Source: Myxococcales bacterium (GTDB lineage Bacteria > Myxococcota_A > Polyangia > Fen-1088). From it: a DNA stretch of 64,000 nt. Both the position numbers and the translations under genes were made by a program. Under the pieces are notes generated by a model. That model ran no database searches. It was not told the DNA's origin and saw nothing but the letters and a program-made list of their open reading frames with translations. Where the stretch lies: positions 19,574-83,573 of the forward strand of contig JANXXE010000218.1 of the NCBI GenBank assembly GCA_025350815.1, given 5' to 3'. Each line of letters starts with the position of its first letter. Within the stretch, counting starts at the first letter, position 1. Positions 1-64,000 of this stretch are shown here, one piece after another.

Positions 1-485
1 TTTTCCCGGTGCGCGAGCTGCTGGACGCCTTCCGCCGGTTTCAGCCCGAGATCCTTGCGGCCGCGACCGCGATCGACACCATCTTGCGCGCATCGCCCGA
101 CAAGCTGGCCACGGCCGAACAGGCCTACGCCGCAGGCCCCCACGTTTCCGTTGACCACGCCATCATGGAGCCAGCCGCGGCGGCGAACCTATGCGCGGTC
201 ATCCCGGTCGATCTCAAGCGCATCGACGCGGGAAATCTGGATTCACTGGGCGCGCTGTTCCCGGCGGACGCCCAGGGCAACACCGCTTCGGGCCCGGCGC
301 TATTCCTGGATTCACAAGGCTGTTTCTCGACGACCAAGGGCCCCCTCGTGGCCGTTCTGGGACTGCAAAACGTGGTGGTGACGGTGGAGAATGACGTGGT
401 GCTGGTCTGCCACCGCGACCGCGCCGGGGACGTGCGTCCCGTCCTGGCCGCCCTCAAGACACGTTCGCGCGGGGATTTGCTGTGA
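1..485 (+). CDS. mannose-1-phosphate guanylyltransferase, short type (5'-truncated at window edge)
   Basis: Frame 3 is open from nt 3 to the stop at 483-485. The translation contains the SVDHAIMEP ... LDSLGALF ... VVLVCHRDRAGDVRPV stretch characteristic of the ManC/CpsB nucleotidyltransferase domain. It ends without a cupin (PMI) domain. Confidence 0.6.
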   Translation, partial: FPVRELLDAFRRFQPEILAAATAIDTILRASPDKLATAEQAYAAGPHVSVDHAIMEPAAAANLCAVIPVDLKRIDAGNLDSLGALFPADAQGNTASGPALFLDSQGCFSTTKGPLVAVLGLQNVVVTVENDVVLVCHRDRAGDVRPVLAALKTRSRGDLL

Positions 486-492
486 GTGTCGG

Positions 493-1188
493 GTGACGCC
501 CCCATCCCTCGCCTACACGCACGTCGTGTTCGACTTTGACGGAACCTTGGTCGATTCGCTGCGCACAAAGGTGTCGAACGCGGGCGAGTTATTCGCCGAA
601 CGCTACGGCGCCGACCGGGACCTGGTGGCGCGGCGCTATTACTTTCATTCCGGGATTGCACGAAGGCTGCTGTTCGAACGCATCGCCGAGGATGTCCTTG
701 CGCGCGGCTTGACCGAGACCGAATACCAGGATCTGGATCAGGTGTTTACACGTCTGAATCTGGAACGGGCCGGCGCCGCGCCGCCCTGGCCCGCGGTTCC
801 TGCGGTGCTTGCACAGCTGGCTGCGTCGGGGGTCACGATGGCGGTGTCGAGTTCAGCGCCCGAGCATGACCTGGCACCGCGCGTGCGGGCCTCAGGCCTC
901 GGGGACTTTTTCGGCCCTGTCCTTGCCTCGCGCGATGGGTTTCGCAAGGGGCCTGATCATGTCGCGTCGCTGGAAAAGCTGTGGAAAGTCGAACGCGGAC
1001 ACTTTCTCAGCGTCGGTGACGAACTGGCTGACGCGCGGCTTGCGGCTGCGGCGCGTGTTGATTGCGCGCTGGTCAGCCACACCATCACGCCCGCCGAGGC
1101 CGCCACTGGACCGTCGGAGGCGCGACCCCGCTTCATCTTGACGACCTTCGATGAACTGCTGACAATCGTCGGTTCACAAAACCCATGA
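493..1188 (+). CDS. HAD-superfamily hydrolase/phosphatase
   Basis: GTG start at 493 sits just after the upstream stop. The N-terminal VVFDFDGTLVDS (DxDGT) motif and a downstream SVGD...D motif place it in the HAD superfamily. The 391 ATG listed in the ORF track overlaps the upstream gene and is unlikely to be the start. Confidence 0.7.
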   Translation: MTPPSLAYTHVVFDFDGTLVDSLRTKVSNAGELFAERYGADRDLVARRYYFHSGIARRLLFERIAEDVLARGLTETEYQDLDQVFTRLNLERAGAAPPWPAVPAVLAQLAASGVTMAVSSSAPEHDLAPRVRASGLGDFFGPVLASRDGFRKGPDHVASLEKLWKVERGHFLSVGDELADARLAAAARVDCALVSHTITPAEAATGPSEARPRFILTTFDELLTIVGSQNP

Positions 1189-2633
1189 CCGCCACCACCG
1201 ACAGACCGATCGTCATCGCCGCGGGAACCGGTTTCGTGGTGCGGAACTACCTGCTTGGCAAGTGCCTGACCAAGCTGCAGGAACGGCACCCCGTCGTGGC
1301 GCTGTCACCCATGGCGGACAATCCCGGATTTCGCCAGGTCATGAACGAACGTGGCGTGCGCGTCGAGCCCCTGCCCGCGCCGCACGTCCACAAGTCCTGG
1401 GGCCGCGTCCGGCGCTGGCGCGGCCGCTTGCACGCGGGCTGGGTGGACAACGAAACCTGGGCATTGAAGTATTCCGCCGAAAAATATCTGGCTGCGAAAC
1501 CTGACTACAGCCCCACGCGCTTCGAAGCGTTCTACCGCGATCTGGCGCAGTGGACGGCCGCGCGCCTCGCCAGCCCGCGGACGTTGACGCTGATCGATCG
1601 CGCGGAGGATCACTATGCGCTGCAGACCGCGGACGCCGCGCAGTACCGCAAGCTGTTCGGCACCCTGCGCCCCAAGCTGGTGTTTTCACCCGCGCCGCTC
1701 ATTTCCGAGGAATGGCTGCCTATACAGGTCGCGCGGGAAATGGGCATCCCGACGGTGCTGTCCGTCTTGTCGTGGGACAATCTGTCCAGCAAGGGCCGCA
1801 TGCCCCTGCCTTGCTCGGCTTTTCTGGTCTGGAGCGAACACATGCGCCAGGAACTTCTTGCGTACTACCCCGATGTGCGCGCGGACCAGATCACGATCAC
1901 TGGCCCGCCGCAGTTCGATTTCTATTTCGATTCCGCCTTCCAGCAGACGCGCGCCGCCTTCTTCGCCTCACTGGGGCTGGATCCCGGGCGACCACTCATC
2001 GTCTACGCCGGGGTGACGCCCGGCCTGATGCCCGACGAGCCCCGGGTCGTCGAGGGCTTGCTGGCGGCCATCCGCAGCGGGGCTGTACCGGGGAACCCGC
2101 AGCTGCACCTGCGTTTGCACCCGAAGGACGGTGGCGAGCGGTATCAGGAGCTGCGTTCACGCTGGCCGGAGGTGACCTTCACCATTCCGGGACAAAGAAG
2201 CGGCGGCCAGCTGAAGAACTGGGCACCCGACAACGAAGATCTGCGGCTACTCGTGAACACCGTTCGTCACGGCGACGTTCATATCAACGTGGCGTCCACC
2301 ATGACCGTCGATGCGGCGATCATGGGGCGACCCGTGGTCAACGTGCGCTTCGACTTTCGTCCCCCGACAGCGCCGCGATCCTGGGGACTGTGTATTTACG
2401 ATCAAACCCACTACCGCCCGTTGCTCAAGACGAACGGCATGCGCGTTGCCGAAAGCCCCGAAGAACTGGTCCAACACGTGCGCACCTATTTGCAAAACCC
2501 GACGCTGGATGAGGCCGGCCGCCGCAAGATTGTCGAGCTGGTCTGCGGCAAGGTAGACGGCCACTCAGGCGAGCGAGTGGCCACAAGACTCGACGAGCTG
2601 TGCGGTGCGAGCCCCGCGCCGGGCCGGTCGTGA
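1185..2633 (+). CDS. GT-B-like polysaccharide biosynthesis protein, paralog A (family uncertain; TagF/Capsule_synth-like motifs)
   Basis: 482-aa ORF with ATGA overlap onto the HAD stop. Motifs SWDNLSSKG, GVTPGL, LRLHPKD and HGDVHINVASTM are all shared with the next gene. The protein looks soluble and Rossmann-like. The coding call is strong; the function call is weak. Confidence 0.5.
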   Translation: MTATTDRPIVIAAGTGFVVRNYLLGKCLTKLQERHPVVALSPMADNPGFRQVMNERGVRVEPLPAPHVHKSWGRVRRWRGRLHAGWVDNETWALKYSAEKYLAAKPDYSPTRFEAFYRDLAQWTAARLASPRTLTLIDRAEDHYALQTADAAQYRKLFGTLRPKLVFSPAPLISEEWLPIQVAREMGIPTVLSVLSWDNLSSKGRMPLPCSAFLVWSEHMRQELLAYYPDVRADQITITGPPQFDFYFDSAFQQTRAAFFASLGLDPGRPLIVYAGVTPGLMPDEPRVVEGLLAAIRSGAVPGNPQLHLRLHPKDGGERYQELRSRWPEVTFTIPGQRSGGQLKNWAPDNEDLRLLVNTVRHGDVHINVASTMTVDAAIMGRPVVNVRFDFRPPTAPRSWGLCIYDQTHYRPLLKTNGMRVAESPEELVQHVRTYLQNPTLDEAGRRKIVELVCGKVDGHSGERVATRLDELCGASPAPGRS

Positions 2634-4045
2634 CGGACAGAGTTCGACCGGGCGACAGAAGACCCCGGGTCGTGATGCTGGGCGCCGCCGGTTGGTCGGT
2701 GCGGAACTACCTTGCCAATCCTGGCTTCCAGGCTTTCTTGCGCGACAACGATGTAACGTTTTGGTCCCCCGCGTGGCAGGAACTGGCCAAACTGGACGCG
2801 TTCAAGGGGCGCGCGTCCTTTGCCCCCCTGTCCGTGTGGCAGCCGCAGGGCTGGCGCCGCCGGGGCCTGTCGTTCGTGCATGCCTATTACGGGTACAAGC
2901 AACAGAGTCGGAATCTGCTGCAGAAGCTTGAGATCTCTGCGGTGTCGGCCCGCCGAGCGGGCCTGTTGAAGGGGCTGTACGCGCGCGGCGTGCACCGCGG
3001 CGCCTGGCTTGGCAGCCAGGTTCTTCCGGTCTCAACGGTGGAAGCGGTCGAGAGGTTTCTGGCGGCCCACGCGCCCGGCCTGGTCGCCGAGTACGAGTCG
3101 CGTCTGCGGGCCAGCCAGCCCGACCTGATGTTTTCGACTACCCCGCAGGCCAATCACATGGAATGGCCGGCCGCCCTCGCCGCCAGACGCCTTGGGATCC
3201 CCGTCGTCGCCCAGATCTCATCCTGGGACAATCTCAGCTCGAAGGGGCACTTCGCCATCGAGTACCAGCGCTACCTCGCCTGGTCGGACGTGATGGTGCG
3301 TGACCTAATGCGGGATTTCGCAGTCGCCCGCGAGGACATCCAGGTCACGGGGGCACCGGGTTTTGATTTCTATTTCCAGCCGGAATTTCAGGAAAGCCGT
3401 GAGGCTTTTGCCGCGCGCCAGGGACTGGACCCCGCCCGGCCGATCATTCTTTACGCCGCCGTGACGCCCGGTCTGTTTCCGAACGAGCCGCACATGGTGG
3501 CCTTGCTACTGGACGCGATCCGAGCCGGCGACCTGCCCCGCGAGGCCCAGGTCCTGCTGCGCCTTCACCCCAAGGATCCCGGGACGCGCTGGCAGTCCCT
3601 TGACGGCCGTTACCCCGAGCTTCGCGCCTGCGTGCCCAACACCGCCGGCGATCTGCGCCAGTGGATTCCGGACGAAAGCATCATCCGCGACCAGGTGTCG
3701 TGCGTTCGGCACGGCGACGTGCATGTGAATGCCGCATCGACCATGATCATCGACGCCTCGATTCTCGACAGACCGGTGGTCAGCGTGGCGTTCGATGCCG
3801 TCGAACCCACCTTCTCGAAATACATTCGGGGCTATTACGACTACCCGCACCTGGTTCCGGTGGTCAGGGCGGGTGCCTCTCGTCTCGTGTCGACGGGGCC
3901 TGAGCTCATCGGCGAAATCGACAACTATCTACGCGATCCATCGCGTGATCGCGCGGGACGGAGGGCGATCGTCACCATGCAGACAGGGGATTGCGACGGC
4001 CAGGCGGCCGCGCGCGTCGCTGCGGCGCTGACGTCGATGCTATGA
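2600..4045 (+). CDS. GT-B-like polysaccharide biosynthesis protein, paralog B (tandem duplicate of 1185..2633)
   Basis: It has the same motif set (VRNYL, SWDNLSSKG, GVTPGLFPNEP, LRLHPKDPG, HGDVHVNAASTM) and matches the upstream gene along its whole length. The true start may be the GTG at 2630, giving a GTGA overlap, rather than the ATG at 2600. Confidence 0.5.
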   Translation: MRCEPRAGPVVTDRVRPGDRRPRVVMLGAAGWSVRNYLANPGFQAFLRDNDVTFWSPAWQELAKLDAFKGRASFAPLSVWQPQGWRRRGLSFVHAYYGYKQQSRNLLQKLEISAVSARRAGLLKGLYARGVHRGAWLGSQVLPVSTVEAVERFLAAHAPGLVAEYESRLRASQPDLMFSTTPQANHMEWPAALAARRLGIPVVAQISSWDNLSSKGHFAIEYQRYLAWSDVMVRDLMRDFAVAREDIQVTGAPGFDFYFQPEFQESREAFAARQGLDPARPIILYAAVTPGLFPNEPHMVALLLDAIRAGDLPREAQVLLRLHPKDPGTRWQSLDGRYPELRACVPNTAGDLRQWIPDESIIRDQVSCVRHGDVHVNAASTMIIDASILDRPVVSVAFDAVEPTFSKYIRGYYDYPHLVPVVRAGASRLVSTGPELIGEIDNYLRDPSRDRAGRRAIVTMQTGDCDGQAAARVAAALTSML

Positions 4046-4047
4046 AG

Positions 4048-5487
4048 TTACCTGACCGGAAGGTGCCGACGCCCCACGGACAGCGCCAGCCGGTCAGCGG
4101 GACTGGCCGGGCTCGGGGCCTTCTTGGGCGCAGCACCTGACAGCCCCCTTTGGGCCGCAACGAATCCCGCCAGCCCGATGCCGAACCACTGAATGTACGT
4201 GAATGCGACCGCGACCTGTGCCGCGGCCACCGATGCGAGGGTCAGGCCCAGCGCCAACCTGCCGAGGGGCCCCTGCTCGCGGCGAACCTGCCAAGCTCTC
4301 CTGATCGCGGCTATCAGGAAATACGCGAAGGCGAAGGCGGCGATAAAACCACCTTCGGCGGCGGTGCGCAGAAGCACGTTGTGGGCGCCCATTGCCTTTC
4401 CGCGCCATTTTGTGCCTAGATTTGCCTTCTCTGCAAAATTGTCAAACTCGGTGGCATAGGCACCCGCGCCGACACCCGTCATCGGCCTGTCGGTGACCAT
4501 GGCCCAAGCCACCTTCCACAAATCCAGCCGGCCCGTGAAGGCCGCGTCGGGGTCGTCTGCCACGCCGACTGTCCGCTCGATACCCCTTTCGATGTCGGCG
4601 TCGCTTAGGCCCTTGGCGCTGTAGAGTATTGCGGCGATGAAGGCCCCGGCAATTGCCAGCCTGACGAGGATTTGCTTCCCGCCTCCGCCGACGGCCATAC
4701 AAAGAACCACGATCAGCAGGGCCACGACGCTGCCGCGACAGACAGTCATGGTCGTTCCGATAGACAGCGCGACCGCAGAGCCTAGGTAAAGGAATCGCGG
4801 CCGCCCACGCGACGTGAGGCCCAGATACAGTGCCACCCCAGCCGGAACGGCGATGTGTATCGACGTATCGCCCCCAGCGAGCGTGGACTTCATGTTGCCC
4901 AGTCGCCCCGCATAGGACTCGGGAAGCAGCGCAACCAGGCAGGCCAACATGGCCATGCCACCCATCACCATTGCAGACAGGCCACGCCGCAGGGACGGCA
5001 GGTCGCGGAACAGGCACACTGGGCCCAGGTACGCCACCACGAGGCCCAGCATCGCGACGCTCGATGTGAAGCCCTCCCAGCGGTCAATTGACCACGTGAC
5101 ACTGACCATCATCCAAGCTGTCAGACCGAGAATCACTGCGACGGTCGAGTCCATCTTGCGCAACTGGGTGCGCAACCTGCCCATGTTGGTCAGCATTAGC
5201 AGCGCCACACCGTAAAAGAATGCGAGATATCTGGTGCTGCCCCACACGCGGATGAGAGGATCAATGGGAAGGGCCAGGAACAAGATGGCCTTGGCGCCTT
5301 CAGAATTGCGCGACAGAAGGTTCGCGAAGAAGACCAGATAGAGCGCCGCGGTCGCCCCCAATCCCACGTTGCTCCGCGACAGCCCGACCCCCTGTAAGAC
5401 CACGGCGGTGCCAAGAATCAGCAGAAAGGCCACCAACGCGCTGACCGGCGGTGTCTCGCTGGTGGCCGCGGGGCCAGCTTTTGCCAT
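4048..5487 (-). CDS. O-antigen ligase / Wzy-type polymerase family membrane protein
   Basis: About ten hydrophobic segments with a periplasmic loop. The Wzy_C-like signature ...GAHNVLLRTAAEGGFIAAFAF... is present. Confidence 0.65.
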   Translation of the reverse strand: MAKAGPAATSETPPVSALVAFLLILGTAVVLQGVGLSRSNVGLGATAALYLVFFANLLSRNSEGAKAILFLALPIDPLIRVWGSTRYLAFFYGVALLMLTNMGRLRTQLRKMDSTVAVILGLTAWMMVSVTWSIDRWEGFTSSVAMLGLVVAYLGPVCLFRDLPSLRRGLSAMVMGGMAMLACLVALLPESYAGRLGNMKSTLAGGDTSIHIAVPAGVALYLGLTSRGRPRFLYLGSAVALSIGTTMTVCRGSVVALLIVVLCMAVGGGGKQILVRLAIAGAFIAAILYSAKGLSDADIERGIERTVGVADDPDAAFTGRLDLWKVAWAMVTDRPMTGVGAGAYATEFDNFAEKANLGTKWRGKAMGAHNVLLRTAAEGGFIAAFAFAYFLIAAIRRAWQVRREQGPLGRLALGLTLASVAAAQVAVAFTYIQWFGIGLAGFVAAQRGLSGAAPKKAPSPASPADRLALSVGRRHLPVR

Positions 5488-6249
5488 TTAGGCCAATGCC
5501 CCCCGGCAAAGAACCATCAGTCCGCATCCGCCAACAGTATGGGCGGCAGCGTCGGGCGAAAGGAGAAACGCGCGGCGCCGCAGCTTGTCCACGACGCGCC
5601 CACGAGCGGTCGTCGACGGCCTCCTCCCCTCGGCCGACGAGGAGGTGTATTCCCACCCCAGGATCTCGAGGCCACAACCCCGGAGTAGGCGAAGCGCGGA
5701 CCAGCGGTGGTAGAAGTGCAGGTGCCCCACTTCTACGCGTTGCTGTTCCCGAAGGCCACGAAGCCGGGCCCAGACGCTTTCCTCCACGGGAATATGAAGG
5801 GCGATGAAGCGCGCCTTTTTGACGGCTTCGCGCAAAAAATCGTCGGGACGGACCAGGTGCTCGATCACGTCAAATAGCATCAACAGATCCGCCGCCGGGG
5901 CATCGACCAAAGTCCCCTGTATGACCCGCAACGAAGGGAACAGTCGCCCCGCAACTTCAACAGCGTCCCCAGCGGGATCTACACCCACCGCGTCCACGAT
6001 CAGGCCATGGCCAGCCAGGATCCGGATCGCTGCACTCAGAGCGGCGCCGCTGCCACAGCCGAGATCTACCAGACGGATCGCTGACGATGACCGTCCGAGA
6101 CACGCCAGAATCGTCCGCTCGTGTTCGAGAGCAACCCCGAGCTTTTCCGCTTTCCAGGGACCATCCTCTGCGTGCCAGGTCCCTCCCGTGTTGTCGAGAT
6201 AGGTCCCGTCGACGTATCCCTGCGGCAGGCAGTCGTCCACCGGCGGCAT
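5488..6249 (-). CDS. class I SAM-dependent methyltransferase
   Basis: Motif I VDLGCGSG and a DVIEH motif are present. The gene abuts the Wzy gene. Confidence 0.65.
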   Translation of the reverse strand: MPPVDDCLPQGYVDGTYLDNTGGTWHAEDGPWKAEKLGVALEHERTILACLGRSSSAIRLVDLGCGSGAALSAAIRILAGHGLIVDAVGVDPAGDAVEVAGRLFPSLRVIQGTLVDAPAADLLMLFDVIEHLVRPDDFLREAVKKARFIALHIPVEESVWARLRGLREQQRVEVGHLHFYHRWSALRLLRGCGLEILGWEYTSSSAEGRRPSTTARGRVVDKLRRRAFLLSPDAAAHTVGGCGLMVLCRGALA

Positions 6250-6259
6250 TGTGCCATCG

Positions 6260-8641
6260 TCAGGGTTTCCGCGCCAGCGACTGAAGTTGTTTCCGGGCCC
6301 TTACGACAAGGTCCGGCCGGCCGACCTCTTCTGCGTACTGGGCCAGGGCCTCGAGCGGTGACGGCCACCGGGGGTCAAGGTCGCTCGCTGTCTGAAATGC
6401 CAGAAGTGCGGCCGCGGTCTCCCCCATACCCTTCCAGATCCATGCCGCGCTAAGCTGGACCTGCGCCGCCTGCTCGGCCGTGGCCACGAGCCGCGCCCGT
6501 TCCAGGGCCTCTCGGGTTGTCTTTCTGTCTCGGGCGCCGCCAGCAGCCTGGGCGAGACCCAACCAATATCGGAGCTCGCCGGGCTTGGCGTCGGTCGCCT
6601 TGCCGATCTCCGTAACGGCGTCCTTGAAGCGCTGTTCACCAAGCGCCACACGCCCCCGCAGGAAGGCCGCTTCCGTCGGATTCACGGCGCCGAGCTCGTC
6701 CGCGACGCTTGCCAGGTCGTGCAGGTTCCCGGTGGCCTGGGCTCGCTGGGACAGGCGCATCAACGCCCTTTCGTTGCGCGGTTGCACTTCGAGCAACGCC
6801 CGATCGGCATCGTCCGCCAGGGAGCGCTTGCCCATCACGTCGAGGACCCGAACCAGCGCCTCCAGGCGTTCCCCCGGGTGGTCCGTCCCCACCGTCAGCC
6901 GGCTAAGTAGGTCGATGCGCGGATAAGAACGGACTATTTCTTGGATAATTTCATCCGGCTGCTCGGCGATTGTCGGCGCGCAGTCAAGCGCCAGCCGATA
7001 CTCGACCAGTGCCTGCTGGTGGTGTCCGGTCGCCCGGAACCACCGCGCGGTAAGCCGATGCGCTTCGAAGGAACGGGGATACAGGGTCAGGACGCGATTG
7101 ATCCAAGGTAAGGGTCGCCCGAGGGGCCGGTCACCGGCCATCAGACCGGCTTCCCGTTCGGCCGCCAGCAAGGGCAAAAAGTAGTCCGACGGATGATCCC
7201 GCAGTACCTGCTGCATCGTGCTGGTGATCCGATCGGGATCGTCCGAGCCCAGGGCCTGGCGCACATGCGCCTCCGCGGAAGGCATCTGTCTGCCCACGCC
7301 CAGGGCGAATCCAACCACGCCGATGGCCACAGACACCGCAATTAGGGCGCGCGGCATGCGGACGCCCGCGCTGGCATCACGCCGCGCGCGAGTGGCGAGG
7401 AGAGCGAGGGCGGGGATCGCGACACCTAGCACTTCGAGATTGAAGTCGAACAGGTTATGGAGAAACAGTGCCAGCATCCCACTGGCAACCGCCCAGTCGA
7501 TGGCACTGCCACGGCGAGCGAACAGGGCGCGCAGGCCATAAAGCCACCCGAGGACGAACAAGCCACCGACGATGAGACCGTAGTCCAGGACCAGCTGTAG
7601 CGGAACGTTCTCGGCATGCGTGAACGTGCGCATCATGGCCAGACGCTGATAGCGGGTATAGGCGAAGGGGAACGCCCCGCGGCCCCCGCCCACCAACGGA
7701 AAATCCGCCACGAACTGCCCCGCGGGACGCCAGATGTCGACTTTCACGGTACTGCGATCCGCAAACTCGTCGATGAAGAACCCGTTCCAGAAAATCCCCA
7801 TCAACAGCAAGGTCCCGATCAGCGCGAAGGGAACGACACTGGGGGCAACCCTCTTGTCGAGCATGCGGACCGCAAGGGGCAGCACGATCGCCACGATCAC
7901 CGCCACGGTACCGGCACGCGATCGAGCCAGCAGCCCGGCGGTCAGAATCAAGACTGTGGCCGCCGCCCACAACGCCCGCATTCTGGCGTCTCGGCTCTCC
8001 AGCGTCAGGCCCACGGCGGCAGCGCCGGTCAGCGCGAGAAATCCCGCCTGGTGATTCCCGTTGATGAAAGGACCCGCGACCTGGGTCGCACCGTGGGTCG
8101 AAAACAGGCCGTACAGGGTGTCGCTGGCGCCCGCCGCCAGGTGAAAAAGACCGACCAACGCCACACAAACGCCGGCCGCCGCCACGATCTTCAGGACCCG
8201 CTGGCGCGAACGTGCCGCGACCAAGTCACGGGCATTCTGATAGGCAAGCAGGGCAATTGCCAGCTTGGCCGCCTCAAGCCATGTGGCGGGCTGGTCCAGG
8301 CTGATGCTCATCCAGTCTGATCGCTGGCCAACCCCCAGGGGGCGCAAGGCAGCGCTTTGTGTCTCCCATGACGCGGGACTAATCAGGCGAAGCAAGCCGG
8401 GCGGCAGTGGCAACGCCTGAAAAACGGTGAACAAGCAAAGCGCGAAAAGTGCGCCCGCCAGGAGATCGAGGCCCGCCCGTTCGGACCGAGGAACCAGGTA
8501 GCGAGAGCCTGCGGTCAGCATCACGACCAACCCAACCGCGGCAATCACGGGGATATGCACCGTCCCCGCGAGCAACGGCACGGCGATGATGGTGCCGCCG
8601 ATCAGGAAGTATCGAATGGTCGAAAACGGAAGCGACATCAC
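6260..8641 (-). CDS. O-antigen ligase (Wzy_C) domain fused to C-terminal TPR-repeat domain
   Basis: The N-terminal ~430 aa are polytopic with the FTHAENVPLQLVLDYGLIVGG Wzy_C motif. The C-terminal ~350 aa are TPR-like helical repeats. Confidence 0.65.
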   Translation of the reverse strand: MMSLPFSTIRYFLIGGTIIAVPLLAGTVHIPVIAAVGLVVMLTAGSRYLVPRSERAGLDLLAGALFALCLFTVFQALPLPPGLLRLISPASWETQSAALRPLGVGQRSDWMSISLDQPATWLEAAKLAIALLAYQNARDLVAARSRQRVLKIVAAAGVCVALVGLFHLAAGASDTLYGLFSTHGATQVAGPFINGNHQAGFLALTGAAAVGLTLESRDARMRALWAAATVLILTAGLLARSRAGTVAVIVAIVLPLAVRMLDKRVAPSVVPFALIGTLLLMGIFWNGFFIDEFADRSTVKVDIWRPAGQFVADFPLVGGGRGAFPFAYTRYQRLAMMRTFTHAENVPLQLVLDYGLIVGGLFVLGWLYGLRALFARRGSAIDWAVASGMLALFLHNLFDFNLEVLGVAIPALALLATRARRDASAGVRMPRALIAVSVAIGVVGFALGVGRQMPSAEAHVRQALGSDDPDRITSTMQQVLRDHPSDYFLPLLAAEREAGLMAGDRPLGRPLPWINRVLTLYPRSFEAHRLTARWFRATGHHQQALVEYRLALDCAPTIAEQPDEIIQEIVRSYPRIDLLSRLTVGTDHPGERLEALVRVLDVMGKRSLADDADRALLEVQPRNERALMRLSQRAQATGNLHDLASVADELGAVNPTEAAFLRGRVALGEQRFKDAVTEIGKATDAKPGELRYWLGLAQAAGGARDRKTTREALERARLVATAEQAAQVQLSAAWIWKGMGETAAALLAFQTASDLDPRWPSPLEALAQYAEEVGRPDLVVRARKQLQSLARKP

Positions 8642-8695
8642 CTGACCACGCGTGCACCAACCCCAGACGTTGCGGGCGCCGCACCCGCGCGATCG

Positions 8696-10936
8696 TTAGT
8701 TTGCGGCGACAGTCGGTTCGTCCGCCCGATAGGAATAACCATATGTGCGGTAATAGTCGTACCGGTAATACGATCCCCTGCTGAAATCCGCATCATTGAG
8801 GACCACGCCGAAAATTCGTGAGCCCAGTCGGCGCAACTGGCGGGATCCGTGCCGCAGCGACGCCTTGTGCGTGCGTCCGTGCCGGGCCACCAAAATGGTG
8901 CCGTCGACGACGCCTGACAGGATCGCAGCATCGGTAACCGCGCCGAGCGGCGGGCTGTCAAGCACCACCACGTCGAACATTTCGTTAAGCTGGGCCAGCA
9001 ATTCCATGAACCGGGTCGAGTGCAACAACTCGGCGGGATTAGGCGGGATGGGTCCCGCCAGGGCAACGGCGAGGTTCGGAACCGTCGTCTGCTCGACAAC
9101 ATCCGCGGGCACGCACTGCCCCGCCAGAACGTCGGTGAGACCGCGGGCGCCCTGCCCGGGGAAGATCTTGTGCAAGCGCGGCCGGCGAAGGTCCGTATCG
9201 ACGATGATGACCCGCTTGCCGCTCTGGGCGAGGATGATGGCCAGCGTGGTGGCCACGAAGGTCTTGCCCTCACTGGGGCCGGGGCTGGTGACCAGCAGTC
9301 GCTTCATGCTGGTGTCGGCCGACATGAACAGAAGGTTGGTGCGGATGGAACGCGCGGCTTCCGCAATGATCGAATGCGGATGTGTCGACGCGATCAGATC
9401 GAAGCCGTTTCGGTCCAGGGACTCCCGCAGCCCGTCGGATTCGCCTCCGCTTCCGTACTTGCTGTACTTCGTTCTCGCCAGAAACGTTTCGCGCCCCGCC
9501 AGCACGCCCAGAAGCGGCGCCCCTGACTCTTGCTGCGCGTCCTCGTAGCTGCGCACGGTGAAATCCAGAAATTCGATCAGGAACGTCAATGCAATCCCGA
9601 TCATGAAACCCAGCATCGCGGAGACGGCGATGATCATGCCGACCCGGGGACTGATCGGACCTGTCGGCCGCAGTGCCAGGTCCAGCAGCGAGATATTGTT
9701 GAAGTGCAGATAGCGCGCGAGATCGGTCTCCTTGCTGCGCGCGAGGACCAGGTCGAACAGCTTTGCGTTCTGCTCTTTTTCGCGCTCGAGCTTGTTGTAG
9801 TCGATCGCCAGCAGGCTCAGTTCGACGCCACGCTTATGCACATCGTCCAGCAGGACCTTCAGATTCTTCTCATTGCGAACCTTGGCCTGATACTCGGTTT
9901 CAATGCCGGTCATGAGGGACTTGACGTGTCCCTCGATTTGACCCTGCGTCTCCTTGATCTGCGCCTCGATGTTGCGAACGTTGGGATGTGACGGCCCGTA
10001 TTTGCTTTGAACCGCACTCAGGTCGATCAGTTCCTTGGCGTACTGGCTTTTCAGATTTTGCAACAGCATGTCGGCGGAGCGCTTGGTCCAACCGAGATCA
10101 TGTTCCTGAGTCTGCTTGAAGGCTTCGGTCAGAGCACCCTTTTCGGCCTCAAGCTGCAAGCGCTCGGTCTTGGTCTTCGTCAGAACCTCCGAGATGCTCG
10201 TCAGCTCGGTGCTGATGAGGTTCTGGCGGTCTTCCAGAGACACGGAAAGGACATTCCTGTCCTTCTTGAACTCGTACAGCTTTTGCTCGGACGCGGTGAC
10301 GGTCTCACGCAGCTTGTTCAGCTGCTCGGTCAACCAGCCGAGCGCGCCCTCCGTCGACAGCATGGCGCGTTCGAGGTTTCGGTCGATGAAGGCCTGCGCG
10401 ATCGTGTTGGACAGAAGTTCGGCCACTTCCGGATCGGTGTGCTTGATGTAGATGTTGACGAGGCGCGTGTCCTTGACCGGTTCGACGCGAATAGCCGCCT
10501 GCAGGAACTGCGCGGAATCGAGAATCGAATATTCGACCGGACCCGAGCCGGCCGGGGCGTTCCAGAAGCGCGGATCCTTGTGCAGATTCAGACGCTTGAC
10601 GACGACCTCAGCAAGGTCGCGGCTTTCCAGGATGCGGTACTGGGTCTCGAAATACTCCCGGTTGCTCCAAAAGGTCCCGGCGCCAATGTCGACGACTTCG
10701 TTGCCTTCGCGGCGGCCAAGAACGTTCGGAGCGCGCGGTTCAATCTGAATTGTGCACTTGGTCTGATAGATCTTCGGCTGCTTGAGGGCGTAGAAGAATC
10801 CGCCCGACGTCGCCACAGCCACGCACAGCAGAACCAGCCACTTGCGCTTCCAGGGGACCTTCAGTGCGCGGGTGAGGTTGACGACGGACTCTTCGTCCTG
10901 CGCCTGAATCGTTGCCGCCTCGTCGGTAGTTGCCAA
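8696..10936 (-). CDS. polysaccharide co-polymerase / tyrosine autokinase (Wzc/BY-kinase family)
   Basis: N-terminal Wzz-like domain with a long coiled coil and a second TM. C-terminal P-loop with Walker A SPGPSEGKT, Walker B VVVLDSPP and a Tyr-rich tail RGSYYRYDYYRTYGYSY. Confidence 0.85.
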   Translation of the reverse strand: MATTDEAATIQAQDEESVVNLTRALKVPWKRKWLVLLCVAVATSGGFFYALKQPKIYQTKCTIQIEPRAPNVLGRREGNEVVDIGAGTFWSNREYFETQYRILESRDLAEVVVKRLNLHKDPRFWNAPAGSGPVEYSILDSAQFLQAAIRVEPVKDTRLVNIYIKHTDPEVAELLSNTIAQAFIDRNLERAMLSTEGALGWLTEQLNKLRETVTASEQKLYEFKKDRNVLSVSLEDRQNLISTELTSISEVLTKTKTERLQLEAEKGALTEAFKQTQEHDLGWTKRSADMLLQNLKSQYAKELIDLSAVQSKYGPSHPNVRNIEAQIKETQGQIEGHVKSLMTGIETEYQAKVRNEKNLKVLLDDVHKRGVELSLLAIDYNKLEREKEQNAKLFDLVLARSKETDLARYLHFNNISLLDLALRPTGPISPRVGMIIAVSAMLGFMIGIALTFLIEFLDFTVRSYEDAQQESGAPLLGVLAGRETFLARTKYSKYGSGGESDGLRESLDRNGFDLIASTHPHSIIAEAARSIRTNLLFMSADTSMKRLLVTSPGPSEGKTFVATTLAIILAQSGKRVIIVDTDLRRPRLHKIFPGQGARGLTDVLAGQCVPADVVEQTTVPNLAVALAGPIPPNPAELLHSTRFMELLAQLNEMFDVVVLDSPPLGAVTDAAILSGVVDGTILVARHGRTHKASLRHGSRQLRRLGSRIFGVVLNDADFSRGSYYRYDYYRTYGYSYRADEPTVAAN

Positions 10937-11047
10937 TCAGCCTCCCTGGCATCTTGGTCTATATCACAGGTTGCAGGCCCTGACTAAATGCGGCGTCGTA
11001 GATTTCGGCCCCGGGTGGGGCCTTCAGACCTCGAAGAGGCGGGCTGG

Positions 11048-12073
11048 CTACCGCCGCAGAGTCCGCCATCCGTGCCGGCGTCCCGACCTCCAGCGCTCGA
11101 CAACATCCTCGTAGACCTTGCGCAGACGCGCGGCGCTGACGTCGACCGAAAACGCGGCGCGGATCCGCTCGGGCCCGTTCGAGCGCCGGCCGGCCTCCAG
11201 CACGTCCTTGAGCGCGGCGGCCAGGGACTCGGGCTCGGGGCTGGCCACCAGACCGGGCGTGACGCCCTTCAGAACGTGCTCGACGTCACCAACCGGGACC
11301 GACACCACGGGCACGCCGCAGGCGACGGCCTCCTTGACGACGTTGGGCGAGCCCTCGTGCTGGCTGGTCAATAGCAGGCAGTCAGCGGCGTTCATGTGCA
11401 CCGGCATCAGCTCTGGCGGCACTTGCTCGATGGTCGCGAGACGGGCGGGAAGGCCCAGTTCCGCCAGACGGCGGACGGCCGCCTGGGCGCGGTCGAAACG
11501 CTTGATGGTGCGGTGCCGGGACGCCCCGAACAGCACGACGGTCTCCGCGGGATCCCAGCCAAGCTGCCTGCGGCATGCCGCCTTGTCGAGGGGGCGAAAG
11601 GCAGCCGTGTCGACACCCGCCGGAATGACGTACGCCCGCTGGCGGTCGCGTGCAAGCAGCAGCCCCTGCCGTAACTGTTCGGACCGCGCCACGATGGCGT
11701 CGGCGTTGGGCGCGGCCAGCTGAGAAAACACCGCTGCCAGCGCACCCACGACCTTTTCAACCGGCGGATCCCGCCGCGCCGGCCCCAGCAAGTCCGAGCC
11801 ACCAAAGGTCAGCACCAGCGGCACGGGGCAGCCGAGCGCCGAGGCGAACGCCCCGACGGAACCGAAGTAGACGTTGACCACGTCGGGGCGGCTGGCAGCG
11901 ACGTGGTCGCGAAAGGCGGCCCAGTCCTTGTGTGGCGTCCGCCGGTAGGCCGTGGCGTGCTCCTCCACATCCAGACCCAGCGCCCGCAGCGCCAGCACTT
12001 CACGCCGCACGAAGATGCCGGCGAAGGGTGAATCGGGCCGGGGCCAGATGTTCGACACAGCGAGGACTTTCAA
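11048..12073 (-). CDS. glycosyltransferase family 4 (GT-B)
   Basis: EGSPNVVKEAVACGVPVV matches the GT4 C-terminal E-x7-E region. The probable TTG start at 12073 (LKVLAVSNIWP) avoids a 44-nt overlap with the downstream gene; the track ORF starts at 12142. Confidence 0.7.
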   Translation of the reverse strand: MKVLAVSNIWPRPDSPFAGIFVRREVLALRALGLDVEEHATAYRRTPHKDWAAFRDHVAASRPDVVNVYFGSVGAFASALGCPVPLVLTFGGSDLLGPARRDPPVEKVVGALAAVFSQLAAPNADAIVARSEQLRQGLLLARDRQRAYVIPAGVDTAAFRPLDKAACRRQLGWDPAETVVLFGASRHRTIKRFDRAQAAVRRLAELGLPARLATIEQVPPELMPVHMNAADCLLLTSQHEGSPNVVKEAVACGVPVVSVPVGDVEHVLKGVTPGLVASPEPESLAAALKDVLEAGRRSNGPERIRAAFSVDVSAARLRKVYEDVVERWRSGRRHGWRTLRR

Positions 12074-12098
12074 GGCGCGGTCCTGAAGCTGGGCGGAG

Positions 12099-12824
12099 TT
12101 ACGGCCGGTCGCGCAGCCGCAGAAAGTATTCCGCCAGGACAAGATCCGCTTCCGTGTCGATGTTGGCGGAACGCTCGACCGGCATGATGTGGCCCAGACA
12201 GCGCGCGCCCTTGAAGGAATTCTTGTTCATAAGAACGTCGCGACGGGTGGCGTACAGGGCGCCGTTGACCATGTACACCTTGGGCAGGCTTTGGCGCGGC
12301 GGGTTCTCGATCTCGGACGGCTCATAGTCCAGCAGCATCCCGTCGGCGAACTTCTTCATCTTTCGCGGGTGCCAGTTGTCGACGTCGATGACACTGATGA
12401 TGCCGTCGGCCCCCTCGGCCGCCAGACGTCCGAGCGCCGTGACGAGATCCTCGGCTGACCGCAGCGGCGTCGTCGGCTGCAGCATGGCAACGTAGTCATA
12501 CGGACTGCCGGTCAACGCCTCCATCTGTTTGACGGCGTGCTGAATGGTCGGGACCGCCAGCGCGCCATCCGTGGCCAGATCGGCCGGCCGCAGGAACGGC
12601 ACCTCGGCGCCCGCCTCAAGGGCAATGTCGCGGATGCGCGGATCGTCCGTCGACACGACGACGTTGGCGAACATGCCCGACTTCTGGGCGGCCTCGACGG
12701 TGTACGCCAGCAGCGGGCGGCCACCCAGTGGCCTGATGTTTTTGCCCGGCACCCCCTTGGAGCCGCCGCGCGCCGGGATCACCGCCAAATTGCGCGGGCG
12801 TCCCCCCGTCGGGTGGACCGTCAT
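12099..12824 (-). CDS. acylneuraminate (nonulosonic acid) cytidylyltransferase, NeuA/CTP_transf_3 family
   Basis: N-terminal AVIPARGGSKGVPGKNIRPLGGRPLLAYT is the canonical CMP-NeuAc/CMP-Kdo synthetase motif. Start ATGA-overlaps the NeuB-like gene. Confidence 0.8.
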   Translation of the reverse strand: MTVHPTGGRPRNLAVIPARGGSKGVPGKNIRPLGGRPLLAYTVEAAQKSGMFANVVVSTDDPRIRDIALEAGAEVPFLRPADLATDGALAVPTIQHAVKQMEALTGSPYDYVAMLQPTTPLRSAEDLVTALGRLAAEGADGIISVIDVDNWHPRKMKKFADGMLLDYEPSEIENPPRQSLPKVYMVNGALYATRRDVLMNKNSFKGARCLGHIMPVERSANIDTEADLVLAEYFLRLRDRP

Positions 12825-13780
12825 GACAGGGCCTTGTCCTCCCAGTTGTAGATGAAGCCGCCCGGTACGGGCGCCTGACTTGCAAAGCGGCCCCGGTAAT
12901 AGTCCCGGTTCAGCAATTCTTCAGGCGACAGCGCGCGCACGGGCGAGCCGCGCATGGCAGAAGCCTCGGGGATCTCGCGCGCCACGTAGTCGGCGATTTC
13001 GTTGCGCGGGGCGCGGGCCCAACGGACAAGCTCGGCCAGCTGGCCCGGATCGATCGACACCGGACCATCCCTGGTGAGGTCGGGCGGCAACACGCGAAAG
13101 TGCCGTTCCACCACATCCGCCCCCATGGCCAGCGCCCCGATGGACGCCTTCAGTCCGTCGCGGGCCACCAGGCTGTGGTCGGAAAATCCCACACTGGGCG
13201 TGAACTGGCGCAGCCATTCCAGACGGGCCAGATGCATCTGATCGAGGGGCGTGGGGTAAATGGTCACGCAGTGAAGGAAGGTGAAGTTGGTCGGCGCCAG
13301 CACCTTCGCCGCAGCCGCAATCTCCTCGTCGAAGGTGGCGCCGGTGGAAACATAGATGTGCTTGAACCGGCCGACCAATTGGCGCAGCAACGGCAAGCTG
13401 GCGCAGTCGTAGCTCGGTACCTTGATCTCATCGTAGCCCAGCTTGACCACGTCATCGACGGCGGCGCGGCTGAAGACCGACGTCAGGGCGCCCGTGCCCC
13501 AGCGCTTGCATTCCTCGCGGAAGAACGCCTCGTCGTCGACCGACAACTCCAGCGGCTTCAGTCGATCATATTCGGCCGCGTAGGGCCGCTTGATTGCTTT
13601 CTTCGCGCCGCCCTCGACGATCCCTTCTTCAAACCTTTCCCGGCGTGTCAGCTCGCGCACGCGGATGGTCTGCACCTTGGCGAAATCGGCGCCAGCCTCG
13701 GCGACCGCATGAATCATCTCGCTTAGCAGCGTGCGGCCGCCACCGTGGTTCTGACAAAGCTCTGCGATTACCTTGGCCAA
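12821..13780 (-). CDS. N-acetylneuraminate synthase family protein (NeuB-like nonulosonic acid synthase, no SAF domain)
   Basis: IAELCQNHGG ... AGADFAKVQ matches the IAEIGxNHNG/KFQ core of the NeuB TIM barrel. At 319 aa it is shorter than classical NeuB. Confidence 0.7.
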   Translation of the reverse strand: MAKVIAELCQNHGGGRTLLSEMIHAVAEAGADFAKVQTIRVRELTRRERFEEGIVEGGAKKAIKRPYAAEYDRLKPLELSVDDEAFFREECKRWGTGALTSVFSRAAVDDVVKLGYDEIKVPSYDCASLPLLRQLVGRFKHIYVSTGATFDEEIAAAAKVLAPTNFTFLHCVTIYPTPLDQMHLARLEWLRQFTPSVGFSDHSLVARDGLKASIGALAMGADVVERHFRVLPPDLTRDGPVSIDPGQLAELVRWARAPRNEIADYVAREIPEASAMRGSPVRALSPEELLNRDYYRGRFASQAPVPGGFIYNWEDKALS

Positions 13781-13882
13781 CGAGTTCCTCCCGCCTTGAC
13801 GGCCCCCTGCCCATACTACGATCCCGTGCCGCGGGGCAAGGCGCCGCGTCGACGAAATATGCTAAAAGGCGCTACGCTACCG

Positions 13883-15103
13883 ATGCGCATTCTGCTGCTG
13901 ACCCAGTATTTTCCGCCCGAGATCGGGGCGCCGCAGCGACGGCTGTCCGATCTGGTGACGCGCCTTGCGACCATGGGACACGAGTTGTCGGTGCTGACCG
14001 CCATGCCGAACTACCCAGGCGGCGTGGTGCAGGAGGCCTATCGTGGACGCGTTTTCGCGCGCGACGACTGGAACGGTGTGCCGGTCGCCCGTTCGTGGAT
14101 CCTGGCCAGCCCGCGGCCGGGCATGGCGCCCAAACTGGCGACGTATTTTTCGTTCACGCTGTCGTCGCTGGTTGCGGGCCTGCTGGATGGCACCCCCGTC
14201 GACATCGTACTGACGGAATCGCCGCCGCTGTTCTTGGGGCTGACGGGAATTGCACTGGCCCGGCGCAAACGCGCAGCCTTCGTGTTCAACGTCGCTGACC
14301 CATGGCCGAAAGCCGCGATCGAGCGCGGTATGCTGAAGCACCCGGCGGCGATAGCCGCAGCCACCGGCCTTGAAGAATGGATCTATTCGAAGGCCGCCCT
14401 GGTGCTGACGCAATCCGAATCCATGCAGCGGGACATTGCCTCGCGCACGGGCCATCCCCACGTCGTGCATTTTCCCAACGGCATCGATCTGAACCTTTTC
14501 GGGCCGGCAAAGGCGGATGCCGGAACGCTGGCCGAGCTGGGCCTGGCGGGCAAGTTCGTCGTTGGCTACGCGGGACTGCATGGTCCGGGACAGGGCCTGG
14601 ACGTGATTGTGAATGCGGCGGCCGGACTGGCCGACCTGCCGGATGTTTGTTTTGCGCTGTTCGGTGACGGGCCTGACAAAGATCGCCTGCAAAAGGCGGC
14701 GGCGCACCTGCCCAACGTGAAGTTTTTCCCGCCACGGCCGCCCAACACCATTCCGGCGCTGACGGCCGCCTGGTCCGCCGGCGCCGTAACCTTGCGCGAC
14801 GGTGCGTCGTTCGAAATGTGCGTGCCGTCGAAACTGTTCGAGGCCATGGGCTCCGCAATTCCCGTTGTGATGGCGGCCGACGGCGAAGCCGCCGACATCG
14901 TACGCGACTGCGGCTGCGGGCTGGCGGTTCGGGCGGGCGATGCCGCGGGCTTCGGCGCCGCCGTGCGGAAGCTGCACGCGGACGCGGGCCTGCGTCGCAA
15001 GCTCGGCGCGCAGGGGCGACAGGCCACGGAACAAAGGTACGATCGCCAGCGCATCGCCACCGAGGTAGAAAAGTTTCTCGAGCAAGCAAGGCTGGACGCG
15101 TGA
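13883..15103 (+). CDS. glycosyltransferase family 4 (WcaI-like)
   Basis: N-terminus MRILLLTQYFPPEIGAPQRRL. C-terminal GT4 motifs are present. An alternative ATG lies at 13859, and the 13745 track start is unlikely. The gene is divergent from the NeuB-like gene. Confidence 0.75.
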   Translation: MRILLLTQYFPPEIGAPQRRLSDLVTRLATMGHELSVLTAMPNYPGGVVQEAYRGRVFARDDWNGVPVARSWILASPRPGMAPKLATYFSFTLSSLVAGLLDGTPVDIVLTESPPLFLGLTGIALARRKRAAFVFNVADPWPKAAIERGMLKHPAAIAAATGLEEWIYSKAALVLTQSESMQRDIASRTGHPHVVHFPNGIDLNLFGPAKADAGTLAELGLAGKFVVGYAGLHGPGQGLDVIVNAAAGLADLPDVCFALFGDGPDKDRLQKAAAHLPNVKFFPPRPPNTIPALTAAWSAGAVTLRDGASFEMCVPSKLFEAMGSAIPVVMAADGEAADIVRDCGCGLAVRAGDAAGFGAAVRKLHADAGLRRKLGAQGRQATEQRYDRQRIATEVEKFLEQARLDA

Positions 15104-15768
15104 CCGACCGGACCGAGCGCTGGAAGCGCGTTGTCGATGTCGCGATCTCGGGCGCACTACTGATTGAACTTGCACCGCTGTTCGGTCTCATCGGCCTTGG
15201 TATCCGGGCCGAGACCCCAGGACCGATGTTCTACCGCTCGCGCCGCATGGGGCGGCACGGCGTGCCCTTCGACATGCTGAAGTTCCGATCGATGGTGGTC
15301 GCGGCGGCCGAAGCGGGCCCGATTACAAAGCCCGGCGACGCGCGCATCACGCGCCTTGGGGCGTGGCTGCGCCTGTTCAAGATGGACGAACTACCGCAAT
15401 TGCTGAATGTCTTTCGCGGCGACATGAGCCTGGTCGGCCCCCGGGCGGAGGACGTCCAGATCGTCGAGGACTTCTACACCGACGAACAACGACGGGCGCT
15501 GACTGTGCGGCCCGGAATGACGGGCCTCGGTCAGGTTCGATTCTTCCCCGACATGACGGGCGAAGTTCCCGCAGGCGCCGATCCGATGGCCTACTACCGG
15601 GATGTTCAGCTCAAGCGCAAGCTGGACGTCGATCTGGAATACGTGGACCGCGTGTCCGTGCCGCTGGATCTCGCGCTGCTGGCGAAGACGGCTTATTGCG
15701 TTCTGGTGAAGTCCTGGTGGATCCTTCTCAAAGATCCGCCGTCCGAGCTGCGACAATCCAGGACCTGA
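15100..15768 (+). CDS. sugar phosphotransferase (bacterial sugar transferase, PglC/WcaJ C-terminal type)
   Basis: GTG start at 15100 forms a GTGA overlap with the GT4 stop. One N-terminal TM, then the PF02397-like core ...FDMLKFRSM...DELPQLLNVFRGDMSLVGPRA. Confidence 0.8.
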   Translation: MTDRTERWKRVVDVAISGALLIELAPLFGLIGLGIRAETPGPMFYRSRRMGRHGVPFDMLKFRSMVVAAAEAGPITKPGDARITRLGAWLRLFKMDELPQLLNVFRGDMSLVGPRAEDVQIVEDFYTDEQRRALTVRPGMTGLGQVRFFPDMTGEVPAGADPMAYYRDVQLKRKLDVDLEYVDRVSVPLDLALLAKTAYCVLVKSWWILLKDPPSELRQSRT

Positions 15769-15793
15769 CACAAACAAAGGATTTGAAAGCGTG

Positions 15794-16963
15794 ATGGCCT
15801 ATCCCCGCAAACCCCCACGACCGATCCAACCTGCGCGCCAGCTTTTCCCGGACGAGGACATCGCCTTCATCCAGGGCGAGACCGCACGTCTGCTGCGCGA
15901 ACGCGTGACCCTGGGCCCCTGGGTCGAGCAGTTTGAACGTCTCGGCGCCGCGTCGGCCGGAACCAAGCATGGCCTGGCCGTGAACAACTGCACGACGGCG
16001 CTGGAAATCATTCTGCGGTCCATCGGCGTCGGCCCTGGCGACGAGGTCGTGGTCCCACCGCAGACCTTCGTGGCCACGGCATTTGCCGTGCTTCACGCCG
16101 GTGCACGCCCCACGTTCTGCGAGATCAACCCCAAGACGCATTGTCTGGACCCGAAGAGTCTGGCGGCCACCATCACGCCAAAGACGCGCGCCGCAATCCT
16201 GGTCCACATGGGGGGCCTGGTCACGCCGGACTTGCCCGAGATTGAACGCGTCTGCAAGGCGCGCGGCATCGCGCTGGTCGAGGATTGCGCGCACGCGCAC
16301 GGCTCCCAGAAAGGCGGCCGACCGGCCGGGTCCATCGGCGTGGCCGGCGCGTTCAGCTACTACGCGACGAAGGTCCTGACCGCCGGTGAAGGCGGCCTTA
16401 TCACCACCAACGACGACAAGCTGGCCGAGGTGCTGCGCTGCTACCAGGCCCGCGGGCAGGACCTGTCCGTGCACGACGAAGAAGTTTTCATTCGCCCCGG
16501 GCGCAGTTGCCGCATGACTGCGTTTTCCGGTCTGTGCGGCGTCACCCAGTACAAACGCCTGGACGAGTTCGTCGCCCGCCGCAACCGAACAGCCGGTCTT
16601 TACGATCACGCCCTGCAAGCAGGCGCCCCGGCGGTCGAGCTTCTGCCCGTGCCGCAAGACACCAGGCACAGCTACTGGAAGTACACGATGAACCTTCCGA
16701 AAGGCGTCTCGCGACTGGACCTGCAGGCGCTGCTGGCCAAGGATTATGGCGTGCCCCTGACGTGGTCCTACTGGCCGCCCGTGCACCTGATGCCCGTGAT
16801 GAAGGACCTGTGTGGCGGCAAGCCGGGCGATCTTCCTATCACCGAGGACATCATGAGCCGCAACGTCAGTCTGCCCATGCACGCTGCGCTGGACGACAAC
16901 GACGCCACCTATATCGCCGACGCGTTCGTGGACGCCTTCGGTCGGATGCGGGGCGCCCGGTGA
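15794..16963 (+). CDS. DegT/DnrJ/EryC1/StrS family PLP-dependent sugar aminotransferase (no. 1)
   Basis: Whole-length resemblance to DegT-family enzymes, including the ...SFYATKVLTAGEGG... region around the PLP lysine. Confidence 0.8.
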   Translation: MAYPRKPPRPIQPARQLFPDEDIAFIQGETARLLRERVTLGPWVEQFERLGAASAGTKHGLAVNNCTTALEIILRSIGVGPGDEVVVPPQTFVATAFAVLHAGARPTFCEINPKTHCLDPKSLAATITPKTRAAILVHMGGLVTPDLPEIERVCKARGIALVEDCAHAHGSQKGGRPAGSIGVAGAFSYYATKVLTAGEGGLITTNDDKLAEVLRCYQARGQDLSVHDEEVFIRPGRSCRMTAFSGLCGVTQYKRLDEFVARRNRTAGLYDHALQAGAPAVELLPVPQDTRHSYWKYTMNLPKGVSRLDLQALLAKDYGVPLTWSYWPPVHLMPVMKDLCGGKPGDLPITEDIMSRNVSLPMHAALDDNDATYIADAFVDAFGRMRGAR

Positions 16964-17877
16964 CAGCGACACCCACTGCCCGCGTCGCCGTGACCGGCTG
17001 CCACGGTTACGTCGGCGGCCACCTGGTAGAAAAGCTGCGCGCCGCCGGCCACGATGTGGTCGGCATCGATCACCGACCACAAGGGGACGTGCCCGTGCCG
17101 CAGTTCGCGCGCATGGAACTGGCCGACCCCGTTGCGGTCGAGACCTGCGCGAAGGCGATCGAAGGGTGCACCGCCGTATTTCACCTCGCATCCCGGCAGC
17201 CTTTCAGCTGGGATTTGCATCCTTTCGTGCGCGGCAACGTCATGCGCACTGCCCACTTGCTCGAGGCGATGCGTGTGGCGAAGGTGCCCCGCCTCATCCA
17301 TTCGTCCACGGTCGCGGTCTACGGCCGCCCCGAAACCCTACCGCTGCGCGAGAACACGCCGCTACATCCAGAAAACCCCTATGAGGTCACGAAGGCCCAG
17401 GCCGAGTCCCTTGCGGGCCTGTACGCCAGCAAGGCGGGACTCAATGTCGCCATTCTTCGCTATCCCAGCGTCTACGGCGGCCGGGCTCGCTTCGGCGCGA
17501 TGTACACCTTCATCGACGCAACCTTGCGTGGCGCCCCGATTCGTCTGTTTGCCAAGGGCACCGCCCGTCGCGATCTGGTTCACGTCTTCGACGTCGTCGC
17601 CGCCAACCTGCTGGCGCTGCAGCACGCGCAGGCGCAGCCAGTCGCCACCTACAATATTGCCAGCGGCCAGGCACCCATGAGCCACGAATTGGTCGAACTG
17701 ATCTTTGACGTCCTTGGCCAGAAGACAACGGTCGAGATGGCCGAGGATCCCAACTGGCGCTCGCAGGATCTGGTCGTTGACATCGGCCGGGCGCGTACCG
17801 AGCTCGGCTTTACCCCGATGCCCTTGGCCGAAGGCATCGCGGAGCTGGGGGCGGCCGTCCGCCAGGAACGAAAATAG
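16960..17877 (+). CDS. NAD-dependent epimerase/dehydratase (SDR family)
   Basis: GTG at 16960 forms a GTGA overlap with the DegT stop. N-terminal VAVTGCHGYVGGHL Rossmann motif. SDR extended-family layout. Confidence 0.75.
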   Translation: MTATPTARVAVTGCHGYVGGHLVEKLRAAGHDVVGIDHRPQGDVPVPQFARMELADPVAVETCAKAIEGCTAVFHLASRQPFSWDLHPFVRGNVMRTAHLLEAMRVAKVPRLIHSSTVAVYGRPETLPLRENTPLHPENPYEVTKAQAESLAGLYASKAGLNVAILRYPSVYGGRARFGAMYTFIDATLRGAPIRLFAKGTARRDLVHVFDVVAANLLALQHAQAQPVATYNIASGQAPMSHELVELIFDVLGQKTTVEMAEDPNWRSQDLVVDIGRARTELGFTPMPLAEGIAELGAAVRQERK

Positions 17878-17885
17878 CCCGCGGA

Positions 17886-18637
17886 TGAAGATCGTCGCCC
17901 ACCAGCCTGAGTACATTCCCTGGCTCGGCTATTTCGCCAAGCTCAGCGTGGCGGATGTCTTCTTCTTTTCGGACCACCTCCAGTACGCGATCAAGGATTT
18001 CCAGAACCGGAACAACATCCTTCAGGGCGGCGGCAAGCAGATGCTGTCCATTCCGGTGCTGACCAAGGGGCGCGTCGACCAGGCCATCCGCGACGTCGAG
18101 ATCGAGGCCAACACGCCCTGGGCGCGCAAGCACATGCTGACCCTGCGCCACGCCTATCACCGGCACCCGCACTTTTCGCGCTACGCACCCCGCCTGGAGG
18201 AAATCTACGCCCGCCGTTGGGACAGGCTGTGCGAACTCAACGTCACGCTGATCAAGCAGATCGCCGAATGGTTGGACATCAAGGTCCCGATGCGCCTGTC
18301 GTCCGAGCTTTCGCTGGTCGAGCACAAGACGCGGTTGCTGATCGAGATGTGCGAAAAGTGTCCGGCCGACACCTTCGTCTCGGGCCTGGGCGCCGCCGCT
18401 TACGTCGACCCTGCGCTGTTCGCCGAAAAACACCTCAATCATCTTTTCTTCCGATTCACCCACCCGACCTATCCCCAGAAGGGGGCGACGTCGGGCTTCG
18501 TGTCCCATCTGTCCGCGCTGGATCTGCTGTTCAACTGCGGTCCGGACGCCGCCCTGCTGTTGCAGCAAGCCGTCGCTGCGTCGACCTTGACGGCGGAGGT
18601 TCCGTCGGCACCCGTGACCGCCGATCCGGCGCCCTGA
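17886..18637 (+). CDS. WbqC-like family protein
   Basis: N-terminus MKIVAHQPEYIPWLGYFAKL... is typical of WbqC-family proteins found in O-antigen clusters. The ATG at 17886 follows the upstream stop. Confidence 0.65.
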
Positions 18638-19797
18638 TGGAACGCCTTGACGCCAGTTCTGAAGAAGGGCCGTACCACGCCGCGTTCGGCAATCTGCTCG
18701 CCGGCCGGCCGAGTGGGCTGCGCGGCTCTGGCGAATCTATCGATGGCTTCGGGGCGTGGACCGGCGAACATCGTCTGGCGCCCTACGCCGCTCACCTGGC
18801 CATCACCTGTGACCCGATAGTCGCTGCCGCCCTCAAGCCGGCGCTGCGAAAGGCGGCCATCAAGGATCTATTGCACGCGACGCCGACCGGCCGGCTGCTC
18901 CGCGCCCTGGCCGACAACGGGGTCAGGCCCATCGTCTTCAAGGGGCTGGGCGTCGGCCATCTATACTACCCGGAACCCTATCTACGCCCGCTCGGTGATC
19001 TCGACATCTTGTTTCGACCCGCAGACATCCCGGCCATGCTTCGGACCTGCCTGGCACTGGGCTACCGCCACCAGAATTCCGACCCCGTGGTCGTCGCGTC
19101 GTATACCGAGGCCCACTACAACATTCCGCTGGTCCATCGCGAGTTCGGCTTGCTAGAGGCCCACCATCGTCTGTGGGGCGACTGCGAAAACGCGTTCACC
19201 GACGCTGTATTCGCGCGTTGTCGGCCCGTCTCGATCCTGGGCGCCCTGGGCGAACGCCCGACCGGGGTTGACCTGTTCATCATGCTGTCCGTGCACTTTG
19301 GCATCAGCAACATCGGCAGCAGCTGGATGTGGCTCGCCGATCTGGTCCTCATCGGTCGCACCCTGGATGCAGCCGAGTGGGCGGACCTTGTGGCCACGGC
19401 CAATCGCCATGGCCTGCAATTGTTTGTCGCCCTCGCTCTTGGCGCCCTACGGAAACTGTGGAACGTGACCTTCCCTGCGCAGGTCGACCCGGCAGAGGAC
19501 AGGCTACGTGCGACATTGCGCCCCCCCGAACAACTGGCCTTCAACCGGGCGCTCGCGCTGGTGGGCAGCCGCCGCCTGGGAAAGCACTTTCTAATCGTCG
19601 CGCGCCGCCTCAGCCACCGGCCCGTTCGCGCCGCCAGCCATCGGTTCGAGTGGCTGGTGTGCCATCCGGGCGTCGTCGCCGATGAGCTAGGGGTCTCGTC
19701 AGCGTCGCCGTGGTTTCCACTTTACCGTCTCAAGCACCCCCTGTCGCGCCTGACAAGGGCCGCCGACTCGATCTATAAGGCTGTGACCCGCACATGA
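18637..19797 (+). CDS. uncharacterised nucleotidyltransferase-family protein (NTP_transf_5-like)
   Basis: ATGA overlap with the WbqC stop. It carries a GDLDILF motif resembling the nucleotidyltransferase G-x-D-x-D signature. Function is unknown. Confidence 0.4.
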   Translation: MERLDASSEEGPYHAAFGNLLAGRPSGLRGSGESIDGFGAWTGEHRLAPYAAHLAITCDPIVAAALKPALRKAAIKDLLHATPTGRLLRALADNGVRPIVFKGLGVGHLYYPEPYLRPLGDLDILFRPADIPAMLRTCLALGYRHQNSDPVVVASYTEAHYNIPLVHREFGLLEAHHRLWGDCENAFTDAVFARCRPVSILGALGERPTGVDLFIMLSVHFGISNIGSSWMWLADLVLIGRTLDAAEWADLVATANRHGLQLFVALALGALRKLWNVTFPAQVDPAEDRLRATLRPPEQLAFNRALALVGSRRLGKHFLIVARRLSHRPVRAASHRFEWLVCHPGVVADELGVSSASPWFPLYRLKHPLSRLTRAADSIYKAVTRT

Positions 19798-21005
19798 CCG
19801 TCCCGTTCTTTCGACCTTCGATTACTGAACTAGAAATCGAAGAGGTGCTTGCCAGCCTGCGCTCTGGCTGGCTGACGACCGGCCCCCGCGTAAAAGAGTT
19901 CGAGCGCCGCTTTGCCGAGACCGTCGGGGCCAAACACGCGATCGCATTGAATTCCTGCACGGCGGCCTTGCATCTGGCGCTTGAAGCGGTGGGGGTGGGG
20001 CGCGGCGACGGCGTGCTCGTACCGACGATGACCTTCGCCGCCACCGCCGAGGTCGTGCGCTATTTCGACGCCGTGCCCATCTTCGTCGATTGCGACCCCG
20101 TCACCTTGTGCCCCGATCCCACTTCCATCCGCGCGGCCCTTGAGGCCCTGAACGCTGGCCGGACCTGGCCCGGCGTCCCGCCCGGCACAAAGCCTCCCCG
20201 CGTTTTGGTGACCATGCACTACGGCGGCCTGGTCGGGGCGATGGGTGAATACCGCCGCCTGGCGGACGATTTCAACCTGCAGCTGATCGAGGATGCCGCC
20301 CACACCATGCCGGCCGCTTTTCGGGCCGACGCAACGGCGCCCTGGGAAGCGGTCGGTGGCGCCAGCCTGGTCACGTGTTTTTCCTTCTACGCGAACAAGT
20401 GCATCACGACGGGCGAAGGCGGCATGGCCACCACCAATGACGATGCGGTGGCGGCGCGCATGCGCTTGATGTCCCTGCACGGCATGGATCGCGACGCCTG
20501 GAAGCGCTACACCGATCAGGGCTCGTGGTACTACGAGGTCGTCGCACCCGGCTTCAAGTACAACATGACCGATGTGGCGGCGGCCCTGGGTCTGGCCCAG
20601 CTTGGGCGCCATCAGACCTTGTGGGCCGAGCGCAGACAGGTCGCCGGCCGACTGACCGCCGCCCTTGCCGACCTTCCGCTCGAACTACCGTTCGAGCCGC
20701 CCGACCGACAGCACTCGTGGCACCTGTACTCCGTCAAGCTCAGATTGAACGAGCTGCGCATCGGCCGCGATCAGTTCCTCGATGCGCTGAAGGCCAGGGG
20801 CATCGCCCACTCTGTGCACTGGCAGCCCCTGCACATGATGCCCTACTACCGCGAGCGCTACGCCTTGCGCGCCGAGGATTTTCCCGTCGCCGCATCCCTG
20901 TGGCCGCGGCTTGCATCGCTGCCCATCTTCGCCGGCATGACAACCGACGAACTGGCCGAGGTGACATCGACCGTGGCAGCGTTACTGCGCGCCAACCTGC
21001 GCTGA
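19794..21005 (+). CDS. DegT/DnrJ/EryC1/StrS family aminotransferase (no. 2)
   Basis: ATGA overlap with the upstream gene. DegT-like over its full length (FRPSITELEIEEV...; FYANKCITTGEGG). Confidence 0.8.
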   Translation: MTVPFFRPSITELEIEEVLASLRSGWLTTGPRVKEFERRFAETVGAKHAIALNSCTAALHLALEAVGVGRGDGVLVPTMTFAATAEVVRYFDAVPIFVDCDPVTLCPDPTSIRAALEALNAGRTWPGVPPGTKPPRVLVTMHYGGLVGAMGEYRRLADDFNLQLIEDAAHTMPAAFRADATAPWEAVGGASLVTCFSFYANKCITTGEGGMATTNDDAVAARMRLMSLHGMDRDAWKRYTDQGSWYYEVVAPGFKYNMTDVAAALGLAQLGRHQTLWAERRQVAGRLTAALADLPLELPFEPPDRQHSWHLYSVKLRLNELRIGRDQFLDALKARGIAHSVHWQPLHMMPYYRERYALRAEDFPVAASLWPRLASLPIFAGMTTDELAEVTSTVAALLRANLR

Positions 21006-22091
21006 AGCAAGGCGCCTGACCGTCGCGATGATCCGCTCGGCCGCTTTGCCGTCCCACAACTCGGGGATTCCGCCCTTCTTCCAGGCCCCGGCGAAGACTC
21101 GCTCCAGTGCCGGCGCGATGGCGGCGGGGTTGGTGCCGATGATTTCGTTGGTGCCGACCAGTGCCGTCTCCGGCCGTTCCGTGTTGTCTCGCAAGGTCAG
21201 ACACGGCACACCGAGGTACGTCGTTTCTTCCTGAATGCCGCCCGAATCCGTCAGCACCGCGCGCGCGTTCTTGACCAGGTACATGAACTCGAAATACCCC
21301 ATCGGCTCGACCTGGTGAATGTTCGACCAACCCGGCATCTGCGCCAGGGCCTTGCGCGTGCGCGGATGCACCGGAAAGATCACCGGCGCCCCCCGGACGG
21401 CGGCCGACACTTCATCGAGCAACCTCCGCAGCGTAACCGGGACGTCCACATTCGCCGGCCGGTGCAACGTGACGACGGCGTAGCCTCCAGCCGCGAGCCC
21501 CAGGTCGCCCCACACGGCCGGAGGCACAAGCCGCGGCAGGCTGAACACCAGACTGTCGATCATCGTGTTGCCCACGAAGTGGATGCGCTCCTCGGACGTA
21601 CCCGAGCGCCGAAGCTGTTCGTTCGCGTGCCGCGAGGTCGTGAAAAACTGGTCGGCCAGCGCATCGGTGACCATCCGGTTGATCTCCTCCGGCATGGTCA
21701 TGTCGAACGATCGAATACCGGCCTCGACGTGGGCCACGGCGGTGTTCATCTTCTTGGCGACGATGGTGCAGGCCATCGTGGACGTCACATCGCCGACAAC
21801 CAGCAGCAGATCGCACGGATTCGCCGCCAGGTCCTTCTCGAACCGCACCATGATCTGCGCGGTCTGCTCGGCCTGGCTGCCCGATCCCACCTCAAGATTC
21901 GCCTGCGGCGGCGGAATGCCCAGTTGGTCGAAGAACTGTCCGCTCATGTTGGCGTCGTAGTGCTGCCCGGTGTGCACCAGCCTCACCGAAATGTCTGCGC
22001 CATCGCTCGCATTGACGCGCCGGATCTCCCGCATGAGCGGAGCGATCTTCATGAAGTTCGGCCGGGCGCCGGCCACCAGGGTCAGCCGCAT
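20982..22091 (-). CDS. UDP-N-acetylglucosamine 2-epimerase (WecB/NeuC family)
   Basis: LVAGARPNFMKIAPL ... HTGQHYD ... HVEAGIRSFD ... DSGGIQEE are canonical Epimerase_2 motifs. The gene converges on DegT no. 2 with a 24-nt overlap. Confidence 0.85.
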   Translation of the reverse strand: MRLTLVAGARPNFMKIAPLMREIRRVNASDGADISVRLVHTGQHYDANMSGQFFDQLGIPPPQANLEVGSGSQAEQTAQIMVRFEKDLAANPCDLLLVVGDVTSTMACTIVAKKMNTAVAHVEAGIRSFDMTMPEEINRMVTDALADQFFTTSRHANEQLRRSGTSEERIHFVGNTMIDSLVFSLPRLVPPAVWGDLGLAAGGYAVVTLHRPANVDVPVTLRRLLDEVSAAVRGAPVIFPVHPRTRKALAQMPGWSNIHQVEPMGYFEFMYLVKNARAVLTDSGGIQEETTYLGVPCLTLRDNTERPETALVGTNEIIGTNPAAIAPALERVFAGAWKKGGIPELWDGKAAERIIATVRRLASAQVGAQ

Positions 22092-22114
22092 CGCAGTTCC
22101 TGTTCGACCGGCAG

Positions 22115-22711
22115 CTAGAACATGCGTTCGTCGACGACCAGGACATCACCTGGGAAGATCGCGACGTTGGGTGCCCGGCCCTCGCTAATGTCAGCGACGG
22201 GATAGGATCGGCTGACCACCGATCCCTTGTCCTCGCGCCTCAGCGTGACCTTGTTCTTCGCCGCGATTCCAGTGAATCCGCCCGCGGCCGCAATGGCATC
22301 GATGATGGTCATGTTCGAGAAGTACACCACCGCACCGGGTTTCAGCACCTGCCCCAGCACCGAGACCTTGCGGCTGTTCCATTCATGCACGGTCACGGTG
22401 ACCTGAGGATTCTTGATGAATCCGTCCTTTAATTTCTCCGTGATCATCGCCTGAACCTCGCCGCTGGTCATGCCCACCACCTTGATGCGACCTATCAACG
22501 GGTAGTCCACCATACCGTCGCCCGCGATCCGGTACAGCCCAGTCAGATCGCCCTCAAGGAAGACCCGGGTCTCAAAAACGTCGTCCACGCCCAGTCGCTC
22601 ATCGGGCGCCAGCGTCATGACCTCCGCGGGTACCGGCGCGGGGATCTGCCGCGAGGCGCATCCCACCTGCGCGATAAACAGCACGACGGGCCAGGCCCTC
22701 AAGCGAGTCAT
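22115..22711 (-). CDS. polysaccharide export protein (Wza/GumB-like, Poly_export + SLBB)
   Basis: A lipoprotein-like signal (…IAQVGCAS) is followed by ...GDGMVDYPLIGRIKVVGMTSGEVQAMITEKL... and a PGDVLVV motif typical of Wza-family exporters. The start is taken at the internal Met at 22711. Confidence 0.7.
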   Translation of the reverse strand: MTRLRAWPVVLFIAQVGCASRQIPAPVPAEVMTLAPDERLGVDDVFETRVFLEGDLTGLYRIAGDGMVDYPLIGRIKVVGMTSGEVQAMITEKLKDGFIKNPQVTVTVHEWNSRKVSVLGQVLKPGAVVYFSNMTIIDAIAAAGGFTGIAAKNKVTLRREDKGSVVSRSYPVADISEGRAPNVAIFPGDVLVVDERMF

Positions 22712-22774
22712 TGCCCCGGATTGTAGTCCGTCCAGCCAGTCGTCGCAATGTCGCGGCAATGTCGCGGGGCTCCT

Positions 22775-23497
22775 CTATTGGGGGTCTGAGTCTCCACGAC
22801 GGGGCGGCTTCAGGCGCGACAGCAAGACCTCCGCCAGGACAAAGTCGACTTCCTCGTCGATATCCACGGCCCGATCCCGCGGGACGACCACCCCGGCGAC
22901 ACGTTCGCCATACAAAGAATTCCGGTCGAGGACTGCGCGCGCCGTCGCGTAGACAGAGCCCGAGCGCACGTAGGCGGGGGCAAGATCCTGGCCTCGCGCG
23001 CCCTCAGTCTCGGCGGCCTGTGCGAAATAGGGCTCCAGCCAGTTTCCCCGCAACCTCTTCAGCTTCGCCGGGTGCACGGGGCCAACCGGCACAATGGTGA
23101 CCGCGGAGTGGGCCCCCGCCGCCACGGCCTCCAGACACGAGTCGATGTCCGCCGAGCTAACCAGGGGGTTGGTGGCCTGCACAATGGCCGTGGCGTCGAA
23201 GGGTCCCTCGCCTGCGGCCTCCAGCGTCCTGACCGCGTGCCGAACGGCGTCGATGCTGGGGCTGTCGTCGCGGGCCAGTTCCGGCGGACGCGCGAGCGCC
23301 AGGCGTGGGTCAATCGCCCGCACGATCGCCAGGACCTCGGGGTCCTCGCTTGAGACCACACAACGGGTCGCCAGGCGCGCGCCCATGGCCGCGTCGACAG
23401 CGTAGCTCAGCAGGGGTCGCCCGAGCAGTAACCGAACATTCTTTCGCGGCAAGCGCTTGGATCCACCCCGCGCCGGGATAACGACTAGGGAGGTCAC
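22775..23497 (-). CDS. acylneuraminate cytidylyltransferase family protein (second NeuA-like paralog)
   Basis: LVVIPARGGSKRLPRKNVRLLLGRPLLSYAV is the CTP_transf_3 motif. It is distinct from the 12099..12824 copy. Confidence 0.75.
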   Translation of the reverse strand: MTSLVVIPARGGSKRLPRKNVRLLLGRPLLSYAVDAAMGARLATRCVVSSEDPEVLAIVRAIDPRLALARPPELARDDSPSIDAVRHAVRTLEAAGEGPFDATAIVQATNPLVSSADIDSCLEAVAAGAHSAVTIVPVGPVHPAKLKRLRGNWLEPYFAQAAETEGARGQDLAPAYVRSGSVYATARAVLDRNSLYGERVAGVVVPRDRAVDIDEEVDFVLAEVLLSRLKPPRRGDSDPQ

Positions 23498-23612
23498 GAA
23501 ACGAATCCTTTTGGCGGTGGCTCAGGCGCTTCGGTACGCACCAAGATGGCGAATTATACGCGAACCGTCCCCAGGTCCCGAGTCCAATCTGTTATCGTTC
23601 CGTCGGTCCGAT

Positions 23613-24275
23613 ATGAATGTCCTGGTCCTGGCGGCTCACCCGGATGACGAAACCCTGGGTGCTGGCGGTGCGATGGCCCACGCCATTGAGCGCGGCGACC
23701 AGGTGCACGTAATCGTCGCCTGCGGCTCCGCACGTGTGGACGTTGTCGATGATGGTCGATTCGCAGCCCAGAAAGCCTCAGAACTTGAGACCGCCATGCG
23801 CTCACTCGGTGTCACCTTCGAGGCGCTGGGCTTGCCCGACCAAAAGCTAGACGTCGTTCCCCTGGTCGATCTTGCTCGCGCCATCGAAAACACCATGGCT
23901 AGATTCCGCCCGGCTACGGTGCTTACGCACTTCGCTGGAGACGTAAACCAGGACCACCGGCGCGTGGCGGAGGCGACGCTAATCGCTTGTCGATGCGTTC
24001 CAGGCTCCCCCGTTCGCAGGCTAGCCTCGTACTTCGTGCCGTCCAGCACCGATTGGGGGGACCCGCAAGTCGGTTTCGTTCCCAACGCATTCGAAATCCT
24101 CGAAGAATCCCATGTCTCGGCCAAGCTGGCGGCGATGCGCTGCTATGCTTCCGAACTGAGGCCGGCGCCGCATCCCCGTTCGGAAAGGGGGATTCGAGCA
24201 GCGTTGGAGCATTTCGGCTCGCGTGTCGGCGCCGCCTATGCCGAACCTTTTGTGATCCTTCGCGAGTTGCTCTGA
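23613..24275 (+). CDS. PIG-L/LmbE family N-acetylglucosaminyl deacetylase
   Basis: MNVLVLAAHPDDETLGAGG contains the PIG-L AHPDDE motif. The ATG at 23613 sits inside the longer track ORF. Confidence 0.75.
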   Translation: MNVLVLAAHPDDETLGAGGAMAHAIERGDQVHVIVACGSARVDVVDDGRFAAQKASELETAMRSLGVTFEALGLPDQKLDVVPLVDLARAIENTMARFRPATVLTHFAGDVNQDHRRVAEATLIACRCVPGSPVRRLASYFVPSSTDWGDPQVGFVPNAFEILEESHVSAKLAAMRCYASELRPAPHPRSERGIRAALEHFGSRVGAAYAEPFVILRELL

Positions 24276-24390
24276 GGCCTGCAATCCCCACCGCCGACAC
24301 GGAAGCATTGGACAGACAAGGGCCGGACGTGGAACGATCGAAGGCGATGCTACAGTCTGTCGAACGGCGCCGACGGGATCCTCCCGGCGC

Positions 24391-26367
24391 ATGAGCTCCC
24401 GGTTCTACTGGAAGTCAGCGCAGCTGGCCGTCGACGCCCTGGTCTGCGTCATGGCGTTCCTGGCCGCATACCTGATTCGTTTCGAGGGCATTTTGTCGGC
24501 CCCGACGCTCAAGCAGATGGCGCTGCTGATGCCCTACCTGGTGTTCGCGCGCCTGCTGTGCAATCAGATCCTGGGCGTCTATCGGATCGCCTGGCGTTAC
24601 GTGGGTCTGCGCGACCTGCGCACCTTCGTGATCGCTACCTCTCCAGCGACCGCGTTCTTTCTGATCCTACGTTTCGGCGTGGCCCCAAACACGGTTCTTT
24701 TTGGTCTTTGGTTGGACGTCTTTCGCATTCCCCTGTCGGTGGTCGCTCTTGAAGGCATGCTTTTCTTCCTGGGAACCGTCGGGGCACGGGTCTTGCGGCG
24801 CATCACGCTGGACGTTCAGCGAGCTAAGGTCAGTAGTGGCCCGAAGAAGGTCCAGCAAAAGCCGATTCTTCTTATCGGCGCCGGGCGAGCCGGCGTCATC
24901 GTCGCGCGGGAAATTCGTTCGCGGCCCGACATGGGCCTCAAGATCGTGGGTTTCATCGACGACGACCCGATGAAATTGGGACAGATTATCGACGGTCTTC
25001 AGGTCCTCGGACCGACCGCCGACTTGCCGCGACTGGCACGCCTGCACCACCTTGACCACGTGGTCATCTCAATCGCCAGCATTCCAGGTGTGGACATGCG
25101 CCGGATTCTCGCAGTGTGCGAGTCAATACCCATTCGTCCCCAGGTGGTGCCGGGTATTTATGAGTTGGTGGAAGGTAGCGTCAGCATCAACCGTATACGC
25201 GACGTGGAGTTCGAGGATCTGCTGGGCCGCTCCCCGGTGAACCTGGACACGGAGGGTGTCGCCGCGTTCTTGGGCGGTAGCCGCATCGTCGTGACCGGTG
25301 CTGGCGGGTCGATTGGCTCTGAGATGTGCCGCCAGGTGTGTCGATTCGGCCCCGCGTCGCTTATTCTCGTCGAGCGCTACGAGAACAATCTTTTCGAAAT
25401 CGAACGGGAGCTGCGCTCAAGCTACCCCAACTTGCAGATCATTCCCTGCGTTGCCGATATCACCGATGCCCCACGAATGGCGTCGATATTCGAGACGCAG
25501 GCGCCCCAGGTGGTGATCCACGCGGCCGCCCACAAACACGTTCCGATGATGGAAAGTAATCCGTCCGAAGCCGTCAAGAACAATGTCCGCGGCACCCGAA
25601 TGCTGGCCGAGTTGGCGGACCGACACAAGGCCGCCGTGTTCGTCATGATTTCGACGGACAAGGCCGTCCGGCCGAAGTCCGTGATGGGCGCGTCCAAGCG
25701 CATGGCCGAACTATACGTGCAGTCGCTGGCTCAGAACTCAGGCACGCGCTTTATGACGGTCCGTTTTGGCAACGTTCTCGGAAGCGCAGGCAGTGTGATT
25801 CCTATTTTCAAGAAGCAGATCGCCGCCGGCGGCCCCATCACCGTCACACACCCCGAGATGAAGCGCTACTTTATGACCATTCCGGAGGCCGCACAGTTGG
25901 TGTTGCAAGCGGCCTCCATGGGTTCAGGGGGGGAGATCTATGTGCTCGACATGGGCGAGCCCGTGAAGATCGTCTCGCTGGCTGAGGAACTAATCCGCCT
26001 GAGCGGCCTCAAGCCTTACGACGACATCGAGATTACTTTTACGGGCGTTCGGCCGGGCGAGAAACTGTTCGAGGAGATTTCCCTGGATGACGAGAATCTC
26101 ACCAAGACCCAGCACGCGAAGATCTACGTAGGCAAGAACAGACCTCTCGCGGCCGAGGGCGTGGCGGAGAAGGTACGTCTGTGCGAACAGCTCATCGACG
26201 AGCCCGATGCGACGACGGTCCGAGCGACCCTGATAGACCTGGTACTGGAAGACCGAGCCGAAGGAGAGCAGCGGACAGCTCAGGTGGGTGAAGATCAGGA
26301 AGGCGCGTCAGGCTCCAGCGATCGAGGCTTGACGACAGCGCTTCGAAAGCCCGAGCTCCTGCACTAG
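24391..26367 (+). CDS. membrane-anchored UDP-GlcNAc 4,6-dehydratase (PglF/CapD/WbpM/FlaA1 family)
   Basis: Four N-terminal TM helices, then two Rossmann motifs (ILLIGAGRAGVIV and IVVTGAGGSIGSE) and the CapD core. Confidence 0.85.
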   Translation: MSSRFYWKSAQLAVDALVCVMAFLAAYLIRFEGILSAPTLKQMALLMPYLVFARLLCNQILGVYRIAWRYVGLRDLRTFVIATSPATAFFLILRFGVAPNTVLFGLWLDVFRIPLSVVALEGMLFFLGTVGARVLRRITLDVQRAKVSSGPKKVQQKPILLIGAGRAGVIVAREIRSRPDMGLKIVGFIDDDPMKLGQIIDGLQVLGPTADLPRLARLHHLDHVVISIASIPGVDMRRILAVCESIPIRPQVVPGIYELVEGSVSINRIRDVEFEDLLGRSPVNLDTEGVAAFLGGSRIVVTGAGGSIGSEMCRQVCRFGPASLILVERYENNLFEIERELRSSYPNLQIIPCVADITDAPRMASIFETQAPQVVIHAAAHKHVPMMESNPSEAVKNNVRGTRMLAELADRHKAAVFVMISTDKAVRPKSVMGASKRMAELYVQSLAQNSGTRFMTVRFGNVLGSAGSVIPIFKKQIAAGGPITVTHPEMKRYFMTIPEAAQLVLQAASMGSGGEIYVLDMGEPVKIVSLAEELIRLSGLKPYDDIEITFTGVRPGEKLFEEISLDDENLTKTQHAKIYVGKNRPLAAEGVAEKVRLCEQLIDEPDATTVRATLIDLVLEDRAEGEQRTAQVGEDQEGASGSSDRGLTTALRKPELLH

Positions 26368-26385
26368 GACGGGTGGTACGCGATT

Positions 26386-27720
26386 CTAGTAGGTAACGCC
26401 CAGGCGGGCGAAGACCTGCTGCTTGACGTAGTTGAAGCCGCCCATCGAGGTGACCCCAGTGGTCTGAAAGTCCGTGGTGTTCTTCATGAGCAGGTAGCCG
26501 ACACCTGCGTAAAACCACTTCTGTACCTGATAGTCGACCTGCAGGCCCGCCTGAAGAAACTGGTCACTACGACTGGCCCCGTTACCCGCAAGCTGGAATC
26601 CGTGATAGCGGCGAAATTCGTAGCGAGCGTGGGCCAATATAGACAGCTGCGAGCCGACCTTCTGTCGCAAACCGACGTAGGGGCTATCAAGATCGTAGAA
26701 AGTGCCGATGACAGAGTTCCGAAACTCATGGCGGTAGCCCACCACGAACTCCGTCAACTGGGTGATCTTGTAGTTGATCTCACCAAGCGCCGCCAGATTG
26801 CTGATACCCGTCGGATTGGTAGCGACGCCCTGGTAGAAGCCGGCGGCGTAACCAACAGCAAGATTCACGGATAGCTTTTCAGTAACGAGGCCACGGAGAC
26901 CGCCCATGACCCGGAAGGGAAACGAGTTCTCCTTGTGGTTGAGCGGATCGGAGTCCTTGTTGAAATAGCTAATAGCGCCCTGGGCCGCCTGAACGAAGAT
27001 CGCAGTCTTCGGAAGCCACCGCCAACTACCGTCGAACAGCAGCTCGTTCCCCATGAGGTTCGCGTACTTGAGGTCCGCGTTGTCGAAGACGTCGATGCCG
27101 TTGGTATAGCGGAGCAGCGCCTGCAGCCGACCACCCCCGGGGGCAGCTCGCACTTGCGCGCTGGCAACGTTGTTGTTCCGCGTTATGTTGGCCCTGGATG
27201 TTCCGTAGGGCGGCTCTTCTGTTCGCACGAACTGGTCGGCCAACAAAAAACCGTAGCGCTGACCAGCGCCCATCTCGGCGTTCCCCGAAATGGTGGGATT
27301 AAAGGCGCGCTGCTGCTTGGCCTCCTCGCCGCCACCGAGATACTCGCGGTACTGGAGCGATGTCGCCAGATCGTAGAAGAGATTTGACGGGGCCGCCCCG
27401 CCGCGGGTTGCGTTCGTGATCTCCGCGAAGGGGGTTACCCGCATAAGGGGAGCGGACACGGGAGCTGTGTCGCTGTAAAAAACGTTCGTATCGTAGCCCG
27501 CCTCGGCTCCGACACCCACGTGCAGCACGCTGTCATCGCTCAGCTTAACCCCTGTGTCCTGACCGATGGCGGCCTTGCCGGCGATCGACGTGCCCGTGAA
27601 ACTCGCCTGCGAAGTCACCGCTGCTGATTCCGCGGTCACGCCTGGGGCGGCCGAAGACCTCACAGCCCACAGGGAGGAGGAGGCAGACAGGAGGATGGGG
27701 AGGAGGAGACGGCGGCTCAT
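26386..27720 (-). CDS. outer-membrane beta-barrel protein (GltB/GltH/NfsB-like?)
   Basis: Signal peptide (LLLPILLSASSSLWA), alternating amphipathic beta strands, and a C-terminal aromatic end ...ARLGVTY. It is the last gene of the TPR operon. Confidence 0.55.
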   Translation of the reverse strand: MSRRLLLPILLSASSSLWAVRSSAAPGVTAESAAVTSQASFTGTSIAGKAAIGQDTGVKLSDDSVLHVGVGAEAGYDTNVFYSDTAPVSAPLMRVTPFAEITNATRGGAAPSNLFYDLATSLQYREYLGGGEEAKQQRAFNPTISGNAEMGAGQRYGFLLADQFVRTEEPPYGTSRANITRNNNVASAQVRAAPGGGRLQALLRYTNGIDVFDNADLKYANLMGNELLFDGSWRWLPKTAIFVQAAQGAISYFNKDSDPLNHKENSFPFRVMGGLRGLVTEKLSVNLAVGYAAGFYQGVATNPTGISNLAALGEINYKITQLTEFVVGYRHEFRNSVIGTFYDLDSPYVGLRQKVGSQLSILAHARYEFRRYHGFQLAGNGASRSDQFLQAGLQVDYQVQKWFYAGVGYLLMKNTTDFQTTGVTSMGGFNYVKQQVFARLGVTY

Positions 27721-27792
27721 CTAGGCTTTGAAGGCTGGGCTGGTCGAGAGGAGAGAACGGAAAAAATATCGGTCTTCTGTGGTATCGGGCGG

Positions 27793-28389
27793 CTAGATAT
27801 GGGGACTGGCCTGCTGCGGCCTATCAAGGGGCTGGTGATCGAACTTGGGGGTCGTCGTGTCGGTCGGCGTGATGTTGGGATCAATTGTCACCTCCACCTT
27901 CGTCGCGCCAACAAAGCTCAAATCTTCGCCGACGCACGCCTCGGCCTCGGCACCCAGGACCTGGGCCTTCTGGTGGACGATGGTGATGCGTGTGAATTCA
28001 TGGACACTGCCGGGCTCATCCTTGCGGCCAATGGCTTCCTGAACACTGCCCATAGCCTGATCGGCAATATTGAGATTCACTTTAGCTTGCACGAGCTTAT
28101 CTGCGAGACAGTTGAGCCGAATAATGTCTTTCTGCTTACGTGCCTGTTCCTGCAAAGACTGAATGCGGAGCAAAATCTCCTGTACGCGGGCGCGATAGTC
28201 GCGGCTCTGCGTCATCATGTCTTCCGCATTGAGTTTTGACTTCCGCGGCACCGAGATATCCACGTCAGTTGGCCCAGCTGTGGGGCCCCCAGCTGCGGGC
28301 GCACGTTGCGCTCCGGGCGGGGGCGTCTGGGCAAAGGCCTGATGTCCGACTAGGACGACTCCAACCAACAATTTGAATGCCCTCGACAT
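27793..28389 (-). CDS. secreted hypothetical protein
   Basis: Start taken at the internal Met 28389 (MSRAFKLLVGVVLVGHQAFAQ signal). Coding-like codon usage. No recognisable domain. Confidence 0.45.
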   Translation of the reverse strand: MSRAFKLLVGVVLVGHQAFAQTPPPGAQRAPAAGGPTAGPTDVDISVPRKSKLNAEDMMTQSRDYRARVQEILLRIQSLQEQARKQKDIIRLNCLADKLVQAKVNLNIADQAMGSVQEAIGRKDEPGSVHEFTRITIVHQKAQVLGAEAEACVGEDLSFVGATKVEVTIDPNITPTDTTTPKFDHQPLDRPQQASPHI

Positions 28390-28565
28390 GCGCAACCTCA
28401 GCTGGAAATTGGTCGTTCCATGATATCTGACTGCGCGCACTATAGGGTGGCAGAAGCGGGAGTGTCAACATCCTGTGCTGCTGAAACGTCCGCCGAAAGA
28501 CTGATGTTCCGCGAACCTAGCCCTGCGCTGGGGTGGCAGGTCACCAGTTTTCTTTCGGCCGGTCC

Positions 28566-29984
28566 TTACTGCGAAGACTGGAAGACGAAGGGATACGAGA
28601 CCTCGACCGCCCCACCGGACGGTGCCGGGAAGCGCCAGCGAGCCACGAGACCCTTGATGCAGCTCGCTACCTCGGAGTCGCCGATGCTGTCCTGCTCGAT
28701 GTCGACGCCCGAAACGGTGCCGGCGGCCGTAATCGTCCAGTGGACGACGATCTTTCCGCTGAGTGCCGGGTTGCGCTTCAGGGCGCGCTCGTAACAGGCC
28801 TTGATGGCGCCGATGCGCGCTTTCACTTCCTTTGCCACGAGGCTGGGATCCAGAGACCCATCGACGGCGGGGGCCTCGCTCTTCACGCTGCCGGTAACTT
28901 TCTTCTCGGCCGCCGCGCCGCCCGTGTCTGCGCCCGCAATGCCGCCGCCGCCGCGCAAGCCGCCAACGCTGGCGACCTTGCCACTGCCGCCGGTGCCGCT
29001 CTTTACACCGCGAAGGGCGCCTTGATCTGTGGCGACGGCCAAGCCGCCGACGCCCTGGAAGGCCTTTTCCTGATCGCGATCGACGTCGCCCTTGCCGAGG
29101 ACGTCGGCAATCGAGCCCTCGCCGTCAGACTTGGCGCCCAGCAACTTCAGAATGCCGGTGTTCTTGACCTGCTCGGCAAGACGGGCGCGGCGTTCCGCAT
29201 CCAGACGGGCCTTTTCCTCGGCCGCCTTGGCACGTTCCTCGTCCGTCAGTTCCTTCTTGGGCGCTTCGACCTTCTTCTCGGCGACCTTTTCCTTCTTCTC
29301 GGCCTTCTTCTCTTCTTTCTTCTCTTCGACCTTCTTCTCTTCCTTCTTCTTCTCTTCCTGCTTCTTGACGACCATCTTCACGAAGCGATCCGGGATCTCA
29401 TCGACGGCGGGTTTGCGCGGCCAGTCGACGCTGCGCAGATAGAGAATGAGCCCGAGGTGGGCCGCAAACGAGATCACGCTGATGGTGGTGAAAAACCAGT
29501 CGAGGTCGGAGGTTAGTGATCCACGCACCGACGCCGGAAGCTGCGGCCGCGGCTGCGGCGGCGGCGGCGTCACGAACTGGAAGAGGACGGTCATGTCGCC
29601 GACGCTGATCTTGCCGCGCGACCGTTCGTCGAGTGGCATGTTCCAGCTTTGGCCCTGCTTCTTGATCTTGCCGGTCTGCTTTAGCTGGGACAGCGAGATG
29701 ATTTCGTTGCCGATGGCGATCCGGGCATCCATCGCGTCAGCGAAGTGTGCGACGTAGCCCTTCGAGGTCTCTTCGAACAGCAGCCACTCGCGCGGCAGCG
29801 AATCCGAAGGGACGACGAATAGGTTCTTGGCTGACTGGCCAATCGTGATGTTGTCGCGCTTTCTGACCAGACGTTCATCGACGATGCGTCCGCCCTGGAT
29901 GATGCCAATGCGCAGCACCTTGGGCTTGGCGGTTGCGCTGGAAGCGGTCTGAGCTGGTTTGGGCGCTGCGGCCTGCGTCGTCAT
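28566..29984 (-). CDS. inner-membrane protein with K/E-rich periplasmic linker and TonB-C-like C-terminal domain (GltG/NfsG-like)
   Basis: A soluble N-terminal domain is followed by one TM (FFTTISVISFAAHLGLILYL). A (K/E)n low-complexity region comes next. The C-terminus ...GKIVVHWTITAAGTVSGVDIEQDS...WRFPAP...SYPFVF matches the TonB_C pattern. Confidence 0.6.
   Translation of the reverse strand: MTTQAAAPKPAQTASSATAKPKVLRIGIIQGGRIVDERLVRKRDNITIGQSAKNLFVVPSDSLPREWLLFEETSKGYVAHFADAMDARIAIGNEIISLSQLKQTGKIKKQGQSWNMPLDERSRGKISVGDMTVLFQFVTPPPPQPRPQLPASVRGSLTSDLDWFFTTISVISFAAHLGLILYLRSVDWPRKPAVDEIPDRFVKMVVKKQEEKKKEEKKVEEKKEEKKAEKKEKVAEKKVEAPKKELTDEERAKAAEEKARLDAERRARLAEQVKNTGILKLLGAKSDGEGSIADVLGKGDVDRDQEKAFQGVGGLAVATDQGALRGVKSGTGGSGKVASVGGLRGGGGIAGADTGGAAAEKKVTGSVKSEAPAVDGSLDPSLVAKEVKARIGAIKACYERALKRNPALSGKIVVHWTITAAGTVSGVDIEQDSIGDSEVASCIKGLVARWRFPAPSGGAVEVSYPFVFQSSQ
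29170..29390 (-). repeat. low-complexity cttcttctc (Lys/Glu codon) repeat region inside the GltG-like gene
   Basis: Encodes KKQEEKKKEEKKVEEKKEEKKAEKKEKVAEKK... The nucleotide repeats are visible at 29260..29390. Confidence 0.6.
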
Positions 29985-30005
29985 AAGGTGAATTCCCCTG
30001 GTGGT

Positions 30006-30344
30006 TTAAAAAGGCGCCTTCGAAACGCTGTCGATGATCTTGGGCAGGAAGTCCTGCTTCAATTCCTGCCAGTCGTAGTTGATGCTGGACTTCTGAAGGA
30101 CGTAGAAAGCCTCGGGCTTTTGGATTTTACCCTCGATTTTGATCTCTTCGGTAATTCGATAGACTTTTTTTCCGGTCGAGCCGCGCTCGATCTTCACGCC
30201 GGACCCTTGGGGCTTGCCGTCTGGACCGACTGGGGGCGCAGCCTTCGCGGCGCCTTTTTGGGCGAACGCGGCCCCTTGGGGGGCCAGAACCGAGATGAAA
30301 AGAAGGGCGCGCACGAATCGAGACATATTTTTCGACAGAGCCAT
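30006..30344 (-). CDS. small secreted/periplasmic protein (GltF/NfsF-like position)
   Basis: 112 aa with a signal peptide (ALLFISVLAPQGAAFA). Tightly packed between its neighbours. Confidence 0.5.
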   Translation of the reverse strand: MALSKNMSRFVRALLFISVLAPQGAAFAQKGAAKAAPPVGPDGKPQGSGVKIERGSTGKKVYRITEEIKIEGKIQKPEAFYVLQKSSINYDWQELKQDFLPKIIDSVSKAPF

Positions 30345-30352
30345 GGGAACCT

Positions 30353-31468
30353 TTACTTGGAACCCGCCGGGGCGGGGGTGGGCGGGACCGGCGCAGGGAG
30401 CGCCGGAGGGGCGGGCGCGGCGGGATCAGCGGGTTTTGGGGTATCCGCAGCCGGGGCGGCGGGGGCATCGCCGCCTGCGGGGGCCGCTTTGGCGGTTTCG
30501 GCGGCCTTGGCGGCTTTCGCAGCATCTTGGACAGCCTTCTGCGCCGCCCGCTGCTTATCCCGCTCCTCGGCCTTCTTGATGCGCTCGATGCGCTTTTCTT
30601 CCTTCTTGATGCCTTCCTGGGCTTCCAGAATGTAGGTGTCGGCGGGATCTTTCGGTGGAACACCGCCAGCCTGCTGCAGCATCTGCTTGTACTTCTGCAA
30701 GTGGCCAATCGCCGTGTTCATCTTGGCCGTGATGTCCATGTTTGGGATCTTGTCGGCGTCGAGGTACAGGATGCCCAAGTTGAAGACGGCGTCGGCGTAG
30801 TTCGGGAAAAGCTGGAGGGCTTTTTCGTAGGATGTCTTCGCCTTGTCGAAGTCCTTGAGGCCCCGGTAGGCGCTACCCAGATTCAGGTGCGCTCGCGAGT
30901 AAGCGGGTTGGAGCGCGACGGACTTTTCGAGGACAGGAACCGCCTCGCGGTAGTTCTTGACGGTGAGGTACTGCGCGCCGAGGTTGTTCCAGAAAATGGC
31001 GTTTTCAGGCCCCGCTTCCGTGGCCTTCTTGAGCTGCTCGATGGCACCGGGAATGTTCTTCCGCTCAAGCTCCATGAAGGCGAGGATCTGGTACATCTCG
31101 GCCTGGTCAGCGGCCGGGGCGTTATTCGCCTGCATCATCTTCCACAAGGTGCGCGTCCACTCGTACTTCTTCAGCTTGTAGTAGGCCTTGGCCATGATGA
31201 ACATGGCGGGGGTGTGGCGCTCGTTCTTGTTCAGGGCCGCCTTCGCCGCGGCTACCGCACCCCCAAAATTGCCGGCCTCGTATTGCTTCTTGGCGGCCTC
31301 GGTCTCCTCAGTCGGAATGGGTAGGGGCGGGGGTTCGCGCTTCTTCTTTCCGCCAGCCGCTGGCGCCGCTTCGACGGCCGGGGCCGGGGTCTGCGCGTAG
31401 GACGACGACGACCCGACGACGGAAAGCTGCCAACCCAGCGACAAGGCGACAAATCGCGTGATCTTCAT
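30353..31468 (-). CDS. TPR-repeat protein with signal peptide and Pro/Ala-rich C-terminus (GltE/NfsE-like)
   Basis: Start at Met 31468 (MKITRFVALSLGWQL...) forms an ATGA overlap with the upstream stop. Several TPR units (AKAYYKLKKYEW..., ...LGSAYRGLKDFDKAKTSYEKALQLFPNYADA...). C-terminal PAPA-rich tail. Confidence 0.6.
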   Translation of the reverse strand: MKITRFVALSLGWQLSVVGSSSSYAQTPAPAVEAAPAAGGKKKREPPPLPIPTEETEAAKKQYEAGNFGGAVAAAKAALNKNERHTPAMFIMAKAYYKLKKYEWTRTLWKMMQANNAPAADQAEMYQILAFMELERKNIPGAIEQLKKATEAGPENAIFWNNLGAQYLTVKNYREAVPVLEKSVALQPAYSRAHLNLGSAYRGLKDFDKAKTSYEKALQLFPNYADAVFNLGILYLDADKIPNMDITAKMNTAIGHLQKYKQMLQQAGGVPPKDPADTYILEAQEGIKKEEKRIERIKKAEERDKQRAAQKAVQDAAKAAKAAETAKAAPAGGDAPAAPAADTPKPADPAAPAPPALPAPVPPTPAPAGSK

Positions 31469-34400
31469 GGGGCCTCGATGGCGACTTTCTCGTCCTTGAT
31501 GAACGGGAACTCGTCGGGCAGGTACTTCGACAGCTTTTCGCGCGCTGACTTGACGTATTCGTTGGTCACACCCAGCTTCGACGCCATCTCCAGGGTGTCT
31601 CGCCACATCTTCTTGGCCTCGTCTTCGATGGGGGTCACGAACTGGAAGATTGCGTCCTTGTATTGGCCTTCGACAACGCCGCAGTCGTCCGGATTCGCCT
31701 TGCAGGCCATCTTGGCCAGCTTCTTGAGATCGTCGGGAGGATTGTCGGCCGCCTTGATGAGCTTCTGAGAGAACTCGTAGAAGATGTCGCCGCTGCGCAG
31801 GTACGAAGCGAGCGACCAGGTGGCGTACTTGTACTCGAAGATTTTCTGGTATTCCTCGCGCAGGGCCTTGGCCGAGGCAACGAAGTCGTCGAAGGTTTTC
31901 TTGATCTGCTCCGGCTTACCCTTGAATTCGAGCTTGCGGACCTGGAATGCCTTGAACTTCTCGTCAAGAAGCAGGTAGTCGGCTTTGGCGGCGGCGCCCG
32001 CGGCTTCGGAGGCAGCGGGCAGCTTGCGGCTGATGAATTCATCGCGCACGCGCTTGTAGGCGGCGAAGGTGGCCTTCTGGTCTTTACCCTGCTCGGCGAT
32101 GGTCGCCAGCTTCAGCAGCGAATTCACGACCGTCGGGCCGGCCGGCTGCTGCGAGCTATAGCGTTTGATCAGGTCGTTCAGGCACTTTCTGAGCTTGTCG
32201 GTGTCCTTCAGCTTCTCGTAGGCGGAACAAGAGGCTGCGAAGGCCTCGGATGAATCGAGGGGCTTATCGGCGACGGCATCGGCGTAGCGCTTATAGAAGT
32301 CGGCGGCCCGCGCGTATTGCTGGTCGTTATCGAGCAAGATGGCCGCCTGGGCCAGTGCCTCCTTGCGGTGCTCGTATTCGGCGAACTTGGGATCGGTGGC
32401 GACCTTCACGAAGCCCGTGACGGCCTGTTCGAACTCGAAGAAGCGGAAGTGGTTACGGGCCGCGTTCCAGATAGCGTCCTTGACCAGCACGCTCTCGGGG
32501 TATTCGCGCGCCAGGCGCTCGTAGCATTTCGTCGCCTCGCCGTACTGGAAGAGCTTCTCGTAGATGACGCAGACGTTGTTGAGGTTACCCGGGGCGTCCT
32601 GATCCTTCGGGTTCGCGTTGATCATGTCGAGCAGGTCGAGCGCCAGACTGATGTCGATGTCCGTCGAGACCTTGCTCGGCCCCGCTGCGACGGGCTTGCC
32701 ATCGGGGGTCGTGCCGGGGGTCGTGGCGGTCCCGGTTACGATTGCGATGCCGCCGTTGCCTTCCTTACACTGCGTGATCTGTTTGTTGGTGCCCTTCTCC
32801 TCGTTCTCCATCGCCAGCGTCAAGCGCTTGGAGATGATGGCCGACTTGACGGAGGTCCGAATGCCGTTGAAGCGGGCGGTGTATTCGGCCGCCTCCTTCG
32901 ACGGTGACTTGCCACAGACAGATCCACCGAACTGATCAGCGACCAGCAGAAGTTTACCAAGCGCGCAATCTTTTTGCTCTTCGTCCTCGATCAGATAGTC
33001 GATGAAATAGGTTTCCAGGATGGCGGAGTAGGCCTTGAGGCCCGTCTCGGGGGCGGAGGTGCAAGAGAAGTCCGCCACCTCCTGCAGGCGCGTGCGAGCC
33101 ACAGGCCAGTTCCGGTAACGCAACATGAGGACGGCGGCGGCATATCGAAGACCGGGCACGCGGGGATTGTTGGGCAAGGTCTTGACGAACCAGTCGAGGG
33201 AGACAAGGTACTTCTGATAAACGTCCGGCATCTCCAGCGGTGTGACGGGAGGCTTGGTGTTTTTCTGGTCGGGAATCGGGGGGTCTTCCAGCTTCTTTTC
33301 GTCCTTGAGCTTGGCAATCATGCCCTCGTAGGACTTCATGATCTGGACGGCCGCTTCTTCCTGGTACTTGTTGTCCAGGCTTGAATCGCGCACGGCGGTG
33401 TAGGCGACAATGGCCTCGGGCAGGCGATCCGCGTAGTACAGCGTGTCGGCGTAGGACTCGCTGAACTCGTAGGTGCTTTTCGAATTCGGGTAGACGGTCA
33501 GGTAGTTCTTGTAAAGTTCGGCGGCGTCGCCGTACAACTTCTGGCATTCCTGAAGCTTCTTCAGGTCGGACGGGCTCTCCCGCCACTTGTCCTTGCAGGC
33601 CTGGGCGATGATGTGAACGTTCTGGGCAGCAGCCTGCAACGCCTGCTCGGCAAGCTCAATGCCCAGCGCCAAGGCGTCGGGGTCGGCGCGGTTGGCCTTG
33701 TACCATTCGCTGCCTTTTTGATACGTGCGGCCGAGAATCTCGCGCTCTTTCGAGGCGGCCGCCATGTTGCGGTCTTTTTCGTAGGCCTTGACGATCTTGT
33801 CCTGCACCTGCGGCGCTTCGGCGGTCGTTGGCCACTTCTGCAGCACGGACCGGTAAACGGCGATGGCCTCGGGATACTTCGTCGAATCGAAGTAGATGTC
33901 GCCGAGTCGCTGGAAGACTTCCTTGACATGCGGCTCGCTCTCGCGACCCTTGTAGAAGGTCTGCGCCCGCTGCAAGCCGGTCTCGGGGTCAGGATTGGTG
34001 TCGCCATCCCAGTCGGGTTCAGAAAAGCTGACGCCGAGGTACTGAACAGCCTCGGGCCGAAGGTCGGAGCCGAATTTCTCACCGCTGGCCTTCTTGCCGT
34101 CGGCGAACTTCACGAGGTTGTCGAATTCCCGGATGGCCTCGGGAAACCGGTTGTCGCGGTAATACGACCACGCCAGCTTGTAAAGTGCCTTGTCGTAGTA
34201 GGAGGAATCCTTGATGGCGACCACGCGGCTGTAAGCCGAGATGGCGGGCCCCAGTTCGCCCGCGTCGAAGTGGGTCTCACCGACGCGCGTCCAGGCCTCG
34301 GCCAGGAACTTCGAGCCCTTCCGGACCGGAACGCAGTCCTTGTAGACGTCAACCTTCACGCCCGTGCGGGTCGTGGGTGACGGCGGTGGGGGGGGATCGA

Positions 34401-35031
34401 GCGGCTTGTAGCGGTTGGAACAGGTGAGAGCCAACAGCGCCTGGTTCGATTCGGCCTCCTTGCCCATTTCAGCAAGGCAGTAGCCAAGCAGGTAGTAGGC
34501 CGCGTCGAGCAACCGATAGGTGGGGAAGTCGGTAAGAAGACGACGGTAGAGGTCAACCGTGGGACCGTAGTCGGGTTTCGGTGGCTGCCCGTCGGGTGGT
34601 GTCGGGGACTCAAGAGCCTTCTGGAATGCCTCCTGGGCGGTGAGGTACTCGTCAGACGACTTTTCGTAGTAGAGCTCGGCCAGCCGAAACATCGCGTCCG
34701 GTGTCCAGCGCCGATCGTTGGGGTACTTCTTGAGGAAACCCTCGAACATGGCGATCGCGTCGAGGCGTCGCTGGCGTTCCTCCTTTTCGCTTTGGTTGAT
34801 CTCGGCTTCGTACTTGGACTTGATGGTCTTCATCTTGTCCATGTAGACGCGCTTGATCACGCTCGTGGCGGCGCTGCGGTAGCCCTTGACGGCTTCGGCA
34901 TAGCGCTGAACATCCTGGGCCATCTCCTGCAGAAGCTGAGGATTGGTCGGTGGCTCAGGAGCGGCGTGAGCGACGGGGGAAAGCGCGAGCAACGCGACGA
35001 GGCCGAGTGAGGCGCGATGAGGCAACCTCAC
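31465..35031 (-). CDS. giant TPR-repeat protein, 1188 aa, signal peptide (GltD/AgmU/NfsD-like)
   Basis: Signal peptide (LVALLALSPVAHA) followed by more than 20 TPR-like helical pairs along the entire length. Confidence 0.6.
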   Translation of the reverse strand: MRLPHRASLGLVALLALSPVAHAAPEPPTNPQLLQEMAQDVQRYAEAVKGYRSAATSVIKRVYMDKMKTIKSKYEAEINQSEKEERQRRLDAIAMFEGFLKKYPNDRRWTPDAMFRLAELYYEKSSDEYLTAQEAFQKALESPTPPDGQPPKPDYGPTVDLYRRLLTDFPTYRLLDAAYYLLGYCLAEMGKEAESNQALLALTCSNRYKPLDPPPPPSPTTRTGVKVDVYKDCVPVRKGSKFLAEAWTRVGETHFDAGELGPAISAYSRVVAIKDSSYYDKALYKLAWSYYRDNRFPEAIREFDNLVKFADGKKASGEKFGSDLRPEAVQYLGVSFSEPDWDGDTNPDPETGLQRAQTFYKGRESEPHVKEVFQRLGDIYFDSTKYPEAIAVYRSVLQKWPTTAEAPQVQDKIVKAYEKDRNMAAASKEREILGRTYQKGSEWYKANRADPDALALGIELAEQALQAAAQNVHIIAQACKDKWRESPSDLKKLQECQKLYGDAAELYKNYLTVYPNSKSTYEFSESYADTLYYADRLPEAIVAYTAVRDSSLDNKYQEEAAVQIMKSYEGMIAKLKDEKKLEDPPIPDQKNTKPPVTPLEMPDVYQKYLVSLDWFVKTLPNNPRVPGLRYAAAVLMLRYRNWPVARTRLQEVADFSCTSAPETGLKAYSAILETYFIDYLIEDEEQKDCALGKLLLVADQFGGSVCGKSPSKEAAEYTARFNGIRTSVKSAIISKRLTLAMENEEKGTNKQITQCKEGNGGIAIVTGTATTPGTTPDGKPVAAGPSKVSTDIDISLALDLLDMINANPKDQDAPGNLNNVCVIYEKLFQYGEATKCYERLAREYPESVLVKDAIWNAARNHFRFFEFEQAVTGFVKVATDPKFAEYEHRKEALAQAAILLDNDQQYARAADFYKRYADAVADKPLDSSEAFAASCSAYEKLKDTDKLRKCLNDLIKRYSSQQPAGPTVVNSLLKLATIAEQGKDQKATFAAYKRVRDEFISRKLPAASEAAGAAAKADYLLLDEKFKAFQVRKLEFKGKPEQIKKTFDDFVASAKALREEYQKIFEYKYATWSLASYLRSGDIFYEFSQKLIKAADNPPDDLKKLAKMACKANPDDCGVVEGQYKDAIFQFVTPIEDEAKKMWRDTLEMASKLGVTNEYVKSAREKLSKYLPDEFPFIKDEKVAIEAP

Positions 35032-37322
35032 TTGTCCTCCTGAAGCAATGCGTGGAAGTCGTCGTCGATGGCCTTCAGCTCCTGCTTTTGCTGCGTGATG
35101 AGCTGCGTGAGCTTGGAGGTCTTTTGATCCTTGAGACCCCAGGAGACGTCGATAAGACCGACGTCAGACTGCACAACAAGATCGTAGAAGCGGTCGGTCA
35201 CTTTGCCGAGGACTGCCTGCGCGAGGCCACCGCCAAGAGCCTGCGATTCGCCCAGCAGCGATGAGAAGCGACCCGTCGCCGCCTGGATCTGAATCTTCTC
35301 GGCCGCGAGTCGTTCTTTGATCGAACCAAGGCGGCGCTCGGCTGCGGCATCGACGCGACCGTCGAAGTTCTGAAGCTGTGACTGCACAAGTGACGCTCGG
35401 GTGATCACGCCGGCGAGTGCATCGAACTCGCCACGCGCTTCGGGGCTCATCTTGTTGCGGACCTTCTGGTAGATCTCGTATTCGCGACCCATCACGGACG
35501 CCAGTCGTCCGGCCGCGTTGCGCTCTCCATCGGCGGTCACCGAGCCAGCCAGGCGAGTGGCCTCCAGCACCTCCTCGTGGATCCGGTCGTGCGCTCCCCG
35601 CAGAGCTGCGATCGAAGCCCGCAATTCGGCCACCGGACGCTTGAGCTCCTCGGGCCGAATCTTCTGTTCGGTTTTCGAATTGCTGTAGTACTGCTCGACG
35701 GCGATCAGTTCCGCCTCCATGGTCTGGATCGCGACATAAGACTCGGCAAGACGTGTCTGAAATTCCTGAATTTGGTTGCGCGCCACGTCCTCGCGGTTGC
35801 GGCTGTCTCCCTCTGCGGAAGGCAGGGTCTCGATTTGCTGTTCCAGGCGGGCGCGATCAAAACCCATTTCGTCCAGGGCCACGGTTTCGGTGGACGACAG
35901 GTGGGGTGCGGCCAGGCTTCGGGCGCGTTCCAGGAACCTGCGCCTGATGTCCAGGGCCTGGCTCAAAACCTCGTTTGATCGAGATCGCGCGGCTGCCAAA
36001 TCGGGAAAGATCGCGATCTTTCCTTCGCCGTTTACGACCCGCTCCAGCCGACCGATGGTTTGCTCGGTCTCCCGGATGCCGCGTTGAAGTTCGCCCACCT
36101 CACTGGCCAGGTTGACCATGCGGGTTAAATCGGGATCAGCCTTGAGCCATCTGACCGCCACCGGCGGTACGAACAAGGCGATGTCGAATCGTTCGAGACC
36201 CTTGCCGATCAGGGACTCGAAGTAGTGGGGTTCCGACTGTGACCGGGCAAGCGCGGACTTGAGTTGGGTGTGAATGGGCTCGAATTCCTCACGGGCCGAG
36301 CCAAAGATTTCGTTGGCCTGGAAATAGTTGTTGATACGCAGGTTAAGGTTGCCCATCAGGAGCCGCAGTTCCGGGGCTTCGGGACTGTTGGGGCTTTGCA
36401 GGAGCATGAGGTCGAGCGCGCGGTAGGCGGCCTTGTAATCCTTGGCCTTGATGGAGTTCCAGGCCGATTCGTACATCGCGTCAGCGAAGTACTTGGATTG
36501 GCGGCTTATGGCGGAATAGAGGTCCTTGGCCTTGTCGGCTTGGCCGCGTTCGTAAAGGAGGCGGGCGATGGCAAGACGGGCCAGATCCTGAATGTCATTG
36601 TCAGCGTCGCTGCGCGGCTGGACTTTGAGAACGGCGTCGAATCCCGTAGCGGCAGCGGCCAGATTGCCCTTCTTGACCTGGGTCGTGGCGAAGAAGTACA
36701 GCCCCTGCAGGTAATAGGGATTGTCGGTCCCGATGGCGGAAAAAGCCGCCAACGCCTCGTCGGTCCGATCGCGGAAAAAAAGGTACTTGCCCTTGACGTA
36801 CGGAACCGACGGTTCGAGCTGGTTCGACGGAATCTTATCAAGCCGCGCCAAGTATTCCTCGACGTTGTCGTAGTCGCCGGTGCGCAGGGTTAGCTCGACC
36901 AGGCGCTGTAGAGCACTTTGTTCCTTGCGCGAACCGGTGTTCCGCTTGATGGCCTGCTGGAAGTAGGTACGCGCCGAGTTGTAGTCCTTGCTTTGATAGA
37001 GCGACTCACCCAAAAGCACCAACGCGTCATCCGCCGCCCTGGACCCAGGCCATTTCTCCAGCACATCGAGCAGGATGGTCGCGGCGCCCACGTAGTTGCC
37101 CAGGCTGTAGTAGCCTTCAGCCTCGATGACGCGGCGGTCGGGCGCGTTGATGTCCGGCGCCGGCGCGTCCCGTAGCTCAGCCGTGAGCACGCGGACCCGT
37201 TCTTCCAGGTCGATCAGGCTGCGGTTCGCATCATCGATCCTGTCGTCAGCACGACCGCCCCGGACCGGAACGATCAGAAGCGCCAGGACGGCAAGCGCAA
37301 GCTGCCATTTCGTCAGACCCAT
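35028..37322 (-). CDS. TPR-repeat / coiled-coil protein with signal peptide, 764 aa (GltC/NfsC-like)
   Basis: Signal (LALAVLALLIVPVRG), an N-terminal TPR array and a C-terminal long coiled coil. ATGA-coupled to the downstream giant TPR gene. Confidence 0.55.
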   Translation of the reverse strand: MGLTKWQLALAVLALLIVPVRGGRADDRIDDANRSLIDLEERVRVLTAELRDAPAPDINAPDRRVIEAEGYYSLGNYVGAATILLDVLEKWPGSRAADDALVLLGESLYQSKDYNSARTYFQQAIKRNTGSRKEQSALQRLVELTLRTGDYDNVEEYLARLDKIPSNQLEPSVPYVKGKYLFFRDRTDEALAAFSAIGTDNPYYLQGLYFFATTQVKKGNLAAAATGFDAVLKVQPRSDADNDIQDLARLAIARLLYERGQADKAKDLYSAISRQSKYFADAMYESAWNSIKAKDYKAAYRALDLMLLQSPNSPEAPELRLLMGNLNLRINNYFQANEIFGSAREEFEPIHTQLKSALARSQSEPHYFESLIGKGLERFDIALFVPPVAVRWLKADPDLTRMVNLASEVGELQRGIRETEQTIGRLERVVNGEGKIAIFPDLAAARSRSNEVLSQALDIRRRFLERARSLAAPHLSSTETVALDEMGFDRARLEQQIETLPSAEGDSRNREDVARNQIQEFQTRLAESYVAIQTMEAELIAVEQYYSNSKTEQKIRPEELKRPVAELRASIAALRGAHDRIHEEVLEATRLAGSVTADGERNAAGRLASVMGREYEIYQKVRNKMSPEARGEFDALAGVITRASLVQSQLQNFDGRVDAAAERRLGSIKERLAAEKIQIQAATGRFSSLLGESQALGGGLAQAVLGKVTDRFYDLVVQSDVGLIDVSWGLKDQKTSKLTQLITQQKQELKAIDDDFHALLQEDK

Positions 37323-37341
37323 GCCACGGCCCCAGGCTTTG

Positions 37342-38181
37342 TCACTTCTTGCTGGTACTGGTCGCGGCCCCGCCCTGCGGCGCGAGAACGTTCACGCGAA
37401 ATTCGATATCGGGCTTGTCTTCCATGTTGGTGGCAATGCTGCCTTTTTCGTAGCCAACTGCGGTGACGATCGTGGCCTTACCCTCGCCGGCAATGAACGT
37501 GTGACTGGAGCGTACAGCGAACTTGTAGCCACGGAGATAACTAAACACGCCGAAGCCATTGCCCTGGTACACCAGTTGAACCGTCAGCGTGTGCGAGCCC
37601 GGCTGGATGGCGCCGTTGTACACGTCGAACTCGGTCATCTCGGACAGCTTCCCGGTGTCCTCCGCCTTGGAGAAGATCTGAACCCCATCGAGCGCGTAGA
37701 CGACCTTGATCAGGCGGAACGAATTGCTCATCTCGTTCTTGTGGCGAATCACGCCGCGCGAAGCGCCGATGACACCGCCCAAAACCGTTTCCTTAAGAAC
37801 GTTCAGGCGCAGCTTGGTGCGAAAGACCTGCTCTTTGAGCTCGTTCACGCTGCGCTCAAGGGAACGGAGTCGGATGATGTAGGCACCAGCGTCGCTGCCC
37901 GCCCCGCCGGCGGCAGGCGGCCCCGCGGGTGGCGGGGCCCCGGTGGCAGAAGGTGGCGCAGCGCCGGGCGCCGGACTGGCGGTCGACGGGCCCGGTAGGC
38001 CCGACGGGGTGGCCGGAGCCGCGGCGGCAACCGCAGCAGTGACCGCAGGAGCGGCTCCAGCGGCGGAAGGAACGGCGGGGTTGGCGCCGGTATTGGCCTT
38101 GGGCGCTTGGCCGTAGGCAGTACTGGTGGCACCAAGGACGGTCATCAGTCCCAGCAGCCCCCAGGTTCGCAGCAGTCTCAT
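37342..38181 (-). CDS. secreted protein with Pro/Ala-rich linker and beta-rich C-terminal domain (first gene of operon)
   Basis: Start at the internal Met 38181, preceded by a GAGGGA ribosome-binding site. Signal MRLLRTWGLLGLMTVLGATSTAYGQ, then about 90 aa of P/A-rich sequence, a coiled coil, and a beta-strand-rich domain. Confidence 0.5.
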   Translation of the reverse strand: MRLLRTWGLLGLMTVLGATSTAYGQAPKANTGANPAVPSAAGAAPAVTAAVAAAAPATPSGLPGPSTASPAPGAAPPSATGAPPPAGPPAAGGAGSDAGAYIIRLRSLERSVNELKEQVFRTKLRLNVLKETVLGGVIGASRGVIRHKNEMSNSFRLIKVVYALDGVQIFSKAEDTGKLSEMTEFDVYNGAIQPGSHTLTVQLVYQGNGFGVFSYLRGYKFAVRSSHTFIAGEGKATIVTAVGYEKGSIATNMEDKPDIEFRVNVLAPQGGAATSTSKK

Positions 38182-38247
38182 TATGGCAGCTCCCTCTCGG
38201 CGTCTAGGGGCATATGCCTCGCCCACAGAGTCTTTGTGAACGTCATC

Positions 38248-38277
38248 TGTATACCAGGGGCTTTCAACGCGAGTCAA
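38248..38277 (-). promoter_or_regulatory. candidate sigma70-type promoter of the TPR/Glt-like operon
   Basis: Minus strand reads TTGACT-18 nt-TATACA about 65 nt upstream of the 38181 start codon. It lies in a 275-bp intergenic region of lower GC and overlaps one copy of a duplicated motif. Confidence 0.3.
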
Positions 38278-38456
38278 AAGTTCCATGCACTCGATCCGCC
38301 TGGATCCGCTTGGCACGTGCCCGTCGCCAGGGTCATCTGTATCACGCTGGCTTTCCAGTCAGCTTTGCAGGCCAGCTTTCCAGCTTTCCCAACCCAACCT
38401 TGGACGCGGCAACTTTTCACGAGGCCGGCATCTTATCACAGCTTAAGGGGAATTCT

Positions 38457-39530
<1,074 letters not shown>

Positions 39531-39593
39531 TTACCAGCGCGACCGGACCGACACTGCGGGTCCCTGGCGTCGCACGAGGCTTGCCCCTTCGGG

Positions 39594-39854
39594 CTAGGCC
39601 TCGAGCTTGGCGTCTACTTTGACGGTCTGACGAGCGCCAGAGTGGCCGTAGCGAACCGTCCCCTCTTTGAGCGCGAACAGCGTGAAGTCGCGACCCATGC
39701 CCACGTTCATACCCGGGTGAAACACCGTCCCGACCTGGCGCACCAGGATGTTTCCAGCCAGCACGTGCTCACCGCCGAAACGCTTGACGCCCCGACGCTG
39801 ACCCTGAGAGTCGCGTCCATTGCGGGAACTTCCTTGGCCTTTTTTGTGAGCCAT
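39594..39854 (-). CDS. rpmA: 50S ribosomal protein L27
   Basis: [29 protein letters not shown]... is canonical L27. Confidence 0.95.
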
Positions 39855-39859
39855 GAGCC

Positions 39860-40180
39860 TTAGGCCTTCGCCCCGGAGATGGCCGTGATCTTCAGCGCAG
39901 TGAAGGGCTGACGGTGGCCGGTCTTGCGGCGGTAACTCTTTCGCCGCTTGTATTTGAAGATGATGATCTTCTTGCCCAGGCCCTGTTCCAGGACCTCGGC
40001 CTCGACCTTCATACCCGGGACGTGGGGACGTCCTAGGGTCACGCCACCGCCGTCGTCGGCGAACATAAGTGGGTCAAACGTCAGCTTATCCCCAGCAGAC
40101 GCAGGCAGCTTCTCCACGCGCAGGGTTTCCCCTTCGGCCACGCGGTACTGCTTTCCTCCGGTTTCGATAACGGCATACAT
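39860..40180 (-). CDS. rplU: 50S ribosomal protein L21
   Basis: [25 protein letters not shown]... is canonical L21. The start is taken at the MYAVI Met rather than the upstream in-frame ATG. Confidence 0.9.
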
Positions 40181-40257
40181 GGTTCTTGGCTCCAAGCGAG
40201 TCGGCTAATTTAGAACAGCCTACGTCCCTGTCAAGCACTTCCTGGGAAACTGGGAAA

Positions 40258-40671
40258 CTATCCCTTTCGGGCCCGGGCGCCTGGCTTGGTCTTGGCGGCG
40301 CGGCGGTCGGCGCGGTACTTCGCAATCTGGTCCTTCGCCACACCCTTGTGGCTGCTGCACACCATTCCAAAGATGGGCGCGGCGACATTCTTGCAGCCGG
40401 GGACCGGACAGAATTGCTTGGGTCGCCTTCGCCTCGGTGCGCGGCGCGCTGCCGGAACAGAAACCGCCGATGAAATGCCGGGGCGGTTTTTTGGCGGGCG
40501 ACCACGCCGGCGTGGAAGTCCGAGTGCCCCGCCAGCGCCCAGCGCAGACAGCAGAGCCGCCTGCACCCTTTCAGTGGCCCGTATTTGGACGGCAACTGCA
40601 AGCCGGGTCACGAAACCGTCGACCAGGATTCTTAGATCGGAATTGAGGCCGCCCGCGTTGCGGTTTGTCAT
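40258..40671 (-). CDS. hypothetical small basic protein with AT-hook (RRGRPPK) and C-terminal CxxC..C..H cluster
   Basis: Only the 3' half has high third-position GC. The N-terminal half is doubtful and the true start may be internal. Confidence 0.25.
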   Translation of the reverse strand: MTNRNAGGLNSDLRILVDGFVTRLAVAVQIRATERVQAALLSALGAGGALGLPRRRGRPPKNRPGISSAVSVPAARRAPRRRRPKQFCPVPGCKNVAAPIFGMVCSSHKGVAKDQIAKYRADRRAAKTKPGARARKG

Positions 40672-40839
40672 TGGATGCCCGGGAGAATGGTGCGACTACC
40701 TTTTGAAGTAAAGGCATTTTGCGGACGGGTCGCACTGCTTTTGCTTGACCGCCATCGTTGCGCGAACGATAGATCGGCCTCGGACATGGCTGCCTCAGAG
40801 CAATTGCCCCCGGCGGGCATTTCAAAAGTCGTTTCGAAC

Positions 40840-42942
40840 ATGAACGGTGGAGATCTGCGCGCCCAGCTTTCCCGTTATTCCGATATCGCCTTGGCGGCGC
40901 TGGTCGTTGGCATCGTCGGGATGATGATCATTCCGCTGCCGACCTTCTTGCTGGATCTGTTGATTTCTCTGAACATCGCCGTTTCCGTCACGTTGCTGCT
41001 TATTGCCATTTACGTGAGCGATGCGCTGAAGATAGCCACGTTCCCGTCGCTGTTGCTTATTACGACCTTGTTTCGCCTGGCACTGGAGGTGTCCGCGACG
41101 CGGCTGATCCTTCTGAAGGCCGATGGGGGCGAGGTCATTCACGCCTTCGGCAATTTTGTCGTTGCCGGAAATCTGGTCGTCGGTGGGGTTATCTTCTTTA
41201 TCTTGACGATCATCCAATTCGTGGTGATTTCGAAAGGCGCCGAACGCGTGGCCGAGGTCGGGGCGCGCTTCACCCTGGATGCGATGCCCGGAAAGCAGAT
41301 GTCCATCGACGCGGAGCTGCGCGGGGGGCACATCGACCACCACGAGGCGCGGCGGCGGCGGGCCCTGTTGACGCGAGAATCGCAATTCTTTGGCGCCATG
41401 GACGGCGCGATGAAGTTCGTGAAGGGCGATGCGATCGCCGGCGTGGTGGTGTTGGTCACCAATATCGTGGGCGGCCTGATCATTGGTATGGTTCAGCGCG
41501 GCCTGGACGCGGGCGCCGCTGCGCGGACGTATACCGTGTTGACGATCGGCGAAGGCCTGGTCGCGCAGATTCCGGCACTTATCATCTCGACCGCGGCCGG
41601 TATTATTGTCACGCGCGTGTCGTCGGAGGAGGAAGGCGGACATCTGGGCCGGGACATCGGCCTGCAGATCCTTGGCCAACCGAAGGCGCTGGGGATCGCA
41701 GGAGCCCTGTTGTTGGCAATGGCACTGGTGCCGGGTCTTCCCACTGTGCCGTTTCTGTTGCTGGGGCTGGTCCTGTGTTTTGTGGCTTATCAACTGCCGA
41801 CCCTGGGCCGAGACCCGTCGTCAGCCACTTCGGACGATACGTCACAGGGTGGCGCCGCCGCCCGCGGCCCTGCGACGCGCGATGGGGCAGCGGGCCGGTC
41901 AGAAGCGCTACCCTTGCTGGCGCCCATCGCGATCGAACTGGCCGGCCCCCTGGCGGACGAGGTACTGGCGGGCGCAGGCGGGGCACGTCTGTTGCGCGAG
42001 GTCATTCCGGCGCTGCGCGAGCGATACTTTGCCGAGACCGGTATCGTCCTGCCTGCGGTCAGACTGCGACCCATCGTTGGTGCGCTGAACGACGGTGGCT
42101 TCGTGATTCGTCTGAACGAGGTGCCGATGGCCAGGGGCGAGGTCGTCCCGGGTGGGGGGCTGACCTTCGAAACCCCCGCGCGGTTGGCGGCAGCGAACGT
42201 GCCGTCGAGGACCACCGTGTATCCGGACGGGACGGCGGCAGCGTGGATTGCACGGGAAGATCTGGCGGCGGCGCGGGTGAACGGCATCGCGGTCCTCGGG
42301 ACTGAGGAATTCATCGCCGCCCATTTGTTGCAACTGGTGCGGCGTTACGGCCATGAGTTCGTCGGCGTCCAGGAAGCGCAGGCTTTGCTCGACGGGATCG
42401 AAAAGACCCAGCCGGCCCTGGTACGGGAAGTCGTTCCCAAGCTGGTCTCGCCCATCTTGCTGGCCGATGTCTTGCGGCGCCTTGCCGAGGAGCGCGTGTC
42501 GCTGCGCGACCTGCGAGAGATTCTGGGGGCGCTGGCGCAATGGGCACCGCACGAACGAGATCCGGTGGCGCTGACGGAACACGTGCGGGCGGCTTTGCGC
42601 AGGCAAATCACCCACCAGTATGCCGGCGCGGCCGGGACGCTGGGGGTGTTCATGCTGGACCCAGTTATCGAGGACACGGTTCGAGAGGCGATTCACAAGA
42701 CGGCCTCGGGAAGTTACCTTGCGCTAGAGCCAGGGCTGGCGCGCGACATCGTAATGGCCGTGCGCCGGGCGATCCCGGCCAGCAACAGCATGCCGGTCCT
42801 GGTGACGAATGCCGACATCCGCCGTTATGTGAAACGCCTGGTCGAAGGTGAGCTGCCCGGCTTGGCCGTGCTGTCGTTCCAGGAGCTGTCGCCCGAGACG
42901 CAGCTGCAGCCTCTGGGCCGGGTCAGCGTCGCGGAGGCGTGA
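40840..42942 (+). CDS. FHIPEP-family export-gate protein (FlhA / SctV homolog)
   Basis: Start at the MNGGDLRAQLSRYSDIALAA Met. Eight TM helices with ...FPSLLLITTLFRLALEVSATRLIL... and the FHIPEP signature GARFTLDAMPGKQMSIDAEL. Large C-terminal cytoplasmic domain. Confidence 0.85.
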   Translation: MNGGDLRAQLSRYSDIALAALVVGIVGMMIIPLPTFLLDLLISLNIAVSVTLLLIAIYVSDALKIATFPSLLLITTLFRLALEVSATRLILLKADGGEVIHAFGNFVVAGNLVVGGVIFFILTIIQFVVISKGAERVAEVGARFTLDAMPGKQMSIDAELRGGHIDHHEARRRRALLTRESQFFGAMDGAMKFVKGDAIAGVVVLVTNIVGGLIIGMVQRGLDAGAAARTYTVLTIGEGLVAQIPALIISTAAGIIVTRVSSEEEGGHLGRDIGLQILGQPKALGIAGALLLAMALVPGLPTVPFLLLGLVLCFVAYQLPTLGRDPSSATSDDTSQGGAAARGPATRDGAAGRSEALPLLAPIAIELAGPLADEVLAGAGGARLLREVIPALRERYFAETGIVLPAVRLRPIVGALNDGGFVIRLNEVPMARGEVVPGGGLTFETPARLAAANVPSRTTVYPDGTAAAWIAREDLAAARVNGIAVLGTEEFIAAHLLQLVRRYGHEFVGVQEAQALLDGIEKTQPALVREVVPKLVSPILLADVLRRLAEERVSLRDLREILGALAQWAPHERDPVALTEHVRAALRRQITHQYAGAAGTLGVFMLDPVIEDTVREAIHKTASGSYLALEPGLARDIVMAVRRAIPASNSMPVLVTNADIRRYVKRLVEGELPGLAVLSFQELSPETQLQPLGRVSVAEA

Positions 42943-42973
42943 CAGCCGTTCACCGGGCGCTATAGTCGCGCGC

Positions 42974-45778
42974 ATGTCGACATCGCGAAGCCGGGGCAGC
43001 GCCCTGTTGCTGTGCACGTTTCTGGCCATGGGCTGCGCCGCAAGCGCGCTGCCCGACAAACCCATCCTCAAGGACTACGAGCTAGCGCAACGGGATTTTC
43101 CCCTCAAAAGCGGTCTGCGGGTTCTGGTCCAGGAAGACCACAGCGCCCCGGTGGTGGTCGTCGCCGCCATGTACGCCGTCGGTAGCACGTCCGACCCCAA
43201 GGGACTGGAAGGTCTGGCCCATTTCATCGAGCACCTGGCGTTCCGTTCGCGCCCCGGCGGCGGCCCCGAGCTGATGCACGTCATCGACCGGATGGGCGGC
43301 TTTCGCAACGCCTTCACCACCCTGGACAAAACTGTCTATTTCACGATGGCCCACAAGGACCATCTGAACGAGCTGATGCAGTTGGAGGCTTGGCGCCTGG
43401 CCCGTACGGTCGATGGCGTGACGCCCGAGGTCTTCGCCACCGAGCGCGAGGTGGTGCGCAACGAGCTGCGCCTGGGCAATGAAACCAATCTGCGCGGCAA
43501 GCTGTTCGACAAGGTGTTGGCGCAGTTGTTTCCCGCCGGGCATCCCTTTTCGCGTCCTGTGATCGGTTCGCACGAATCGCTGTCGGCGGCCAAGTTGGAA
43601 GACGCGCGGGCCTTCATCAAGAAGGACTACACGCCCGACAACTGCACCATCGTGATCTCGGGCGACGTCAACGCCGACGAGGTGCAGAAATTGCTGGGCC
43701 AGTGGCCGGCCGAGATCTTGTTTGGTCCTGCGGGCCCCGACGGCCCGGCTGTACAGCCGCGCCAGCGCTATGGCGAGCGCCCCGTGCCCGCGGTGCCGCC
43801 GCCGGTTAATCGAGCGCTGGTCAAGGACAAGGGACCGATCGAACAGCCGATTCTGGTGCTGGGTTGGTCGGCGCCGGCCGCATACCGCGGCAACGACGAA
43901 CTTTTGAGCTTCGTCTCTACCCGACTGAATCTGGCGCTGCAGGAGGTCTATGCAAACTCGGACATCTATGTCGATGACGATATAGAGAGTGTCGGGGCGT
44001 TTGCCGATCCGCTGGCCGAGGCGACGGTGGTTTATGTGGTGGCGAACCTCAAGCCGGGGGCGGATCCCGAGAAGGCCCGGCAGCGCGTGCTGGACACGCT
44101 GGTCAACGCCTGGACGACCGAGCTTGGCCGTCTGGACGTCGAGGTCACACGGTGGTTTGCGGCCACTGATCTGTTGCTGGCGGTGGCCGAACCTTTCGAC
44201 AAGGCCGTGTCGCTGGTGCAGCACCTGGGGGCGACGGGCCACCCGGCCTTCTTCAAGGATTCACTGGAAGGCCTGGCCGCCGTGAAGAATTCGCAGGTGA
44301 TGGAATTCGCAGCCAAGTGGATCACGCGCGAGCGCGCCGTGGCCGTGTACTTCGAGCCCGAATCGGATTTCGTGCCCAAAGTAGTAGGCGGGTCGGGCGC
44401 GGCCAGGGCGCCAGCTAAAACAGGCGCCAGCACCGCCGAACACCAGATCGGCGGCGAACAGGCGACGGTGACCGAGGATCTGGGCGCCGACAAGATTCGC
44501 CTGGTGACGCCGTCGCCGGATCTGGCGCGATTTCCTTCCTTCAAGTTGACCAATGGTCTGGAGGTCTTTGCCATCCCACACGGGCTGGCGCCGGTCGCCC
44601 AGATTCACCTGGGTATTCGCGGCGGCAATGCGACGGTCAAACCGTTTGGCCTGGCGGGCCTGGCCAGCAATCTGTCGCGCAGCATGTGTCGCGAGCATGG
44701 GTCGTTGCTTGCCGTGGGCGGGCGCATGGGCTCGTTCACGGGACTGACCCGCAGCACCCACCGGGTCAACGTCATGTCCGGCAACCTGGCCAACGGCCTG
44801 GCGGTGCTGGGCGATCAGGTTCGGTGTCAGGAGGTCAGCGAGGAGTCTTTTTTGTTTCTCGGACGCATTCTTGAGATCAACAAGAAGGCCTACGACCGCA
44901 TCGCGAAGAAGCCGGAATTCGTCGCCAGCAAGCGTTTCTGGGCCGAGCTTTATCCGGGGCACGCCTACGGCGAGCTGGCGATGAACCCCGAAGCGCTGAA
45001 GGGCGTGACCCGCGAGGAGGCGGCGGCGTACGTCAGCAGCCACTACAAGCCCGAGAACGCCGTGGCGGTGGTGACCGGCGACGTCGAGGCCGGCGAGGTC
45101 AAGGCGCTGGCCGAGCGCTACCTGGCGACGTGGAAGAGCGGCGGTGGCGGGTCGGCGGCGGTGGCCGCAATTCCCCCTGGGCCGGCCGGCCGCAAGGTGT
45201 TCTTGATTGAACGACCGAAGGCCACGCAGGCCACGATCCAGATTGGCTGCCGGATTCCTGCCTTGCGGCCAGAATGGCTGCCCGCGCACGACGTGCTGGA
45301 AGCGATGGCCAACGATCACGCCTGGAAGCTGCGCGAACAGCTGGGCGCCACGTACGGAATCTACGCGGGGATCACGGGACACCCGGGCGGGGCGGCCGAC
45401 CTTACGTTCGGGGGCGCCGTCGTGAACCCGCTGGTTGGCGAGGTGGTGGCGAAGCTTCTGGGGTTCATCGAAGACGCCGAACGCGGGCACCTGGACGAAG
45501 GGTGGTTTCTCAGCCAGCGCTGGGACGTGGCGAGAAAATTCGCACTGACCTTTGCCACCAGCGACGGGATTGCATCGGGCATATTGCAGGCCGCCGACCT
45601 GGGATTCGCCCCGGATGTCTGGAACCAGTACCCGGACAACCTGGCGAAGACCACGCGTGAAACCCTGGCAAGTGTGGTTGCGGGGTGCGCCGGCAAGGAG
45701 ATTGTGACCGTCGTCGGCGATCCCGTCGTGATCCGGCCGCAACTGGAGAAGGCCGGATTGAAGCTGGAGACGGAGTGA
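42974..45778 (+). CDS. M16-family zinc metallopeptidase (pitrilysin-like, tandem M16 units), lipoprotein signal
   Basis: Signal LLLCTFLAMGCAAS. Inverted zinc motif HFIEH...E in the first unit. A second inactive-type M16 pair follows. Confidence 0.8.
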   Translation: MSTSRSRGSALLLCTFLAMGCAASALPDKPILKDYELAQRDFPLKSGLRVLVQEDHSAPVVVVAAMYAVGSTSDPKGLEGLAHFIEHLAFRSRPGGGPELMHVIDRMGGFRNAFTTLDKTVYFTMAHKDHLNELMQLEAWRLARTVDGVTPEVFATEREVVRNELRLGNETNLRGKLFDKVLAQLFPAGHPFSRPVIGSHESLSAAKLEDARAFIKKDYTPDNCTIVISGDVNADEVQKLLGQWPAEILFGPAGPDGPAVQPRQRYGERPVPAVPPPVNRALVKDKGPIEQPILVLGWSAPAAYRGNDELLSFVSTRLNLALQEVYANSDIYVDDDIESVGAFADPLAEATVVYVVANLKPGADPEKARQRVLDTLVNAWTTELGRLDVEVTRWFAATDLLLAVAEPFDKAVSLVQHLGATGHPAFFKDSLEGLAAVKNSQVMEFAAKWITRERAVAVYFEPESDFVPKVVGGSGAARAPAKTGASTAEHQIGGEQATVTEDLGADKIRLVTPSPDLARFPSFKLTNGLEVFAIPHGLAPVAQIHLGIRGGNATVKPFGLAGLASNLSRSMCREHGSLLAVGGRMGSFTGLTRSTHRVNVMSGNLANGLAVLGDQVRCQEVSEESFLFLGRILEINKKAYDRIAKKPEFVASKRFWAELYPGHAYGELAMNPEALKGVTREEAAAYVSSHYKPENAVAVVTGDVEAGEVKALAERYLATWKSGGGGSAAVAAIPPGPAGRKVFLIERPKATQATIQIGCRIPALRPEWLPAHDVLEAMANDHAWKLREQLGATYGIYAGITGHPGGAADLTFGGAVVNPLVGEVVAKLLGFIEDAERGHLDEGWFLSQRWDVARKFALTFATSDGIASGILQAADLGFAPDVWNQYPDNLAKTTRETLASVVAGCAGKEIVTVVGDPVVIRPQLEKAGLKLETE

Positions 45779-47013
45779 GCGCGCCGATCCCGCCGTCGAA
45801 GGACGCGCGGCGAGGCATCACGCTGGCGGTGATCGTCGCGGCATTGGGATATTTCGTCGACATTTACGACCTGCTGCTGTTCAGCATCGTGCGCATCAAA
45901 AGCCTGCAGAGCCTGGGCCTGTCCGGAACCGATTTGCTGGAAAAGGGCGGGCAGATCTTGAACTGGCAAATGGCCGGCATGCTTCTTGGGGGCGTGCTGT
46001 GGGGCATGATCGGCGACAAGCGGGGGCGGCTGTCGGTGCTGTTCGGGTCGATCATCCTGTACTCGACGGCCAACATTGCGAACGGGTTGATCCACAGCTT
46101 CGAGGCATATCGAACGGTGCGATTTGTCGCGGGCATCGGTCTTGCCGGGGAACTGGGCGCCGGGATCACGCTGGTCAGCGAGTTGATGACGAAGGAGTCG
46201 CGCGGCTACGGCACCGCGATCGTCGCGACGGTCGGAATTTTGGGCGCCATCGCCGCGTCATTGGTAACCGATCTTGTCCCGTGGCGAACCGCTTACTTTA
46301 TCGGCGGCGGCCTTGGCGTCGCGCTGTTGCTGCTGCGGGTGGGCGTGATGGAATCCGGAATCTTCGAGCAGGTGAAGCTTCAGGCCGTGGCCCGGGGCAA
46401 CTTCTTCAGTCTGTTTGCCACGCGCGCGCGGGCGCGGCGTTATCTGGGCGTGATCCTGATTGGCGTGCCCATCTGGTACGTGATCGCGATCCTGATTTCC
46501 TTTTCGCCTGAACTGGGCAAGGCGATGGGCATGAAGGAGATCCCCAGCGCCTCCCGGGCCGTGCTGTTTTCGTATACGGGCCTGGCCTTCGGTGACATCG
46601 GCAGCGGTTTGCTGAGCCAGCTGTTTCATTCGCGCAAGAAGATTGTCGGGGTCTTCATCTTTTTGACCGCGCTGTTTGTCGCCGCGTATTTTCTGGTCGC
46701 CGCCTCGTCGCTGACGGCGTTCTATTCCGTCTGCGTGGGCCTGGGCGTGGCGACAGGCTACTGGGCCGTCTTCGTGACCACCGCCAGCGAGCAGTTCGGA
46801 ACCAACATTCGCGCCACTGTCACGACGACGGCACCCAACTTTGTTCGGGGCGCGGTGGTTCCGATGAACCTGGCCTTTCAGGCGGGCAAGGCCACGCTGG
46901 GCGTGACCGGCAGCGCGATGCTGGTGGGGGCAGTGACAATCGTCATGGCAGCCCTGGCCCTGACGGCGTTTGACGACACCTACGGCAAGGATCTGAACTT
47001 TCTGGAATCGTGA
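45775..47013 (+). CDS. MFS transporter
   Basis: GTG at 45775 gives a GTGA overlap. Twelve predicted TM helices. MFS motif A-like GDKRGRL between TM2 and TM3. Confidence 0.75.
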   Translation: MSAPIPPSKDARRGITLAVIVAALGYFVDIYDLLLFSIVRIKSLQSLGLSGTDLLEKGGQILNWQMAGMLLGGVLWGMIGDKRGRLSVLFGSIILYSTANIANGLIHSFEAYRTVRFVAGIGLAGELGAGITLVSELMTKESRGYGTAIVATVGILGAIAASLVTDLVPWRTAYFIGGGLGVALLLLRVGVMESGIFEQVKLQAVARGNFFSLFATRARARRYLGVILIGVPIWYVIAILISFSPELGKAMGMKEIPSASRAVLFSYTGLAFGDIGSGLLSQLFHSRKKIVGVFIFLTALFVAAYFLVAASSLTAFYSVCVGLGVATGYWAVFVTTASEQFGTNIRATVTTTAPNFVRGAVVPMNLAFQAGKATLGVTGSAMLVGAVTIVMAALALTAFDDTYGKDLNFLES

Positions 47014-47014
47014 T

Positions 47015-47947
47015 TCAGGCGTCCGCGGCCGCGACACTGAGATAGCGCTCGCCGGTATCGGCCAGCACCGTGACGACGGCCTGGTCGGGTCGCAGGCTAG
47101 CGGCGATGTCCAGCGCCACCTTCACGGACGCCCCCGACGAGATGCCAACCAGCAGGCCCTCGCGGCGGGCAAGCGCGGCGCGCGTGCTTTGCGCGTCCGA
47201 CTCGCTGACGGAACGCACCTGGGACAGGATTGACCGGTCGAGAAGCTCGGGCACGAAGCCCGCGCCAATGCCCTGGATGAGATGCGGGCCGGGCGAGCCA
47301 CCCTGAAGGACGGCGCTGCGTTCGGGCTCGACCGCGACCAGCCGCACGTTTGCATTCGCCGCGCGCAGGCACCGACCCACGCCCGTGATCGTGCCGCCCG
47401 TTCCCACGCCGGCGACGAAGACATCGGGTGCGTGCCCGCCGAGCTGTTCCAGGATTTCGGGGCCGGTGCGCCTCTGGTGCGCCAGCGCGTTCGTGGGATT
47501 GCGGAACTGCTGCGGCATGAAGGCGCCCGGCAGACGTGCCGCCAATGCCGACGCGGCATCGACCGCACCCCGCATCACGGCGGCCGCCGGCGTCAGGTGA
47601 ATTTCCGCCCCGTACGCCCGCAGCAGGGTCAGGCGCTCGCTCGACATGTTGTCGGGCATGGTGAGAATCAGGCGATAGCCCTTCACTGCACACACCAGGG
47701 CCAAGCCGACGCCCGTGTTGCCGGACGTGGCCTCGACAACGACGGATTCGCCCCGGTGCAGCCGTCCGTCCCGTTCGGCCTCGTCGATCATCGCAAGCGC
47801 GACCCGATCTTTGAGCGAGCCGCCCGGATTGAGGTGCTCGCACTTGACGAAGACAGCGGCCCCTTGCGCGCGGGGCAGACGGCCGAGCCGAACGAGCGGC
47901 GTGCGCCCAATGCGGGCCAGGATGTCGTGGTCAGATCGAATAGTCAC
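47015..47947 (-). CDS. cysteine synthase (CysK/CysM, PLP fold type II)
   Basis: IGRTPLVRL...NPGGSLKDRVALAMI (PLP lysine motif)...ATSGNTGVGLA. The probable GTG start at 47947 overlaps the end of the upstream ATPase gene. Confidence 0.85.
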   Translation of the reverse strand: MTIRSDHDILARIGRTPLVRLGRLPRAQGAAVFVKCEHLNPGGSLKDRVALAMIDEAERDGRLHRGESVVVEATSGNTGVGLALVCAVKGYRLILTMPDNMSSERLTLLRAYGAEIHLTPAAAVMRGAVDAASALAARLPGAFMPQQFRNPTNALAHQRRTGPEILEQLGGHAPDVFVAGVGTGGTITGVGRCLRAANANVRLVAVEPERSAVLQGGSPGPHLIQGIGAGFVPELLDRSILSQVRSVSESDAQSTRAALARREGLLVGISSGASVKVALDIAASLRPDQAVVTVLADTGERYLSVAAADA

Positions 47948-49073
47948 CGACAAAGATCTTGGCCCCTTGCAGATCCGCCAGCACGCGATCGCCTTCGACG
48001 ATGCCAAGCGCGGCTATTTCCGCCTTGCCGAGTTCGACGACCAGAGTGCCGCCATCGGGCAGGCGCAAGGTCACCTTGACGTAGGCGCCCATCAGCGCCA
48101 GTCGTTCGACGCGGGCCACGGAAACCGCCGGGGCCTCGTCCTCGGCCTTGGTCAGCTTCACGTCGTGGGGACGGACGAAGCCGTGGACTTCGGCGCCCTC
48201 TTCGGGTTTCTCGCCCTGCGGGACCGCCACCGCGAAGGCGCCAACGGTCGCGCGGCCGTCCCGGATGTGTCCACGCAAAAGGTTGGCGCCGCCCACGAAT
48301 GAGGCCACGAACGGGGACGCCGGGCGATCGTAAATCTCCTGCGGGGCGCCCATCTGGGCCACCTTGCCTTCGTTCATGACCACGACGCAGTCGGATAGTT
48401 CCATCGCTTCTTCCTGGTCGTGCGTGACCAGCAAGGTGGTGACCGGGGCGACGCCCGGCGCGTGGGCCCGCTCTTCATGAAAGCGCCGCAGCCACTGGCG
48501 CAGCGACAATCGGACCTGCGCGTCAAGCGCGCCGAACGGCTCGTCGAGAAGCAGAATCTTCGGCGCAATGGCCAGGGCCCGGGCAAACGCCACACGCTGG
48601 CGCTGGCCGCCCGACAGCTGCCCGGGATAGCGATCACCGTAGCCGGCGAGTTCCACCGCGGTCAGAAGGTCGTCGACCTGACGATTGATTTCCGCTTGCG
48701 GCACCTTGCGGACCTTCAGCCCAAACGCGATGTTGCGGCGAACGGTCATGTGCGGGAACAGCGCGTAGCTTTGAAAAACAAAACCCACGCCCCGCTTCTG
48801 CGGTGAAAGGGTGGTCCCTTCGACGCCGCCGATGACGATGCGACCCGCGTCAGGGTGTTCAAGTCCGGCTATCAGCCGCAAAATGGTGGACTTTCCGGAG
48901 CCCGAAGGGCCGAGCAGCGTCGTGATGGTGCCAACGGGAATCGAGAACGACACGCCGTTCACGGCCGCCACGTCGCCCCCCGCAAAACGCTTGGTCAGGC
49001 CTTCGACCGACAGGCCGTGACCAGCGGCCGCGGCTGTGGGTTGAATCTGGGGGGTCGCGCCGCCACCGTTCAT
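47931..49073 (-). CDS. ABC transporter ATP-binding protein with C-terminal TOBE domain (CysA/ModC family)
   Basis: Start at the MNGGGATPQ Met forms an ATGA overlap with the rrf2 stop. Walker A GPSGSGKST, signature LSGGQRQR, Walker B LLLDEP. OB-fold tail. Confidence 0.6.
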   Translation of the reverse strand: MNGGGATPQIQPTAAAAGHGLSVEGLTKRFAGGDVAAVNGVSFSIPVGTITTLLGPSGSGKSTILRLIAGLEHPDAGRIVIGGVEGTTLSPQKRGVGFVFQSYALFPHMTVRRNIAFGLKVRKVPQAEINRQVDDLLTAVELAGYGDRYPGQLSGGQRQRVAFARALAIAPKILLLDEPFGALDAQVRLSLRQWLRRFHEERAHAPGVAPVTTLLVTHDQEEAMELSDCVVVMNEGKVAQMGAPQEIYDRPASPFVASFVGGANLLRGHIRDGRATVGAFAVAVPQGEKPEEGAEVHGFVRPHDVKLTKAEDEAPAVSVARVERLALMGAYVKVTLRLPDGGTLVVELGKAEIAALGIVEGDRVLADLQGAKIFVGDYSI

Positions 49074-49525
49074 ATGAAGTACATCTGGGCCGCAGGCGTC
49101 GGCGAGATGCGGTCGAGCCCCATGGCCTCGGCCCGCGCGACGAGATCCCTGAGCGTGATCCCGTTGTAGAGATCGACGACGCGGCCGACCAGATCGCCCC
49201 ACACGCTGCCGGGAACGTCGGTCTTGGCGGCCGTGCCCGCACTGTCGAGCGCAAACAGCGTCTCGATCGGGCCATCGACCGCGGTGATGACGTCGCTGAG
49301 GCGAATCGCTTCGGGCGGCTGGCAAAGAGTGTAACCCCCGCGCGGGCCGCGCTTGGCGTCCACGATCTTCGCGCGACGCAGGTCCTGAAGGATCTGTTCG
49401 AGGTAACGAAGTGGGATCGACTGACGATCGGCTATTTCCTTGGCCCCCACCGCGCGGCCGGGGCAATGAAAAGCCATGTCGAACAGGGCGTGCAATCCGT
49501 ATCCAGTCTTTGTGGTAATTCGCAC
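49070..49525 (-). CDS. Rrf2-family transcriptional regulator (IscR/CymR-like)
   Basis: MRITTKTGYGLHALFDMA... with a helix-turn-helix. A single Cys means it may not bind an Fe-S cluster. Confidence 0.75.
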   Translation of the reverse strand: MRITTKTGYGLHALFDMAFHCPGRAVGAKEIADRQSIPLRYLEQILQDLRRAKIVDAKRGPRGGYTLCQPPEAIRLSDVITAVDGPIETLFALDSAGTAAKTDVPGSVWGDLVGRVVDLYNGITLRDLVARAEAMGLDRISPTPAAQMYFI

Positions 49526-49529
49526 GTCG

Positions 49530-50354
49530 TCAGGTCCGGCTGGCCAGGGCGGTCAAGGCGGCGAATGGCTGCGCGGCGTTCGTCGCGGCGTTCGTCGCGA
49601 TGTCCGTCGCAACGTCCGTCGCAAAAGCCGGATTCAGGAACTGCGCCAGGGCCGCGACCTCGCCGACGACCAGTACGCCCGGGGCGCCCGCACTTTCCGC
49701 GGGCAGAACGGAATGCGCCAGGGCATCGAGGGGGCCGACCCAGCGCCACGCAGCCGGGGTGCCAGCGCCAAGAACGATCGCGCTTGGGGTTCCGGCGGCC
49801 CAGCCGCGAACAATGAGCCGTTGTGCGATCGGCCCCCGGGCGCCGAGGCCCATCAACACCACCACGGTTGCGGTGGCCGGCGGCAACGCGTCCAGCAGGG
49901 GTGCGTAAGCCGCCTCCGCATGACCGGACACCACCACGAATGCAGACGAGACGCCCCGGTGGGTCAGGGGAATTCCAGCCAACGCCGGGGCGGCCAGGGC
50001 GGACGACACGCCCGGGATCACTTCGAAAGGAACGCCCGCCTCGGCCAGCGCCTGCGCTTCTTCGCCGCCGCGCCCAAAAATGAAAGGATCGCCGCTCTTG
50101 AGGCGCACGACGCAGTAGCCACGGCGGGCTTCGCGAATGAGCAAGCGATTGATGGTTTCCTGTGCGGTCGACGCCCGTCCGGCGCGTTTGCCGACATAAA
50201 ACCAGCGGGCCTCCGGTGCCAGGGCACGCGCCTCGGGTGAGGCCAGGGCGTCGTACAGGACCAGGTCAGCCTCGGCCAGGCGCCGCACCGCCCGCAGGGT
50301 CAGCAGATCGGGATCGCCCGGACCGGCGCCAACCAGGGAAACGTGTCCCGTCAT
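49530..50354 (-). CDS. cobA: uroporphyrinogen-III C-methyltransferase (SUMT) with repetitive C-terminal tail
   Basis: VSLVGAGPGDPDLLTLRA...GDPFIFGRGGEE...VIPGVSS are the TP_methylase motifs. Confidence 0.85.
   Translation of the reverse strand: MTGHVSLVGAGPGDPDLLTLRAVRRLAEADLVLYDALASPEARALAPEARWFYVGKRAGRASTAQETINRLLIREARRGYCVVRLKSGDPFIFGRGGEEAQALAEAGVPFEVIPGVSSALAAPALAGIPLTHRGVSSAFVVVSGHAEAAYAPLLDALPPATATVVVLMGLGARGPIAQRLIVRGWAAGTPSAIVLGAGTPAAWRWVGPLDALAHSVLPAESAGAPGVLVVGEVAALAQFLNPAFATDVATDIATNAATNAAQPFAALTALASRT
49573..49620 (-). repeat. four tandem 12-nt imperfect repeats inside the cobA 3' end
   Basis: gcggcgttcgtc occurs twice, then gcgatgtccgtc and gcaacgtccgtc. Together they encode the (A-T-D/N-x) tail ATDVATDIATNAATNAA. 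Confidence 0.6.
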
Positions 50355-50998
50355 GGTCGACCTTCCGGCGGGACCGAGGGCGAGCGCGGCCGGTCGGCGT
50401 AAAGCCGGGACAGTGCCTCAAGCAACCGCGGCCGACGTTCGGACATCGGCACGCCGTCGCGCTGCCAGCCGGGGCGAAGGTCAGCGGCGACCTTCAGCCA
50501 CGATTCAATTTCCGGGGGAAGAACCGCGTCCAGGCCTTCCCGCAGCAAGCCCGCGAGGGCGGGCGCAGCGCCACCGGTCGAGAACGCCACCGTGATATCG
50601 CCCCGGCGCAAGACGCCGCCGGCGTAGGCCGAGGCTGATTGTTGGTCGTCCACCGCGTTGACGAAGAGGCGGCGTTCCATTGCCGCGGCCGCAACCGCGC
50701 GGTTGATTTCGGGCGGCGCCGCGGCCACGACGAACCAGGCATCGTCCAGATCGCTCGGCACGAAGGCGCGCTCGACCAGTTGCGACCCGATGGTGCGCAA
50801 TTCGGGCCGAATGCGCGGCGCCACCACGGTGACCAGCGCGCCCGCGGCCTGCAGCCCGCCGCACTTGCCCACAGCCACTAGGCCACCGCCAACCAGAACG
50901 ACCTTCCGACCCGTAAGTTTCAGGAAGGCCGGGAACAGCGGCCCGGACGGCTCAGGCGTGGGGGTCGGCAGGGACATATTGTACTGTTCCTGAATCAT
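50351..50998 (-). CDS. precorrin-2 dehydrogenase / sirohydrochlorin ferrochelatase (SirC/CysG N-domain-like)
   Basis: Rossmann motif VVLVGGGLVA. Similar to the siroheme synthase N-terminal domain. ATGA-coupled to cobA. Confidence 0.7.
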   Translation of the reverse strand: MIQEQYNMSLPTPTPEPSGPLFPAFLKLTGRKVVLVGGGLVAVGKCGGLQAAGALVTVVAPRIRPELRTIGSQLVERAFVPSDLDDAWFVVAAAPPEINRAVAAAAMERRLFVNAVDDQQSASAYAGGVLRRGDITVAFSTGGAAPALAGLLREGLDAVLPPEIESWLKVAADLRPGWQRDGVPMSERRPRLLEALSRLYADRPRSPSVPPEGRP

Positions 50999-51114
50999 GA
51001 ATTGACGGGCGAAGGGCAGAGGTGGACTTCGACGTCTTGGGTGCTGTGCTAATAACTAGCGGTTTGATGGCCAGGGTCAAGCGGGCCAGTTGTACGGTGT
51101 CCATGTCAAGAATG

Positions 51115-52413
51115 TCAAATGACGTCCCGGTGAAGGTATTGTCGGCCGGACGGCCCGTAGTCGGTGGCGCCCTGCCCGCTGCCGGCCAACAGCCAGCGGT
51201 AGGTCAGCAAGCCCTCGACGCCGACCGGCCCGCGGGCGTGCAGCTTATCCGTGCTGATGCCGACCTCGGCCCCCAGCCCAAAACGATAGCCATCCGCAAA
51301 CCGGGTGCTGGCGTTGTGGAAGACGCAGGCCGCGTCGACCTCGGCAAGGAATCGTTCGGCCGCGACCGGGTCCTCGGTAACGATGGCCTCGGTATGCCGC
51401 GAGCCATGCGCGGCAATGTGCGCGAGCGCGCCCGCCAGGTTGTCACGCTGCCGAATGGACAGGGTGAGCGCGCCATATTCGGTGTCCCAGTCGGCGCCCG
51501 TGGCCGGCTTCATCGCCGGGTGGCGCCGGCGGGTCTCCGCACAGCCGCGCAGTTCCACGCCCCGCGCGCCCAGCGCCGCCACGCAGGCGTCGAGAGCCGC
51601 GCCCGCAGCCGGATCCCAGAGCAGCGTCTCGATGGCGTTGCAGGCCGCCGGGTAGCTGCACTTCGCGTCGATGGCGATATGCGCCGCCATGGCCGGGTCG
51701 GCGGCCCCATGCAGGTACAGGTGGCAAATGCCGTCGGCATGGGCCATCACGGGAATGCGCGTGTGCGCCCGCACGTGGTGGATGAACTGCGACGAGCCGC
51801 GCGCCACCATCATGTCGACAAGATCGTCCATCGCCAGCAAGGCGTCGACGTCACTTCTGTCTTCGAGCAGGACGAGGGCGCGCTCGTCGAGGCCGTGGGC
51901 CCGCAAGACCTGGTGGGCAACATCGGTCAGCGCCCGGTTGCTGGCGCGCGCCTCGCGGCCGCCCTTGAGGACCGCGGCGTTGCCACTTTTCCACGCCAGA
52001 CCCGCGATCTGCACCAGGGCGTCGGGGCGCGCCTCGAAGACCACGCCCAGAACACCCAGCGGACAGGTTACCCGCCTGAGAATCAATCCGTCGTCGAGCT
52101 GGCGGTGGGTGGTCACGCGTCCGACCAGTTCGGGCATGGCGCCCAACTGGCGCAGACCGTCTGCGACGGCGGCAAGCTTGGCAGCATCCAGCCCCAGTCG
52201 TTTCGTGAGGGCAGGGTCAAGCTCGCCCCTTTCCTCGGCCAGGCGCGCGTTCGCCATATCGGCGGCGTTCGCGGCGACGATGGCCTCCTGGGTTGCCGGG
52301 CGCAGCAGGGCAGCGGCAAAATCCTCCAGCAGCTTGCTCCGCTCGGCGCCCGTCAGCGCCGCCAGATGCCGGGCGGCGACGCGGGCCGCAATGATGGTTT
52401 CACGCAGGTCCAT
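51115..52413 (-). CDS. proA: gamma-glutamyl phosphate reductase
   Basis: ProA-like across its length (…VLKGGREA…, catalytic Cys region ACNAIETLL). Start taken at the MDLRETI Met. Confidence 0.85.
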   Translation of the reverse strand: MDLRETIIAARVAARHLAALTGAERSKLLEDFAAALLRPATQEAIVAANAADMANARLAEERGELDPALTKRLGLDAAKLAAVADGLRQLGAMPELVGRVTTHRQLDDGLILRRVTCPLGVLGVVFEARPDALVQIAGLAWKSGNAAVLKGGREARASNRALTDVAHQVLRAHGLDERALVLLEDRSDVDALLAMDDLVDMMVARGSSQFIHHVRAHTRIPVMAHADGICHLYLHGAADPAMAAHIAIDAKCSYPAACNAIETLLWDPAAGAALDACVAALGARGVELRGCAETRRRHPAMKPATGADWDTEYGALTLSIRQRDNLAGALAHIAAHGSRHTEAIVTEDPVAAERFLAEVDAACVFHNASTRFADGYRFGLGAEVGISTDKLHARGPVGVEGLLTYRWLLAGSGQGATDYGPSGRQYLHRDVI

Positions 52414-52505
52414 GGTGGAAGGCCGGGATACTACTACGCCGGTCGCCTGCCCCGGGGACAACAGCAGGGCCGGTTTGTCGCAAGTTATGGTAAGGAGTCC
52501 GATAC

Positions 52506-54782
52506 ATGAGCGCGTCCCCCACCTGGAAAGAGAAGCTTGCCGGCCGCATCCCGGAGGTGATTGGTCGCGAGATCGATATCTTCGAGACGCAGATAGAGCT
52601 GCGCAAGAAGGGGAAGATCGAAGAGAAACTGTTCGCCGAAACGCGCCTGCGCCGGGGTGTCTACGGGCAGCGTTACGACAACGGCCAGCGACACGACGGC
52701 GAAAAGACGCAGGAACTGAAGTGGCCGTGCGGCGACATCACCAAGGGGCCCATTACTGTCTGGGATGCGCCGGGGATGCAGCGGATCAAGGTTCCGTTCG
52801 GTAAGCTGACGGCCGCGCAATTGAATGCCCTGAGTGACGTGGCCGAGGAGTACTCGGACGGCATCCTGCATGTCACGACCCGGCAGGACATTCAGCTGCA
52901 CTTCGTCCACATCGAAAACACGCCGGACCTGATGCGGCGCCTGGGTGCCGTCGGAATCACCACGCGCGAGGCGTGCGGGAACACCGTGCGGAATGTGACC
53001 GCGTGTCCCTACGCAGGCGTTTGCAATGAAGAGGCCTTCGACGTTACGCCGTACACCCAAGCGCTGGCGGATTTTCTGCTGGGGCACGACGACACCCAGG
53101 ACTTCGGGCGGAAGTTCAAGGTGGCGTTCTCGGGCTGCAAGGACAACGCGTGCGGCCTGACGAACTTTCACGACATGGGCCTCATCGCACGGACGCGCAC
53201 CGTCGACGGCAAGATCGAGCGCGGCTTCGAGCTATACGTCGGCGGCGGGCTTGGGGCCGTCCCGCAGTCGGCCTTGCTGTTTGACGACTTTTTGCCCGAG
53301 AGCGAACTTCTGCCCATCGCCCAGGCGTTAAGCCGCGTGTTTGCCCGCCTGGGCGAAAGACAGAACCGGGCGCGTGCGCGCCTGAAGTTCGTGGTCAAGA
53401 AGCTGGGAATCGAGGAGTTCAAGCGCGTTGTGCGCGAAGAGCGCGCCAAGTTGCGCACGGACGATCGTTGGACGGCCTTTCTGGCCGACCTGCACACCAC
53501 CGATGAGCAACCGCTGCGCGAGGCACGAACGCTGCCCGGCGCTCCGCCGTCGTCCGGGTTTGCGCGCTGGCGCGCCACCAACGTGCTGCCGCAACGACAA
53601 GCGGGGTATTTCATCGCCATCGTGCGGCTGCCGCTTGGGGATATGACGTCCGAACAGGGCCGGGCCCTGGCTGACATCGCCCGTCGTTTCACGGGCGACA
53701 CCATGCGCACGACTGTGGATCAGAATCTGCTGTATCGGTGGGTTGGCGAAGGCGATCTGCCGGCGCTGTACGAGGCACTGCACGCTTTGGCGCTGGCGCA
53801 GCCGGGTGCCGGATCAATCGCCGACATCACGGCGTGCCCGGGAACCGACACCTGCAAGCTGGGGATCTCATCGTCGCGCGCGCTGGCGGCAGAGCTTGGC
53901 CGGCAACTCGACGCTGCGGGTGACACGACCGCCAAGACACAAAGCCTGCACATCAAGGCCAGCGGCTGCTTCAATTCGTGCGGGCAGCATCACGTGGCCG
54001 ACATCGGATTTCTCGGCGTCAGTCGCAACGTCAACGGCCGGCGCGTGCCGCATTTCCAGCTGGTCGTGGGCGGTCAGTGGACGCACAACGCCGGCAGCTA
54101 TGGATTGGCCATCGGCGCGATCCCGTCCAAGCGCGTGCCCGAAGCCGTCAAACGCCTGACCGAGTCCTATGCCAAAGACGGCCACGAGGGCGAGCCCTTC
54201 GCCCAGTTCATCAAGCGCGTGGGCAAGAAAAGCATCCGCGCGATGGTCGAGGAGCTGCAGGTCTTGCCGAGCTACGAGCAGGATCCCAGCTACTACTCGG
54301 ACTGGGGCGATCCCCGCGAGTACACCATAGCGGACATGGGCGTGGGCGAATGCGCCGGCGAGGTCGTCCCGTTCGTCGAGATGGGCCTGGCGGCCAGCGA
54401 GCGCGAGATCTTCGAAGCGCAGATGCTGCTGGACGACGGCAAGGTCGAGGCGGCCGGGGCGCGCGCGTACAGCGCCATGCTGGGCGCAGCCAAGGCCCTG
54501 GCGCGCGAGAAAAGCCCCAACCTGGGCAGCGCGCCCGACGAAATCGTGCGCGAATTCAAGGCACAACTGTGCGACACGCAGCTGTTCTTCGATCCCTTCG
54601 CCGGCGGAAAGTTTGCGCAGTATCTGTTCCGCGCCCACGACGAGGCGGGCAAGGCCGCGTCGAAGGAAGCGGCCCATCAGTTGATCGAGGAGGCGCAGCT
54701 GTTCGTGGACGCGTCGTACCAGTGCTACACGCGTCTGGGCGCCGCCCTGACGGCCGCCGTGACCGCGACGGGGCCGGCGTAG
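52506..54782 (+). CDS. assimilatory sulfite reductase (ferredoxin-type siroheme hemoprotein, NirA/Sir family)
   Basis: Two nitrite/sulfite-reductase ferredoxin-like half domains. Siroheme/4Fe-4S Cys cluster ...TACPGTDTCKLG...CFNSCGQHH. Extra C-terminal domain of about 150 aa. Confidence 0.85.
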   Translation: MSASPTWKEKLAGRIPEVIGREIDIFETQIELRKKGKIEEKLFAETRLRRGVYGQRYDNGQRHDGEKTQELKWPCGDITKGPITVWDAPGMQRIKVPFGKLTAAQLNALSDVAEEYSDGILHVTTRQDIQLHFVHIENTPDLMRRLGAVGITTREACGNTVRNVTACPYAGVCNEEAFDVTPYTQALADFLLGHDDTQDFGRKFKVAFSGCKDNACGLTNFHDMGLIARTRTVDGKIERGFELYVGGGLGAVPQSALLFDDFLPESELLPIAQALSRVFARLGERQNRARARLKFVVKKLGIEEFKRVVREERAKLRTDDRWTAFLADLHTTDEQPLREARTLPGAPPSSGFARWRATNVLPQRQAGYFIAIVRLPLGDMTSEQGRALADIARRFTGDTMRTTVDQNLLYRWVGEGDLPALYEALHALALAQPGAGSIADITACPGTDTCKLGISSSRALAAELGRQLDAAGDTTAKTQSLHIKASGCFNSCGQHHVADIGFLGVSRNVNGRRVPHFQLVVGGQWTHNAGSYGLAIGAIPSKRVPEAVKRLTESYAKDGHEGEPFAQFIKRVGKKSIRAMVEELQVLPSYEQDPSYYSDWGDPREYTIADMGVGECAGEVVPFVEMGLAASEREIFEAQMLLDDGKVEAAGARAYSAMLGAAKALAREKSPNLGSAPDEIVREFKAQLCDTQLFFDPFAGGKFAQYLFRAHDEAGKAASKEAAHQLIEEAQLFVDASYQCYTRLGAALTAAVTATGPA

Positions 54783-54790
54783 GACCGACC

Positions 54791-55366
54791 ATGGAAGCCC
54801 AACGTCTGCAGGTGAAGCTGTTTTTCGAAAACACCGGGCGGCCGGCGTTCGAGCCTTTCGTGAAGGTATTTCACGCGTGGATCAAGCACCACAAACTGGA
54901 TGAACTGCTGATCGACGTGGCCAACTACGCACACGTCCACCGCGGTCCCGCGGTGGCGCTGATCGGCCACGAATCGGACTACTTTTTGGAGGAAGGCGAC
55001 GGGCGTCCCGGCCTTCTGTACAGCCGCAAGCGTGATGCACCGCCGCCGGGCGAGCGCGTGGCCGACGCCTTCCGCCGCGCGCTGCATGCCTGCGCCCTGC
55101 TGGAGGGAGATCGGACGCTGGAAAACATTGGCGTTCGTTTTCGCACCGACGAGCTTCTGTTTCGCATCAACGACCGGCTACTGGCGCCCAGCAACGACGC
55201 CACCTTCAAGGCGGTGCGCGGCGAGCTGGAGGCGGTGTGCACCAAGCTGTTCGCCGGCGGAGCGTTCGTCATGGCGGCGGTGGGCGCGCCCAAGCAACTG
55301 TTTGCGGTGCGCGTGACCACCAACAGCCGGGCCGACCTGCCGACGCTGCTGCAGCGGCTGGGCTGA
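54791..55366 (+). CDS. conserved hypothetical protein downstream of sulfite reductase
   Basis: 191 aa with high third-position GC, 9 nt after the sir stop. No recognised domain. Confidence 0.4.
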   Translation: MEAQRLQVKLFFENTGRPAFEPFVKVFHAWIKHHKLDELLIDVANYAHVHRGPAVALIGHESDYFLEEGDGRPGLLYSRKRDAPPPGERVADAFRRALHACALLEGDRTLENIGVRFRTDELLFRINDRLLAPSNDATFKAVRGELEAVCTKLFAGGAFVMAAVGAPKQLFAVRVTTNSRADLPTLLQRLG

Positions 55367-55418
55367 TAGCCCCACGCTGCGCCCGGGCGGTGCGTCCAGT
55401 CGCAGCTGACGCTAACAG

Positions 55419-56450
55419 CTAACGACGCAACACTTCGGCGATGACGGTGGCCGCGTGCGCGCAGGCGGCTTGGTCGACATCCAGGTGGGTGACCAGGCGC
55501 AGGCGCCGGGATCCGAACGGAAGACACAGAACGCCGCGCGCACGCAGCGCCTCGACCACAGTAGCCGCGACCGGCAAGTCCGGTCCGAGGTCGGCAAGGA
55601 CGATGTTGGTCTGGACGCCCGCAAGATCAACGGACACGCCCGGGATCGTCGCCAGCTGGCCACCGACAAAGCGCGCATTCGCATGATCGTCCGCCAGGCG
55701 CTGCACATTGTTTTCGAGCGCGTACAGGGCCGCCGCCGCAACAATGCCGGCCTGCCGCATGCCCCCGCCCAGCATCTTGCGAAACCGGTGCGCGCGGTCG
55801 ACCAGGGCCTTGCTGCCCGCAATCACCGATCCCACTGGCGCGCCCAGACCCTTCGAGAAGCACAAACTGGCCGTATCAAACTGCGCGGCCAGGGATGCCG
55901 CGCTTACCGCCTGCGCGACCGCGGCGTTCATCAAGCGCGCCCCGTCGAGGTGTAGAACCAGGCCCCGATCGCGCGCGCTGGCGGCGATCCCGGCGATAGC
56001 CTCCTGTGACCAAACGACGCCGCCGCCGCTGTTGTGGGTGTTCTCGACGCACACCAGACGCGTTGGCGCGTGTCCGTGCAGGTGCGACGGCTTGAATACG
56101 GCCTCGACATCCGCGGCCGTGAACAGTCCGCCGCGGCCGACCAGCGTGAACTGCACGCCCGCAATCGCCCCGGCCGCGCCCGACTCAAAGGCATAGTTGT
56201 GGGAGCCGGCACCGACGACGACTTCGTCCCCTGGCTGGCAGTGGATCTTGAGAGCGATTTGGTTCGCCATGCTGCCCGACGGAACGAACAGCGCCGCTTC
56301 CTTGCCCAGCAGCGCTGCCGCGCGTTCCTGCAGGGCGTTCACCGTCGGATCCTCGCCGAAGACATCATCGCCCACTTCGGCGGCGGCCATGGCGGCGCGC
56401 ATGCCCGGCGACGGTCGGGTCACGGTGTCGCTGCGCAGGTCGACGGTCAT
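55419..56450 (-). CDS. ltaE: low-specificity L-threonine aldolase
   Basis: [10 protein letters not shown]...[10 protein letters not shown]... is typical Beta_elim_lyase/threonine aldolase. Start at the MTVDLRSD Met forms an ATGA overlap with the proB stop. Confidence 0.8.
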
Positions 56451-57622
56451 ACGACGCCCATCACCAGGTTGTCCCGTGTGATGAGGGCGTCGTAGCCGCG
56501 CGAGCCCAGAATCGCATCGATGTCGTCGCTGTGGCGCCCCGCCAGCTTGCGACACGCGTCCGCGTCGTAATTGGCCAGGCCCCGGCCGTGCACCCGCCCG
56601 CTGCCGTCGCGGATCTCGACCACGTCGCCCTGGTCGAAGTTCCCGTCCACGCCGACCACGCCAATGGGCAGCAGTGATGCCTTCTGCTCGGTCAGGGCCC
56701 GCAGGGCGCCGTCATTGACGATGAGCGCGCCCTGGTGCCGGCCCGACACGGCGATGTGGCGCATGCGCGCTGGTCTCTGACCGGCCGACGGGATCAATGT
56801 TCCGATGTCCTCGCCCGCGAGGATCCGCTCGACGACGTTAACCTCGGCGCCGTTGGCTATCACGACCGTCGTCCCTTCCGTCGTGGCCAGACGAGCGGCC
56901 TCCAGTTTGCTGGTCATGCCGCCCGTGCCGCCGCTGGACCCGCCCCCCGCGCGTGCCAGTGATTCGTCGTCGACGACGGACAGTTCCGCCACGCGCGTGG
57001 CGTTTGGATCCACCGCCGGGTTCAGCGTGTACAAGCCGTTCACGTTGGTCAGCATCACCAGCACGTCGGCGTCCAGACAGACAGCGACACGGGCAGACAG
57101 ACCGTCGTTGTCGCCAAAGACCGGCGCCGTGGCGTCGGCGGCGCCCGTGGTCTGACGGCGGTGCTCGACCAGTTCTTTGACGCTGACGCTGTCGTTCTCG
57201 TTCAGCACAGGAATGGTTCCCAGCTCCAAAAGCCGCATCAACGTCGTCCGCAGGCACAGGGCGCGATCCCGATCGCCCAGATCTTCCTGGGTCAGCAGCA
57301 CCTGCGCCGCCGTCACGCCCAGTTCCGCGAAGGCCTTGGCATATACCCCCATCAGATGCCCCTGGCCGACGGCGGCGCAGGCCTGGCGCAGACCCAGCGA
57401 CCGGGGTCGTTCCCTGAGACCCAGCACGCGCATTCCCATGCCGACCGCTCCGCTCGATACAAGAACCACTTCGCGGCCACCCGCGCGGAGCCGCGCCAGA
57501 CTTTCAATGAGGCCGCGCAGGCGCTCGATCGCCAGGTCGACCCCGTCGTGAGTGACGACGTGTGTGCCCAGCTTGACGACAAGACGGTGAGCGTCAGCGA
57601 GGCTGCGGCGCGTGGGCGACAT
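56447..57622 (-). CDS. proB: glutamate 5-kinase with PUA domain
   Basis: [11 protein letters not shown]...[11 protein letters not shown]... amino-acid-kinase fold plus a C-terminal PUA domain. Confidence 0.85.
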
Positions 57623-57711
57623 GGGCAGGCTGCAATTTACCCTATTTGGGTCGCGCGGCCGCGCCCGCGCAGACCTTTGCCTCGGCCGCATCTTCATGTC
57701 GTAATGGCCGC

Positions 57712-58530
57712 ATGCTGGAAGGGAACAATTCGTTGGCTGTCATCGGCTGCGGGACCATGGGCGAGGCCATCGTCCGGGGGATATTTCGCTCGGGCAAGCT
57801 GACGCCCGCACAGGTTTTTGCCACTGATCGGCGCGTCGAGCTGGTGCGCGAGTTGGCAGAACGGCATGGCATGCGGACCAGCACCGACAACCTGGAGGCG
57901 GCCAAAGCGGCGCAAGTGGCCCTGGTTTGTCTCAAGCCCCAGCACATGGGCGCGGCGCTCGATTCCGAGGCCATGCGCGCGGCGCTGGCGGGCAAGCTGG
58001 TCATCAGTATCGCTGCGGGCGTGCGGCTGGCGCAGATCGCCGCGTGGTTGCCCGGCAGCCCGCTTATCCGCGCAATGCCCAACACGCCGGCCGTCATCGG
58101 CGAGGGCATGACCGTTCTGGCACGCGGCAAGGGCGTCACAGATGCCCAGATTGCGCTGGCTTCCGAGATCTTCAAGGCCGTGGGCCGCTGCACCGAGATC
58201 GACGAGGCCAACATGGACGTCGTCACTGCGCTGAACGGCAGCGGGCCGGCGTTCGCGTACCTGGTACTCGAAGCGCTGGCCGACGGTGCGGTCATGATGG
58301 GCTTGCGCCGGGACGCCGCGGTTTCGATTGCTGCCCAGATGCTTCAGGGGGCCGCGCGGATGGTGCTTGAAACGGGTCTGCACCCGGCCGCTTTGAAGGA
58401 CCAGGTGACCACGCCCGCCGGGTGCACCATCGCCGGACTTCTGACCCTGGAAGACGGCCGCATTCGTTCCGTCGTGGCCCGCGCCGTGGAAGAGGCGACG
58501 CGCGTCGCCGGGAAACTGGGACAAAGCTAG
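57712..58530 (+). CDS. proC: pyrroline-5-carboxylate reductase
   Basis: LAVIGCGTMGEAIVRG Rossmann motif. P5CR C-terminal dimerisation region. Divergent from proB. Confidence 0.85.
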   Translation: MLEGNNSLAVIGCGTMGEAIVRGIFRSGKLTPAQVFATDRRVELVRELAERHGMRTSTDNLEAAKAAQVALVCLKPQHMGAALDSEAMRAALAGKLVISIAAGVRLAQIAAWLPGSPLIRAMPNTPAVIGEGMTVLARGKGVTDAQIALASEIFKAVGRCTEIDEANMDVVTALNGSGPAFAYLVLEALADGAVMMGLRRDAAVSIAAQMLQGAARMVLETGLHPAALKDQVTTPAGCTIAGLLTLEDGRIRSVVARAVEEATRVAGKLGQS

Positions 58531-58542
58531 GACGCACCACAG

Positions 58543-59700
58543 GTGGCCGAGATTCGCGTTCCGATGGTTCGTCCCGGGCTGGGTGAGGTCGAGGCCGAGG
58601 CTGCCGCGCGGGTGGTTCGTTCGGGCTGGGTCGCGCAGGGGCCCGAGGTGGCGGCTTTCGAGGCCGAGCTTGCCGCCGCCGTCGGGGCCACGCACGCCGT
58701 GGCGGTCGCGAACGGGACCGTGGCGCTGGAACTTGCGCTGCGCGCGCTGGGCGTCGGGCCGGGTGACGACGTGGTCACCGTCAGCCACAGCTTCATCGCG
58801 ACCACCAACGTGGTGCATACGGTGGGGGCGCGCCCCGTCTTCGTCGACGTCGAGCGCGACACCTACGGCATGGATCCGGCGTTGCTGCCGGCCGCCCTCA
58901 CGCCGCGAACGAAGGCAGTTTTGTGTGTGCACCAGCTAGGTTTTCCCTGCGCCATAGAACGCATCGTCGCCATCGCGGACCAGCGCGGCATTCCCGTCAT
59001 AGAGGACGCCGCGTGTGCCCTTGGCACTGAGGTGCGCATGGGCGGCGCGTTCCAGCGCATCGGCCGGCCTTACGGGCGCATCGCCTGTTTTTCGTTTCAC
59101 CCACGCAAGATCATCACCACCGGGGATGGCGGCATGGTGACCACGAATGATGCGCAACTGGCGGCCCGCTGTCGGTCGCTGCGCCAGCATGCGGCGACGT
59201 CCACCGCCGAGGCGCGAGATCGCAATCCTTTGGCCAGCGAGGCTTATCTTGAACCCGCCTACAACTTTAGGCTGACCGATCTGGCGGCGGCGGTCGGGCG
59301 TCCGCAGCTGGCGCGTCTGGATCAGGCGATTTCCGAACGCCGGCGCCTGGCCGCGGTATACGCGGAAGCGCTGGCCGGGCACCCGGCGCTGGTGGCGCCC
59401 ACAGAACGCCCGGATGCCCGCTGCAACTGGCAAAGCTACCCCGTGACCGTGCGGCCGGCAGGCGCCTGGAACCAGGACCGGGTGCTCCGACACCTTCACG
59501 ACCGGGGCATCGCCAGCCGCCGGGGTCTGACCAACGCCCATCAGGAGCCGGCCTACGCCGCGCGGGGATCATGGGGCGGCGGACCGCTGCCGGTGTCCGA
59601 GTCCTTACGGGATAACACGGTGATGCTGCCCCTGTTTCACGGCATGACGGCGCCGGAAACCGACGAGGTGCTTAGCGCCCTACGCGAGATCAGGGGGTAG
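58543..59700 (+). CDS. DegT/DnrJ/EryC1/StrS family aminotransferase (no. 3)
   Basis: DegT-like throughout (EAEAAARVVRSGWVAQGPEV...; FSFHPRKIITTGDGG). Confidence 0.8.
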   Translation: MAEIRVPMVRPGLGEVEAEAAARVVRSGWVAQGPEVAAFEAELAAAVGATHAVAVANGTVALELALRALGVGPGDDVVTVSHSFIATTNVVHTVGARPVFVDVERDTYGMDPALLPAALTPRTKAVLCVHQLGFPCAIERIVAIADQRGIPVIEDAACALGTEVRMGGAFQRIGRPYGRIACFSFHPRKIITTGDGGMVTTNDAQLAARCRSLRQHAATSTAEARDRNPLASEAYLEPAYNFRLTDLAAAVGRPQLARLDQAISERRRLAAVYAEALAGHPALVAPTERPDARCNWQSYPVTVRPAGAWNQDRVLRHLHDRGIASRRGLTNAHQEPAYAARGSWGGGPLPVSESLRDNTVMLPLFHGMTAPETDEVLSALREIRG

Positions 59701-59768
59701 GCGCCCGCGGCCGTCTTTGTGTTTCCACCGACCGCTGTGTCTAAACCCTTCGAAAGGAGACACGCAAA

Positions 59769-60782
59769 ATGATTCGTCGCTTCATCTTTTCTTCGAATGC
59801 CCTTTGGACTGGTTTGTCCGCGCTGACTCTGGCCATCGGTTGCCGCCCGGCCCCGGAGGCTGCCAGCGAATTCCGCAACGCCGTTCCCCGCAAGGAAACG
59901 GTCGCCATGATCGTACCGGCCCGAGCCGGGCAGGCGCTAACGCAGGCGGTGACAGCGGAAAGGCAGGCGCAGCCGGTGCGGGGCGCCACGGCCGAGCTTT
60001 ACCAGACAACCCGCGGGGTCAGTTTGATGGTCAACGGGGGCGGCGCCGTCGTCCTCGGACTGGTGAAGGCGGTGACCCACTATCCACCGACCAATCTGAC
60101 CAACAACACCGCGGTGTGGGGCCCCTGGACCGAGGCTCTGTCGCCCAACACCTGGAAGGTCACGGTCAACCGCGTGGCCGATCATCAGTACGAGTACAGA
60201 TTCGAGGGCAAGCCAAAGACGGCCGCCGATTCTGCCTTCGTGGTGGTGCTGTCGGGAACCCATATCCCGGCGCTCGACGCCGACGGCGATCCGGTCGAGG
60301 GCTTCGGCCGCGGAAGCTTCACGCTGGACTGGGACAAGGCGCAGACGCTGCCCGAGCACGACAAGAACGTCGGCAAGACCAGCTACACCTATTCGCATAT
60401 GGGCCCGCAACAGCTGGTCGATGTCACGGCCCAGTTCCGTCAGGTCCAGGACGACAAGACCGGCAAGCTGGTGGACGTCGACTATGCGTACGCGCAGCAG
60501 CCGGGCGGCGAGGGCAACCTGGACTTCACGTTCACGGCGCCCGGGACCATGCACCCGGCCCCCGGCAAGATGGCGGTCAAGAGCCGCTGGCAGCGCTCGG
60601 GCGCGGGCCGGTCGGACGTGACGGGCAGCGGGGGCGACCTGGCCACGCCGCTACACGCCTCCGAATGCTGGGACAGCAACTTCAGCAGCAGCTACCTGCA
60701 CGCGGACTGGGATCCGACAGGCGCCTACGGCACCGAGGCCACCGACTGCGTTTTTGCCACAGCAGTCTATTCGAGCCTTTGA
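59769..60782 (+). CDS. putative lipoprotein
   Basis: Lipobox LTLAIGC after a signal peptide. Strong AAAGGAGA ribosome-binding site. No known domain. Confidence 0.5.
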   Translation: MIRRFIFSSNALWTGLSALTLAIGCRPAPEAASEFRNAVPRKETVAMIVPARAGQALTQAVTAERQAQPVRGATAELYQTTRGVSLMVNGGGAVVLGLVKAVTHYPPTNLTNNTAVWGPWTEALSPNTWKVTVNRVADHQYEYRFEGKPKTAADSAFVVVLSGTHIPALDADGDPVEGFGRGSFTLDWDKAQTLPEHDKNVGKTSYTYSHMGPQQLVDVTAQFRQVQDDKTGKLVDVDYAYAQQPGGEGNLDFTFTAPGTMHPAPGKMAVKSRWQRSGAGRSDVTGSGGDLATPLHASECWDSNFSSSYLHADWDPTGAYGTEATDCVFATAVYSSL

Positions 60783-60801
60783 TGCGCGAAGGTCGTTCCC
60801 C

Positions 60802-61368
60802 ATGAACGACGGCGGCAAGCCCCGCTTGCAGGTCATCCGCGGCGACGGCGCCAGCGGGCAACCTGCGGGCGGGGAGCCCCTGCGCGTCCTGTACGAGAAA
60901 TACGGAGCGGGCGTGTATGGACGATGCGTGTACGTGCTGAAGGATCGCACCAAGGCCGAGGACGCCATGCAGGACGTGTTCGCAAAGGCACTGGAACATT
61001 ACGCGAGCTTTCGGGCCGACGCCTCCCCGCTGACCTGGCTCATGAAGATTGCGACGCACCATTGCCTGAATGTTTTGCGCGGCGAACGCGCTGGCTGGCG
61101 CGCCCGTTTCGACCAGGAACAAAGGGCCCGGCCGGCCGGGCACGGCGGGCCGCAGGTCTTCGAGATGCGGGATCTCGTGCGGCAATTGCTCGGCCGCGTT
61201 GATCTCGAAACCCAGCTGGCGGTCGTGCATTACCACGTCGACGAGATGACCCTCGAAGAAGTCGCTGCGCTGCTCGACCGGTCGGTGCCGACCATCCGCA
61301 AGCGCCTCGATGATTTTTCGTCTCTCTGTGAAAAGGAGCGTCGCCATGACGAGTCTGCCGGCCTTTAG
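60802..61368 (+). CDS. ECF-subfamily RNA polymerase sigma factor
   Basis: Sigma70 region 2 (…YGRCVYVLKDRTKAEDAMQDVF…) and region 4 (LEEVAALLDRSVPTIRKRL). Confidence 0.8.
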   Translation: MNDGGKPRLQVIRGDGASGQPAGGEPLRVLYEKYGAGVYGRCVYVLKDRTKAEDAMQDVFAKALEHYASFRADASPLTWLMKIATHHCLNVLRGERAGWRARFDQEQRARPAGHGGPQVFEMRDLVRQLLGRVDLETQLAVVHYHVDEMTLEEVAALLDRSVPTIRKRLDDFSSLCEKERRHDESAGL

Positions 61369-62155
61369 CCCTTCCGAACCTCCCGCCCGCGGCGCCCATC
61401 CGGGTGAGCTGCGGCTGCGCCGATTTCGCGCCGGTGAGCTCGACCGCGACGAAAGCGAGTCCCTCACGCGCCACACCGCCGAATGCGGTCGCTGCCGCAG
61501 CGGGCTGCGCGCCCTGGAGGACGAACAGACACAGTTCGAGCAGGAGATCCCCTTTCCGCGTTTTGCCGGCGGTGTCGAGCGCGCACAGCGGGTGCCCCGC
61601 GCACGACCGCGGCGTCTGTGGGCCTTTGCCACCGTTGCCTTTGCTGCCGCAGCAGCGCTGCTTTTGGTGGTACGCACCAGCCCGCCCGGTGCCGGCAACA
61701 ATCGACTGAAGGGGGCCGACGATGCTGAGGGTGTCGTGCGCATCGCCGCCCCCGACGGCGGCGGTCAGCGTTCGGCCGAACAGGGTGTCGTCACCGTGCT
61801 GCTTCCCGGCGAGCTTATGCGCATCGGGTACCGCACGAGCGCGGCCGGATATCTGGCGGCGGTTTCCGTGGATGATGCGGGCAAGATCTCGCGACTTTAT
61901 CCTGCGGATGGCAAGTCGCTGGCCGTAACGGGTCAAGCGGGAACGGTTTTTCTACCCGACAGCCTGCAGCTGACGGGAGCGGGACGCGAGCGTCTGTTTC
62001 TGATCATCGCGGACCGGCCCCTTGGGGACGATGTTGCCGTGGCCGTTGGGGATGCCTGGCGCACGGGGCACGGGGATCTGGTGACCATGCCATTGCCGCA
62101 GTTGCTGGGCCCGGTACACGCACGACTATCGACCTGGCTATTTCAAAAGCCGTGA
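61346..62155 (+). CDS. anti-sigma factor (zinc-binding ZAS type, single TM)
   Basis: HTAECGRCRS matches the ZAS motif H-x3-C-x2-C. A TM helix (LWAFATVAFAAAAALLLVV) is followed by a periplasmic domain. The gene overlaps the sigma gene's 3' end and has an AAAAGGAG ribosome-binding site. Confidence 0.7.
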   Translation: MTSLPAFSPSEPPARGAHPGELRLRRFRAGELDRDESESLTRHTAECGRCRSGLRALEDEQTQFEQEIPFPRFAGGVERAQRVPRARPRRLWAFATVAFAAAAALLLVVRTSPPGAGNNRLKGADDAEGVVRIAAPDGGGQRSAEQGVVTVLLPGELMRIGYRTSAAGYLAAVSVDDAGKISRLYPADGKSLAVTGQAGTVFLPDSLQLTGAGRERLFLIIADRPLGDDVAVAVGDAWRTGHGDLVTMPLPQLLGPVHARLSTWLFQKP

Positions 62156-63783
62156 AGGCGCCGCGTCTCATGCTTGGTCCTTCGCGGGCGGCTCTTGTCG
62201 CCGCAATGGCGATGTGCGGGCTATTCGCTTCGCGCGCCCGGCAGACGGCCCTTGCGGCCACGGGACACCGACGGTTCGCGCTGGTTGTTGGCAACAATTC
62301 CGGGGGCGATGACACGCGACCGCTGCTGTACGCCACGCAGGACGCCCGCCGGATCCATTCACTGCTCACGGGCGCCGGCGGCGTCCATCCCGACGACGCA
62401 ATTCTGTTGCTCGACGGAACGTCCGACGAATTTTGGCGGGCACTGGGCGCGGTCGAGGCGAAAGTCGCGCACGCGGGGCAAGCCGGCGAGCGCACGGCGC
62501 TGGTCGTTTACTACTCGGGTCACGCGAAGGACGGTGTCCTGCGTCTGGGGCGAACCCACGTTCCCATGGCGGACGTCAAGGCGCATCTGACGGCGGCACC
62601 CGCAGACGTGCGGATTGGCATCTTCGATTCGTGTCGCTCAGGCGTGGTGACGCGCACAAAAGGGGCACGCCGCGCTCCCGCCTTCGAGGTCGAGGCCAAC
62701 AGCGGCGCCGAGACCCGCGGCGTGGTCATCCTGACATCCAGCGGCTTCGACGAGGATTCGCAAGAGGCCGACAGCATCGGGGGCAGTTACTTTTCGCACC
62801 ATCTGGTCAGCGGCCTGCGCGGTGACGCCGACCGTTCGGGCGACAAACGCGTCACCCTGTCCGAGGCCTATGCCTACGCCTACGCGCACACCGTCGCTGA
62901 CACGGCCGACAGCGCCGCCGGCGCCCAGCACCCGACCTTCAGCTACGATCTGAAGGGAAACGGCGATCTGGTCCTGACCGACATGGGCAGCTGGCGCGAG
63001 GGATTGGTTGTCCCCGCAGCGGCGCCGGCAGGAACCTACTTCGTCGTCGACAAAGACGTGATCGTCGCCGAGATCGTGAAGACCACGAACGTCGAGCGGC
63101 AGATCGCCGTCGGCCCCGGCCGCTACATGATCAAACGGCGCCTCGCGGATCGTCTTCGTATCGGCGAGGTGCGGATCAGCAGTGGACAGCTTCTTTCCCT
63201 TGACGAGACAACCCTGCACGACGCCCCGTTTTCAGACGATCCCGTGAAAGGGATCTCGCGCGAGCCAACGTCGCGCTTCAGCCTGGGCGTGGCGGGCAGC
63301 CTGCAAGCCTTTTTCGACGCCCCGACGCGCGACGGGTTGTTTCCACCCGCCGGTCTCGTCGGAGCAGAGCTGCTGGTGCGCGACTTCTTTCGGCGGAACT
63401 GGGTCTGGGGCGCCGATCTGGCGTTCGGGGGAACCCGCGGCACTTTGCTGCGCCCCACTATTACCCTGCCCTTTCGCTTCAGCGAGGTGGCGCTTGGCTC
63501 ATCGCTGTTTGCCGAATGGCCGTCGGCCAGTGGGCGCGTCGTTCCGTTCTTCGGAGCGCGGGTGGCGTTCATGTTCATGAGCCGCACCTTTGAAGGCAGC
63601 GCCATTCCCGCGCAGACCTTTTCGACGTTTTCCCCGGGATTGCTTGGGGGCGGCCGCTACCGCTTCAGCGACGGCGTCTCCGCCGTGGCGCGGGCGCGCG
63701 TCCACTACCTGCTGTACAACATCGACGAGAACCGCTCGCTTGGATACTGGGAACTGGCACTGGCGATGGCCTATGAATTCTAG
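62152..63783 (+). CDS. caspase-like (peptidase C14) domain protein with C-terminal beta-barrel-like domain
   Basis: Signal peptide, then FALVVGNNSGGDDTRPLLYATQDARRI…YYSGHA (His)…FDSCRSG (Cys), the caspase catalytic dyad layout. The last ~200 aa are alternating amphipathic strands ending …LAMAYEF. Confidence 0.65.
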   Translation: MKAPRLMLGPSRAALVAAMAMCGLFASRARQTALAATGHRRFALVVGNNSGGDDTRPLLYATQDARRIHSLLTGAGGVHPDDAILLLDGTSDEFWRALGAVEAKVAHAGQAGERTALVVYYSGHAKDGVLRLGRTHVPMADVKAHLTAAPADVRIGIFDSCRSGVVTRTKGARRAPAFEVEANSGAETRGVVILTSSGFDEDSQEADSIGGSYFSHHLVSGLRGDADRSGDKRVTLSEAYAYAYAHTVADTADSAAGAQHPTFSYDLKGNGDLVLTDMGSWREGLVVPAAAPAGTYFVVDKDVIVAEIVKTTNVERQIAVGPGRYMIKRRLADRLRIGEVRISSGQLLSLDETTLHDAPFSDDPVKGISREPTSRFSLGVAGSLQAFFDAPTRDGLFPPAGLVGAELLVRDFFRRNWVWGADLAFGGTRGTLLRPTITLPFRFSEVALGSSLFAEWPSASGRVVPFFGARVAFMFMSRTFEGSAIPAQTFSTFSPGLLGGGRYRFSDGVSAVARARVHYLLYNIDENRSLGYWELALAMAYEF

Positions 63784-63793
63784 GAGACGCGGG

Positions 63794-64000
63794 ATGAAGG
63801 GCATTACACGTGTGTGGTTGGCAACGGCGTTGCTGGGCGCCTGCGGCGGCAATTATTCGAATGAAGATTTGGATTTCCAGGCCGCCCTGCCCGAACACGA
63901 TGATCTGGTGGCCAAGCTGCCCGCGCAGGCCCTGACCACCGCCGATTCCGCCGAGTACTACCGAACCACCCGCGACGTGGTGAAGATCTTCAACACCGTT
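63794..64000 (+). CDS. putative lipoprotein (3'-truncated at window edge)
   Basis: GGAG ribosome-binding site. MKGITRVWLATALLGACGG lipobox. The open frame runs to the end of the window. Confidence 0.5.
   Translation, partial: MKGITRVWLATALLGACGGNYSNEDLDFQAALPEHDDLVAKLPAQALTTADSAEYYRTTRDVVKIFNTV

Follow-up and report, generated by a model that had tools for sequence, protein, structure and literature searches.

A polysaccharide locus with two Wzy_C-family proteins and no linked flippase gene in a Myxococcales bacterium, and its likeness to the BPS pathway of Myxococcus xanthus

In M. xanthus, the genes of each Wzx/Wzy pathway are spread over at least two separate loci, and myxobacterial pathways can be split by 25 kb to 1 Mb (PMC7310880). 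The BPS polysaccharide of this species is rich in ManNAcA and is made with a PCP-2A Wzc that has a fused kinase (PMC7310880). MXAN_1052 (WzyB) has been assigned to BPS as its Wzy (PMC7484181; PMC7310880), a polymerase role with a genetic rather than a biochemical basis. According to published work, the BPS cluster has a single Wzy_C protein, WzyB, with WaaL being a separate protein, and WzxB (MXAN_1035) is 17 locus-tag numbers away from WzyB (PMC7484181). Composite translocons consisting of an OPX protein and a beta-barrel have also been described (PMC9601211).

Within the window, the whole 64-kb stretch of Myxococcales DNA analysed here, we find a polysaccharide locus that, somewhat more probably than not, encodes a Wzx/Wzy-type pathway closest to BPS. 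Gene content was called with Pfam and NCBIfam models. For the Pfam survey of all 64 kb, gene-like ORFs were chosen by size and third-position GC, a choice that skipped the PglC-type transferase and an ABC ATPase ORF discussed below. The upstream 8.8 kb were read from L001, a Logan contig identical to the window DNA. A first-pass annotation had placed the locus at 1-26367 (~26 kb). Its core content stands, but the real span runs from about -2336, where a UDP-ManNAc-dehydrogenase-like gene in L001 sets the left edge ~2.3 kb outside the window, to at least 27720. The ManC, HAD phosphatase, two GT4, PglC-type, Wzc and Wza genes that it listed are all present, with ManC as a 3' end only and Wza in a 214-aa short form. 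It had overlooked the gene sets for nonulosonic acid (NeuB and two cytidylyltransferases), ManNAcA and an amino-sugar block, as well as the predicted beta-barrel partner of the short Wza. The window also carries a GltG-like gliding-motility gene with a myxobacterial AgmX/PglI tail (106 bits against a 40-bit cut-off), which marks the source as a myxobacterium, an uncultured one.

Both Wzy_C-family proteins reported earlier are confirmed at their coordinates, 4048..5487 (-; Pfam Wzy_C 59.6 bits, E 3.9e-16) and 6260..8641 (-; 50.9 bits, E 1.9e-13), and the two are non-paralogous. The longer (793 aa) ends in a TPR domain, and topology prediction gives it 13 transmembrane helices with the N-terminus in and the C-terminus out, so that the TPR domain is predicted to be periplasmic. 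In an AF2 model (pLDDT 88), the membrane domain matches the fold of the ligase WaaL (7tpg) best, followed by RodA and FtsW, and the sole solved sequence relative is 9rmk (E 1.4e-9), deposited as 'Oligosaccharyltransferase'. Since no solved Wzy structure is among the fold-search matches, this search cannot tell a polymerase from a ligase. The 228 relatives of the long protein are essentially all from Myxococcota. One is an 881-aa homologue in a locus of M. xanthus AM003 (L070; 33% identity, E 1e-34), likewise with a TPR-like C-terminal domain; its ORF lies between the published primers for deleting MXAN_1052, which identifies it as WzyB. By homology, then, the long protein is a member of the WzyB family. 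In another family locus (L006), 21 kb of which were read, the long form is the sole Wzy_C gene seen, flanked by the OPX gene and the Wzc gene. Because of this position, and because WzyB stands alone in the BPS cluster with WaaL separate, we propose that the long protein is the repeat-unit polymerase; a ligase or O-glycosylation role is still conceivable.

The short Wzy_C protein (479 aa) has canonical topology, and its gene has diverged more than any other in the locus, with 38% identity to its counterpart in the related contig L002 against 57-85% for its neighbours. It has only 4 relatives at E<1e-30 among 1.84 billion (counted as representatives). Its gene adjoins the long Wzy_C gene in all five loci seen, and tandem GT-B genes in four of the five; the GT-B genes are missing from L002, although the whole Wzc/Wzy core is retained there. 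The short protein and the GT-B pair thus form a rare accessory module, seen in five loci only. The earlier suggestion that one Wzy_C protein is non-canonical was half right: the unusual-looking long protein belongs to the WzyB family, and the ordinary-looking short one is the rare extra. Among NCBIfam models, the short protein scores best against one for a 'putative O-glycosylation ligase' (38 bits), and downstream of a G-x-G-x-G loop it has H-N-x9-G, which resembles the WaaL motif H[NSQ]x9GxxG and is treated as a lead only.

These ligase-like features bear on a second reading, which we regard as possible but unlikely: one Wzy_C protein polymerises while the other moves the glycan, as a finished chain or a single unit, from undecaprenyl pyrophosphate to lipid A-core (WaaL-like), to protein (PglL-like) or to another glycan chain. 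In that case, the locus would supply a glycoconjugate in addition to a secreted polymer, with the flippase still encoded elsewhere. Such a division of labour would account for two non-paralogous proteins conserved as a pair in five loci, for the 9rmk and WaaL matches of the long protein, whose periplasmic TPR domain could bind protein acceptors, and for the ligase model and motif of the short one. The PglC-type primer, PglF-like and DegT genes also recall protein-glycosylation loci. However, every ligase match is weak, and the long form stands alone in the 21 kb of L006 and in the BPS cluster of M. xanthus, suggesting that this form is the polymerase. Furthermore, the strong divergence of the short protein and its travelling with the GT-B genes are more easily explained by an enzyme specific for the glycan than by a ligase specific for the acceptor. 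In the reading that we prefer, with the long form as polymerase, the short protein may act on Und-PP-glycans in the periplasm as an accessory transferase linked to the GT-B pair, whether as a ligase or as a second polymerase dedicated to the unit that the GT-B enzymes modify.

No Wzx or ABC exporter had been recognised in the first pass, and this holds across the 64-kb window and the 8.8 kb upstream of position 1 (72.8 kb in total). Pfam detected no MOP/Wzx or ABC-2/Wzt gene among the ORFs picked by size and GC in the window, none emerged from a screen of hydrophobic ORFs, and a six-frame search with an HMM of myxobacterial flippases reached a best E of 0.35; none of the proteins listed in the first pass scored as a MOP flippase with this HMM. 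In addition, 25 genes tile 3-28440 with no intergenic gap larger than ~120 nt, so a hidden flippase has no space. The product of 24391..26367 (+) is neither a transferase nor a flippase, its domains (Pfam Polysacc_synt_2, 393 bits, and CoA_binding_3) being those of a membrane-anchored PglF/WbpM-type UDP-GlcNAc 4,6-dehydratase. The skipped ABC ATPase ORF (47934-~49020, -) has no connection with the locus: it is importer-type and belongs to a sulfur-assimilation cluster 22 kb off, where CysK is its neighbour.

Of 85 loci of the long Wzy_C family, 12 were found to have a Wzx gene within 10 kb, showing that linkage is loose. In L009, Wzc and Wzy_C flank a MurJ-like MOP gene, L004 and other family loci have a Polysacc_synt Wzx nearby, and the M. 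xanthus locus L070 has none within 10 kb although WzxB exists. Given this loose linkage and the splitting of M. xanthus pathways, the flippase is most likely encoded elsewhere in the genome. Of the options raised earlier, a flippase outside the window is thus the best supported, if unproven. The locus is indeed no textbook Wzx/Wzy cassette, as had been remarked, yet split cassettes are the documented norm in Myxococcota. All three other contigs of useful length from the two-Wzy_C clade (L002, L090 and L092; 12-16 kb each) also contain no flippase gene, so that the lack of one may characterise the clade rather than being accidental.

Taken further, this absence could mean that the clade has no dedicated MOP flippase and that a conserved core membrane protein, the extra Wzy_C protein being the candidate, flips the unit or couples its flipping; we consider this very improbable. 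The extra Wzy_C protein is confined to precisely these loci, and its fold class also takes in the SEDS proteins RodA and FtsW, which appear in the fold search after WaaL. Flipping of lipid II by FtsW in vitro has been reported but is contested. Against this, we know of no Wzy_C-family protein that flips lipid-linked sugars. MOP genes do occur in loci with relatives of this polymerase, the contigs compared are short, and cluster splitting is routine in myxobacteria (PMC7310880).

Precursor genes point to the composition of the product. ManC, a mannose-1-phosphate guanylyltransferase, has its 3' end at 3..485 (+; Pfam ManC_GMP_beta-helix); in the L001 gene map the full gene encodes 369 aa and starts ~620 nt left of the window (NCBIfam GMP_PMI 223 bits, under the 373-bit cut-off). 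It is preceded by the 571-aa dehydrogenase that marks the left edge (NDP-sugar dehydrogenase, 336 bits; best named model UDP-ManNAc dehydrogenase). The HAD-superfamily phosphatase (493..1188, +; Pfam Hydrolase and HAD_2) always adjoins ManC in the clade, the pair being kept in L002, L090 and L092. WecB, a non-hydrolysing UDP-GlcNAc 2-epimerase (20982..22091, -; TIGR00236 287 bits, over the 210-bit cut-off), would yield UDP-ManNAcA together with the upstream dehydrogenase.

A NeuB-family nonulosonic-acid synthase (12821..13780, -; 319 aa; Pfam NeuB 159 bits) matches NCBIfam NeuB and PseI, both under cut-off. Cytidylyltransferase 1 (12099..12824, -; Pfam CTP_transf_3 84 bits) is CMP-sugar synthetase-like, with PseF as its top match (TIGR03584 160 bits, below the 206-bit cut-off) and KdsB (Kdo) models weaker; cytidylyltransferase 2 (22775..23497, -) is 39% identical to it. 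Neither a hydrolysing 2-epimerase nor PseG was found in the locus, the NeuB and cytidylyltransferase matches stay under the equivalog cut-offs, and the nonulosonic-acid pathway looks incomplete. The amino-sugar block (15791..21005, +) consists of a first DegT (15791-16963), an SDR epimerase/dehydratase (16960-17877), WbqC (17885-18637), NTP_transf_5 (18637-19797) and a second DegT (19794-21005). A PIG-L family de-N-acetylase was called by sequence-model match at 23457..24275 (+), with its true start probably at 23517 or later. The SAM-dependent methyltransferase (5488..6249, -; Pfam Methyltransf_23) is missing from L002 and belongs to the variable portion of the locus. Judged by these genes, the product is probably an acidic polysaccharide with ManNAcA, mannose, an amino-deoxy sugar and a nonulosonic acid.

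Two GT4 glycosyltransferases were called, one by Pfam at 11048..12142 (-) and a WcaI-like one by Pfam and NCBIfam at 13745..15103 (+). The start of the PglC-type ORF (15100..15768, +) overlaps the end of the latter; this small priming phosphoglycosyltransferase (222 aa) is 75% identical to the L002 Bac_transf gene and matches TIGR03025 across the catalytic domain (207 bits). GT-B paralog 1 (1185..2633, +; NCBIfam NF046086 58 bits, Pfam Glyphos_transf 22.8 bits; invariant HP and SWDNLSSKG motifs) and paralog 2 (2675..4045, +; start codon adopted from the Logan gene call) are 44.5% identical over 310 aa and have zero predicted transmembrane segments. They resemble TagB/F enzymes and Tannerella nonulosonic-acid transferases (BFO_1060), with NF046086 matches far under that model's cut-off of 200. 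The BFO_1060 family includes genetically supported transferases of Pse/Leg derivatives that act on ManNAcA, and paralog 1 is a candidate CMP-nonulosonic-acid (or other CMP/CDP-donor) transferase. The first-pass annotation had entertained a different export route for these tandemly duplicated genes. In such a reading, and in keeping with their weak Glyphos_transf matches (22.8 and 26.9 bits; cut-off 22.1 bits), they would polymerise the chain in the cytoplasm like TagF, and export would bypass Wzx, for instance through an ABC transporter. This is scarcely credible: the locus has no ABC-2 permease or Wzt/KpsT/TagH ATPase, the window's only ABC ATPase is the importer-type one beside CysK, the two proteins have no transmembrane segments and resemble the transferases named above, L002 has the full Wzc/Wzy core without them, and the Wzc, OPX and barrel genes indicate a Wzy-type route.

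Wzc (8696..10936, -; Pfam Wzz, GNVR and AAA_31) is a PCP-2a copolymerase with a fused BY-kinase (TIGR01007 190 bits, over the 108-bit cut-off) and a C-terminal tyrosine cluster, SYYRYDYYRTYGYSY. The OPX protein (22115..22759, -) is of the short class-3 (D1D2) type, with Pfam Poly_export and SLBB only; it also matches the pepcterm_export, EpsE and EpsY models, is a probable lipoprotein from its N-terminus, and differs from E. coli Wza in having no outer-membrane-spanning helix. Its predicted partner is a putative outer-membrane beta-barrel (26386..27720, -), which has a signal peptide, the C-terminus ...GVTY and a weak match to an EpsL outer-membrane protein model. This barrel is 27% identical (E 4e-31) to the BBP2_2 barrel of L006, the gene for which adjoins an OPX gene; here the two genes are 3.6 kb apart.

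In the BPS-like pathway that we propose, the PglC-type transferase would prime undecaprenyl phosphate, and the two GT4 and two soluble GT-B enzymes would build the repeat unit in the cytoplasm; the methyltransferase would decorate it. A MOP-family flippase encoded elsewhere in the genome would flip the lipid-linked unit, which the WzyB homologue, working with the Wzc copolymerase/tyrosine kinase, would polymerise in the periplasm; the TPR domain of this homologue probably docks the polymerase to Wzc, OPX or the growing polymer. Export would proceed through the short OPX protein and the barrel. The gap in the cassette is real, but split clusters are normal in Myxococcota, and what looked like an odd, large "second ligase" is related to the known M. 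xanthus polymerase WzyB. In keeping with the ManNAcA-rich product and the fused-kinase Wzc of BPS, the locus has WecB, a UDP-ManNAc-dehydrogenase-like gene and a fused-kinase Wzc, while the long Wzy_C protein and BPS WzyB share only ~33% identity.

Gene-like ORFs in the window (G+C content ~65%) were chosen by size and third-position GC and then scanned with Pfam and NCBIfam models. After refinement of gene starts, positions 3–28440 are tiled by 25 genes, with a largest gap of ~120 nt. All of the genes listed in the first-pass annotation, which had described a Wzy-type polysaccharide locus, were recovered, including the 3' end of manC, a HAD hydrolase gene, two GT4 genes, and a gene for a Wzc protein that combines Wzz, GNVR and tyrosine-kinase domains and carries a tyrosine cluster at its C-terminus. 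The two Wzy_C genes lie exactly where they had been placed; one encodes a 479-aa protein (the short Wzy_C; 4048–5487, E = 3.9e-16) and the other a 793-aa protein with additional TPR matches (the long Wzy_C; 6260–8641, E = 1.9e-13). The PglC-type priming transferase was identified by synteny with L002, another locus with two Wzy_C genes, as a 222-aa Bac_transf-type gene (15100–15768) whose start overlaps the stop codon of a GT4 gene. It is 75% identical to a Bac_transf gene and scores 207 bits against TIGR03025 (catalytic domain). The locus also encodes a putative Wzy-type polymerase, represented by the two Wzy_C proteins, a PCP (the Wzz/GNVR/kinase protein, Wzc) and an OPX (the Poly_export protein). 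A PglF-like protein (24391–26367) was considered as a priming enzyme or transporter and rejected, since its N-terminus is like that of WbaP and its remainder is a 4,6-dehydratase.

The limits of the locus needed correction on the right, where it had been closed at position 26367. A predicted barrel gene (26386–27720) lies beyond this point, so the locus extends past it. On the left, the cluster ends, in an identical Logan contig that reaches upstream of the window, with a gene for a 571-aa UDP-ManNAc-dehydrogenase-like protein, followed by manC; farther left are housekeeping genes for a PilZ protein, a DEAD-box helicase and MoeA. The dehydrogenase-like gene (6480–8195 of that contig, ~2.3 to 0.6 kb left of the window start) encodes an N-terminal extension of ~130 aa that gives weak CBS-like and KpsF/GutQ-like matches and is unusual for this enzyme family. 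It should also be noted that in one related locus (L008, 9030–11786) a UDP-sugar dehydrogenase gene is split by an intein (Pfam Intein_splicing, LAGLIDADG_3).

A 215-aa ORF with no family match (27793–28440) is followed by a minus-strand block of Glt-type genes that adjoins the locus (28566–37391). This block comprises a GltG-like gliding-motility protein with a myxobacterial AgmX/PglI tail, scoring above cut-off (28566–29984), a 112-aa ORF, a GltE-like TPR protein (30353–31606), and TPR proteins of 1188 aa and 787 aa with YbgF- and GltC-like matches. On the evidence of the GltG-like gene and the Myxococcota relatives of the long Wzy_C, the organism is a myxobacterium. Farther right, the type III secretion export gate SctV (40636–42942, plus strand; TIGR01399 782 bits, cut-off 692) lies between Obg and an M16 peptidase, and its surroundings showed no further secretion or flagellar genes. 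A sulfur-assimilation cluster (47015–54782) contains CysK, an importer-type ABC ATPase, an Rrf2 regulator, sirohaem synthesis genes and sulfite reductase. At 58531–63783, a third DegT aminotransferase gene lies directly after ProC; next come genes for a 345-aa protein that matches no family, an ECF-type sigma factor, a DUF4384 protein and a caspase-domain (Peptidase_C14) protein.

The claim that the locus lacks a flippase withstood every search. Neither the window nor the 8.8 kb upstream of it, where a Wzx gene immediately outside the window would have been seen, gave a Polysacc_synt, Polysacc_synt_3, MurJ or MatE match, and none of the proteins scanned across the 64 kb matched a MOP/Wzx or ABC-2 family. 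An HMM of myxobacterial flippases, run against all six reading frames, also returned nothing (best E = 0.35). Within the window, many TM segments occur only in the two Wzy_C proteins, the PglF-like dehydratase, SctV (40.6 kb) and an MFS transporter (45.7 kb). At the level of the locus, therefore, no Wzx is encoded with the pathway across 72.8 kb (window plus upstream).

Of the explanations first offered, a flippase gene outside the window fares best. In M. xanthus, the genes of each of the three pathways are spread over at least two loci; one Wzx is separated by 25.7 kb, one Wzy by 223 kb and one Wza by 1 Mb (PMC7310880). Because M. xanthus pathways are split over loci in this way, a flippase gene elsewhere in the genome would be the ordinary expectation. 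The absence of Wzx from a myxobacterial locus, viewed without the whole genome, gives no ground for proposing a new export route, and known myxobacterial biology mostly explains the puzzle of the missing flippase. The first-pass annotation had seen no ABC exporter, and we likewise detected no ABC-2 permease or Wzt/KpsT-type ATPase in 1–37 kb. A motif scan did detect an ABC ATPase ORF (47934–~49020, minus strand), but this importer-type ATPase sits next to CysK and sulfite reductase and bears no relation to the locus; no permease gene was found beside it. The suggestion that the tandem GT-B genes serve a separate export route is not supported, as nothing ties them to one.

We surveyed linkage of Wzx in 85 loci with a long Wzy_C gene, covering up to 10 kb on each side. 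Wzc directly adjoins the long Wzy_C in ~20 of the 85, and a Pfam-verified MOP/Wzx gene was in range in 12. In one related locus (L009), Wzc and the long Wzy_C have precisely a MurJ-like flippase gene between them, a position occupied in the window by a 54-nt spacer. No flippase was found within 10 kb in the M. xanthus AM003 locus, even though WzxB (MXAN_1035) exists 17 locus-tag numbers from MXAN_1052. A conserved protein of ~510–540 aa with roughly 14 TM segments and no Pfam match was observed in several loci (L043 7547–9160, L052 6501–8114, L065–L067, L073, L076 and L079). The protein (representative: L067, 7414–8949) adjoins 823-aa WzyB-like genes on the opposite strand, which are followed by a gene for a 735-aa Wzc. 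It is absent from the window, and could be either another GT-C enzyme or a highly divergent flippase.

A genetically studied relative of the long Wzy_C is WzyB of M. xanthus. A search with the long Wzy_C as a single protein query found no relatives. Using a 6-sequence alignment as the query (a 14-sequence one was too heterogeneous), a profile scan across GTDB species genomes returned 228 relatives, almost all from Myxococcota; among the best 80 are Myxococcus, Corallococcus, Archangium and Hyalangium. The homologue in M. xanthus AM003 is an 881-aa ORF (tblastn, 33% identity over query residues 71–611, E = 1e-34), and published MXAN_1052 deletion primers map precisely around it, showing that this ORF is MXAN_1052. 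Homology runs from the membrane domain through into the C-terminal domain, which is TPR-like in WzyB and has TPR matches in the window protein. WzyB (MXAN_1052) has been assigned as polymerase to the BPS pathway, which makes a ManNAcA-rich polymer and has a fused-kinase Wzc, a short OPX and a barrel (PMC7484181, PMC7310880). We therefore regard the long Wzy_C as a putative repeat-unit polymerase of the WzyB family. Long Wzy_C+TPR proteins, which carry the generic annotation O-antigen ligase, are now tied to a protein with a genetic record.

An AlphaFold (AF2) model of the long Wzy_C (pLDDT 88, pTM 0.81) has 13 membrane helices followed by TPR repeats. The extra 13th helix is oriented by positively charged loops at 376–379 and 417–430, and by the positive-inside rule we infer that the TPR domain would be periplasmic, on the same side as the catalytic loop. 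A fold search with the membrane domain returned WaaL first (7tpg_B, E = 3.5e-6, TM-score 0.53/0.61) and then RodA and FtsW, while the full-length model returned TPR proteins only. The long Wzy_C profile also matches one solved "Oligosaccharyltransferase" (9rmk, E = 1.4e-9, catalytic-loop region), which we take, as a guess, to be a PglL-type enzyme; a literature search on this PDB code returned nothing relevant. Phmmer searches of the PDB with both Wzy_C proteins and the first GT-B protein gave nothing useful. Since the whole Wzy_C superfamily has this fold, the WaaL match is no proof of ligase function; the WaaL/RodA/FtsW and 9rmk matches establish a fold class and not a reaction, and fold does not separate ligase from polymerase. 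A term search of PMC7484181, PMC7310880 and PMC12819527 found no mention of a TPR domain in WzyB. This large, probably periplasmic domain of WzyB-family polymerases has been little noticed and is probably new. The domain is a candidate for connecting polymerase and copolymerase with the class-3 OPX/barrel exporter, and that it couples the polymerase to the export machinery is a tentative possibility.

The short Wzy_C has a canonical topology, is no recent paralog of the long Wzy_C and is nearly an orphan. Only 4 representatives among 1.84 billion were found at E<1e-30, a word-indexed search recovered essentially only the protein itself, and a metagenome scan with an alignment of short Wzy_C proteins added a single true relative (L092). 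It adjoins a long Wzy_C+TPR gene in all five loci where it occurs (the window, L002, L090, L091 and L092). Tandem GT-B genes (1185–2633 and 2675–4045 in the window) are immediately beside it in four of the five, and ManC and HAD genes precede wherever the contig reaches. L002 lacks the GT-B and methyltransferase genes and has its short Wzy_C gene in inverted orientation. When the window is compared with L002, Wzc, NeuB, cytidylyltransferase, DegT and dehydrogenase are 82–85% identical, as against 57% for the long Wzy_C and 38% for the short Wzy_C. Together, these differences form the pattern of the variable, structure-specific centre of a polysaccharide locus. The short Wzy_C and methyltransferase genes of the window (4048–6249) are on the strand opposite the GT-B genes, while the short Wzy_C gene of L090, L091 and L092 shares a strand with the GT-B genes and comes after them, suggesting a local inversion.

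The two GT-B proteins are soluble, with no TM segment, and contain invariant SWDNLSSKG and HP (R-x-H-P) motifs. Scores of 57.9 and 53.2 bits against the BFO_1060 family model (NF046086, cut-off 200) show that they are related to this family without being members. As with that family, a soluble GT-B enzyme with an HP motif is here encoded in a locus with NeuB and two CTP_transf_3 genes. Members of the BFO_1060 family in Tannerella are genetically required for adding pseudaminic/legionaminic acid derivatives to ManNAcA (PMC5420450). We conclude that the window contains a rare but conserved variant of a BPS-like pathway, with two Wzy_C proteins, tandem GT-B genes and predicted nonulosonic-acid chemistry, that is new. 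The short Wzy_C could quite plausibly be a second, glycan-specific polymerase or a grafting enzyme. That it is a ligase acting on a lipid or protein acceptor seems rather unlikely, and some other function is a little less likely again. If confirmed, the short Wzy_C, the tandem GT-B module and the predicted nonulosonic-acid genes would represent a new route of polysaccharide decoration in myxobacteria.

Much of the sugar chemistry had been overlooked in the first-pass annotation. The locus encodes NeuB (12821–13780), two CTP_transf_3 cytidylyltransferases (best match PseF, under cut-off), WecB (over the equivalog cut-off), two DegT aminotransferases, an SDR, WbqC, NTP_transf_5, a PIG-L deacetylase and a membrane-anchored PglF/WbpM-type 4,6-dehydratase. 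Because of this gene set, the predicted product is probably an acidic polysaccharide with ManNAcA, an amino-deoxy sugar, nonulosonic acid and mannose. No hydrolysing 2-epimerase or PseG was found in the locus, the sole 2-epimerase being the non-hydrolysing WecB (287 bits; NeuC model 63 bits), so the nonulosonic-acid route is incomplete or unusual. One may speculate that it begins from another substrate, such as a phosphorylated hexose, with involvement of the HAD phosphatase. At 319 aa, NeuB is short, and it falls under the equivalog cut-offs of both the NeuB and PseI models; the cytidylyltransferases (12099–12824 and 22775–23497) have diverged to 39% identity.

The protein first called Wza (22115–22759) does have Poly_export (52–124) and SLBB (131–209) domains. 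However, it is only 214 aa long with no domain past SLBB, and is thus a short OPX (≤ ~280 aa, no C-terminal outer-membrane helix). The 444-aa product of the gene at 26386–27720, 3.6 kb from the OPX gene, has a signal peptide, ends in ...GVTY and is homologous (E = 4e-31) to the barrel encoded beside a short OPX gene in a related locus (L006). From this homology and these features it is predicted to be the outer-membrane barrel partner of the OPX. The two would make up a composite short-OPX/beta-barrel exporter, as described for myxobacteria (PMC9601211).

Taken together, the PglC-type enzyme would prime the lipid carrier, the GT4 and GT-B enzymes would assemble a repeat unit decorated by the methyltransferase, and a MOP flippase encoded elsewhere would flip it. 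The WzyB-type enzyme would then polymerise with Wzc, and export would proceed via the short OPX and barrel. In synthase-dependent systems, TPR proteins serve as a scaffold between polymerisation and the exporter. A wider and improbable reading is a two-enzyme periplasmic assembly line in a small uncultured Myxococcota clade, in which the WzyB-type TPR domain scaffolds polymerisation to an AlgE-like barrel and short OPX and the second Wzy_C grafts a GT-B-built chain or unit (possibly nonulosonic acid) onto the main polymer, giving dual-chain assembly; in its extreme version the extra Wzy_C also replaces Wzx.

Among known systems, the locus most resembles the M. xanthus BPS pathway (WzcB MXAN_1025, WzxB MXAN_1035, WzyB MXAN_1052, WzaB MXAN_1915 and WzpB). 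The two share a WzyB-homologous long Wzy_C with a TPR-like C-terminal domain, a PCP-2A Wzc with fused tyrosine kinase, a short OPX with a separate beta-barrel (predicted here), UDP-ManNAcA genes and a cluster that is (here probably) non-contiguous. However, the primer here is a PglC-type PHPT rather than a PNPT (MXAN_1043), the M. xanthus Wzx gene is 17 locus-tag numbers from that for WzyB while none is encoded within 72.8 kb here, and the long Wzy_C is just ~33% identical to WzyB. The locus also adds the short Wzy_C, tandem GT-B genes, NeuB with cytidylyltransferases and a methyltransferase. The 214-aa OPX, with Poly_export and SLBB only, and the barrel homologue in the same locus are like class-3 OPX/barrel translocons (EpsY-EpsX, WzaB-WzpB; PMC9601211, PMC9603273, PMC12819527), although the barrel gene is 3.6 kb away rather than adjacent and the barrel fold is predicted from homology and sequence features.

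Tannerella forsythia Tanf_01245/TFUB4_00887 (BFO_1060 family; PMC5420450) resemble the GT-B pair in being soluble, TagB-like GT-B proteins of ~450–480 aa with an HP motif, accompanied by NeuB-type, ManNAcA and methyltransferase genes. In contrast to Tannerella, the GT-B gene here is duplicated in tandem, and lies in a Wzc/OPX polysaccharide locus rather than a protein O-glycosylation locus. The long Wzy_C resembles WaaL (PDB 7TPG) and 9RMK in membrane-domain fold or catalytic-loop profile. It differs from WaaL in its 13th TM helix and 340-aa predicted periplasmic TPR domain, has no sequence-level match to it, and is partnered by Wzc and OPX genes rather than LPS-core genes. Lastly, the primer, glycosyltransferases, Wzy_C, Wzc kinase and OPX recall the E. 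coli group 1 capsule cassette (wza-wzb-wzc ... wzx, wzy), but in this locus no wzx or Wzb phosphatase was seen, there are two Wzy_C genes, and the OPX is without an outer-membrane helix.

Follow-up and report, generated by a model that had tools for sequence, protein, structure and literature searches.

Two adjacent genes, A and B, in the analysed window (64,000 nucleotides of DNA from a Myxococcales bacterium) appear from sequence comparison to encode anciently diverged members of a large GT-B clade that branches remotely from the TagF/TarL superfamily, and each probably transfers a CMP-activated ulosonic acid onto a repeat unit of the Wzy pathway. The clade, referred to here as the 'SWDN' family, is defined by the invariant motifs S-W-D-N, R-x-x-P and S-T. 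Papers published in 2017 and 2020 state explicitly that few enzymes are known to transfer legionaminic, pseudaminic and related sialic-acid-like sugars onto bacterial polysaccharides (PMC5420450, PMC7439481); the families described later, namely GT107, GT118 and GT140, differ in having a modified fold (PMC12887879). The thousands of unnamed 'SWDN' proteins, found in NulO cassettes at 81% of testable loci, constitute a clonable candidate set, for which D198, R310 and S371/T372 of A supply a mutational hypothesis. If the proposed activity is true, surface-glycan loci of soil and aquatic phyla would be better annotated, glyco-engineering with bacterial sialic-acid analogues would gain new tools, and it would become apparent how a teichoic-acid-type phosphotransferase scaffold has been converted to glycosyl transfer.

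The gene pair

1185..2633, + strand: gene A, an ORF of 482 aa; GT-B enzyme of the 'SWDN' family, A-type clade
2600..4045, + strand: gene B, longest ORF 481 aa (first GTG); divergent second 'SWDN' family member, B-type
1392..1667, + strand: helical insertion in the N-terminal domain of A, residues ~70-161, helices in the model
1770..1796, + strand: SWDNLSSKG of A, S196-G204 (D198 at nt 1776-1778)
3221..3247, + strand: SWDNLSSKG of B
2109..2129, + strand: LRLHPKD of A, L309-D315
3557..3577, + strand: LRLHPKD of B
2268..2288, + strand: HGDVH(I/V)N of A
3710..3730, + strand: HGDVH(I/V)N of B
2268..2303, + strand: HGDVHINVASTM of A, H362-M373, predicted nucleotide-phosphate binding site formed by a loop and the N-terminus of a helix
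3710..3745, + strand: HGDVHVNAASTM of B, counterpart of HGDVHINVASTM

The initial annotation described adjacent paralogs of 482 and 481 aa, and both ORFs are indeed present, each with a coding-type GC3 of 0.80. BLASTP aligns the two proteins at 45% identity across 310 aa (E 6e-86, far beyond chance); overall identity is 34-36%, and divergence is strong at residues ~40-150. Alignability over the full length holds structurally, as the AlphaFold models share the same topology, but not for BLASTP, which covers the C-terminal two-thirds only. Tandem duplication as a recent event does not hold either, since A is nearer to its orthologs elsewhere (53-70% identity) than to B (~35%), and B has an ortholog of its own, P0030, at 70% identity, which is its single close one, B-type orthologs being very rare. 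These identities mark A and B as old paralogs set side by side.

The start of B has three candidates, namely GTG 2600 (34-nt overlap with A), GTG 2630 (GTGA overlap with the A stop codon, 471 aa) and ATG 2675, the choice of the public gene caller (456 aa). Strand beta1 of B (residues 23-27 of the 481-aa form) aligns with beta1 of A and with P0030; because ATG 2675 would cut this first strand, GTG 2630 or GTG 2600 is the probable start. Overlap or translational coupling of B with A is plausible.

Fold and conserved residues

Both proteins are confidently modelled by AF2 as GT-B folds, as had been proposed (A: pLDDT 95.9, pTM 0.93; B: pLDDT 92.4, pTM 0.90, with residues 1-15 disordered), and both carry a TagF-type CMP-binding C-terminal domain. 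TarL and TagF are their best structural and profile matches among transferases. The TagF-like character noted initially is thus real, but the relationship is remote: PF04464 (Glyphos_transf) scores 22.8 bits for A and 26.9 bits for B, a marginal pass of the gathering score of 22.1, and matches only as fragments of its 367-position model (A 214-275, B 380-476). The family profile reaches TarL at E 1.4e-3, the hhalign match to TarL (94.6% probability) is limited to the C-terminal domain, and superposition on TagF/TarL covers only about 300-325 of 482 residues. In comparison with TarL, the N-domain of A and B contains a helical insertion of ~90 residues and lacks the Ig-like N-terminal domain; its region 210-270 resembles GT4-type enzymes, e.g., GlgM.

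The motifs SWDNLSSKG, LRLHPKD and HGDVH(I/V)N are found in both copies, as first reported. Across 274 family modules, conservation is 100% for D198, 98% for S196 and W197, and 96% for N199; in the second motif it is 98% for R310, 91% for P313 and 53% for H312, and further downstream 98% for S371 and 92% for T372. In the N-domain, conservation reaches at least 90% at A183, S196, W197, D198, N199, W216, G240, P242 and F244, and no conserved His occurs in the N-domain among these modules. The His at position 312 is clade specific, most genome loci having A/V/C/S/M in its place.

TagF-like enzymes require two invariant His, both essential (H300 and H433 in TarL, H444 and H584 in TagF); TarL H433 contacts the CMP alpha-phosphate and donates the proton to the leaving group, whereas H300 (TagF H444) is the catalytic base (PMC10901376). 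In hhalign, R310/H312/P313 of A pair with TarL K431/H433/P434, and HGDVHINVASTM aligns with TarL 'ITDILISDYSSL'. When it was asked whether the His of LRLHPKD matches the catalytic His of TagF, it was therefore found to correspond to H433 and not to the base H300/H444. By the two-His definition, A and B do not belong with TagF (3L7I) and TarL (8VA1), both PF04464: the H433 equivalent (A H312, B H323) is present in the pair but not kept across the 'SWDN' family, and the base is missing. In place of the latter, an invariant W-D is found across the family in what may be a topologically matching loop. In the model, D198 is located where strand 190-193 of the N-domain ends, and it is a candidate catalytic base. 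It might be equivalent to the TarL W299-H300 loop position; hhalign does not support a match of D198 to H300, and a permissive, itself unreliable alignment pairs TarL W299-H300 with A W177-L178.

The helical insertion of A is basic and rich in aromatic residues (16 K+R and 14 W/F/Y in 92 residues), differs from B more than any other part of the protein, and lies outside the BLASTP alignment of the pair. It is a candidate membrane- or acceptor-binding element.

Comparison with other transferase families

In agreement with the initial statement that no family matches cleanly, there is no curated assignment for the A/B family, and its homologs are all named 'hypothetical'. The nearest named model is BFO_1060 (NCBIfam NF046086, Tannerella forsythia Pse/Leg transferases), which scores 57.9 bits for A (E 9e-16) and 53.2 bits for B (E 2.5e-14); membership was rejected, as these scores amount to roughly one quarter of the 200-bit curated cutoff. 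The model is nonetheless matched by 72 of 73 'SWDN' family members, with a best E of 1.4e-23, and the T. forsythia transferases of Pse/Leg derivatives appear to be the closest named relatives of the clade. The T. forsythia enzymes that the model covers are known from genetics rather than from in vitro assay, their knockouts losing Pse/Leg from the O-glycan (PMC5420450). Similarly to A and B, Tanf_01245, TFUB4_00887 and BFO_1060 are TagB/TagF-type GT-B enzymes encoded beside CMP-nonulosonic-acid pathways. Sugar specificity is attributed to their variable N-terminal part (PMC5420450), a parallel to the divergence between A and B; the polymer, however, is a protein O-glycan in T. forsythia and a Wzy-dependent polysaccharide at the A/B locus.

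Of the sialyltransferase-type motifs (PMC5420450), HP is found at 312-313 in A and 323-324 in B, D/E-D/E-G in neither, and the DXD motif is absent from A. GT38 polysialyltransferase, GT52 and GT80 share with A and B the GT-B fold and the HP motif and use a CMP-NulO donor; neither a sequence or profile match nor the closest fold places A and B in these families. In the mechanisms of GT80 and GT52, a carboxylate is the likely base, as is proposed here for A and B. The likeness to KpsC/KpsS that had been suggested does not hold, with no match to PF05159 (Capsule_synth) at E<=1 for either protein. KpsC and KpsS (GT107) have a modified GT-B fold with a reduced and displaced N-terminal Rossmann domain (PMC12887879), which A and B do not show. 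GT107, WbbB (GT99), KpsS1 (GT118) and KrkA (GT140) are retaining Kdo/Pse transferases that share such a modified GT-B fold and use CMP-ulosonic-acid donors. Conceptually, the two tandem modules of KpsC, which differ in linkage specificity (PMC12887879), resemble the A and B pair and its fused relatives.

Genomic context

3..485, + strand: ManC-like sugar-1-phosphate nucleotidyltransferase, 3' part (369 aa in full)
493..1188, + strand: HAD-family hydrolase, 231 aa (public call), Pfam HAD_2/Hydrolase; ATGA overlap with the A start, same operon
4048-5487, - strand: Wzy_C protein (Pfam)
5488-6249, - strand: methyltransferase (Pfam)
6260-8641, - strand: Wzy_C+TPR protein (Pfam)
8696-10936, - strand: Wzc-type PCP/tyrosine kinase (Pfam)
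11048-12142, - strand: GT4
12099..12824, - strand: CTP1, CMP-ulosonic-acid synthetase (CTP_transf_3, Pfam 84 bits)
12821..13780, - strand: short NeuB-family ulosonic-acid synthase, 319 aa, no SAF domain (Pfam NeuB 159 bits)
13745-15103, + strand: GT4
15791-16963, + strand: DegT
17705-18637, + strand: WbqC
within 18217-19797, + strand: NTP_transf_5 ORF
19794-21005, + strand: DegT
20982-22091, - strand: WecB
22115-22759, - strand: Wza-like exporter
22775..23497, - strand: CTP2, second CTP_transf_3 cytidylyltransferase, ~40% identity to CTP1-type enzymes
23457-24275, + strand: PIG-L deacetylase
24391-26367, + strand: PglF-like 4,6-dehydratase

The two Wzy_C proteins have 9-10 TM-like segments, and the rest of the polysaccharide locus spans 11048..26367 on mixed strands. 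A 571-aa UDPG/GDP-Man-type dehydrogenase is encoded upstream of the ManC-like gene, outside the window. The ulosonic-acid pathway of the window is atypical in sequence: NeuB scores under the NeuB and PseI equivalog cutoffs, both cytidylyltransferases likewise score under equivalog cutoffs (CTP1 reaches 160 bits with the PseF model, cutoff 205.7), CTP2 matches IspD at 19.5 bits, below the 27-bit cutoff, and no hydrolysing epimerase was detected in the pathway. Among the scanned locus genes there are none for CDP-polyol supply (TagD, TarI/TarJ), the cytidylyltransferases being CTP_transf_3. The phospho-linker role first imagined for the pair thus finds no backing in the locus, and the CMP-ulosonic-acid gene context agrees with the Kdo-like residue that was also guessed.

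This context extends to the family. In 54 loci of representative genomes whose upstream flank measures 8 kb or more, taken from 80 loci, a co-directional CTP_transf_3 homolog lies within 10 kb upstream at 44 (81%), Epimerase_2 at 43 and NeuB at 27; CTP_transf_3 is downstream in only 4 of 80 loci, and 10 of the 54 have no NulO genes within 10 kb. As with BFO_1060-type enzymes, CMP-nonulosonic-acid genes are therefore found nearby, both in the window (NeuB and two CTP_transf_3) and in the family. Annotated cassettes include NeuB, Epimerase_2, CTP_transf_3 and, further on, a 'SWDN' member in Novipirellula, and NeuB family, neuC, acylneuraminate cytidylyltransferase and a 'SWDN' member on a Rhizobium plasmid. 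A-type orthologs in two other contigs, L002 and L085, directly adjoin orthologs of the short NeuB (57-62%), CTP1 (68-69%) and the 571-aa dehydrogenase.

Proposed mechanism and alternative explanations

The scheme that follows is inferred as regards the donor, what D198 does, the contact of the insertion with the membrane, and how A and B share the work. The donor would be a CMP-activated 3-deoxy-2-ulosonic (nonulosonic-type) acid whose CMP moiety is bound by the TagF-like C-terminal domain, with R310, H312 and the S371-T372 helix N-terminus contacting the phosphate; the acceptor hydroxyl would be activated by the SWDN residue Asp198 in the domain cleft. The acceptor may be a repeat unit carried on undecaprenyl at the cytoplasmic face of the membrane, with the basic, aromatic insertion providing membrane and acceptor contact; polymerisation and export of the unit would follow, through the Wzy/Wzc/Wza genes present in the locus. 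The donor for A might be made by the atypical SAF-less NeuB and CTP1. B, with its diverged N-terminal (acceptor or sugar-specificity) domain, might add a second ulosonic residue in another linkage or on another acceptor, or use the product of CTP2. It counts against this proposal that SpsB, a TagB-domain protein beside the Leg pathway in B. subtilis, is dispensable for Leg transfer (PMC7439481).

It seems unlikely that A and B are instead ordinary GT-B enzymes with a UDP- or GDP-sugar donor, which travel with NulO cassettes because their site of action is the ulosonic residue or a position adjacent to it, e.g., by adding the following sugar. Co-occurrence cannot separate use of a NulO donor from glycosylation of a NulO-containing acceptor, the N-domain is GT4-like at 210-270, and the ManC-like nucleotidyltransferase and the dehydrogenase share the operon with A. 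However, the C-terminal domain aligns specifically with TagF-type enzymes that have a CMP leaving group, including K/R-x-H-P and S-S/T, the best curated match is a NulO-transferase family, no GT4 or GT1 Pfam model reaches threshold for A or B, and the same loci already carry canonical GT4 genes. Somewhat less probable still is a true TagF-like phosphotransferase that uses a CDP-activated polyol- or sugar-phosphate to form a phosphodiester linker or side chain. The formal pass of PF04464 by both proteins, the rank of TarL/TagF among the matches and the correspondence of H312 to the essential TarL H433 (PMC10901376) would favour such an enzyme, but the N-domain has the invariant S-W-D-N and no conserved His, the H433 equivalent is His in only about half of the modules, and the linked cytidylyltransferases are of the CMP-ulosonic CTP_transf_3 type, without TagD or TarI/TarJ-type genes.

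It is very improbable that A and B are not transferases at all and that, as NDP-sugar 2-epimerases/hydrolases analogous to NeuC, LegG or PseG, they fill the seemingly missing hydrolysing step of the pathway. The UDP-GlcNAc 2-epimerase family PF02350 was rejected for both proteins, for profile match and for a role as the only epimerase/hydrolase of the pathway. The reading of one copy as a decaying duplicate (pseudogene), or of the likeness as incidental, is effectively refuted. The disagreement of gene callers on the B start and the rarity of B-type orthologs could speak for decay; nevertheless, the A/B similarity is far beyond chance, the B ORF is uninterrupted, with coding-type GC3 and a confident model, and retains 16 of the 16 family positions with a conservation of 90% or higher, and its ortholog in another organism implies purifying selection. 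The initial annotation had allowed for such decay, which neither copy shows.

The wider family

The 'SWDN' family comprises at least 3,460 clusters (50% identity) at E<=1e-30 and is abundant in Acidobacteriota, Planctomycetota, Chloroflexota and Gemmatimonadota. Beyond ulosonic-acid transfer by A and B themselves, it might tentatively be suggested, with more doubt than confidence, that the clade is a previously undefined glycosyltransferase family, in which the catalytic His of a TagF-type scaffold has become an invariant Asp and phosphoryl transfer has become ulosonic-acid transfer. It could then be the main missing NulO-transferase class of environmental bacteria, with an A-type clade dedicated to a non-canonical ulosonic acid (SAF-less NeuB and 571-aa dehydrogenase) and with tandem or fused modules that, like the dual modules of KpsC, make alternating linkages. 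Fused 'SWDN' proteins of two and three modules exist, as do fusions with GT4, and this is how a transferase or polymerase behaves. One fused protein lies inside a full NulO cassette and another beside an ABC transporter and a KpsC/S-like gene.

Two old paralogs in a polysaccharide locus

Two adjacent, paralogous genes of a polysaccharide locus, referred to as A and B, probably encode CMP-ulosonic-acid transferases that represent a new, large branch of the TagF superfamily and would act on the lipid-linked repeat unit of a Wzy-dependent polymer.

1185-2633 (+), gene A, 482 aa
2600-4045 (+), gene B, 481 aa counted from the first in-frame GTG

The initial annotation placed and sized both genes correctly, and the three motifs it listed (SWDNLSSKG, LRLHPKD and HGDVH(I/V)N) occur in A and in B, members of a GT-B clade called here the SWDN family. 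It also described the pair as alignable over its full length. The two AlphaFold models indeed share one topology; however, BLASTP aligns A and B over 310 residues (45% identity, E 6e-86), leaving out the N-terminal ~150 residues, and overall identity is 34-36%. Since A is 53-70% identical to proteins of other organisms yet only ~35% identical to B, and B has one ortholog at 70% (P0030), the genes are old paralogs and not the product of a recent duplication.

The translation start of B is uncertain among three codons. From GTG 2600, B would overlap A by 34 nt; GTG 2630 overlaps the TGA of A as GTGA; and ATG 2675, the public gene call, yields a protein of 456 aa. The latter start would cut off the first beta-strand of the AlphaFold model (residues 23-27 of the long form), which aligns with beta1 of A and with the longer N-terminus of P0030. 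Because the ATG of A is likewise overlapped by an upstream HAD gene (as ATGA), HAD, A and B form a tightly packed co-directional unit, ahead of which a longer public contig carries genes for a dehydrogenase of 571 aa and for a ManC-like nucleotidyltransferase.

Fold and family assignment

The only curated-library matches of A and B are PF04464 (TagF-type Glyphos_transf; 22.8 and 26.9 bits against a gathering score of 22.1, fragments only), the NCBIfam model "BFO_1060 family glycosyltransferase" (57.9 bits for A and 53.2 for B, with a cutoff of 200) and the NCBIfam model TIGR04396 (30 bits against a cutoff of 125). A Capsule_synth signal is absent from these scans for both proteins, and the resemblance to KpsC/KpsS suggested earlier is thus not borne out. 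The model of A (pLDDT 95.9, pTM 0.93) is a GT-B fold with two Rossmann domains and an inserted helical segment of ~90 residues (70-161) that is rich in basic and aromatic side chains; B has the same fold (pLDDT 92.4). Foldseek against the PDB returned generic GT-B matches only (TM about 0.5), and phmmer searches of PDB sequences with A and B gave nothing meaningful. Among PDB sequences, the family profile matched the C-terminal domain of the teichoic-acid polyol-phosphate transferase TarL (8va1; E 1.4e-3), and a sub-profile of residues 160-345, used to seek a TagF N-domain match near SWDN, found only GlgM (GT4) and spurious HMG-box matches. A and B lie outside the BFO_1060 family by score and outside KpsC/KpsS by profile and fold; a mechanistic resemblance to TagF-like enzymes and to the BFO_1060 family remains.

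In Tannerella forsythia, addition of the terminal Pse or Leg derivative to the O-glycan depends on the BFO_1060 orthologs Tanf_01245 and TFUB4_00887, as demonstrated by knockout, complementation and mass spectrometry, and the mutant continues to accumulate the CMP-sugar (PMC5420450). The BFO_1060 model was matched by 72 of 73 sampled SWDN-family members, none of them close to the cutoff.

The family is large: a full HMMER scan of 1.84 billion representatives counted 12,169 proteins at E≤1e-3, of which 6,567 remain at a threshold of 1e-10 and 3,460 at 1e-30. A 25-sequence alignment located 346 loci in GTDB representative genomes, mainly in Acidobacteriota, Planctomycetota (Pirellulaceae), Chloroflexia, Gemmatimonadota and Verrucomicrobiota. 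Every named homolog is a "hypothetical protein", and literature searches on TIGR04396 and on TagF-like enzymes or glycerophosphotransferase in connection with nonulosonic acid (NulO) turned up no account of the SWDN clade.

Catalytic residues compared with TarL

With hhalign, the family profile aligns to TarL with a probability of 94.6% (E 7e-8), residues 211-468 of A falling on TarL 330-558.

Table. Elements of A and TarL aligned by hhalign
A GPPQFD, TarL GVPRTD
A IVYAGVTP, TarL ILFAPTFR
A LRLHP, TarL FKMHP
A HINVASTM, TarL LISDYSSL
A VRFD, TarL YAFD

This pairing sets R310, H312 and P313 of A against K431, H433 and P434 of TarL. In TarL, the catalytic base is H300, stacked on W299, whereas H433 touches the alpha-phosphate and is the proposed proton donor to the departing CMP; mutants of either histidine are inactive (PMC10901376). 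Because H312 pairs with H433, the LRLHPKD histidine, which was to be compared with the catalytic histidine of TagF, corresponds to the second histidine of TagF and not to the base. Its position holds His in just 53% of 274 family modules, and in 80 representative-genome loci it is nearly always A, V, C, S or M. As a marker of NulO-linked members this histidine was rejected, the cytidylyltransferase cassette being kept in 43 of 53 non-His loci.

At least 90% conserved among family modules are A183, S196, W197, D198 (100%), N199, W216, G240, P242 and F244 in the N-domain and R310, P313, S371, T372, P383, H409 and R446 in the C-domain. Both the family "...VLS-W-D-N..." and the TarL "...IQV-W-H-A..." end the strand before a confidently aligned one (AFLVWSE/AFVSSE), and this shared placement suggests that Asp198 may sit where the TagF base does. 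Extended into the N-domain (-mact 0.01, -glob), hhalign deleted the SWDN-bearing strand and paired TarL W299-H300 with W177-L178, an alignment judged unreliable, so that we infer the match of D198 to H300 from strand placement and not from hhalign.

A protein search with a TarL fragment gave C-terminal fragments only, and a full-length Staphylococcus TarL ortholog was rebuilt from the flanking DNA of locus L087 (8870-10558; GCA_900458875.1). Its reading frame is interrupted once, by a stop at codon 297, with V298-W299-H300 coming next, so that the stop directly precedes the catalytic pair; this may reflect a pseudogene or a sequencing error.

Genomic context

A Wzy-type polysaccharide locus occupies the first ~26 kb of the window.

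Table. Gene content of the first ~26 kb
Assembly and export: two Wzy_C proteins, Wzc-type kinase, Wza-type exporter
Transferases: two GT4, one methyltransferase
Ulosonic acid: one NeuB-family synthase, two CTP_transf_3 cytidylyltransferases (CTP1, CTP2)
Further genes: two DegT aminotransferases, WbqC, PglF-like dehydratase, PIG-L deacetylase, WecB epimerase

4048-5487 (-), Wzy_C membrane protein (O-antigen ligase/polymerase-type)
6260-8641 (-), Wzy_C membrane protein of the same type, extended at its C-terminus by several hundred residues that include TPR repeats
12099-12824 (-), CTP1
12821-13780 (-), NeuB-family synthase, 319 aa, without a SAF domain, far under the NeuB and PseI equivalog cutoffs
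17054-17680, 208-aa ORF adjoining the next, no Pfam match
18217-19797 (+), ORF carrying the NTP_transf_5 domain PF14907 ("uncharacterised nucleotidyltransferase"), flanked by WbqC and a DegT aminotransferase
20982-22091 (-), WecB epimerase
22775-23497 (-), CTP2, ~40% identical to CTP1-type enzymes, adjoining the PIG-L deacetylase and the PglF-like dehydratase

Both cytidylyltransferases score under equivalog cutoffs. The SAF-less NeuB, CTP1 and a UDPG/GDP-Man-type dehydrogenase of 571-574 aa form a module kept in three unrelated contigs (elsewhere at L002 5063-10004 and L085 11467-15939), which may make a non-canonical ulosonic acid. The epimerase was considered as a hydrolysing, NeuC-like enzyme and rejected, since NCBIfam assigns it to the non-hydrolysing WecB (287 bits against a cutoff of 210); no hydrolysing enzyme of the NeuC/LegG/PseG type was detected in the window, nor a second NeuB to accompany CTP2. 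The window genes scanned include no recognisable Wzx flippase or Bac_transf priming transferase.

Across the family, 80 genome loci were fetched, and in 54 of them the sequence reaches 8 kb or more upstream of the family gene. A co-directional CTP_transf_3 homolog lies within 10 kb upstream in 44 of these 54 (81%), typically 2-7 kb off, and the upstream genes also include Epimerase_2 (43 loci), an Asn-synthase-like amidotransferase (29) and NeuB (27); a cytidylyltransferase is found downstream in only 4 of 80 loci. Genomes carry a few CTP_transf_3-type cytidylyltransferases each, and the 81% linkage is thus far above chance when judged against this general base rate rather than a control family. 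The Novipirellula cassette runs NeuB+SAF, Epimerase_2, CTP_transf_3, AsnSyn, ABC ATPase, methyltransferase, family gene, GT4 and GT2. On a Rhizobium plasmid, PGAP lists NeuB family, KpsF, GT, neuC, acylneuraminate cytidylyltransferase and a "hypothetical" that scores 196 bits against the family HMM. Upstream of the NulO cassette on the plasmid of Rhizobium sp. WL3 (NZ_CP042825.1; L090 391-6240), a row of four "hypothetical" genes, each of ~450-510 aa, includes three mutually distant relatives, two of them weak family-HMM matches (43 and 17 bits); together they form a tandem array of diverged GT-B genes.

That A and B are GT-B enzymes using other NDP-sugar donors on NulO-containing acceptors is rather unlikely. 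True TagF-like phosphotransferases, for which the marginal PF04464 match and the C-terminal TarL alignment speak, are quite unlikely, as the pair of invariant histidines is absent and no CDP-polyol genes were found among the locus genes scanned; the resemblance to TagF noted initially thus stands without membership in that group. Epimerase- or hydrolase-like enzymes are improbable. Hardly any weight falls on a pseudogene copy or a chance resemblance: GC at the third codon position of A and B is 0.80 against 0.48-0.49 at the second, as expected of real genes in a window of 65% GC.

Division of labour and multi-module relatives

Gene context ties A to one donor pathway: its single-copy orthologs P0007 and P0005 directly adjoin orthologs of the SAF-less NeuB (57-62%), CTP1 (68-69%) and the 571-574-aa dehydrogenase (44-59%). 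At L002 and L004, the same locus holds a second family copy, which also points to more than one module per pathway. The divergence between A and B sits in the N-terminal domain, which fits a different acceptor or linkage for each. The Pse- and Leg-specific enzymes of T. forsythia also differ in their N-terminal region (PMC5420450), and by analogy a different ulosonic donor for A and B would fit as well; the window locus has two cytidylyltransferases and a single NeuB.

The best matches include proteins that carry two modules on one chain (P0172, P0174, P0176, P0177, P0188 and P0190) or three (P0184). P0172 lies within a complete NulO cassette, and P0184 has an ABC-transporter ATPase gene on one side and a Capsule_synth (KpsC/S-like) gene on the other. 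Such fusions, which can be likened to the dual modules of KpsC (PMC12887879), are Rosetta-stone evidence that several modules serve one pathway.

P0184 (L089 8860-10967) is flanked by a HAD_2 hydrolase as well as the Capsule_synth gene, and a HAD_2 hydrolase also lies directly 5' of A; this hydrolase may be a recurring partner of the family. Other modules are fused to an Asn-synthase-like amidotransferase (L002 15420-18692), GT4 (P0173) or a methyltransferase (P0045), and P0287 and P0198 are extended at the N- or C-terminus by ~270-300 unassigned residues.

Other features of the window

24000-42000, GC ~0.60-0.62 against 0.65-0.68 in the rest of the window
30353-37322, three large TPR proteins within this low-GC stretch
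26386-27720, 27793-28440, 28566-29984 and 37342-38316, ORFs of the same stretch without a Pfam match
40675-42942 (+), isolated FHIPEP (FlhA/type III export) gene beside L21 and Obg; no other flagellar or T3SS genes were seen among the window genes scanned
62152-63783 (+), 543-aa caspase-like Peptidase_C14 protein, close to the window end

What the first reader, a model, noticed from the sequence alone, without database searches (positions are those of the whole stretch)
6260..8641. O-antigen-ligase (Wzy_C) domain fused to a ~350-aa TPR domain
A polytopic Wzy_C membrane domain is followed in the same ORF by a soluble TPR array, and a second unfused Wzy_C protein is encoded 800 bp away. The TPR module could dock the ligase/polymerase to the co-polymerase Wzc, which is adjacent, or to the Glt-like TPR machinery encoded 18 kb downstream.
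Basis: seen in the sequence. Interest (0 to 1): 0.5.

Follow-up and report, generated by a model that had tools for sequence, protein, structure and literature searches.

The report
Polysaccharide polymerase-like enzyme with periplasmic TPR arm
A real, conserved membrane enzyme of the O-antigen ligase/polymerase superfamily carries one extra membrane helix and a ~340-residue TPR arm predicted to lie in the periplasm; it looks like the sugar-chain polymerase of a myxobacterial exopolysaccharide pathway with its docking scaffold built in, a common but unstudied design.

Summary

Helix count and the positive-inside rule place the TPR in the periplasm. It therefore cannot reach the cytoplasmic kinase domain of Wzc.

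At the position of the catalytic His of ligases, the fused family has an invariant Glu (145/145), as described for inverting Wzy polymerases. The unfused neighbour (4048..5487) keeps the His. The fused gene lies next to Wzc in 5 of 10 loci, and next to a short OPX exporter in 2. Its membrane-proximal TPR repeats are its best conserved part (79% between orthologues, against 57% for the membrane domain).

Best reading (about 0.5): a Wzy-type polymerase whose periplasmic TPR docks it to the Wzc/OPX export machinery, with the unfused paralogue acting as a ligase-like transferase. A protein O-oligosaccharyltransferase role is not excluded. This is a new variant of a known kind, of moderate interest.

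The parts
6260..8641 (-). Whole gene: Wzy_C membrane domain, TM13 and periplasmic TPR. It is 793 aa from GTG 8641; the likely start is ATG 8638, giving 792 aa. The stop codon is 6260-6262.
7394..8638 (-). WaaL-fold 12-helix membrane domain (aa 1-415, numbered from the ATG)
7556..7960 (-). Pfam Wzy_C (PF04932) match
   Evidence: coordinates checked
7607..7789 (-). Large periplasmic loop between TM9 and TM10 (aa 284-344). It holds K299, G317xG319-R320-G321, and the T-H341-A-E343-N344 motif. The E343 codon is 7610-7612.
   Evidence: E343 is present in 145/145 family members, K299 in 139/145 and R320 in 130/145. E343 aligns with the invariant His of His-type Wzy_C proteins. Codon checked.
7292..7354 (-). 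Extra 13th transmembrane helix (aa 429-449), which carries the chain back to the periplasmic side
   Evidence: AlphaFold helix 429-449. A hydrophobic segment is present in 144/145 relatives. K+R averages 3.96 in the 15 aa upstream and 2.04 in the 15 aa downstream.
6263..7291 (-). Periplasmic TPR superhelix (aa 450-792; 20 helices, about 10 repeats)
6959..7228 (-). Membrane-proximal TPR repeats (aa 471-560) with near-invariant H482, P483, R515, H527, Q542 and E546. This is the best conserved part of the protein.
8696..10936 (-). Wzc, a PCP-2a co-polymerase with a fused tyrosine autokinase, immediately upstream in the same operon
5488..6249 (-). Methyltransferase gene between the two Wzy_C genes. 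It starts 10 bp after the stop of the fused gene.
4048..5487 (-). Unfused Wzy_C paralogue (479 aa) with the canonical A-H369-N motif (His codon 4381-4383). It is ligase/oligosaccharyltransferase-like.
22115..22759 (-). Short OPX exporter (214 aa; Poly_export+SLBB; EpsY-like) of the same polysaccharide locus
26386..27720 (-). Candidate outer-membrane beta-barrel partner of the short OPX. It has a signal peptide, a C-terminal ...GVTY and a weak EpsL match.
   Evidence: inference

Best explanation
The gene encodes the Wzy-type polymerase of a Wzx/Wzy-dependent pathway in a Myxococcota genome that makes a polysaccharide containing nonulosonic acid. Residues 1-415 form a 12-helix WaaL/SEDS-like GT-C domain. 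Its periplasmic face carries conserved basic residues (R241, K299, R320), inferred to hold the undecaprenyl-pyrophosphate donor, and an invariant Glu (E343), inferred to activate the acceptor hydroxyl. A 13th helix returns the chain to the periplasm, where about 10 TPR repeats start directly at the membrane surface. The highly conserved proximal repeats are inferred to bind an invariant partner or to extend the catalytic cleft. The variable distal repeats are inferred to reach into the periplasmic cage of the Wzc co-polymerase encoded next door, and towards the short OPX/beta-barrel exporter. The polymerase would thus carry its own docking and chain-guiding scaffold. The unfused His-type paralogue 772 bp away would be a ligase-like enzyme that transfers the finished glycan to a different acceptor. 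Shown here: the fold, the architecture, the conservation, the Glu/His difference and the gene linkage. Inferred: the topology (strongly), polymerase activity, docking, and the role of the paralogue.
Against: No activity or interaction was tested. The Glu-versus-His rule is a published hypothesis drawn from family comparisons, not a proven discriminator. The link to the WaaL catalytic His rests on motif agreement and on profile alignment to His-type relatives; direct alignments to E. coli WaaL were not significant. The unfused paralogue is the most divergent gene of the cluster (38% between the window and L001), which is itself typical of Wzy polymerases. Five of the ten loci examined are not next to Wzc. 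No Wzx flippase lies in the 64-kb window. Periplasmic TPR domains fused to lipid-linked-sugar transferases are elsewhere associated with protein acceptors (WsfB, TfpW).
Confidence: 0.5

Rival explanations
1. The fused protein is a protein O-oligosaccharyltransferase or other ligase. The Wzy_C domain would transfer the undecaprenyl-pyrophosphate-linked glycan to periplasmic or exported proteins, which the TPR domain recruits. The unfused paralogue would then be the pathway's Wzy polymerase.
For: The S-layer O-oligosaccharyltransferase WsfB is described as Wzy_C plus a C-terminal TPR motif (PMC2943079). TfpW is a pilin oligosaccharyltransferase with a periplasmic TPR domain. The closest structural matches of the TPR part include the OGT TPR domain. 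The unfused paralogue is the fastest-evolving gene of the cluster (38% identity), as expected of a Wzy. An unfused Wzy_C gene lies near the fused gene in 3 of 10 loci.
Against: The fused family has an invariant Glu where ligases and the other Wzy_C-TPR fusions examined have His, and the unfused partners in all three loci keep the His. No PglL_A or Wzy_C_2 domain was detected. No recurrent candidate acceptor gene lies next to it. It sits between the OPX and Wzc genes where no second Wzy_C gene is visible.
Confidence: 0.2
2. Both Wzy_C proteins are polymerases. They would form two different linkages or serve two different polymers made by the same locus, and the TPR would distinguish the one that feeds the Wzc/OPX export route.
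For: The locus holds duplicated functions: two CMP-sugar synthetase-like genes, two DegT aminotransferases and two BFO_1060-family glycosyltransferases. Both Wzy_C genes diverge faster than their neighbours.
Against: The unfused paralogue keeps the His motif typical of ligases and gives a weak match to an exosortase-associated putative O-glycosylation ligase (TIGR03097, E 6e-10, below cut-off). Only one PCP and one OPX lie in the window.
Confidence: 0.15
3. The TPR domain binds the polysaccharide itself, or peptidoglycan, rather than Wzc/OPX. It would act as a built-in processivity or chain-length device, or as an anchor, by analogy with the TPR scaffolds of synthase-dependent systems.
For: Half of the loci lack an adjacent Wzc gene. 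TPR domains of synthase-dependent systems escort polymers across the periplasm (PMC9601211). The proximal repeats carry conserved polar residues (H482, R515, H527, Q542, E546).
Against: The net charge of the domain varies widely across the family (-11 to +36), so there is no common electrostatic signature. The distal repeats are poorly conserved. Matches to PgaA and PrsT are far below their cut-offs.
Confidence: 0.1
4. The fusion is an artefact: a frameshift or assembly error joined two genes.
For: None found.
Against: The coding signal is uniform along the ORF. Hundreds of independent full-length homologues from different sources have the same architecture, and a syntenic orthologue shares 57% identity.
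Confidence: 0.01

Closest known systems
WaaL O-antigen ligase (CAZy GT121; PDB 7TPG/7TPJ)
   Different: Glu replaces the catalytic His. There is a 13th helix and a 340-aa periplasmic TPR domain. The gene lies in a Wzc/OPX exopolysaccharide operon, not an LPS core locus. Sequence similarity is too low for HMMER to detect.
Inverting Wzy polymerases of CAZy clan GT-C1 (GT125-GT129) and SEDS polymerases (PMC10920833)
   Different: That paper makes no mention of TPR among these families (0 occurrences of 'TPR' or 'tetratricopeptide'). Membership of a specific GT family could not be tested with the tools available.
WsfB/PglL-type protein O-oligosaccharyltransferases
   Same: Wzy_C domain. WsfB is reported to carry a C-terminal TPR motif (PMC2943079).
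   Different: The catalytic His is not conserved here. No PglL_A or Wzy_C_2 domains are present. No adjacent acceptor gene is evident. The organism is a Gram-negative myxobacterium and the gene sits in a Wzc/OPX context.
TfpW (P. aeruginosa pilin arabinosyl/oligosaccharyltransferase) and other GT-C enzymes with TPR domains
   Same: A polytopic lipid-linked-sugar transferase followed by a periplasmic C-terminal TPR domain.
   Different: TfpW is modelled on ArnT, a different GT-C subclass, uses a DDX motif and sits next to pilA. It is not homologous in the membrane domain.
Periplasmic TPR scaffolds of synthase-dependent secretion (AlgK, PelB, BcsC, PgaA)
   Same: A TPR superhelix in the periplasm of a polysaccharide export pathway that ends in an outer-membrane beta-barrel (PMC9601211). 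A candidate beta-barrel and a short OPX are encoded in the window.
   Different: Here the TPR is fused to the inner-membrane polymerase, not to the porin or to a lipoprotein. Sequence matches to PgaA and PrsT are far below their cut-offs.

Membership tests
Wzy_C / O-antigen ligase-like superfamily (Pfam PF04932) | Match to the Pfam model above its gathering score | tested here: met
   50.9 bits against a cut-off of 31.7, aa 228-362
Wzy_C / O-antigen ligase-like superfamily (Pfam PF04932) | WaaL/SEDS-type GT-C membrane fold | tested here: met
WaaL O-antigen ligase (GT121) | Conserved His in the large periplasmic loop that activates the acceptor (His-313 in 7TPG; PMC10920833) | tested here: not met
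   The aligned position is Glu in 145/145 family members. H341, two residues upstream, is present in only 123/145.
WaaL O-antigen ligase (GT121) | Twelve transmembrane helices, with the chain ending after TM12 (12 helices: PMC2932511, PMC10920833) | tested here: not met
   Thirteen helices plus a 343-aa tail
WaaL O-antigen ligase (GT121) | Two Arg residues that bind the pyrophosphate of the lipid carrier | tested here: inconclusive
   R241 (140/145) and R320 (130/145, otherwise mostly K) are conserved on the periplasmic face. Their equivalence to Arg-191 and Arg-265 was not shown. The alignment of R241 to E. coli R215 is not significant.
WaaL O-antigen ligase (GT121) | Ligation of O-antigen to lipid A-core | not testable with these tools
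   Requires genetics or biochemistry
Wzy polymerase, inverting clan GT-C1 | Conserved Asp/Glu aligned with the ligase His (PMC10920833) | tested here: met
   E343 is invariant and aligned with the His of the AHN motif
Wzy polymerase, inverting clan GT-C1 | Encoded within a Wzx/Wzy-dependent locus together with PCP and OPX genes | tested here: met
   Wzc is adjacent and a short OPX lies in the window. The same linkage is seen in L001, L003, L005 and L006. However, no Wzx gene lies in the window.
Wzy polymerase, inverting clan GT-C1 | Polymerisation of lipid-linked repeat units | not testable with these tools
   Requires a mutant phenotype or an in vitro assay
PglL/WsfB-type O-oligosaccharyltransferase | Catalytic His in the Wzy_C loop (PglL; from my own knowledge, not checked here) | tested here: not met
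   Glu at that position
PglL/WsfB-type O-oligosaccharyltransferase | PglL_A or Wzy_C_2 accessory domains (PglL type; from my own knowledge) | tested here: not met
   Pfam gives no such match at E<=0.01
PglL/WsfB-type O-oligosaccharyltransferase | C-terminal TPR motif (WsfB; PMC2943079) | tested here: met
Tetratricopeptide repeat (TPR) domain | Tandem helix-turn-helix repeats that form a superhelix and match TPR profiles | tested here: met
   On the single sequence the match is below the Pfam cut-off. The family profile matches consensus TPR proteins at E 1.6e-52. Homologues carry TPR_19/TPR_14/TPR_16 hits. The model has 20 helices, and Foldseek gives probability 1.0 to CTPR and OGT.
Synthase-dependent TPR export scaffold (PgaA/BcsC/PelB/AlgK) | Match to the family models, or fusion to or partnership with the outer-membrane porin | tested here: not met
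   The PgaA model scores 18.5 bits against a cut-off of 366 and PrsT scores 32 against 312. The TPR is fused to the inner-membrane enzyme.

The most novel reading that the evidence does not exclude
This family could be a hybrid secretion design. A Wzx/Wzy-type polymerase would carry its own periplasmic TPR conduit, like the TPR scaffolds of synthase-dependent systems. That conduit would plug into the Wzc cage and the composite short-OPX/beta-barrel translocon. Where GltG/GltC/GltE-like genes are syntenic (the window and Kofleriaceae locus L003), it might couple polymer export to a Glt/Nfs-like trans-envelope machine, as the Exo and Nfs systems cooperate in Myxococcus spore-coat assembly.
Probability: 0.15. 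Interest if true: 0.7.

Novelty: new variant of a known kind. Interest (0 to 1): 0.45.

Why it matters
How Wzy polymerases meet their co-polymerase and hand the growing chain to the exporter is still largely unresolved. The only structural hint reported is that WzyE sits inside the Wzz ring (PMC10030265, as reviewed in PMC12004945). A large natural family in which the polymerase-like enzyme carries a covalently attached periplasmic scaffold would be a convenient handle for mapping that interface. The scaffold is genetically linked to Wzc and OPX, and its best conserved segment could be the contact surface.

The paired Glu-type (fused) and His-type (unfused) paralogues in one operon also give a natural test of the proposed rule that separates polymerases from ligases within the Wzy_C superfamily. 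Both are currently annotated simply as 'O-antigen ligase family protein'.

Tried and rejected
- **Scans of species-representative genomes.** Two scans, with the single protein and with a four-sequence alignment, found no relatives. Taxonomy therefore rests on named relatives (Kofleriaceae and Pseudenhygromyxa, both Myxococcota/Polyangia) and on the myxobacterial AgmX/PglI tail domain in a neighbouring gene.
- **Exact look-up of the window protein's own contig.** It failed.
- **Sequence searches of the PDB.** Searches with the membrane domain, its family profile and the unfused paralogue gave nothing. Only the fold search found WaaL.
- **Foldseek with the full-length model.** The results were swamped by TPR proteins, so a second model of aa 1-455 was made.
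- **The afdb50 library.** It was not available.
- **Direct profile alignment to E. coli K-12 WaaL.** It was not significant. The link to the ligase His is therefore indirect.
- **Literature searches.** No paper on this family was found. The only statements on Wzy_C plus TPR concern WsfB/PglL.
- **Readings rejected.** A frameshift artefact. A cytoplasmic TPR that docks the Wzc kinase domain. A common electrostatic signature for glycan binding, since net charge ranges from -11 to +36.
- **A conserved unknown partner gene.** The no-Pfam genes next to the fused gene are homologous only between L004 and L010.
Full report
**1. The observation**

The ORF at 6260..8641 on the minus strand is exactly as reported: 793 codons from a GTG. 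An ATG one codon later gives a 792-aa product identical to a protein already in NCBI (P0001). All residue numbers below count from that ATG.

Pfam finds Wzy_C at aa 228-362 (E 1.9e-13, above the gathering score) and only a sub-threshold TPR_2 hit. The TPR nature of the last ~340 residues is nevertheless secure:
- A profile of 14 full-length homologues matches consensus TPR proteins and the OGT TPR domain in the PDB at E 1.6e-52 to 1e-22.
- Many homologues carry several TPR Pfam families.
- The AlphaFold model (mean pLDDT 83.5, pTM 0.74) shows 20 antiparallel helices from residue 451 to 789.
- Foldseek returns CTPR and OGT TPR structures at probability 1.0.

GC content by codon position keeps the same pattern over the whole ORF, and the other two frames are full of stops.

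The neighbours are also as described:
- Wzc (Wzz+GNVR+P-loop kinase) lies at 8696..10936, 54 bp upstream.
- A methyltransferase lies at 5488..6249.
- A second, unfused Wzy_C protein lies at 4048..5487. All of these are on the minus strand with tiny gaps.

**2. The fusion is real and common**

An exhaustive HMMER search of 1.84 billion cluster representatives found 5,701 proteins at E<=0.001 and 567 at E<=1e-30. Nearly all of the best 150 are 760-890 aa and align from end to end, and 145 of them are at least 700 aa. Named relatives come from Kofleriaceae and Pseudenhygromyxa, both Myxococcota, class Polyangia. A neighbouring gene carries the myxobacterial AgmX/PglI tail domain. A 57% identical orthologue sits in a syntenic cluster in GCA_025353565.1: NeuB, CMP-sugar synthetase, GT4, Wzc, Wzy_C-TPR, then a second Wzy_C. 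The frameshift that would refute the finding is therefore excluded.

**3. Anatomy**

The helices are TM1-12 in a WaaL-like order, with the large loop (aa 284-344) between TM9 and TM10. A short basic linker follows (TRARRDASAGVRMPR), then a 13th helix (aa 429-449) that runs straight into the first TPR helix.

WaaL of P. aeruginosa was mapped experimentally to 12 TM segments, with the functionally critical His in the periplasmic loop between TMS 9 and 10 (PMC2932511). [quoted passage not shown] Four helices (TM10-13) follow the catalytic loop here, so the C-terminal domain ends on the same side as that loop, the periplasm.

The positive-inside rule agrees. In 145 family members, the loops assigned to the cytoplasm hold 7.7 K+R in 42 alignment columns, while the three short periplasmic turns hold 0.12 in 15. 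TM13 is present in 144/145. It is preceded by 3.96 K+R and followed by 2.04 in the 15-residue flanks, with upstream greater in 111 sequences and smaller in 17. This is a strong inference, not a measurement. It means the TPR cannot touch the cytoplasmic kinase domain of Wzc. Only the periplasmic part of Wzc is within reach.

**4. Polymerase or ligase?**

Family-wide invariant or near-invariant residues lie on the periplasmic face:
- the PLP motif after TM3 and N193/N195 before TM6;
- S240-R241 between TM7 and TM8;
- K299, G317xG319-R320-G321, E343-N344 and D398.

The decisive detail is the motif T-H341-x-E343-N344 at the end of the large loop. Profile-profile alignment with the unfused paralogue (probability 92%), and with a profile of 13 unfused Wzy_C proteins (probability 100%, E 1.4e-45, 416 columns), puts E343 on the invariant His of their H-A-H-N motif. 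E. coli K-12 WaaL has H-L-H-N at the corresponding place. That His is the essential H338 according to my own recollection of the literature. The direct alignments to E. coli WaaL are not significant.

E343 is Glu in 145/145 members, while H341 is not invariant (123/145). The unfused partners in the window, L001 and L004 all keep the His. So do the more distant unfused Wzy_C proteins and three other, unrelated-looking Wzy_C-TPR fusions (P0172, P0179, P0178/P0187).

The CAZy survey of these enzymes (PMC10920833) reports that O-antigen ligases have a conserved His proposed to activate the acceptor. [quoted passage not shown] On this criterion the TPR-fused protein looks like a polymerase and its unfused neighbour like a ligase or oligosaccharyltransferase. 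The criterion is a published hypothesis, so this is supporting evidence and not proof.

**5. Context**

The window carries a polysaccharide locus from about 0.4 to 26 kb. It includes:
- the end of a ManC-like gene, a HAD hydrolase and two BFO_1060-family glycosyltransferases;
- the two Wzy_C genes, the methyltransferase, Wzc and GT4 enzymes;
- NeuB, two CMP-sugar synthetase-like genes, two DegT aminotransferases, WbqC and a UDP-GlcNAc 2-epimerase;
- a short OPX protein of 214 aa and a PglF-like dehydratase.

This is a Wzx/Wzy-type pathway for a glycan containing nonulosonic acid. No Wzx flippase and no other polytopic protein lies in that part of the window.

In nine other loci holding family members:
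- The fused gene is directly next to Wzc in L001, L003, L005 and L006. In L003 and L006 it lies between a ~205-aa OPX gene and Wzc, with no other Wzy_C gene in the 15-22 kb held.
- An unfused Wzy_C gene lies nearby in L001 and L004.
- L004 and L007-L010 are not next to Wzc, although several lie among glycosyltransferase genes.

**6. Pattern of divergence**

Between the window and L001, identities are as follows:

| Protein or segment | Identity |
|---|---|
| Wzc | 82% |
| NeuB | 85% |
| CMP-sugar synthetase | 85% |
| GT4 enzymes | 68-73% |
| Fused protein, overall | 57% |
| Membrane domain | 57% |
| Catalytic loop | 51% |
| TM13 and linker | 40% |
| Proximal TPR (aa 471-560) | 79% |
| Distal TPR | 53% |
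| Unfused paralogue | 38% |

The proximal repeats are at least as conserved as the membrane domain in two other orthologue pairs as well. Across 145 members the top-residue frequency is 0.43 for the proximal repeats, 0.41 for the membrane domain and 0.30 for the distal repeats. H482, P483, R515, H527, Q542 and E546 are near-invariant. A catalytic part that changes with the sugar unit, joined to a segment that stays fixed, is what one expects if that segment contacts a conserved partner or forms part of the catalytic cleft.

**7. Mechanism proposed, with the inferred steps marked**

Repeat units flipped to the periplasmic leaflet are joined by the Wzy_C domain. R241, K299 and R320 hold the pyrophosphate of the lipid carrier and E343 acts as the base (inferred from the alignments and from PMC10920833). 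TM13 places about 10 TPR repeats in the periplasm (inferred from topology). The proximal repeats bind the invariant partner, and the distal repeats extend into the space enclosed by the Wzc periplasmic domain, towards the short OPX/beta-barrel exporter (inferred from gene linkage and the conservation pattern).

This fits the current picture in which WzyE and the nascent chain sit within the Wzz lumen (PMC10030265, as reviewed in PMC12004945). The His-type paralogue would attach the product to another acceptor (inferred). I put this reading at about 0.5.

**8. Rivals**

- **(a) Protein O-oligosaccharyltransferase.** The TPR would recruit acceptor proteins, by analogy with WsfB (PMC2943079), TfpW and OGT. 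The unfused, fastest-evolving paralogue would be the polymerase. The Glu/His pattern, the position inside Wza-X-Wzc triads and the lack of a recurrent acceptor gene speak against this, but it is not excluded (about 0.2).
- **(b) Both proteins are polymerases** (about 0.15).
- **(c) The TPR binds glycan or peptidoglycan rather than Wzc/OPX** (about 0.1). The widely varying net charge and the weak matches to PgaA and PrsT give it little support.
- **(d) Artefact.** Refuted.

**9. Comparison with what is known, and novelty**

The protein belongs to the Wzy_C superfamily and has the WaaL fold. It fails two defining features of WaaL ligases: the catalytic His, and a 12-helix chain that ends after TM12. 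It meets the sequence-level features proposed for inverting Wzy polymerases.

The Wzy_C-plus-TPR architecture is already visible in databases: JGI names some proteins 'O-antigen ligase/tetratricopeptide (TPR) repeat protein'. It is also mentioned for WsfB. I found no study of this Glu-type, Wzc-linked myxobacterial family in six literature searches. The CAZy survey of these enzymes contains no occurrence of 'TPR' or 'tetratricopeptide'. I therefore rate it a new variant of a known kind, of moderate interest (0.45).

The most novel reading still open is a hybrid between Wzy-dependent and synthase-dependent secretion designs, possibly tied to the syntenic Glt/Nfs-like genes. I give that about 0.15.

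Noticed in passing
window 22115..22759 (-) and 26386..27720 (-): A short OPX protein (214 aa; Poly_export+SLBB; EpsY-like) lies near a 444-aa secreted protein. The latter has a C-terminal ...GVTY, no Pfam match and a weak EpsL match. Together they look like the composite OPX/beta-barrel translocon described for Myxococcus (PMC9601211, PMC9603273).
   Followed up: partly
window 28566..37322 (-); L003 1..6398: A GltG-like protein (NF033760, E 9.5e-57, below cut-off; AgmX/PglI tail domain) lies beside three TPR proteins of 417, 1188 and 764 aa. Homologues of the GltG-like protein (32% identity) and of the 417-aa TPR protein (32%) lie directly upstream of Pkinase-Wza-Wzy_C-TPR-Wzc in a Kofleriaceae contig, next to a comparably sized 1171-aa TPR gene. 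A partial Glt/Nfs-like gene set therefore seems linked to this export module.
   Followed up: partly
window 1185..2633 (+) and 2600..4045 (+): Two adjacent paralogous glycosyltransferases of the BFO_1060 family are present, but no counterpart was found in the part of the syntenic cluster that L001 covers. With NeuB, two CMP-sugar synthetase-like genes, two DegT genes, WbqC and a 2-epimerase, they point to a glycan containing nonulosonic acid.
   Followed up: partly
window 1..64000: No Wzx/MOP flippase and no initiating phosphoglycosyl transferase was found in the window. The only other polytopic proteins are the FHIPEP protein and an MFS transporter. L001 has a Bac_transf gene next to the syntenic genes.
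   Followed up: partly
window 40675..42942 (+): A full-length FHIPEP (FlhA/SctV-type export gate) gene (E 1.7e-223) sits between Obg and an M16 peptidase, in what appears to be a myxobacterial genome. Its system was not examined.
   Followed up: no
proteins P0172, P0179, P0178/P0187: Other Wzy_C-TPR fusions of 665-945 aa keep the ligase-type His motif (AHD/AHN/AHE). Wzy_C-TPR fusions therefore seem to include at least two kinds with different catalytic residues.
   Followed up: partly
L004 12373..13611 and L010 7352..8677: In the Pseudenhygromyxa-type subclade, a 412-441-aa protein with no Pfam match (60% identical between the two loci) follows the fused gene with overlapping stop and start codons. 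It is a possible dedicated partner.
   Followed up: partly
window 4048..5487 (-): The unfused Wzy_C paralogue gives a weak match to TIGR03097, a putative O-glycosylation ligase associated with exosortase A. The OPX, Wzc and TPR genes of the window also give sub-threshold matches to XrtA/PEP-CTERM locus models. No exosortase-like polytopic protein lies in the window.
   Followed up: partly
window 61876..63783 (+): A 635-aa protein with a caspase (Peptidase_C14) domain lies at the far end of the window and is unrelated to the polysaccharide locus.
   Followed up: no
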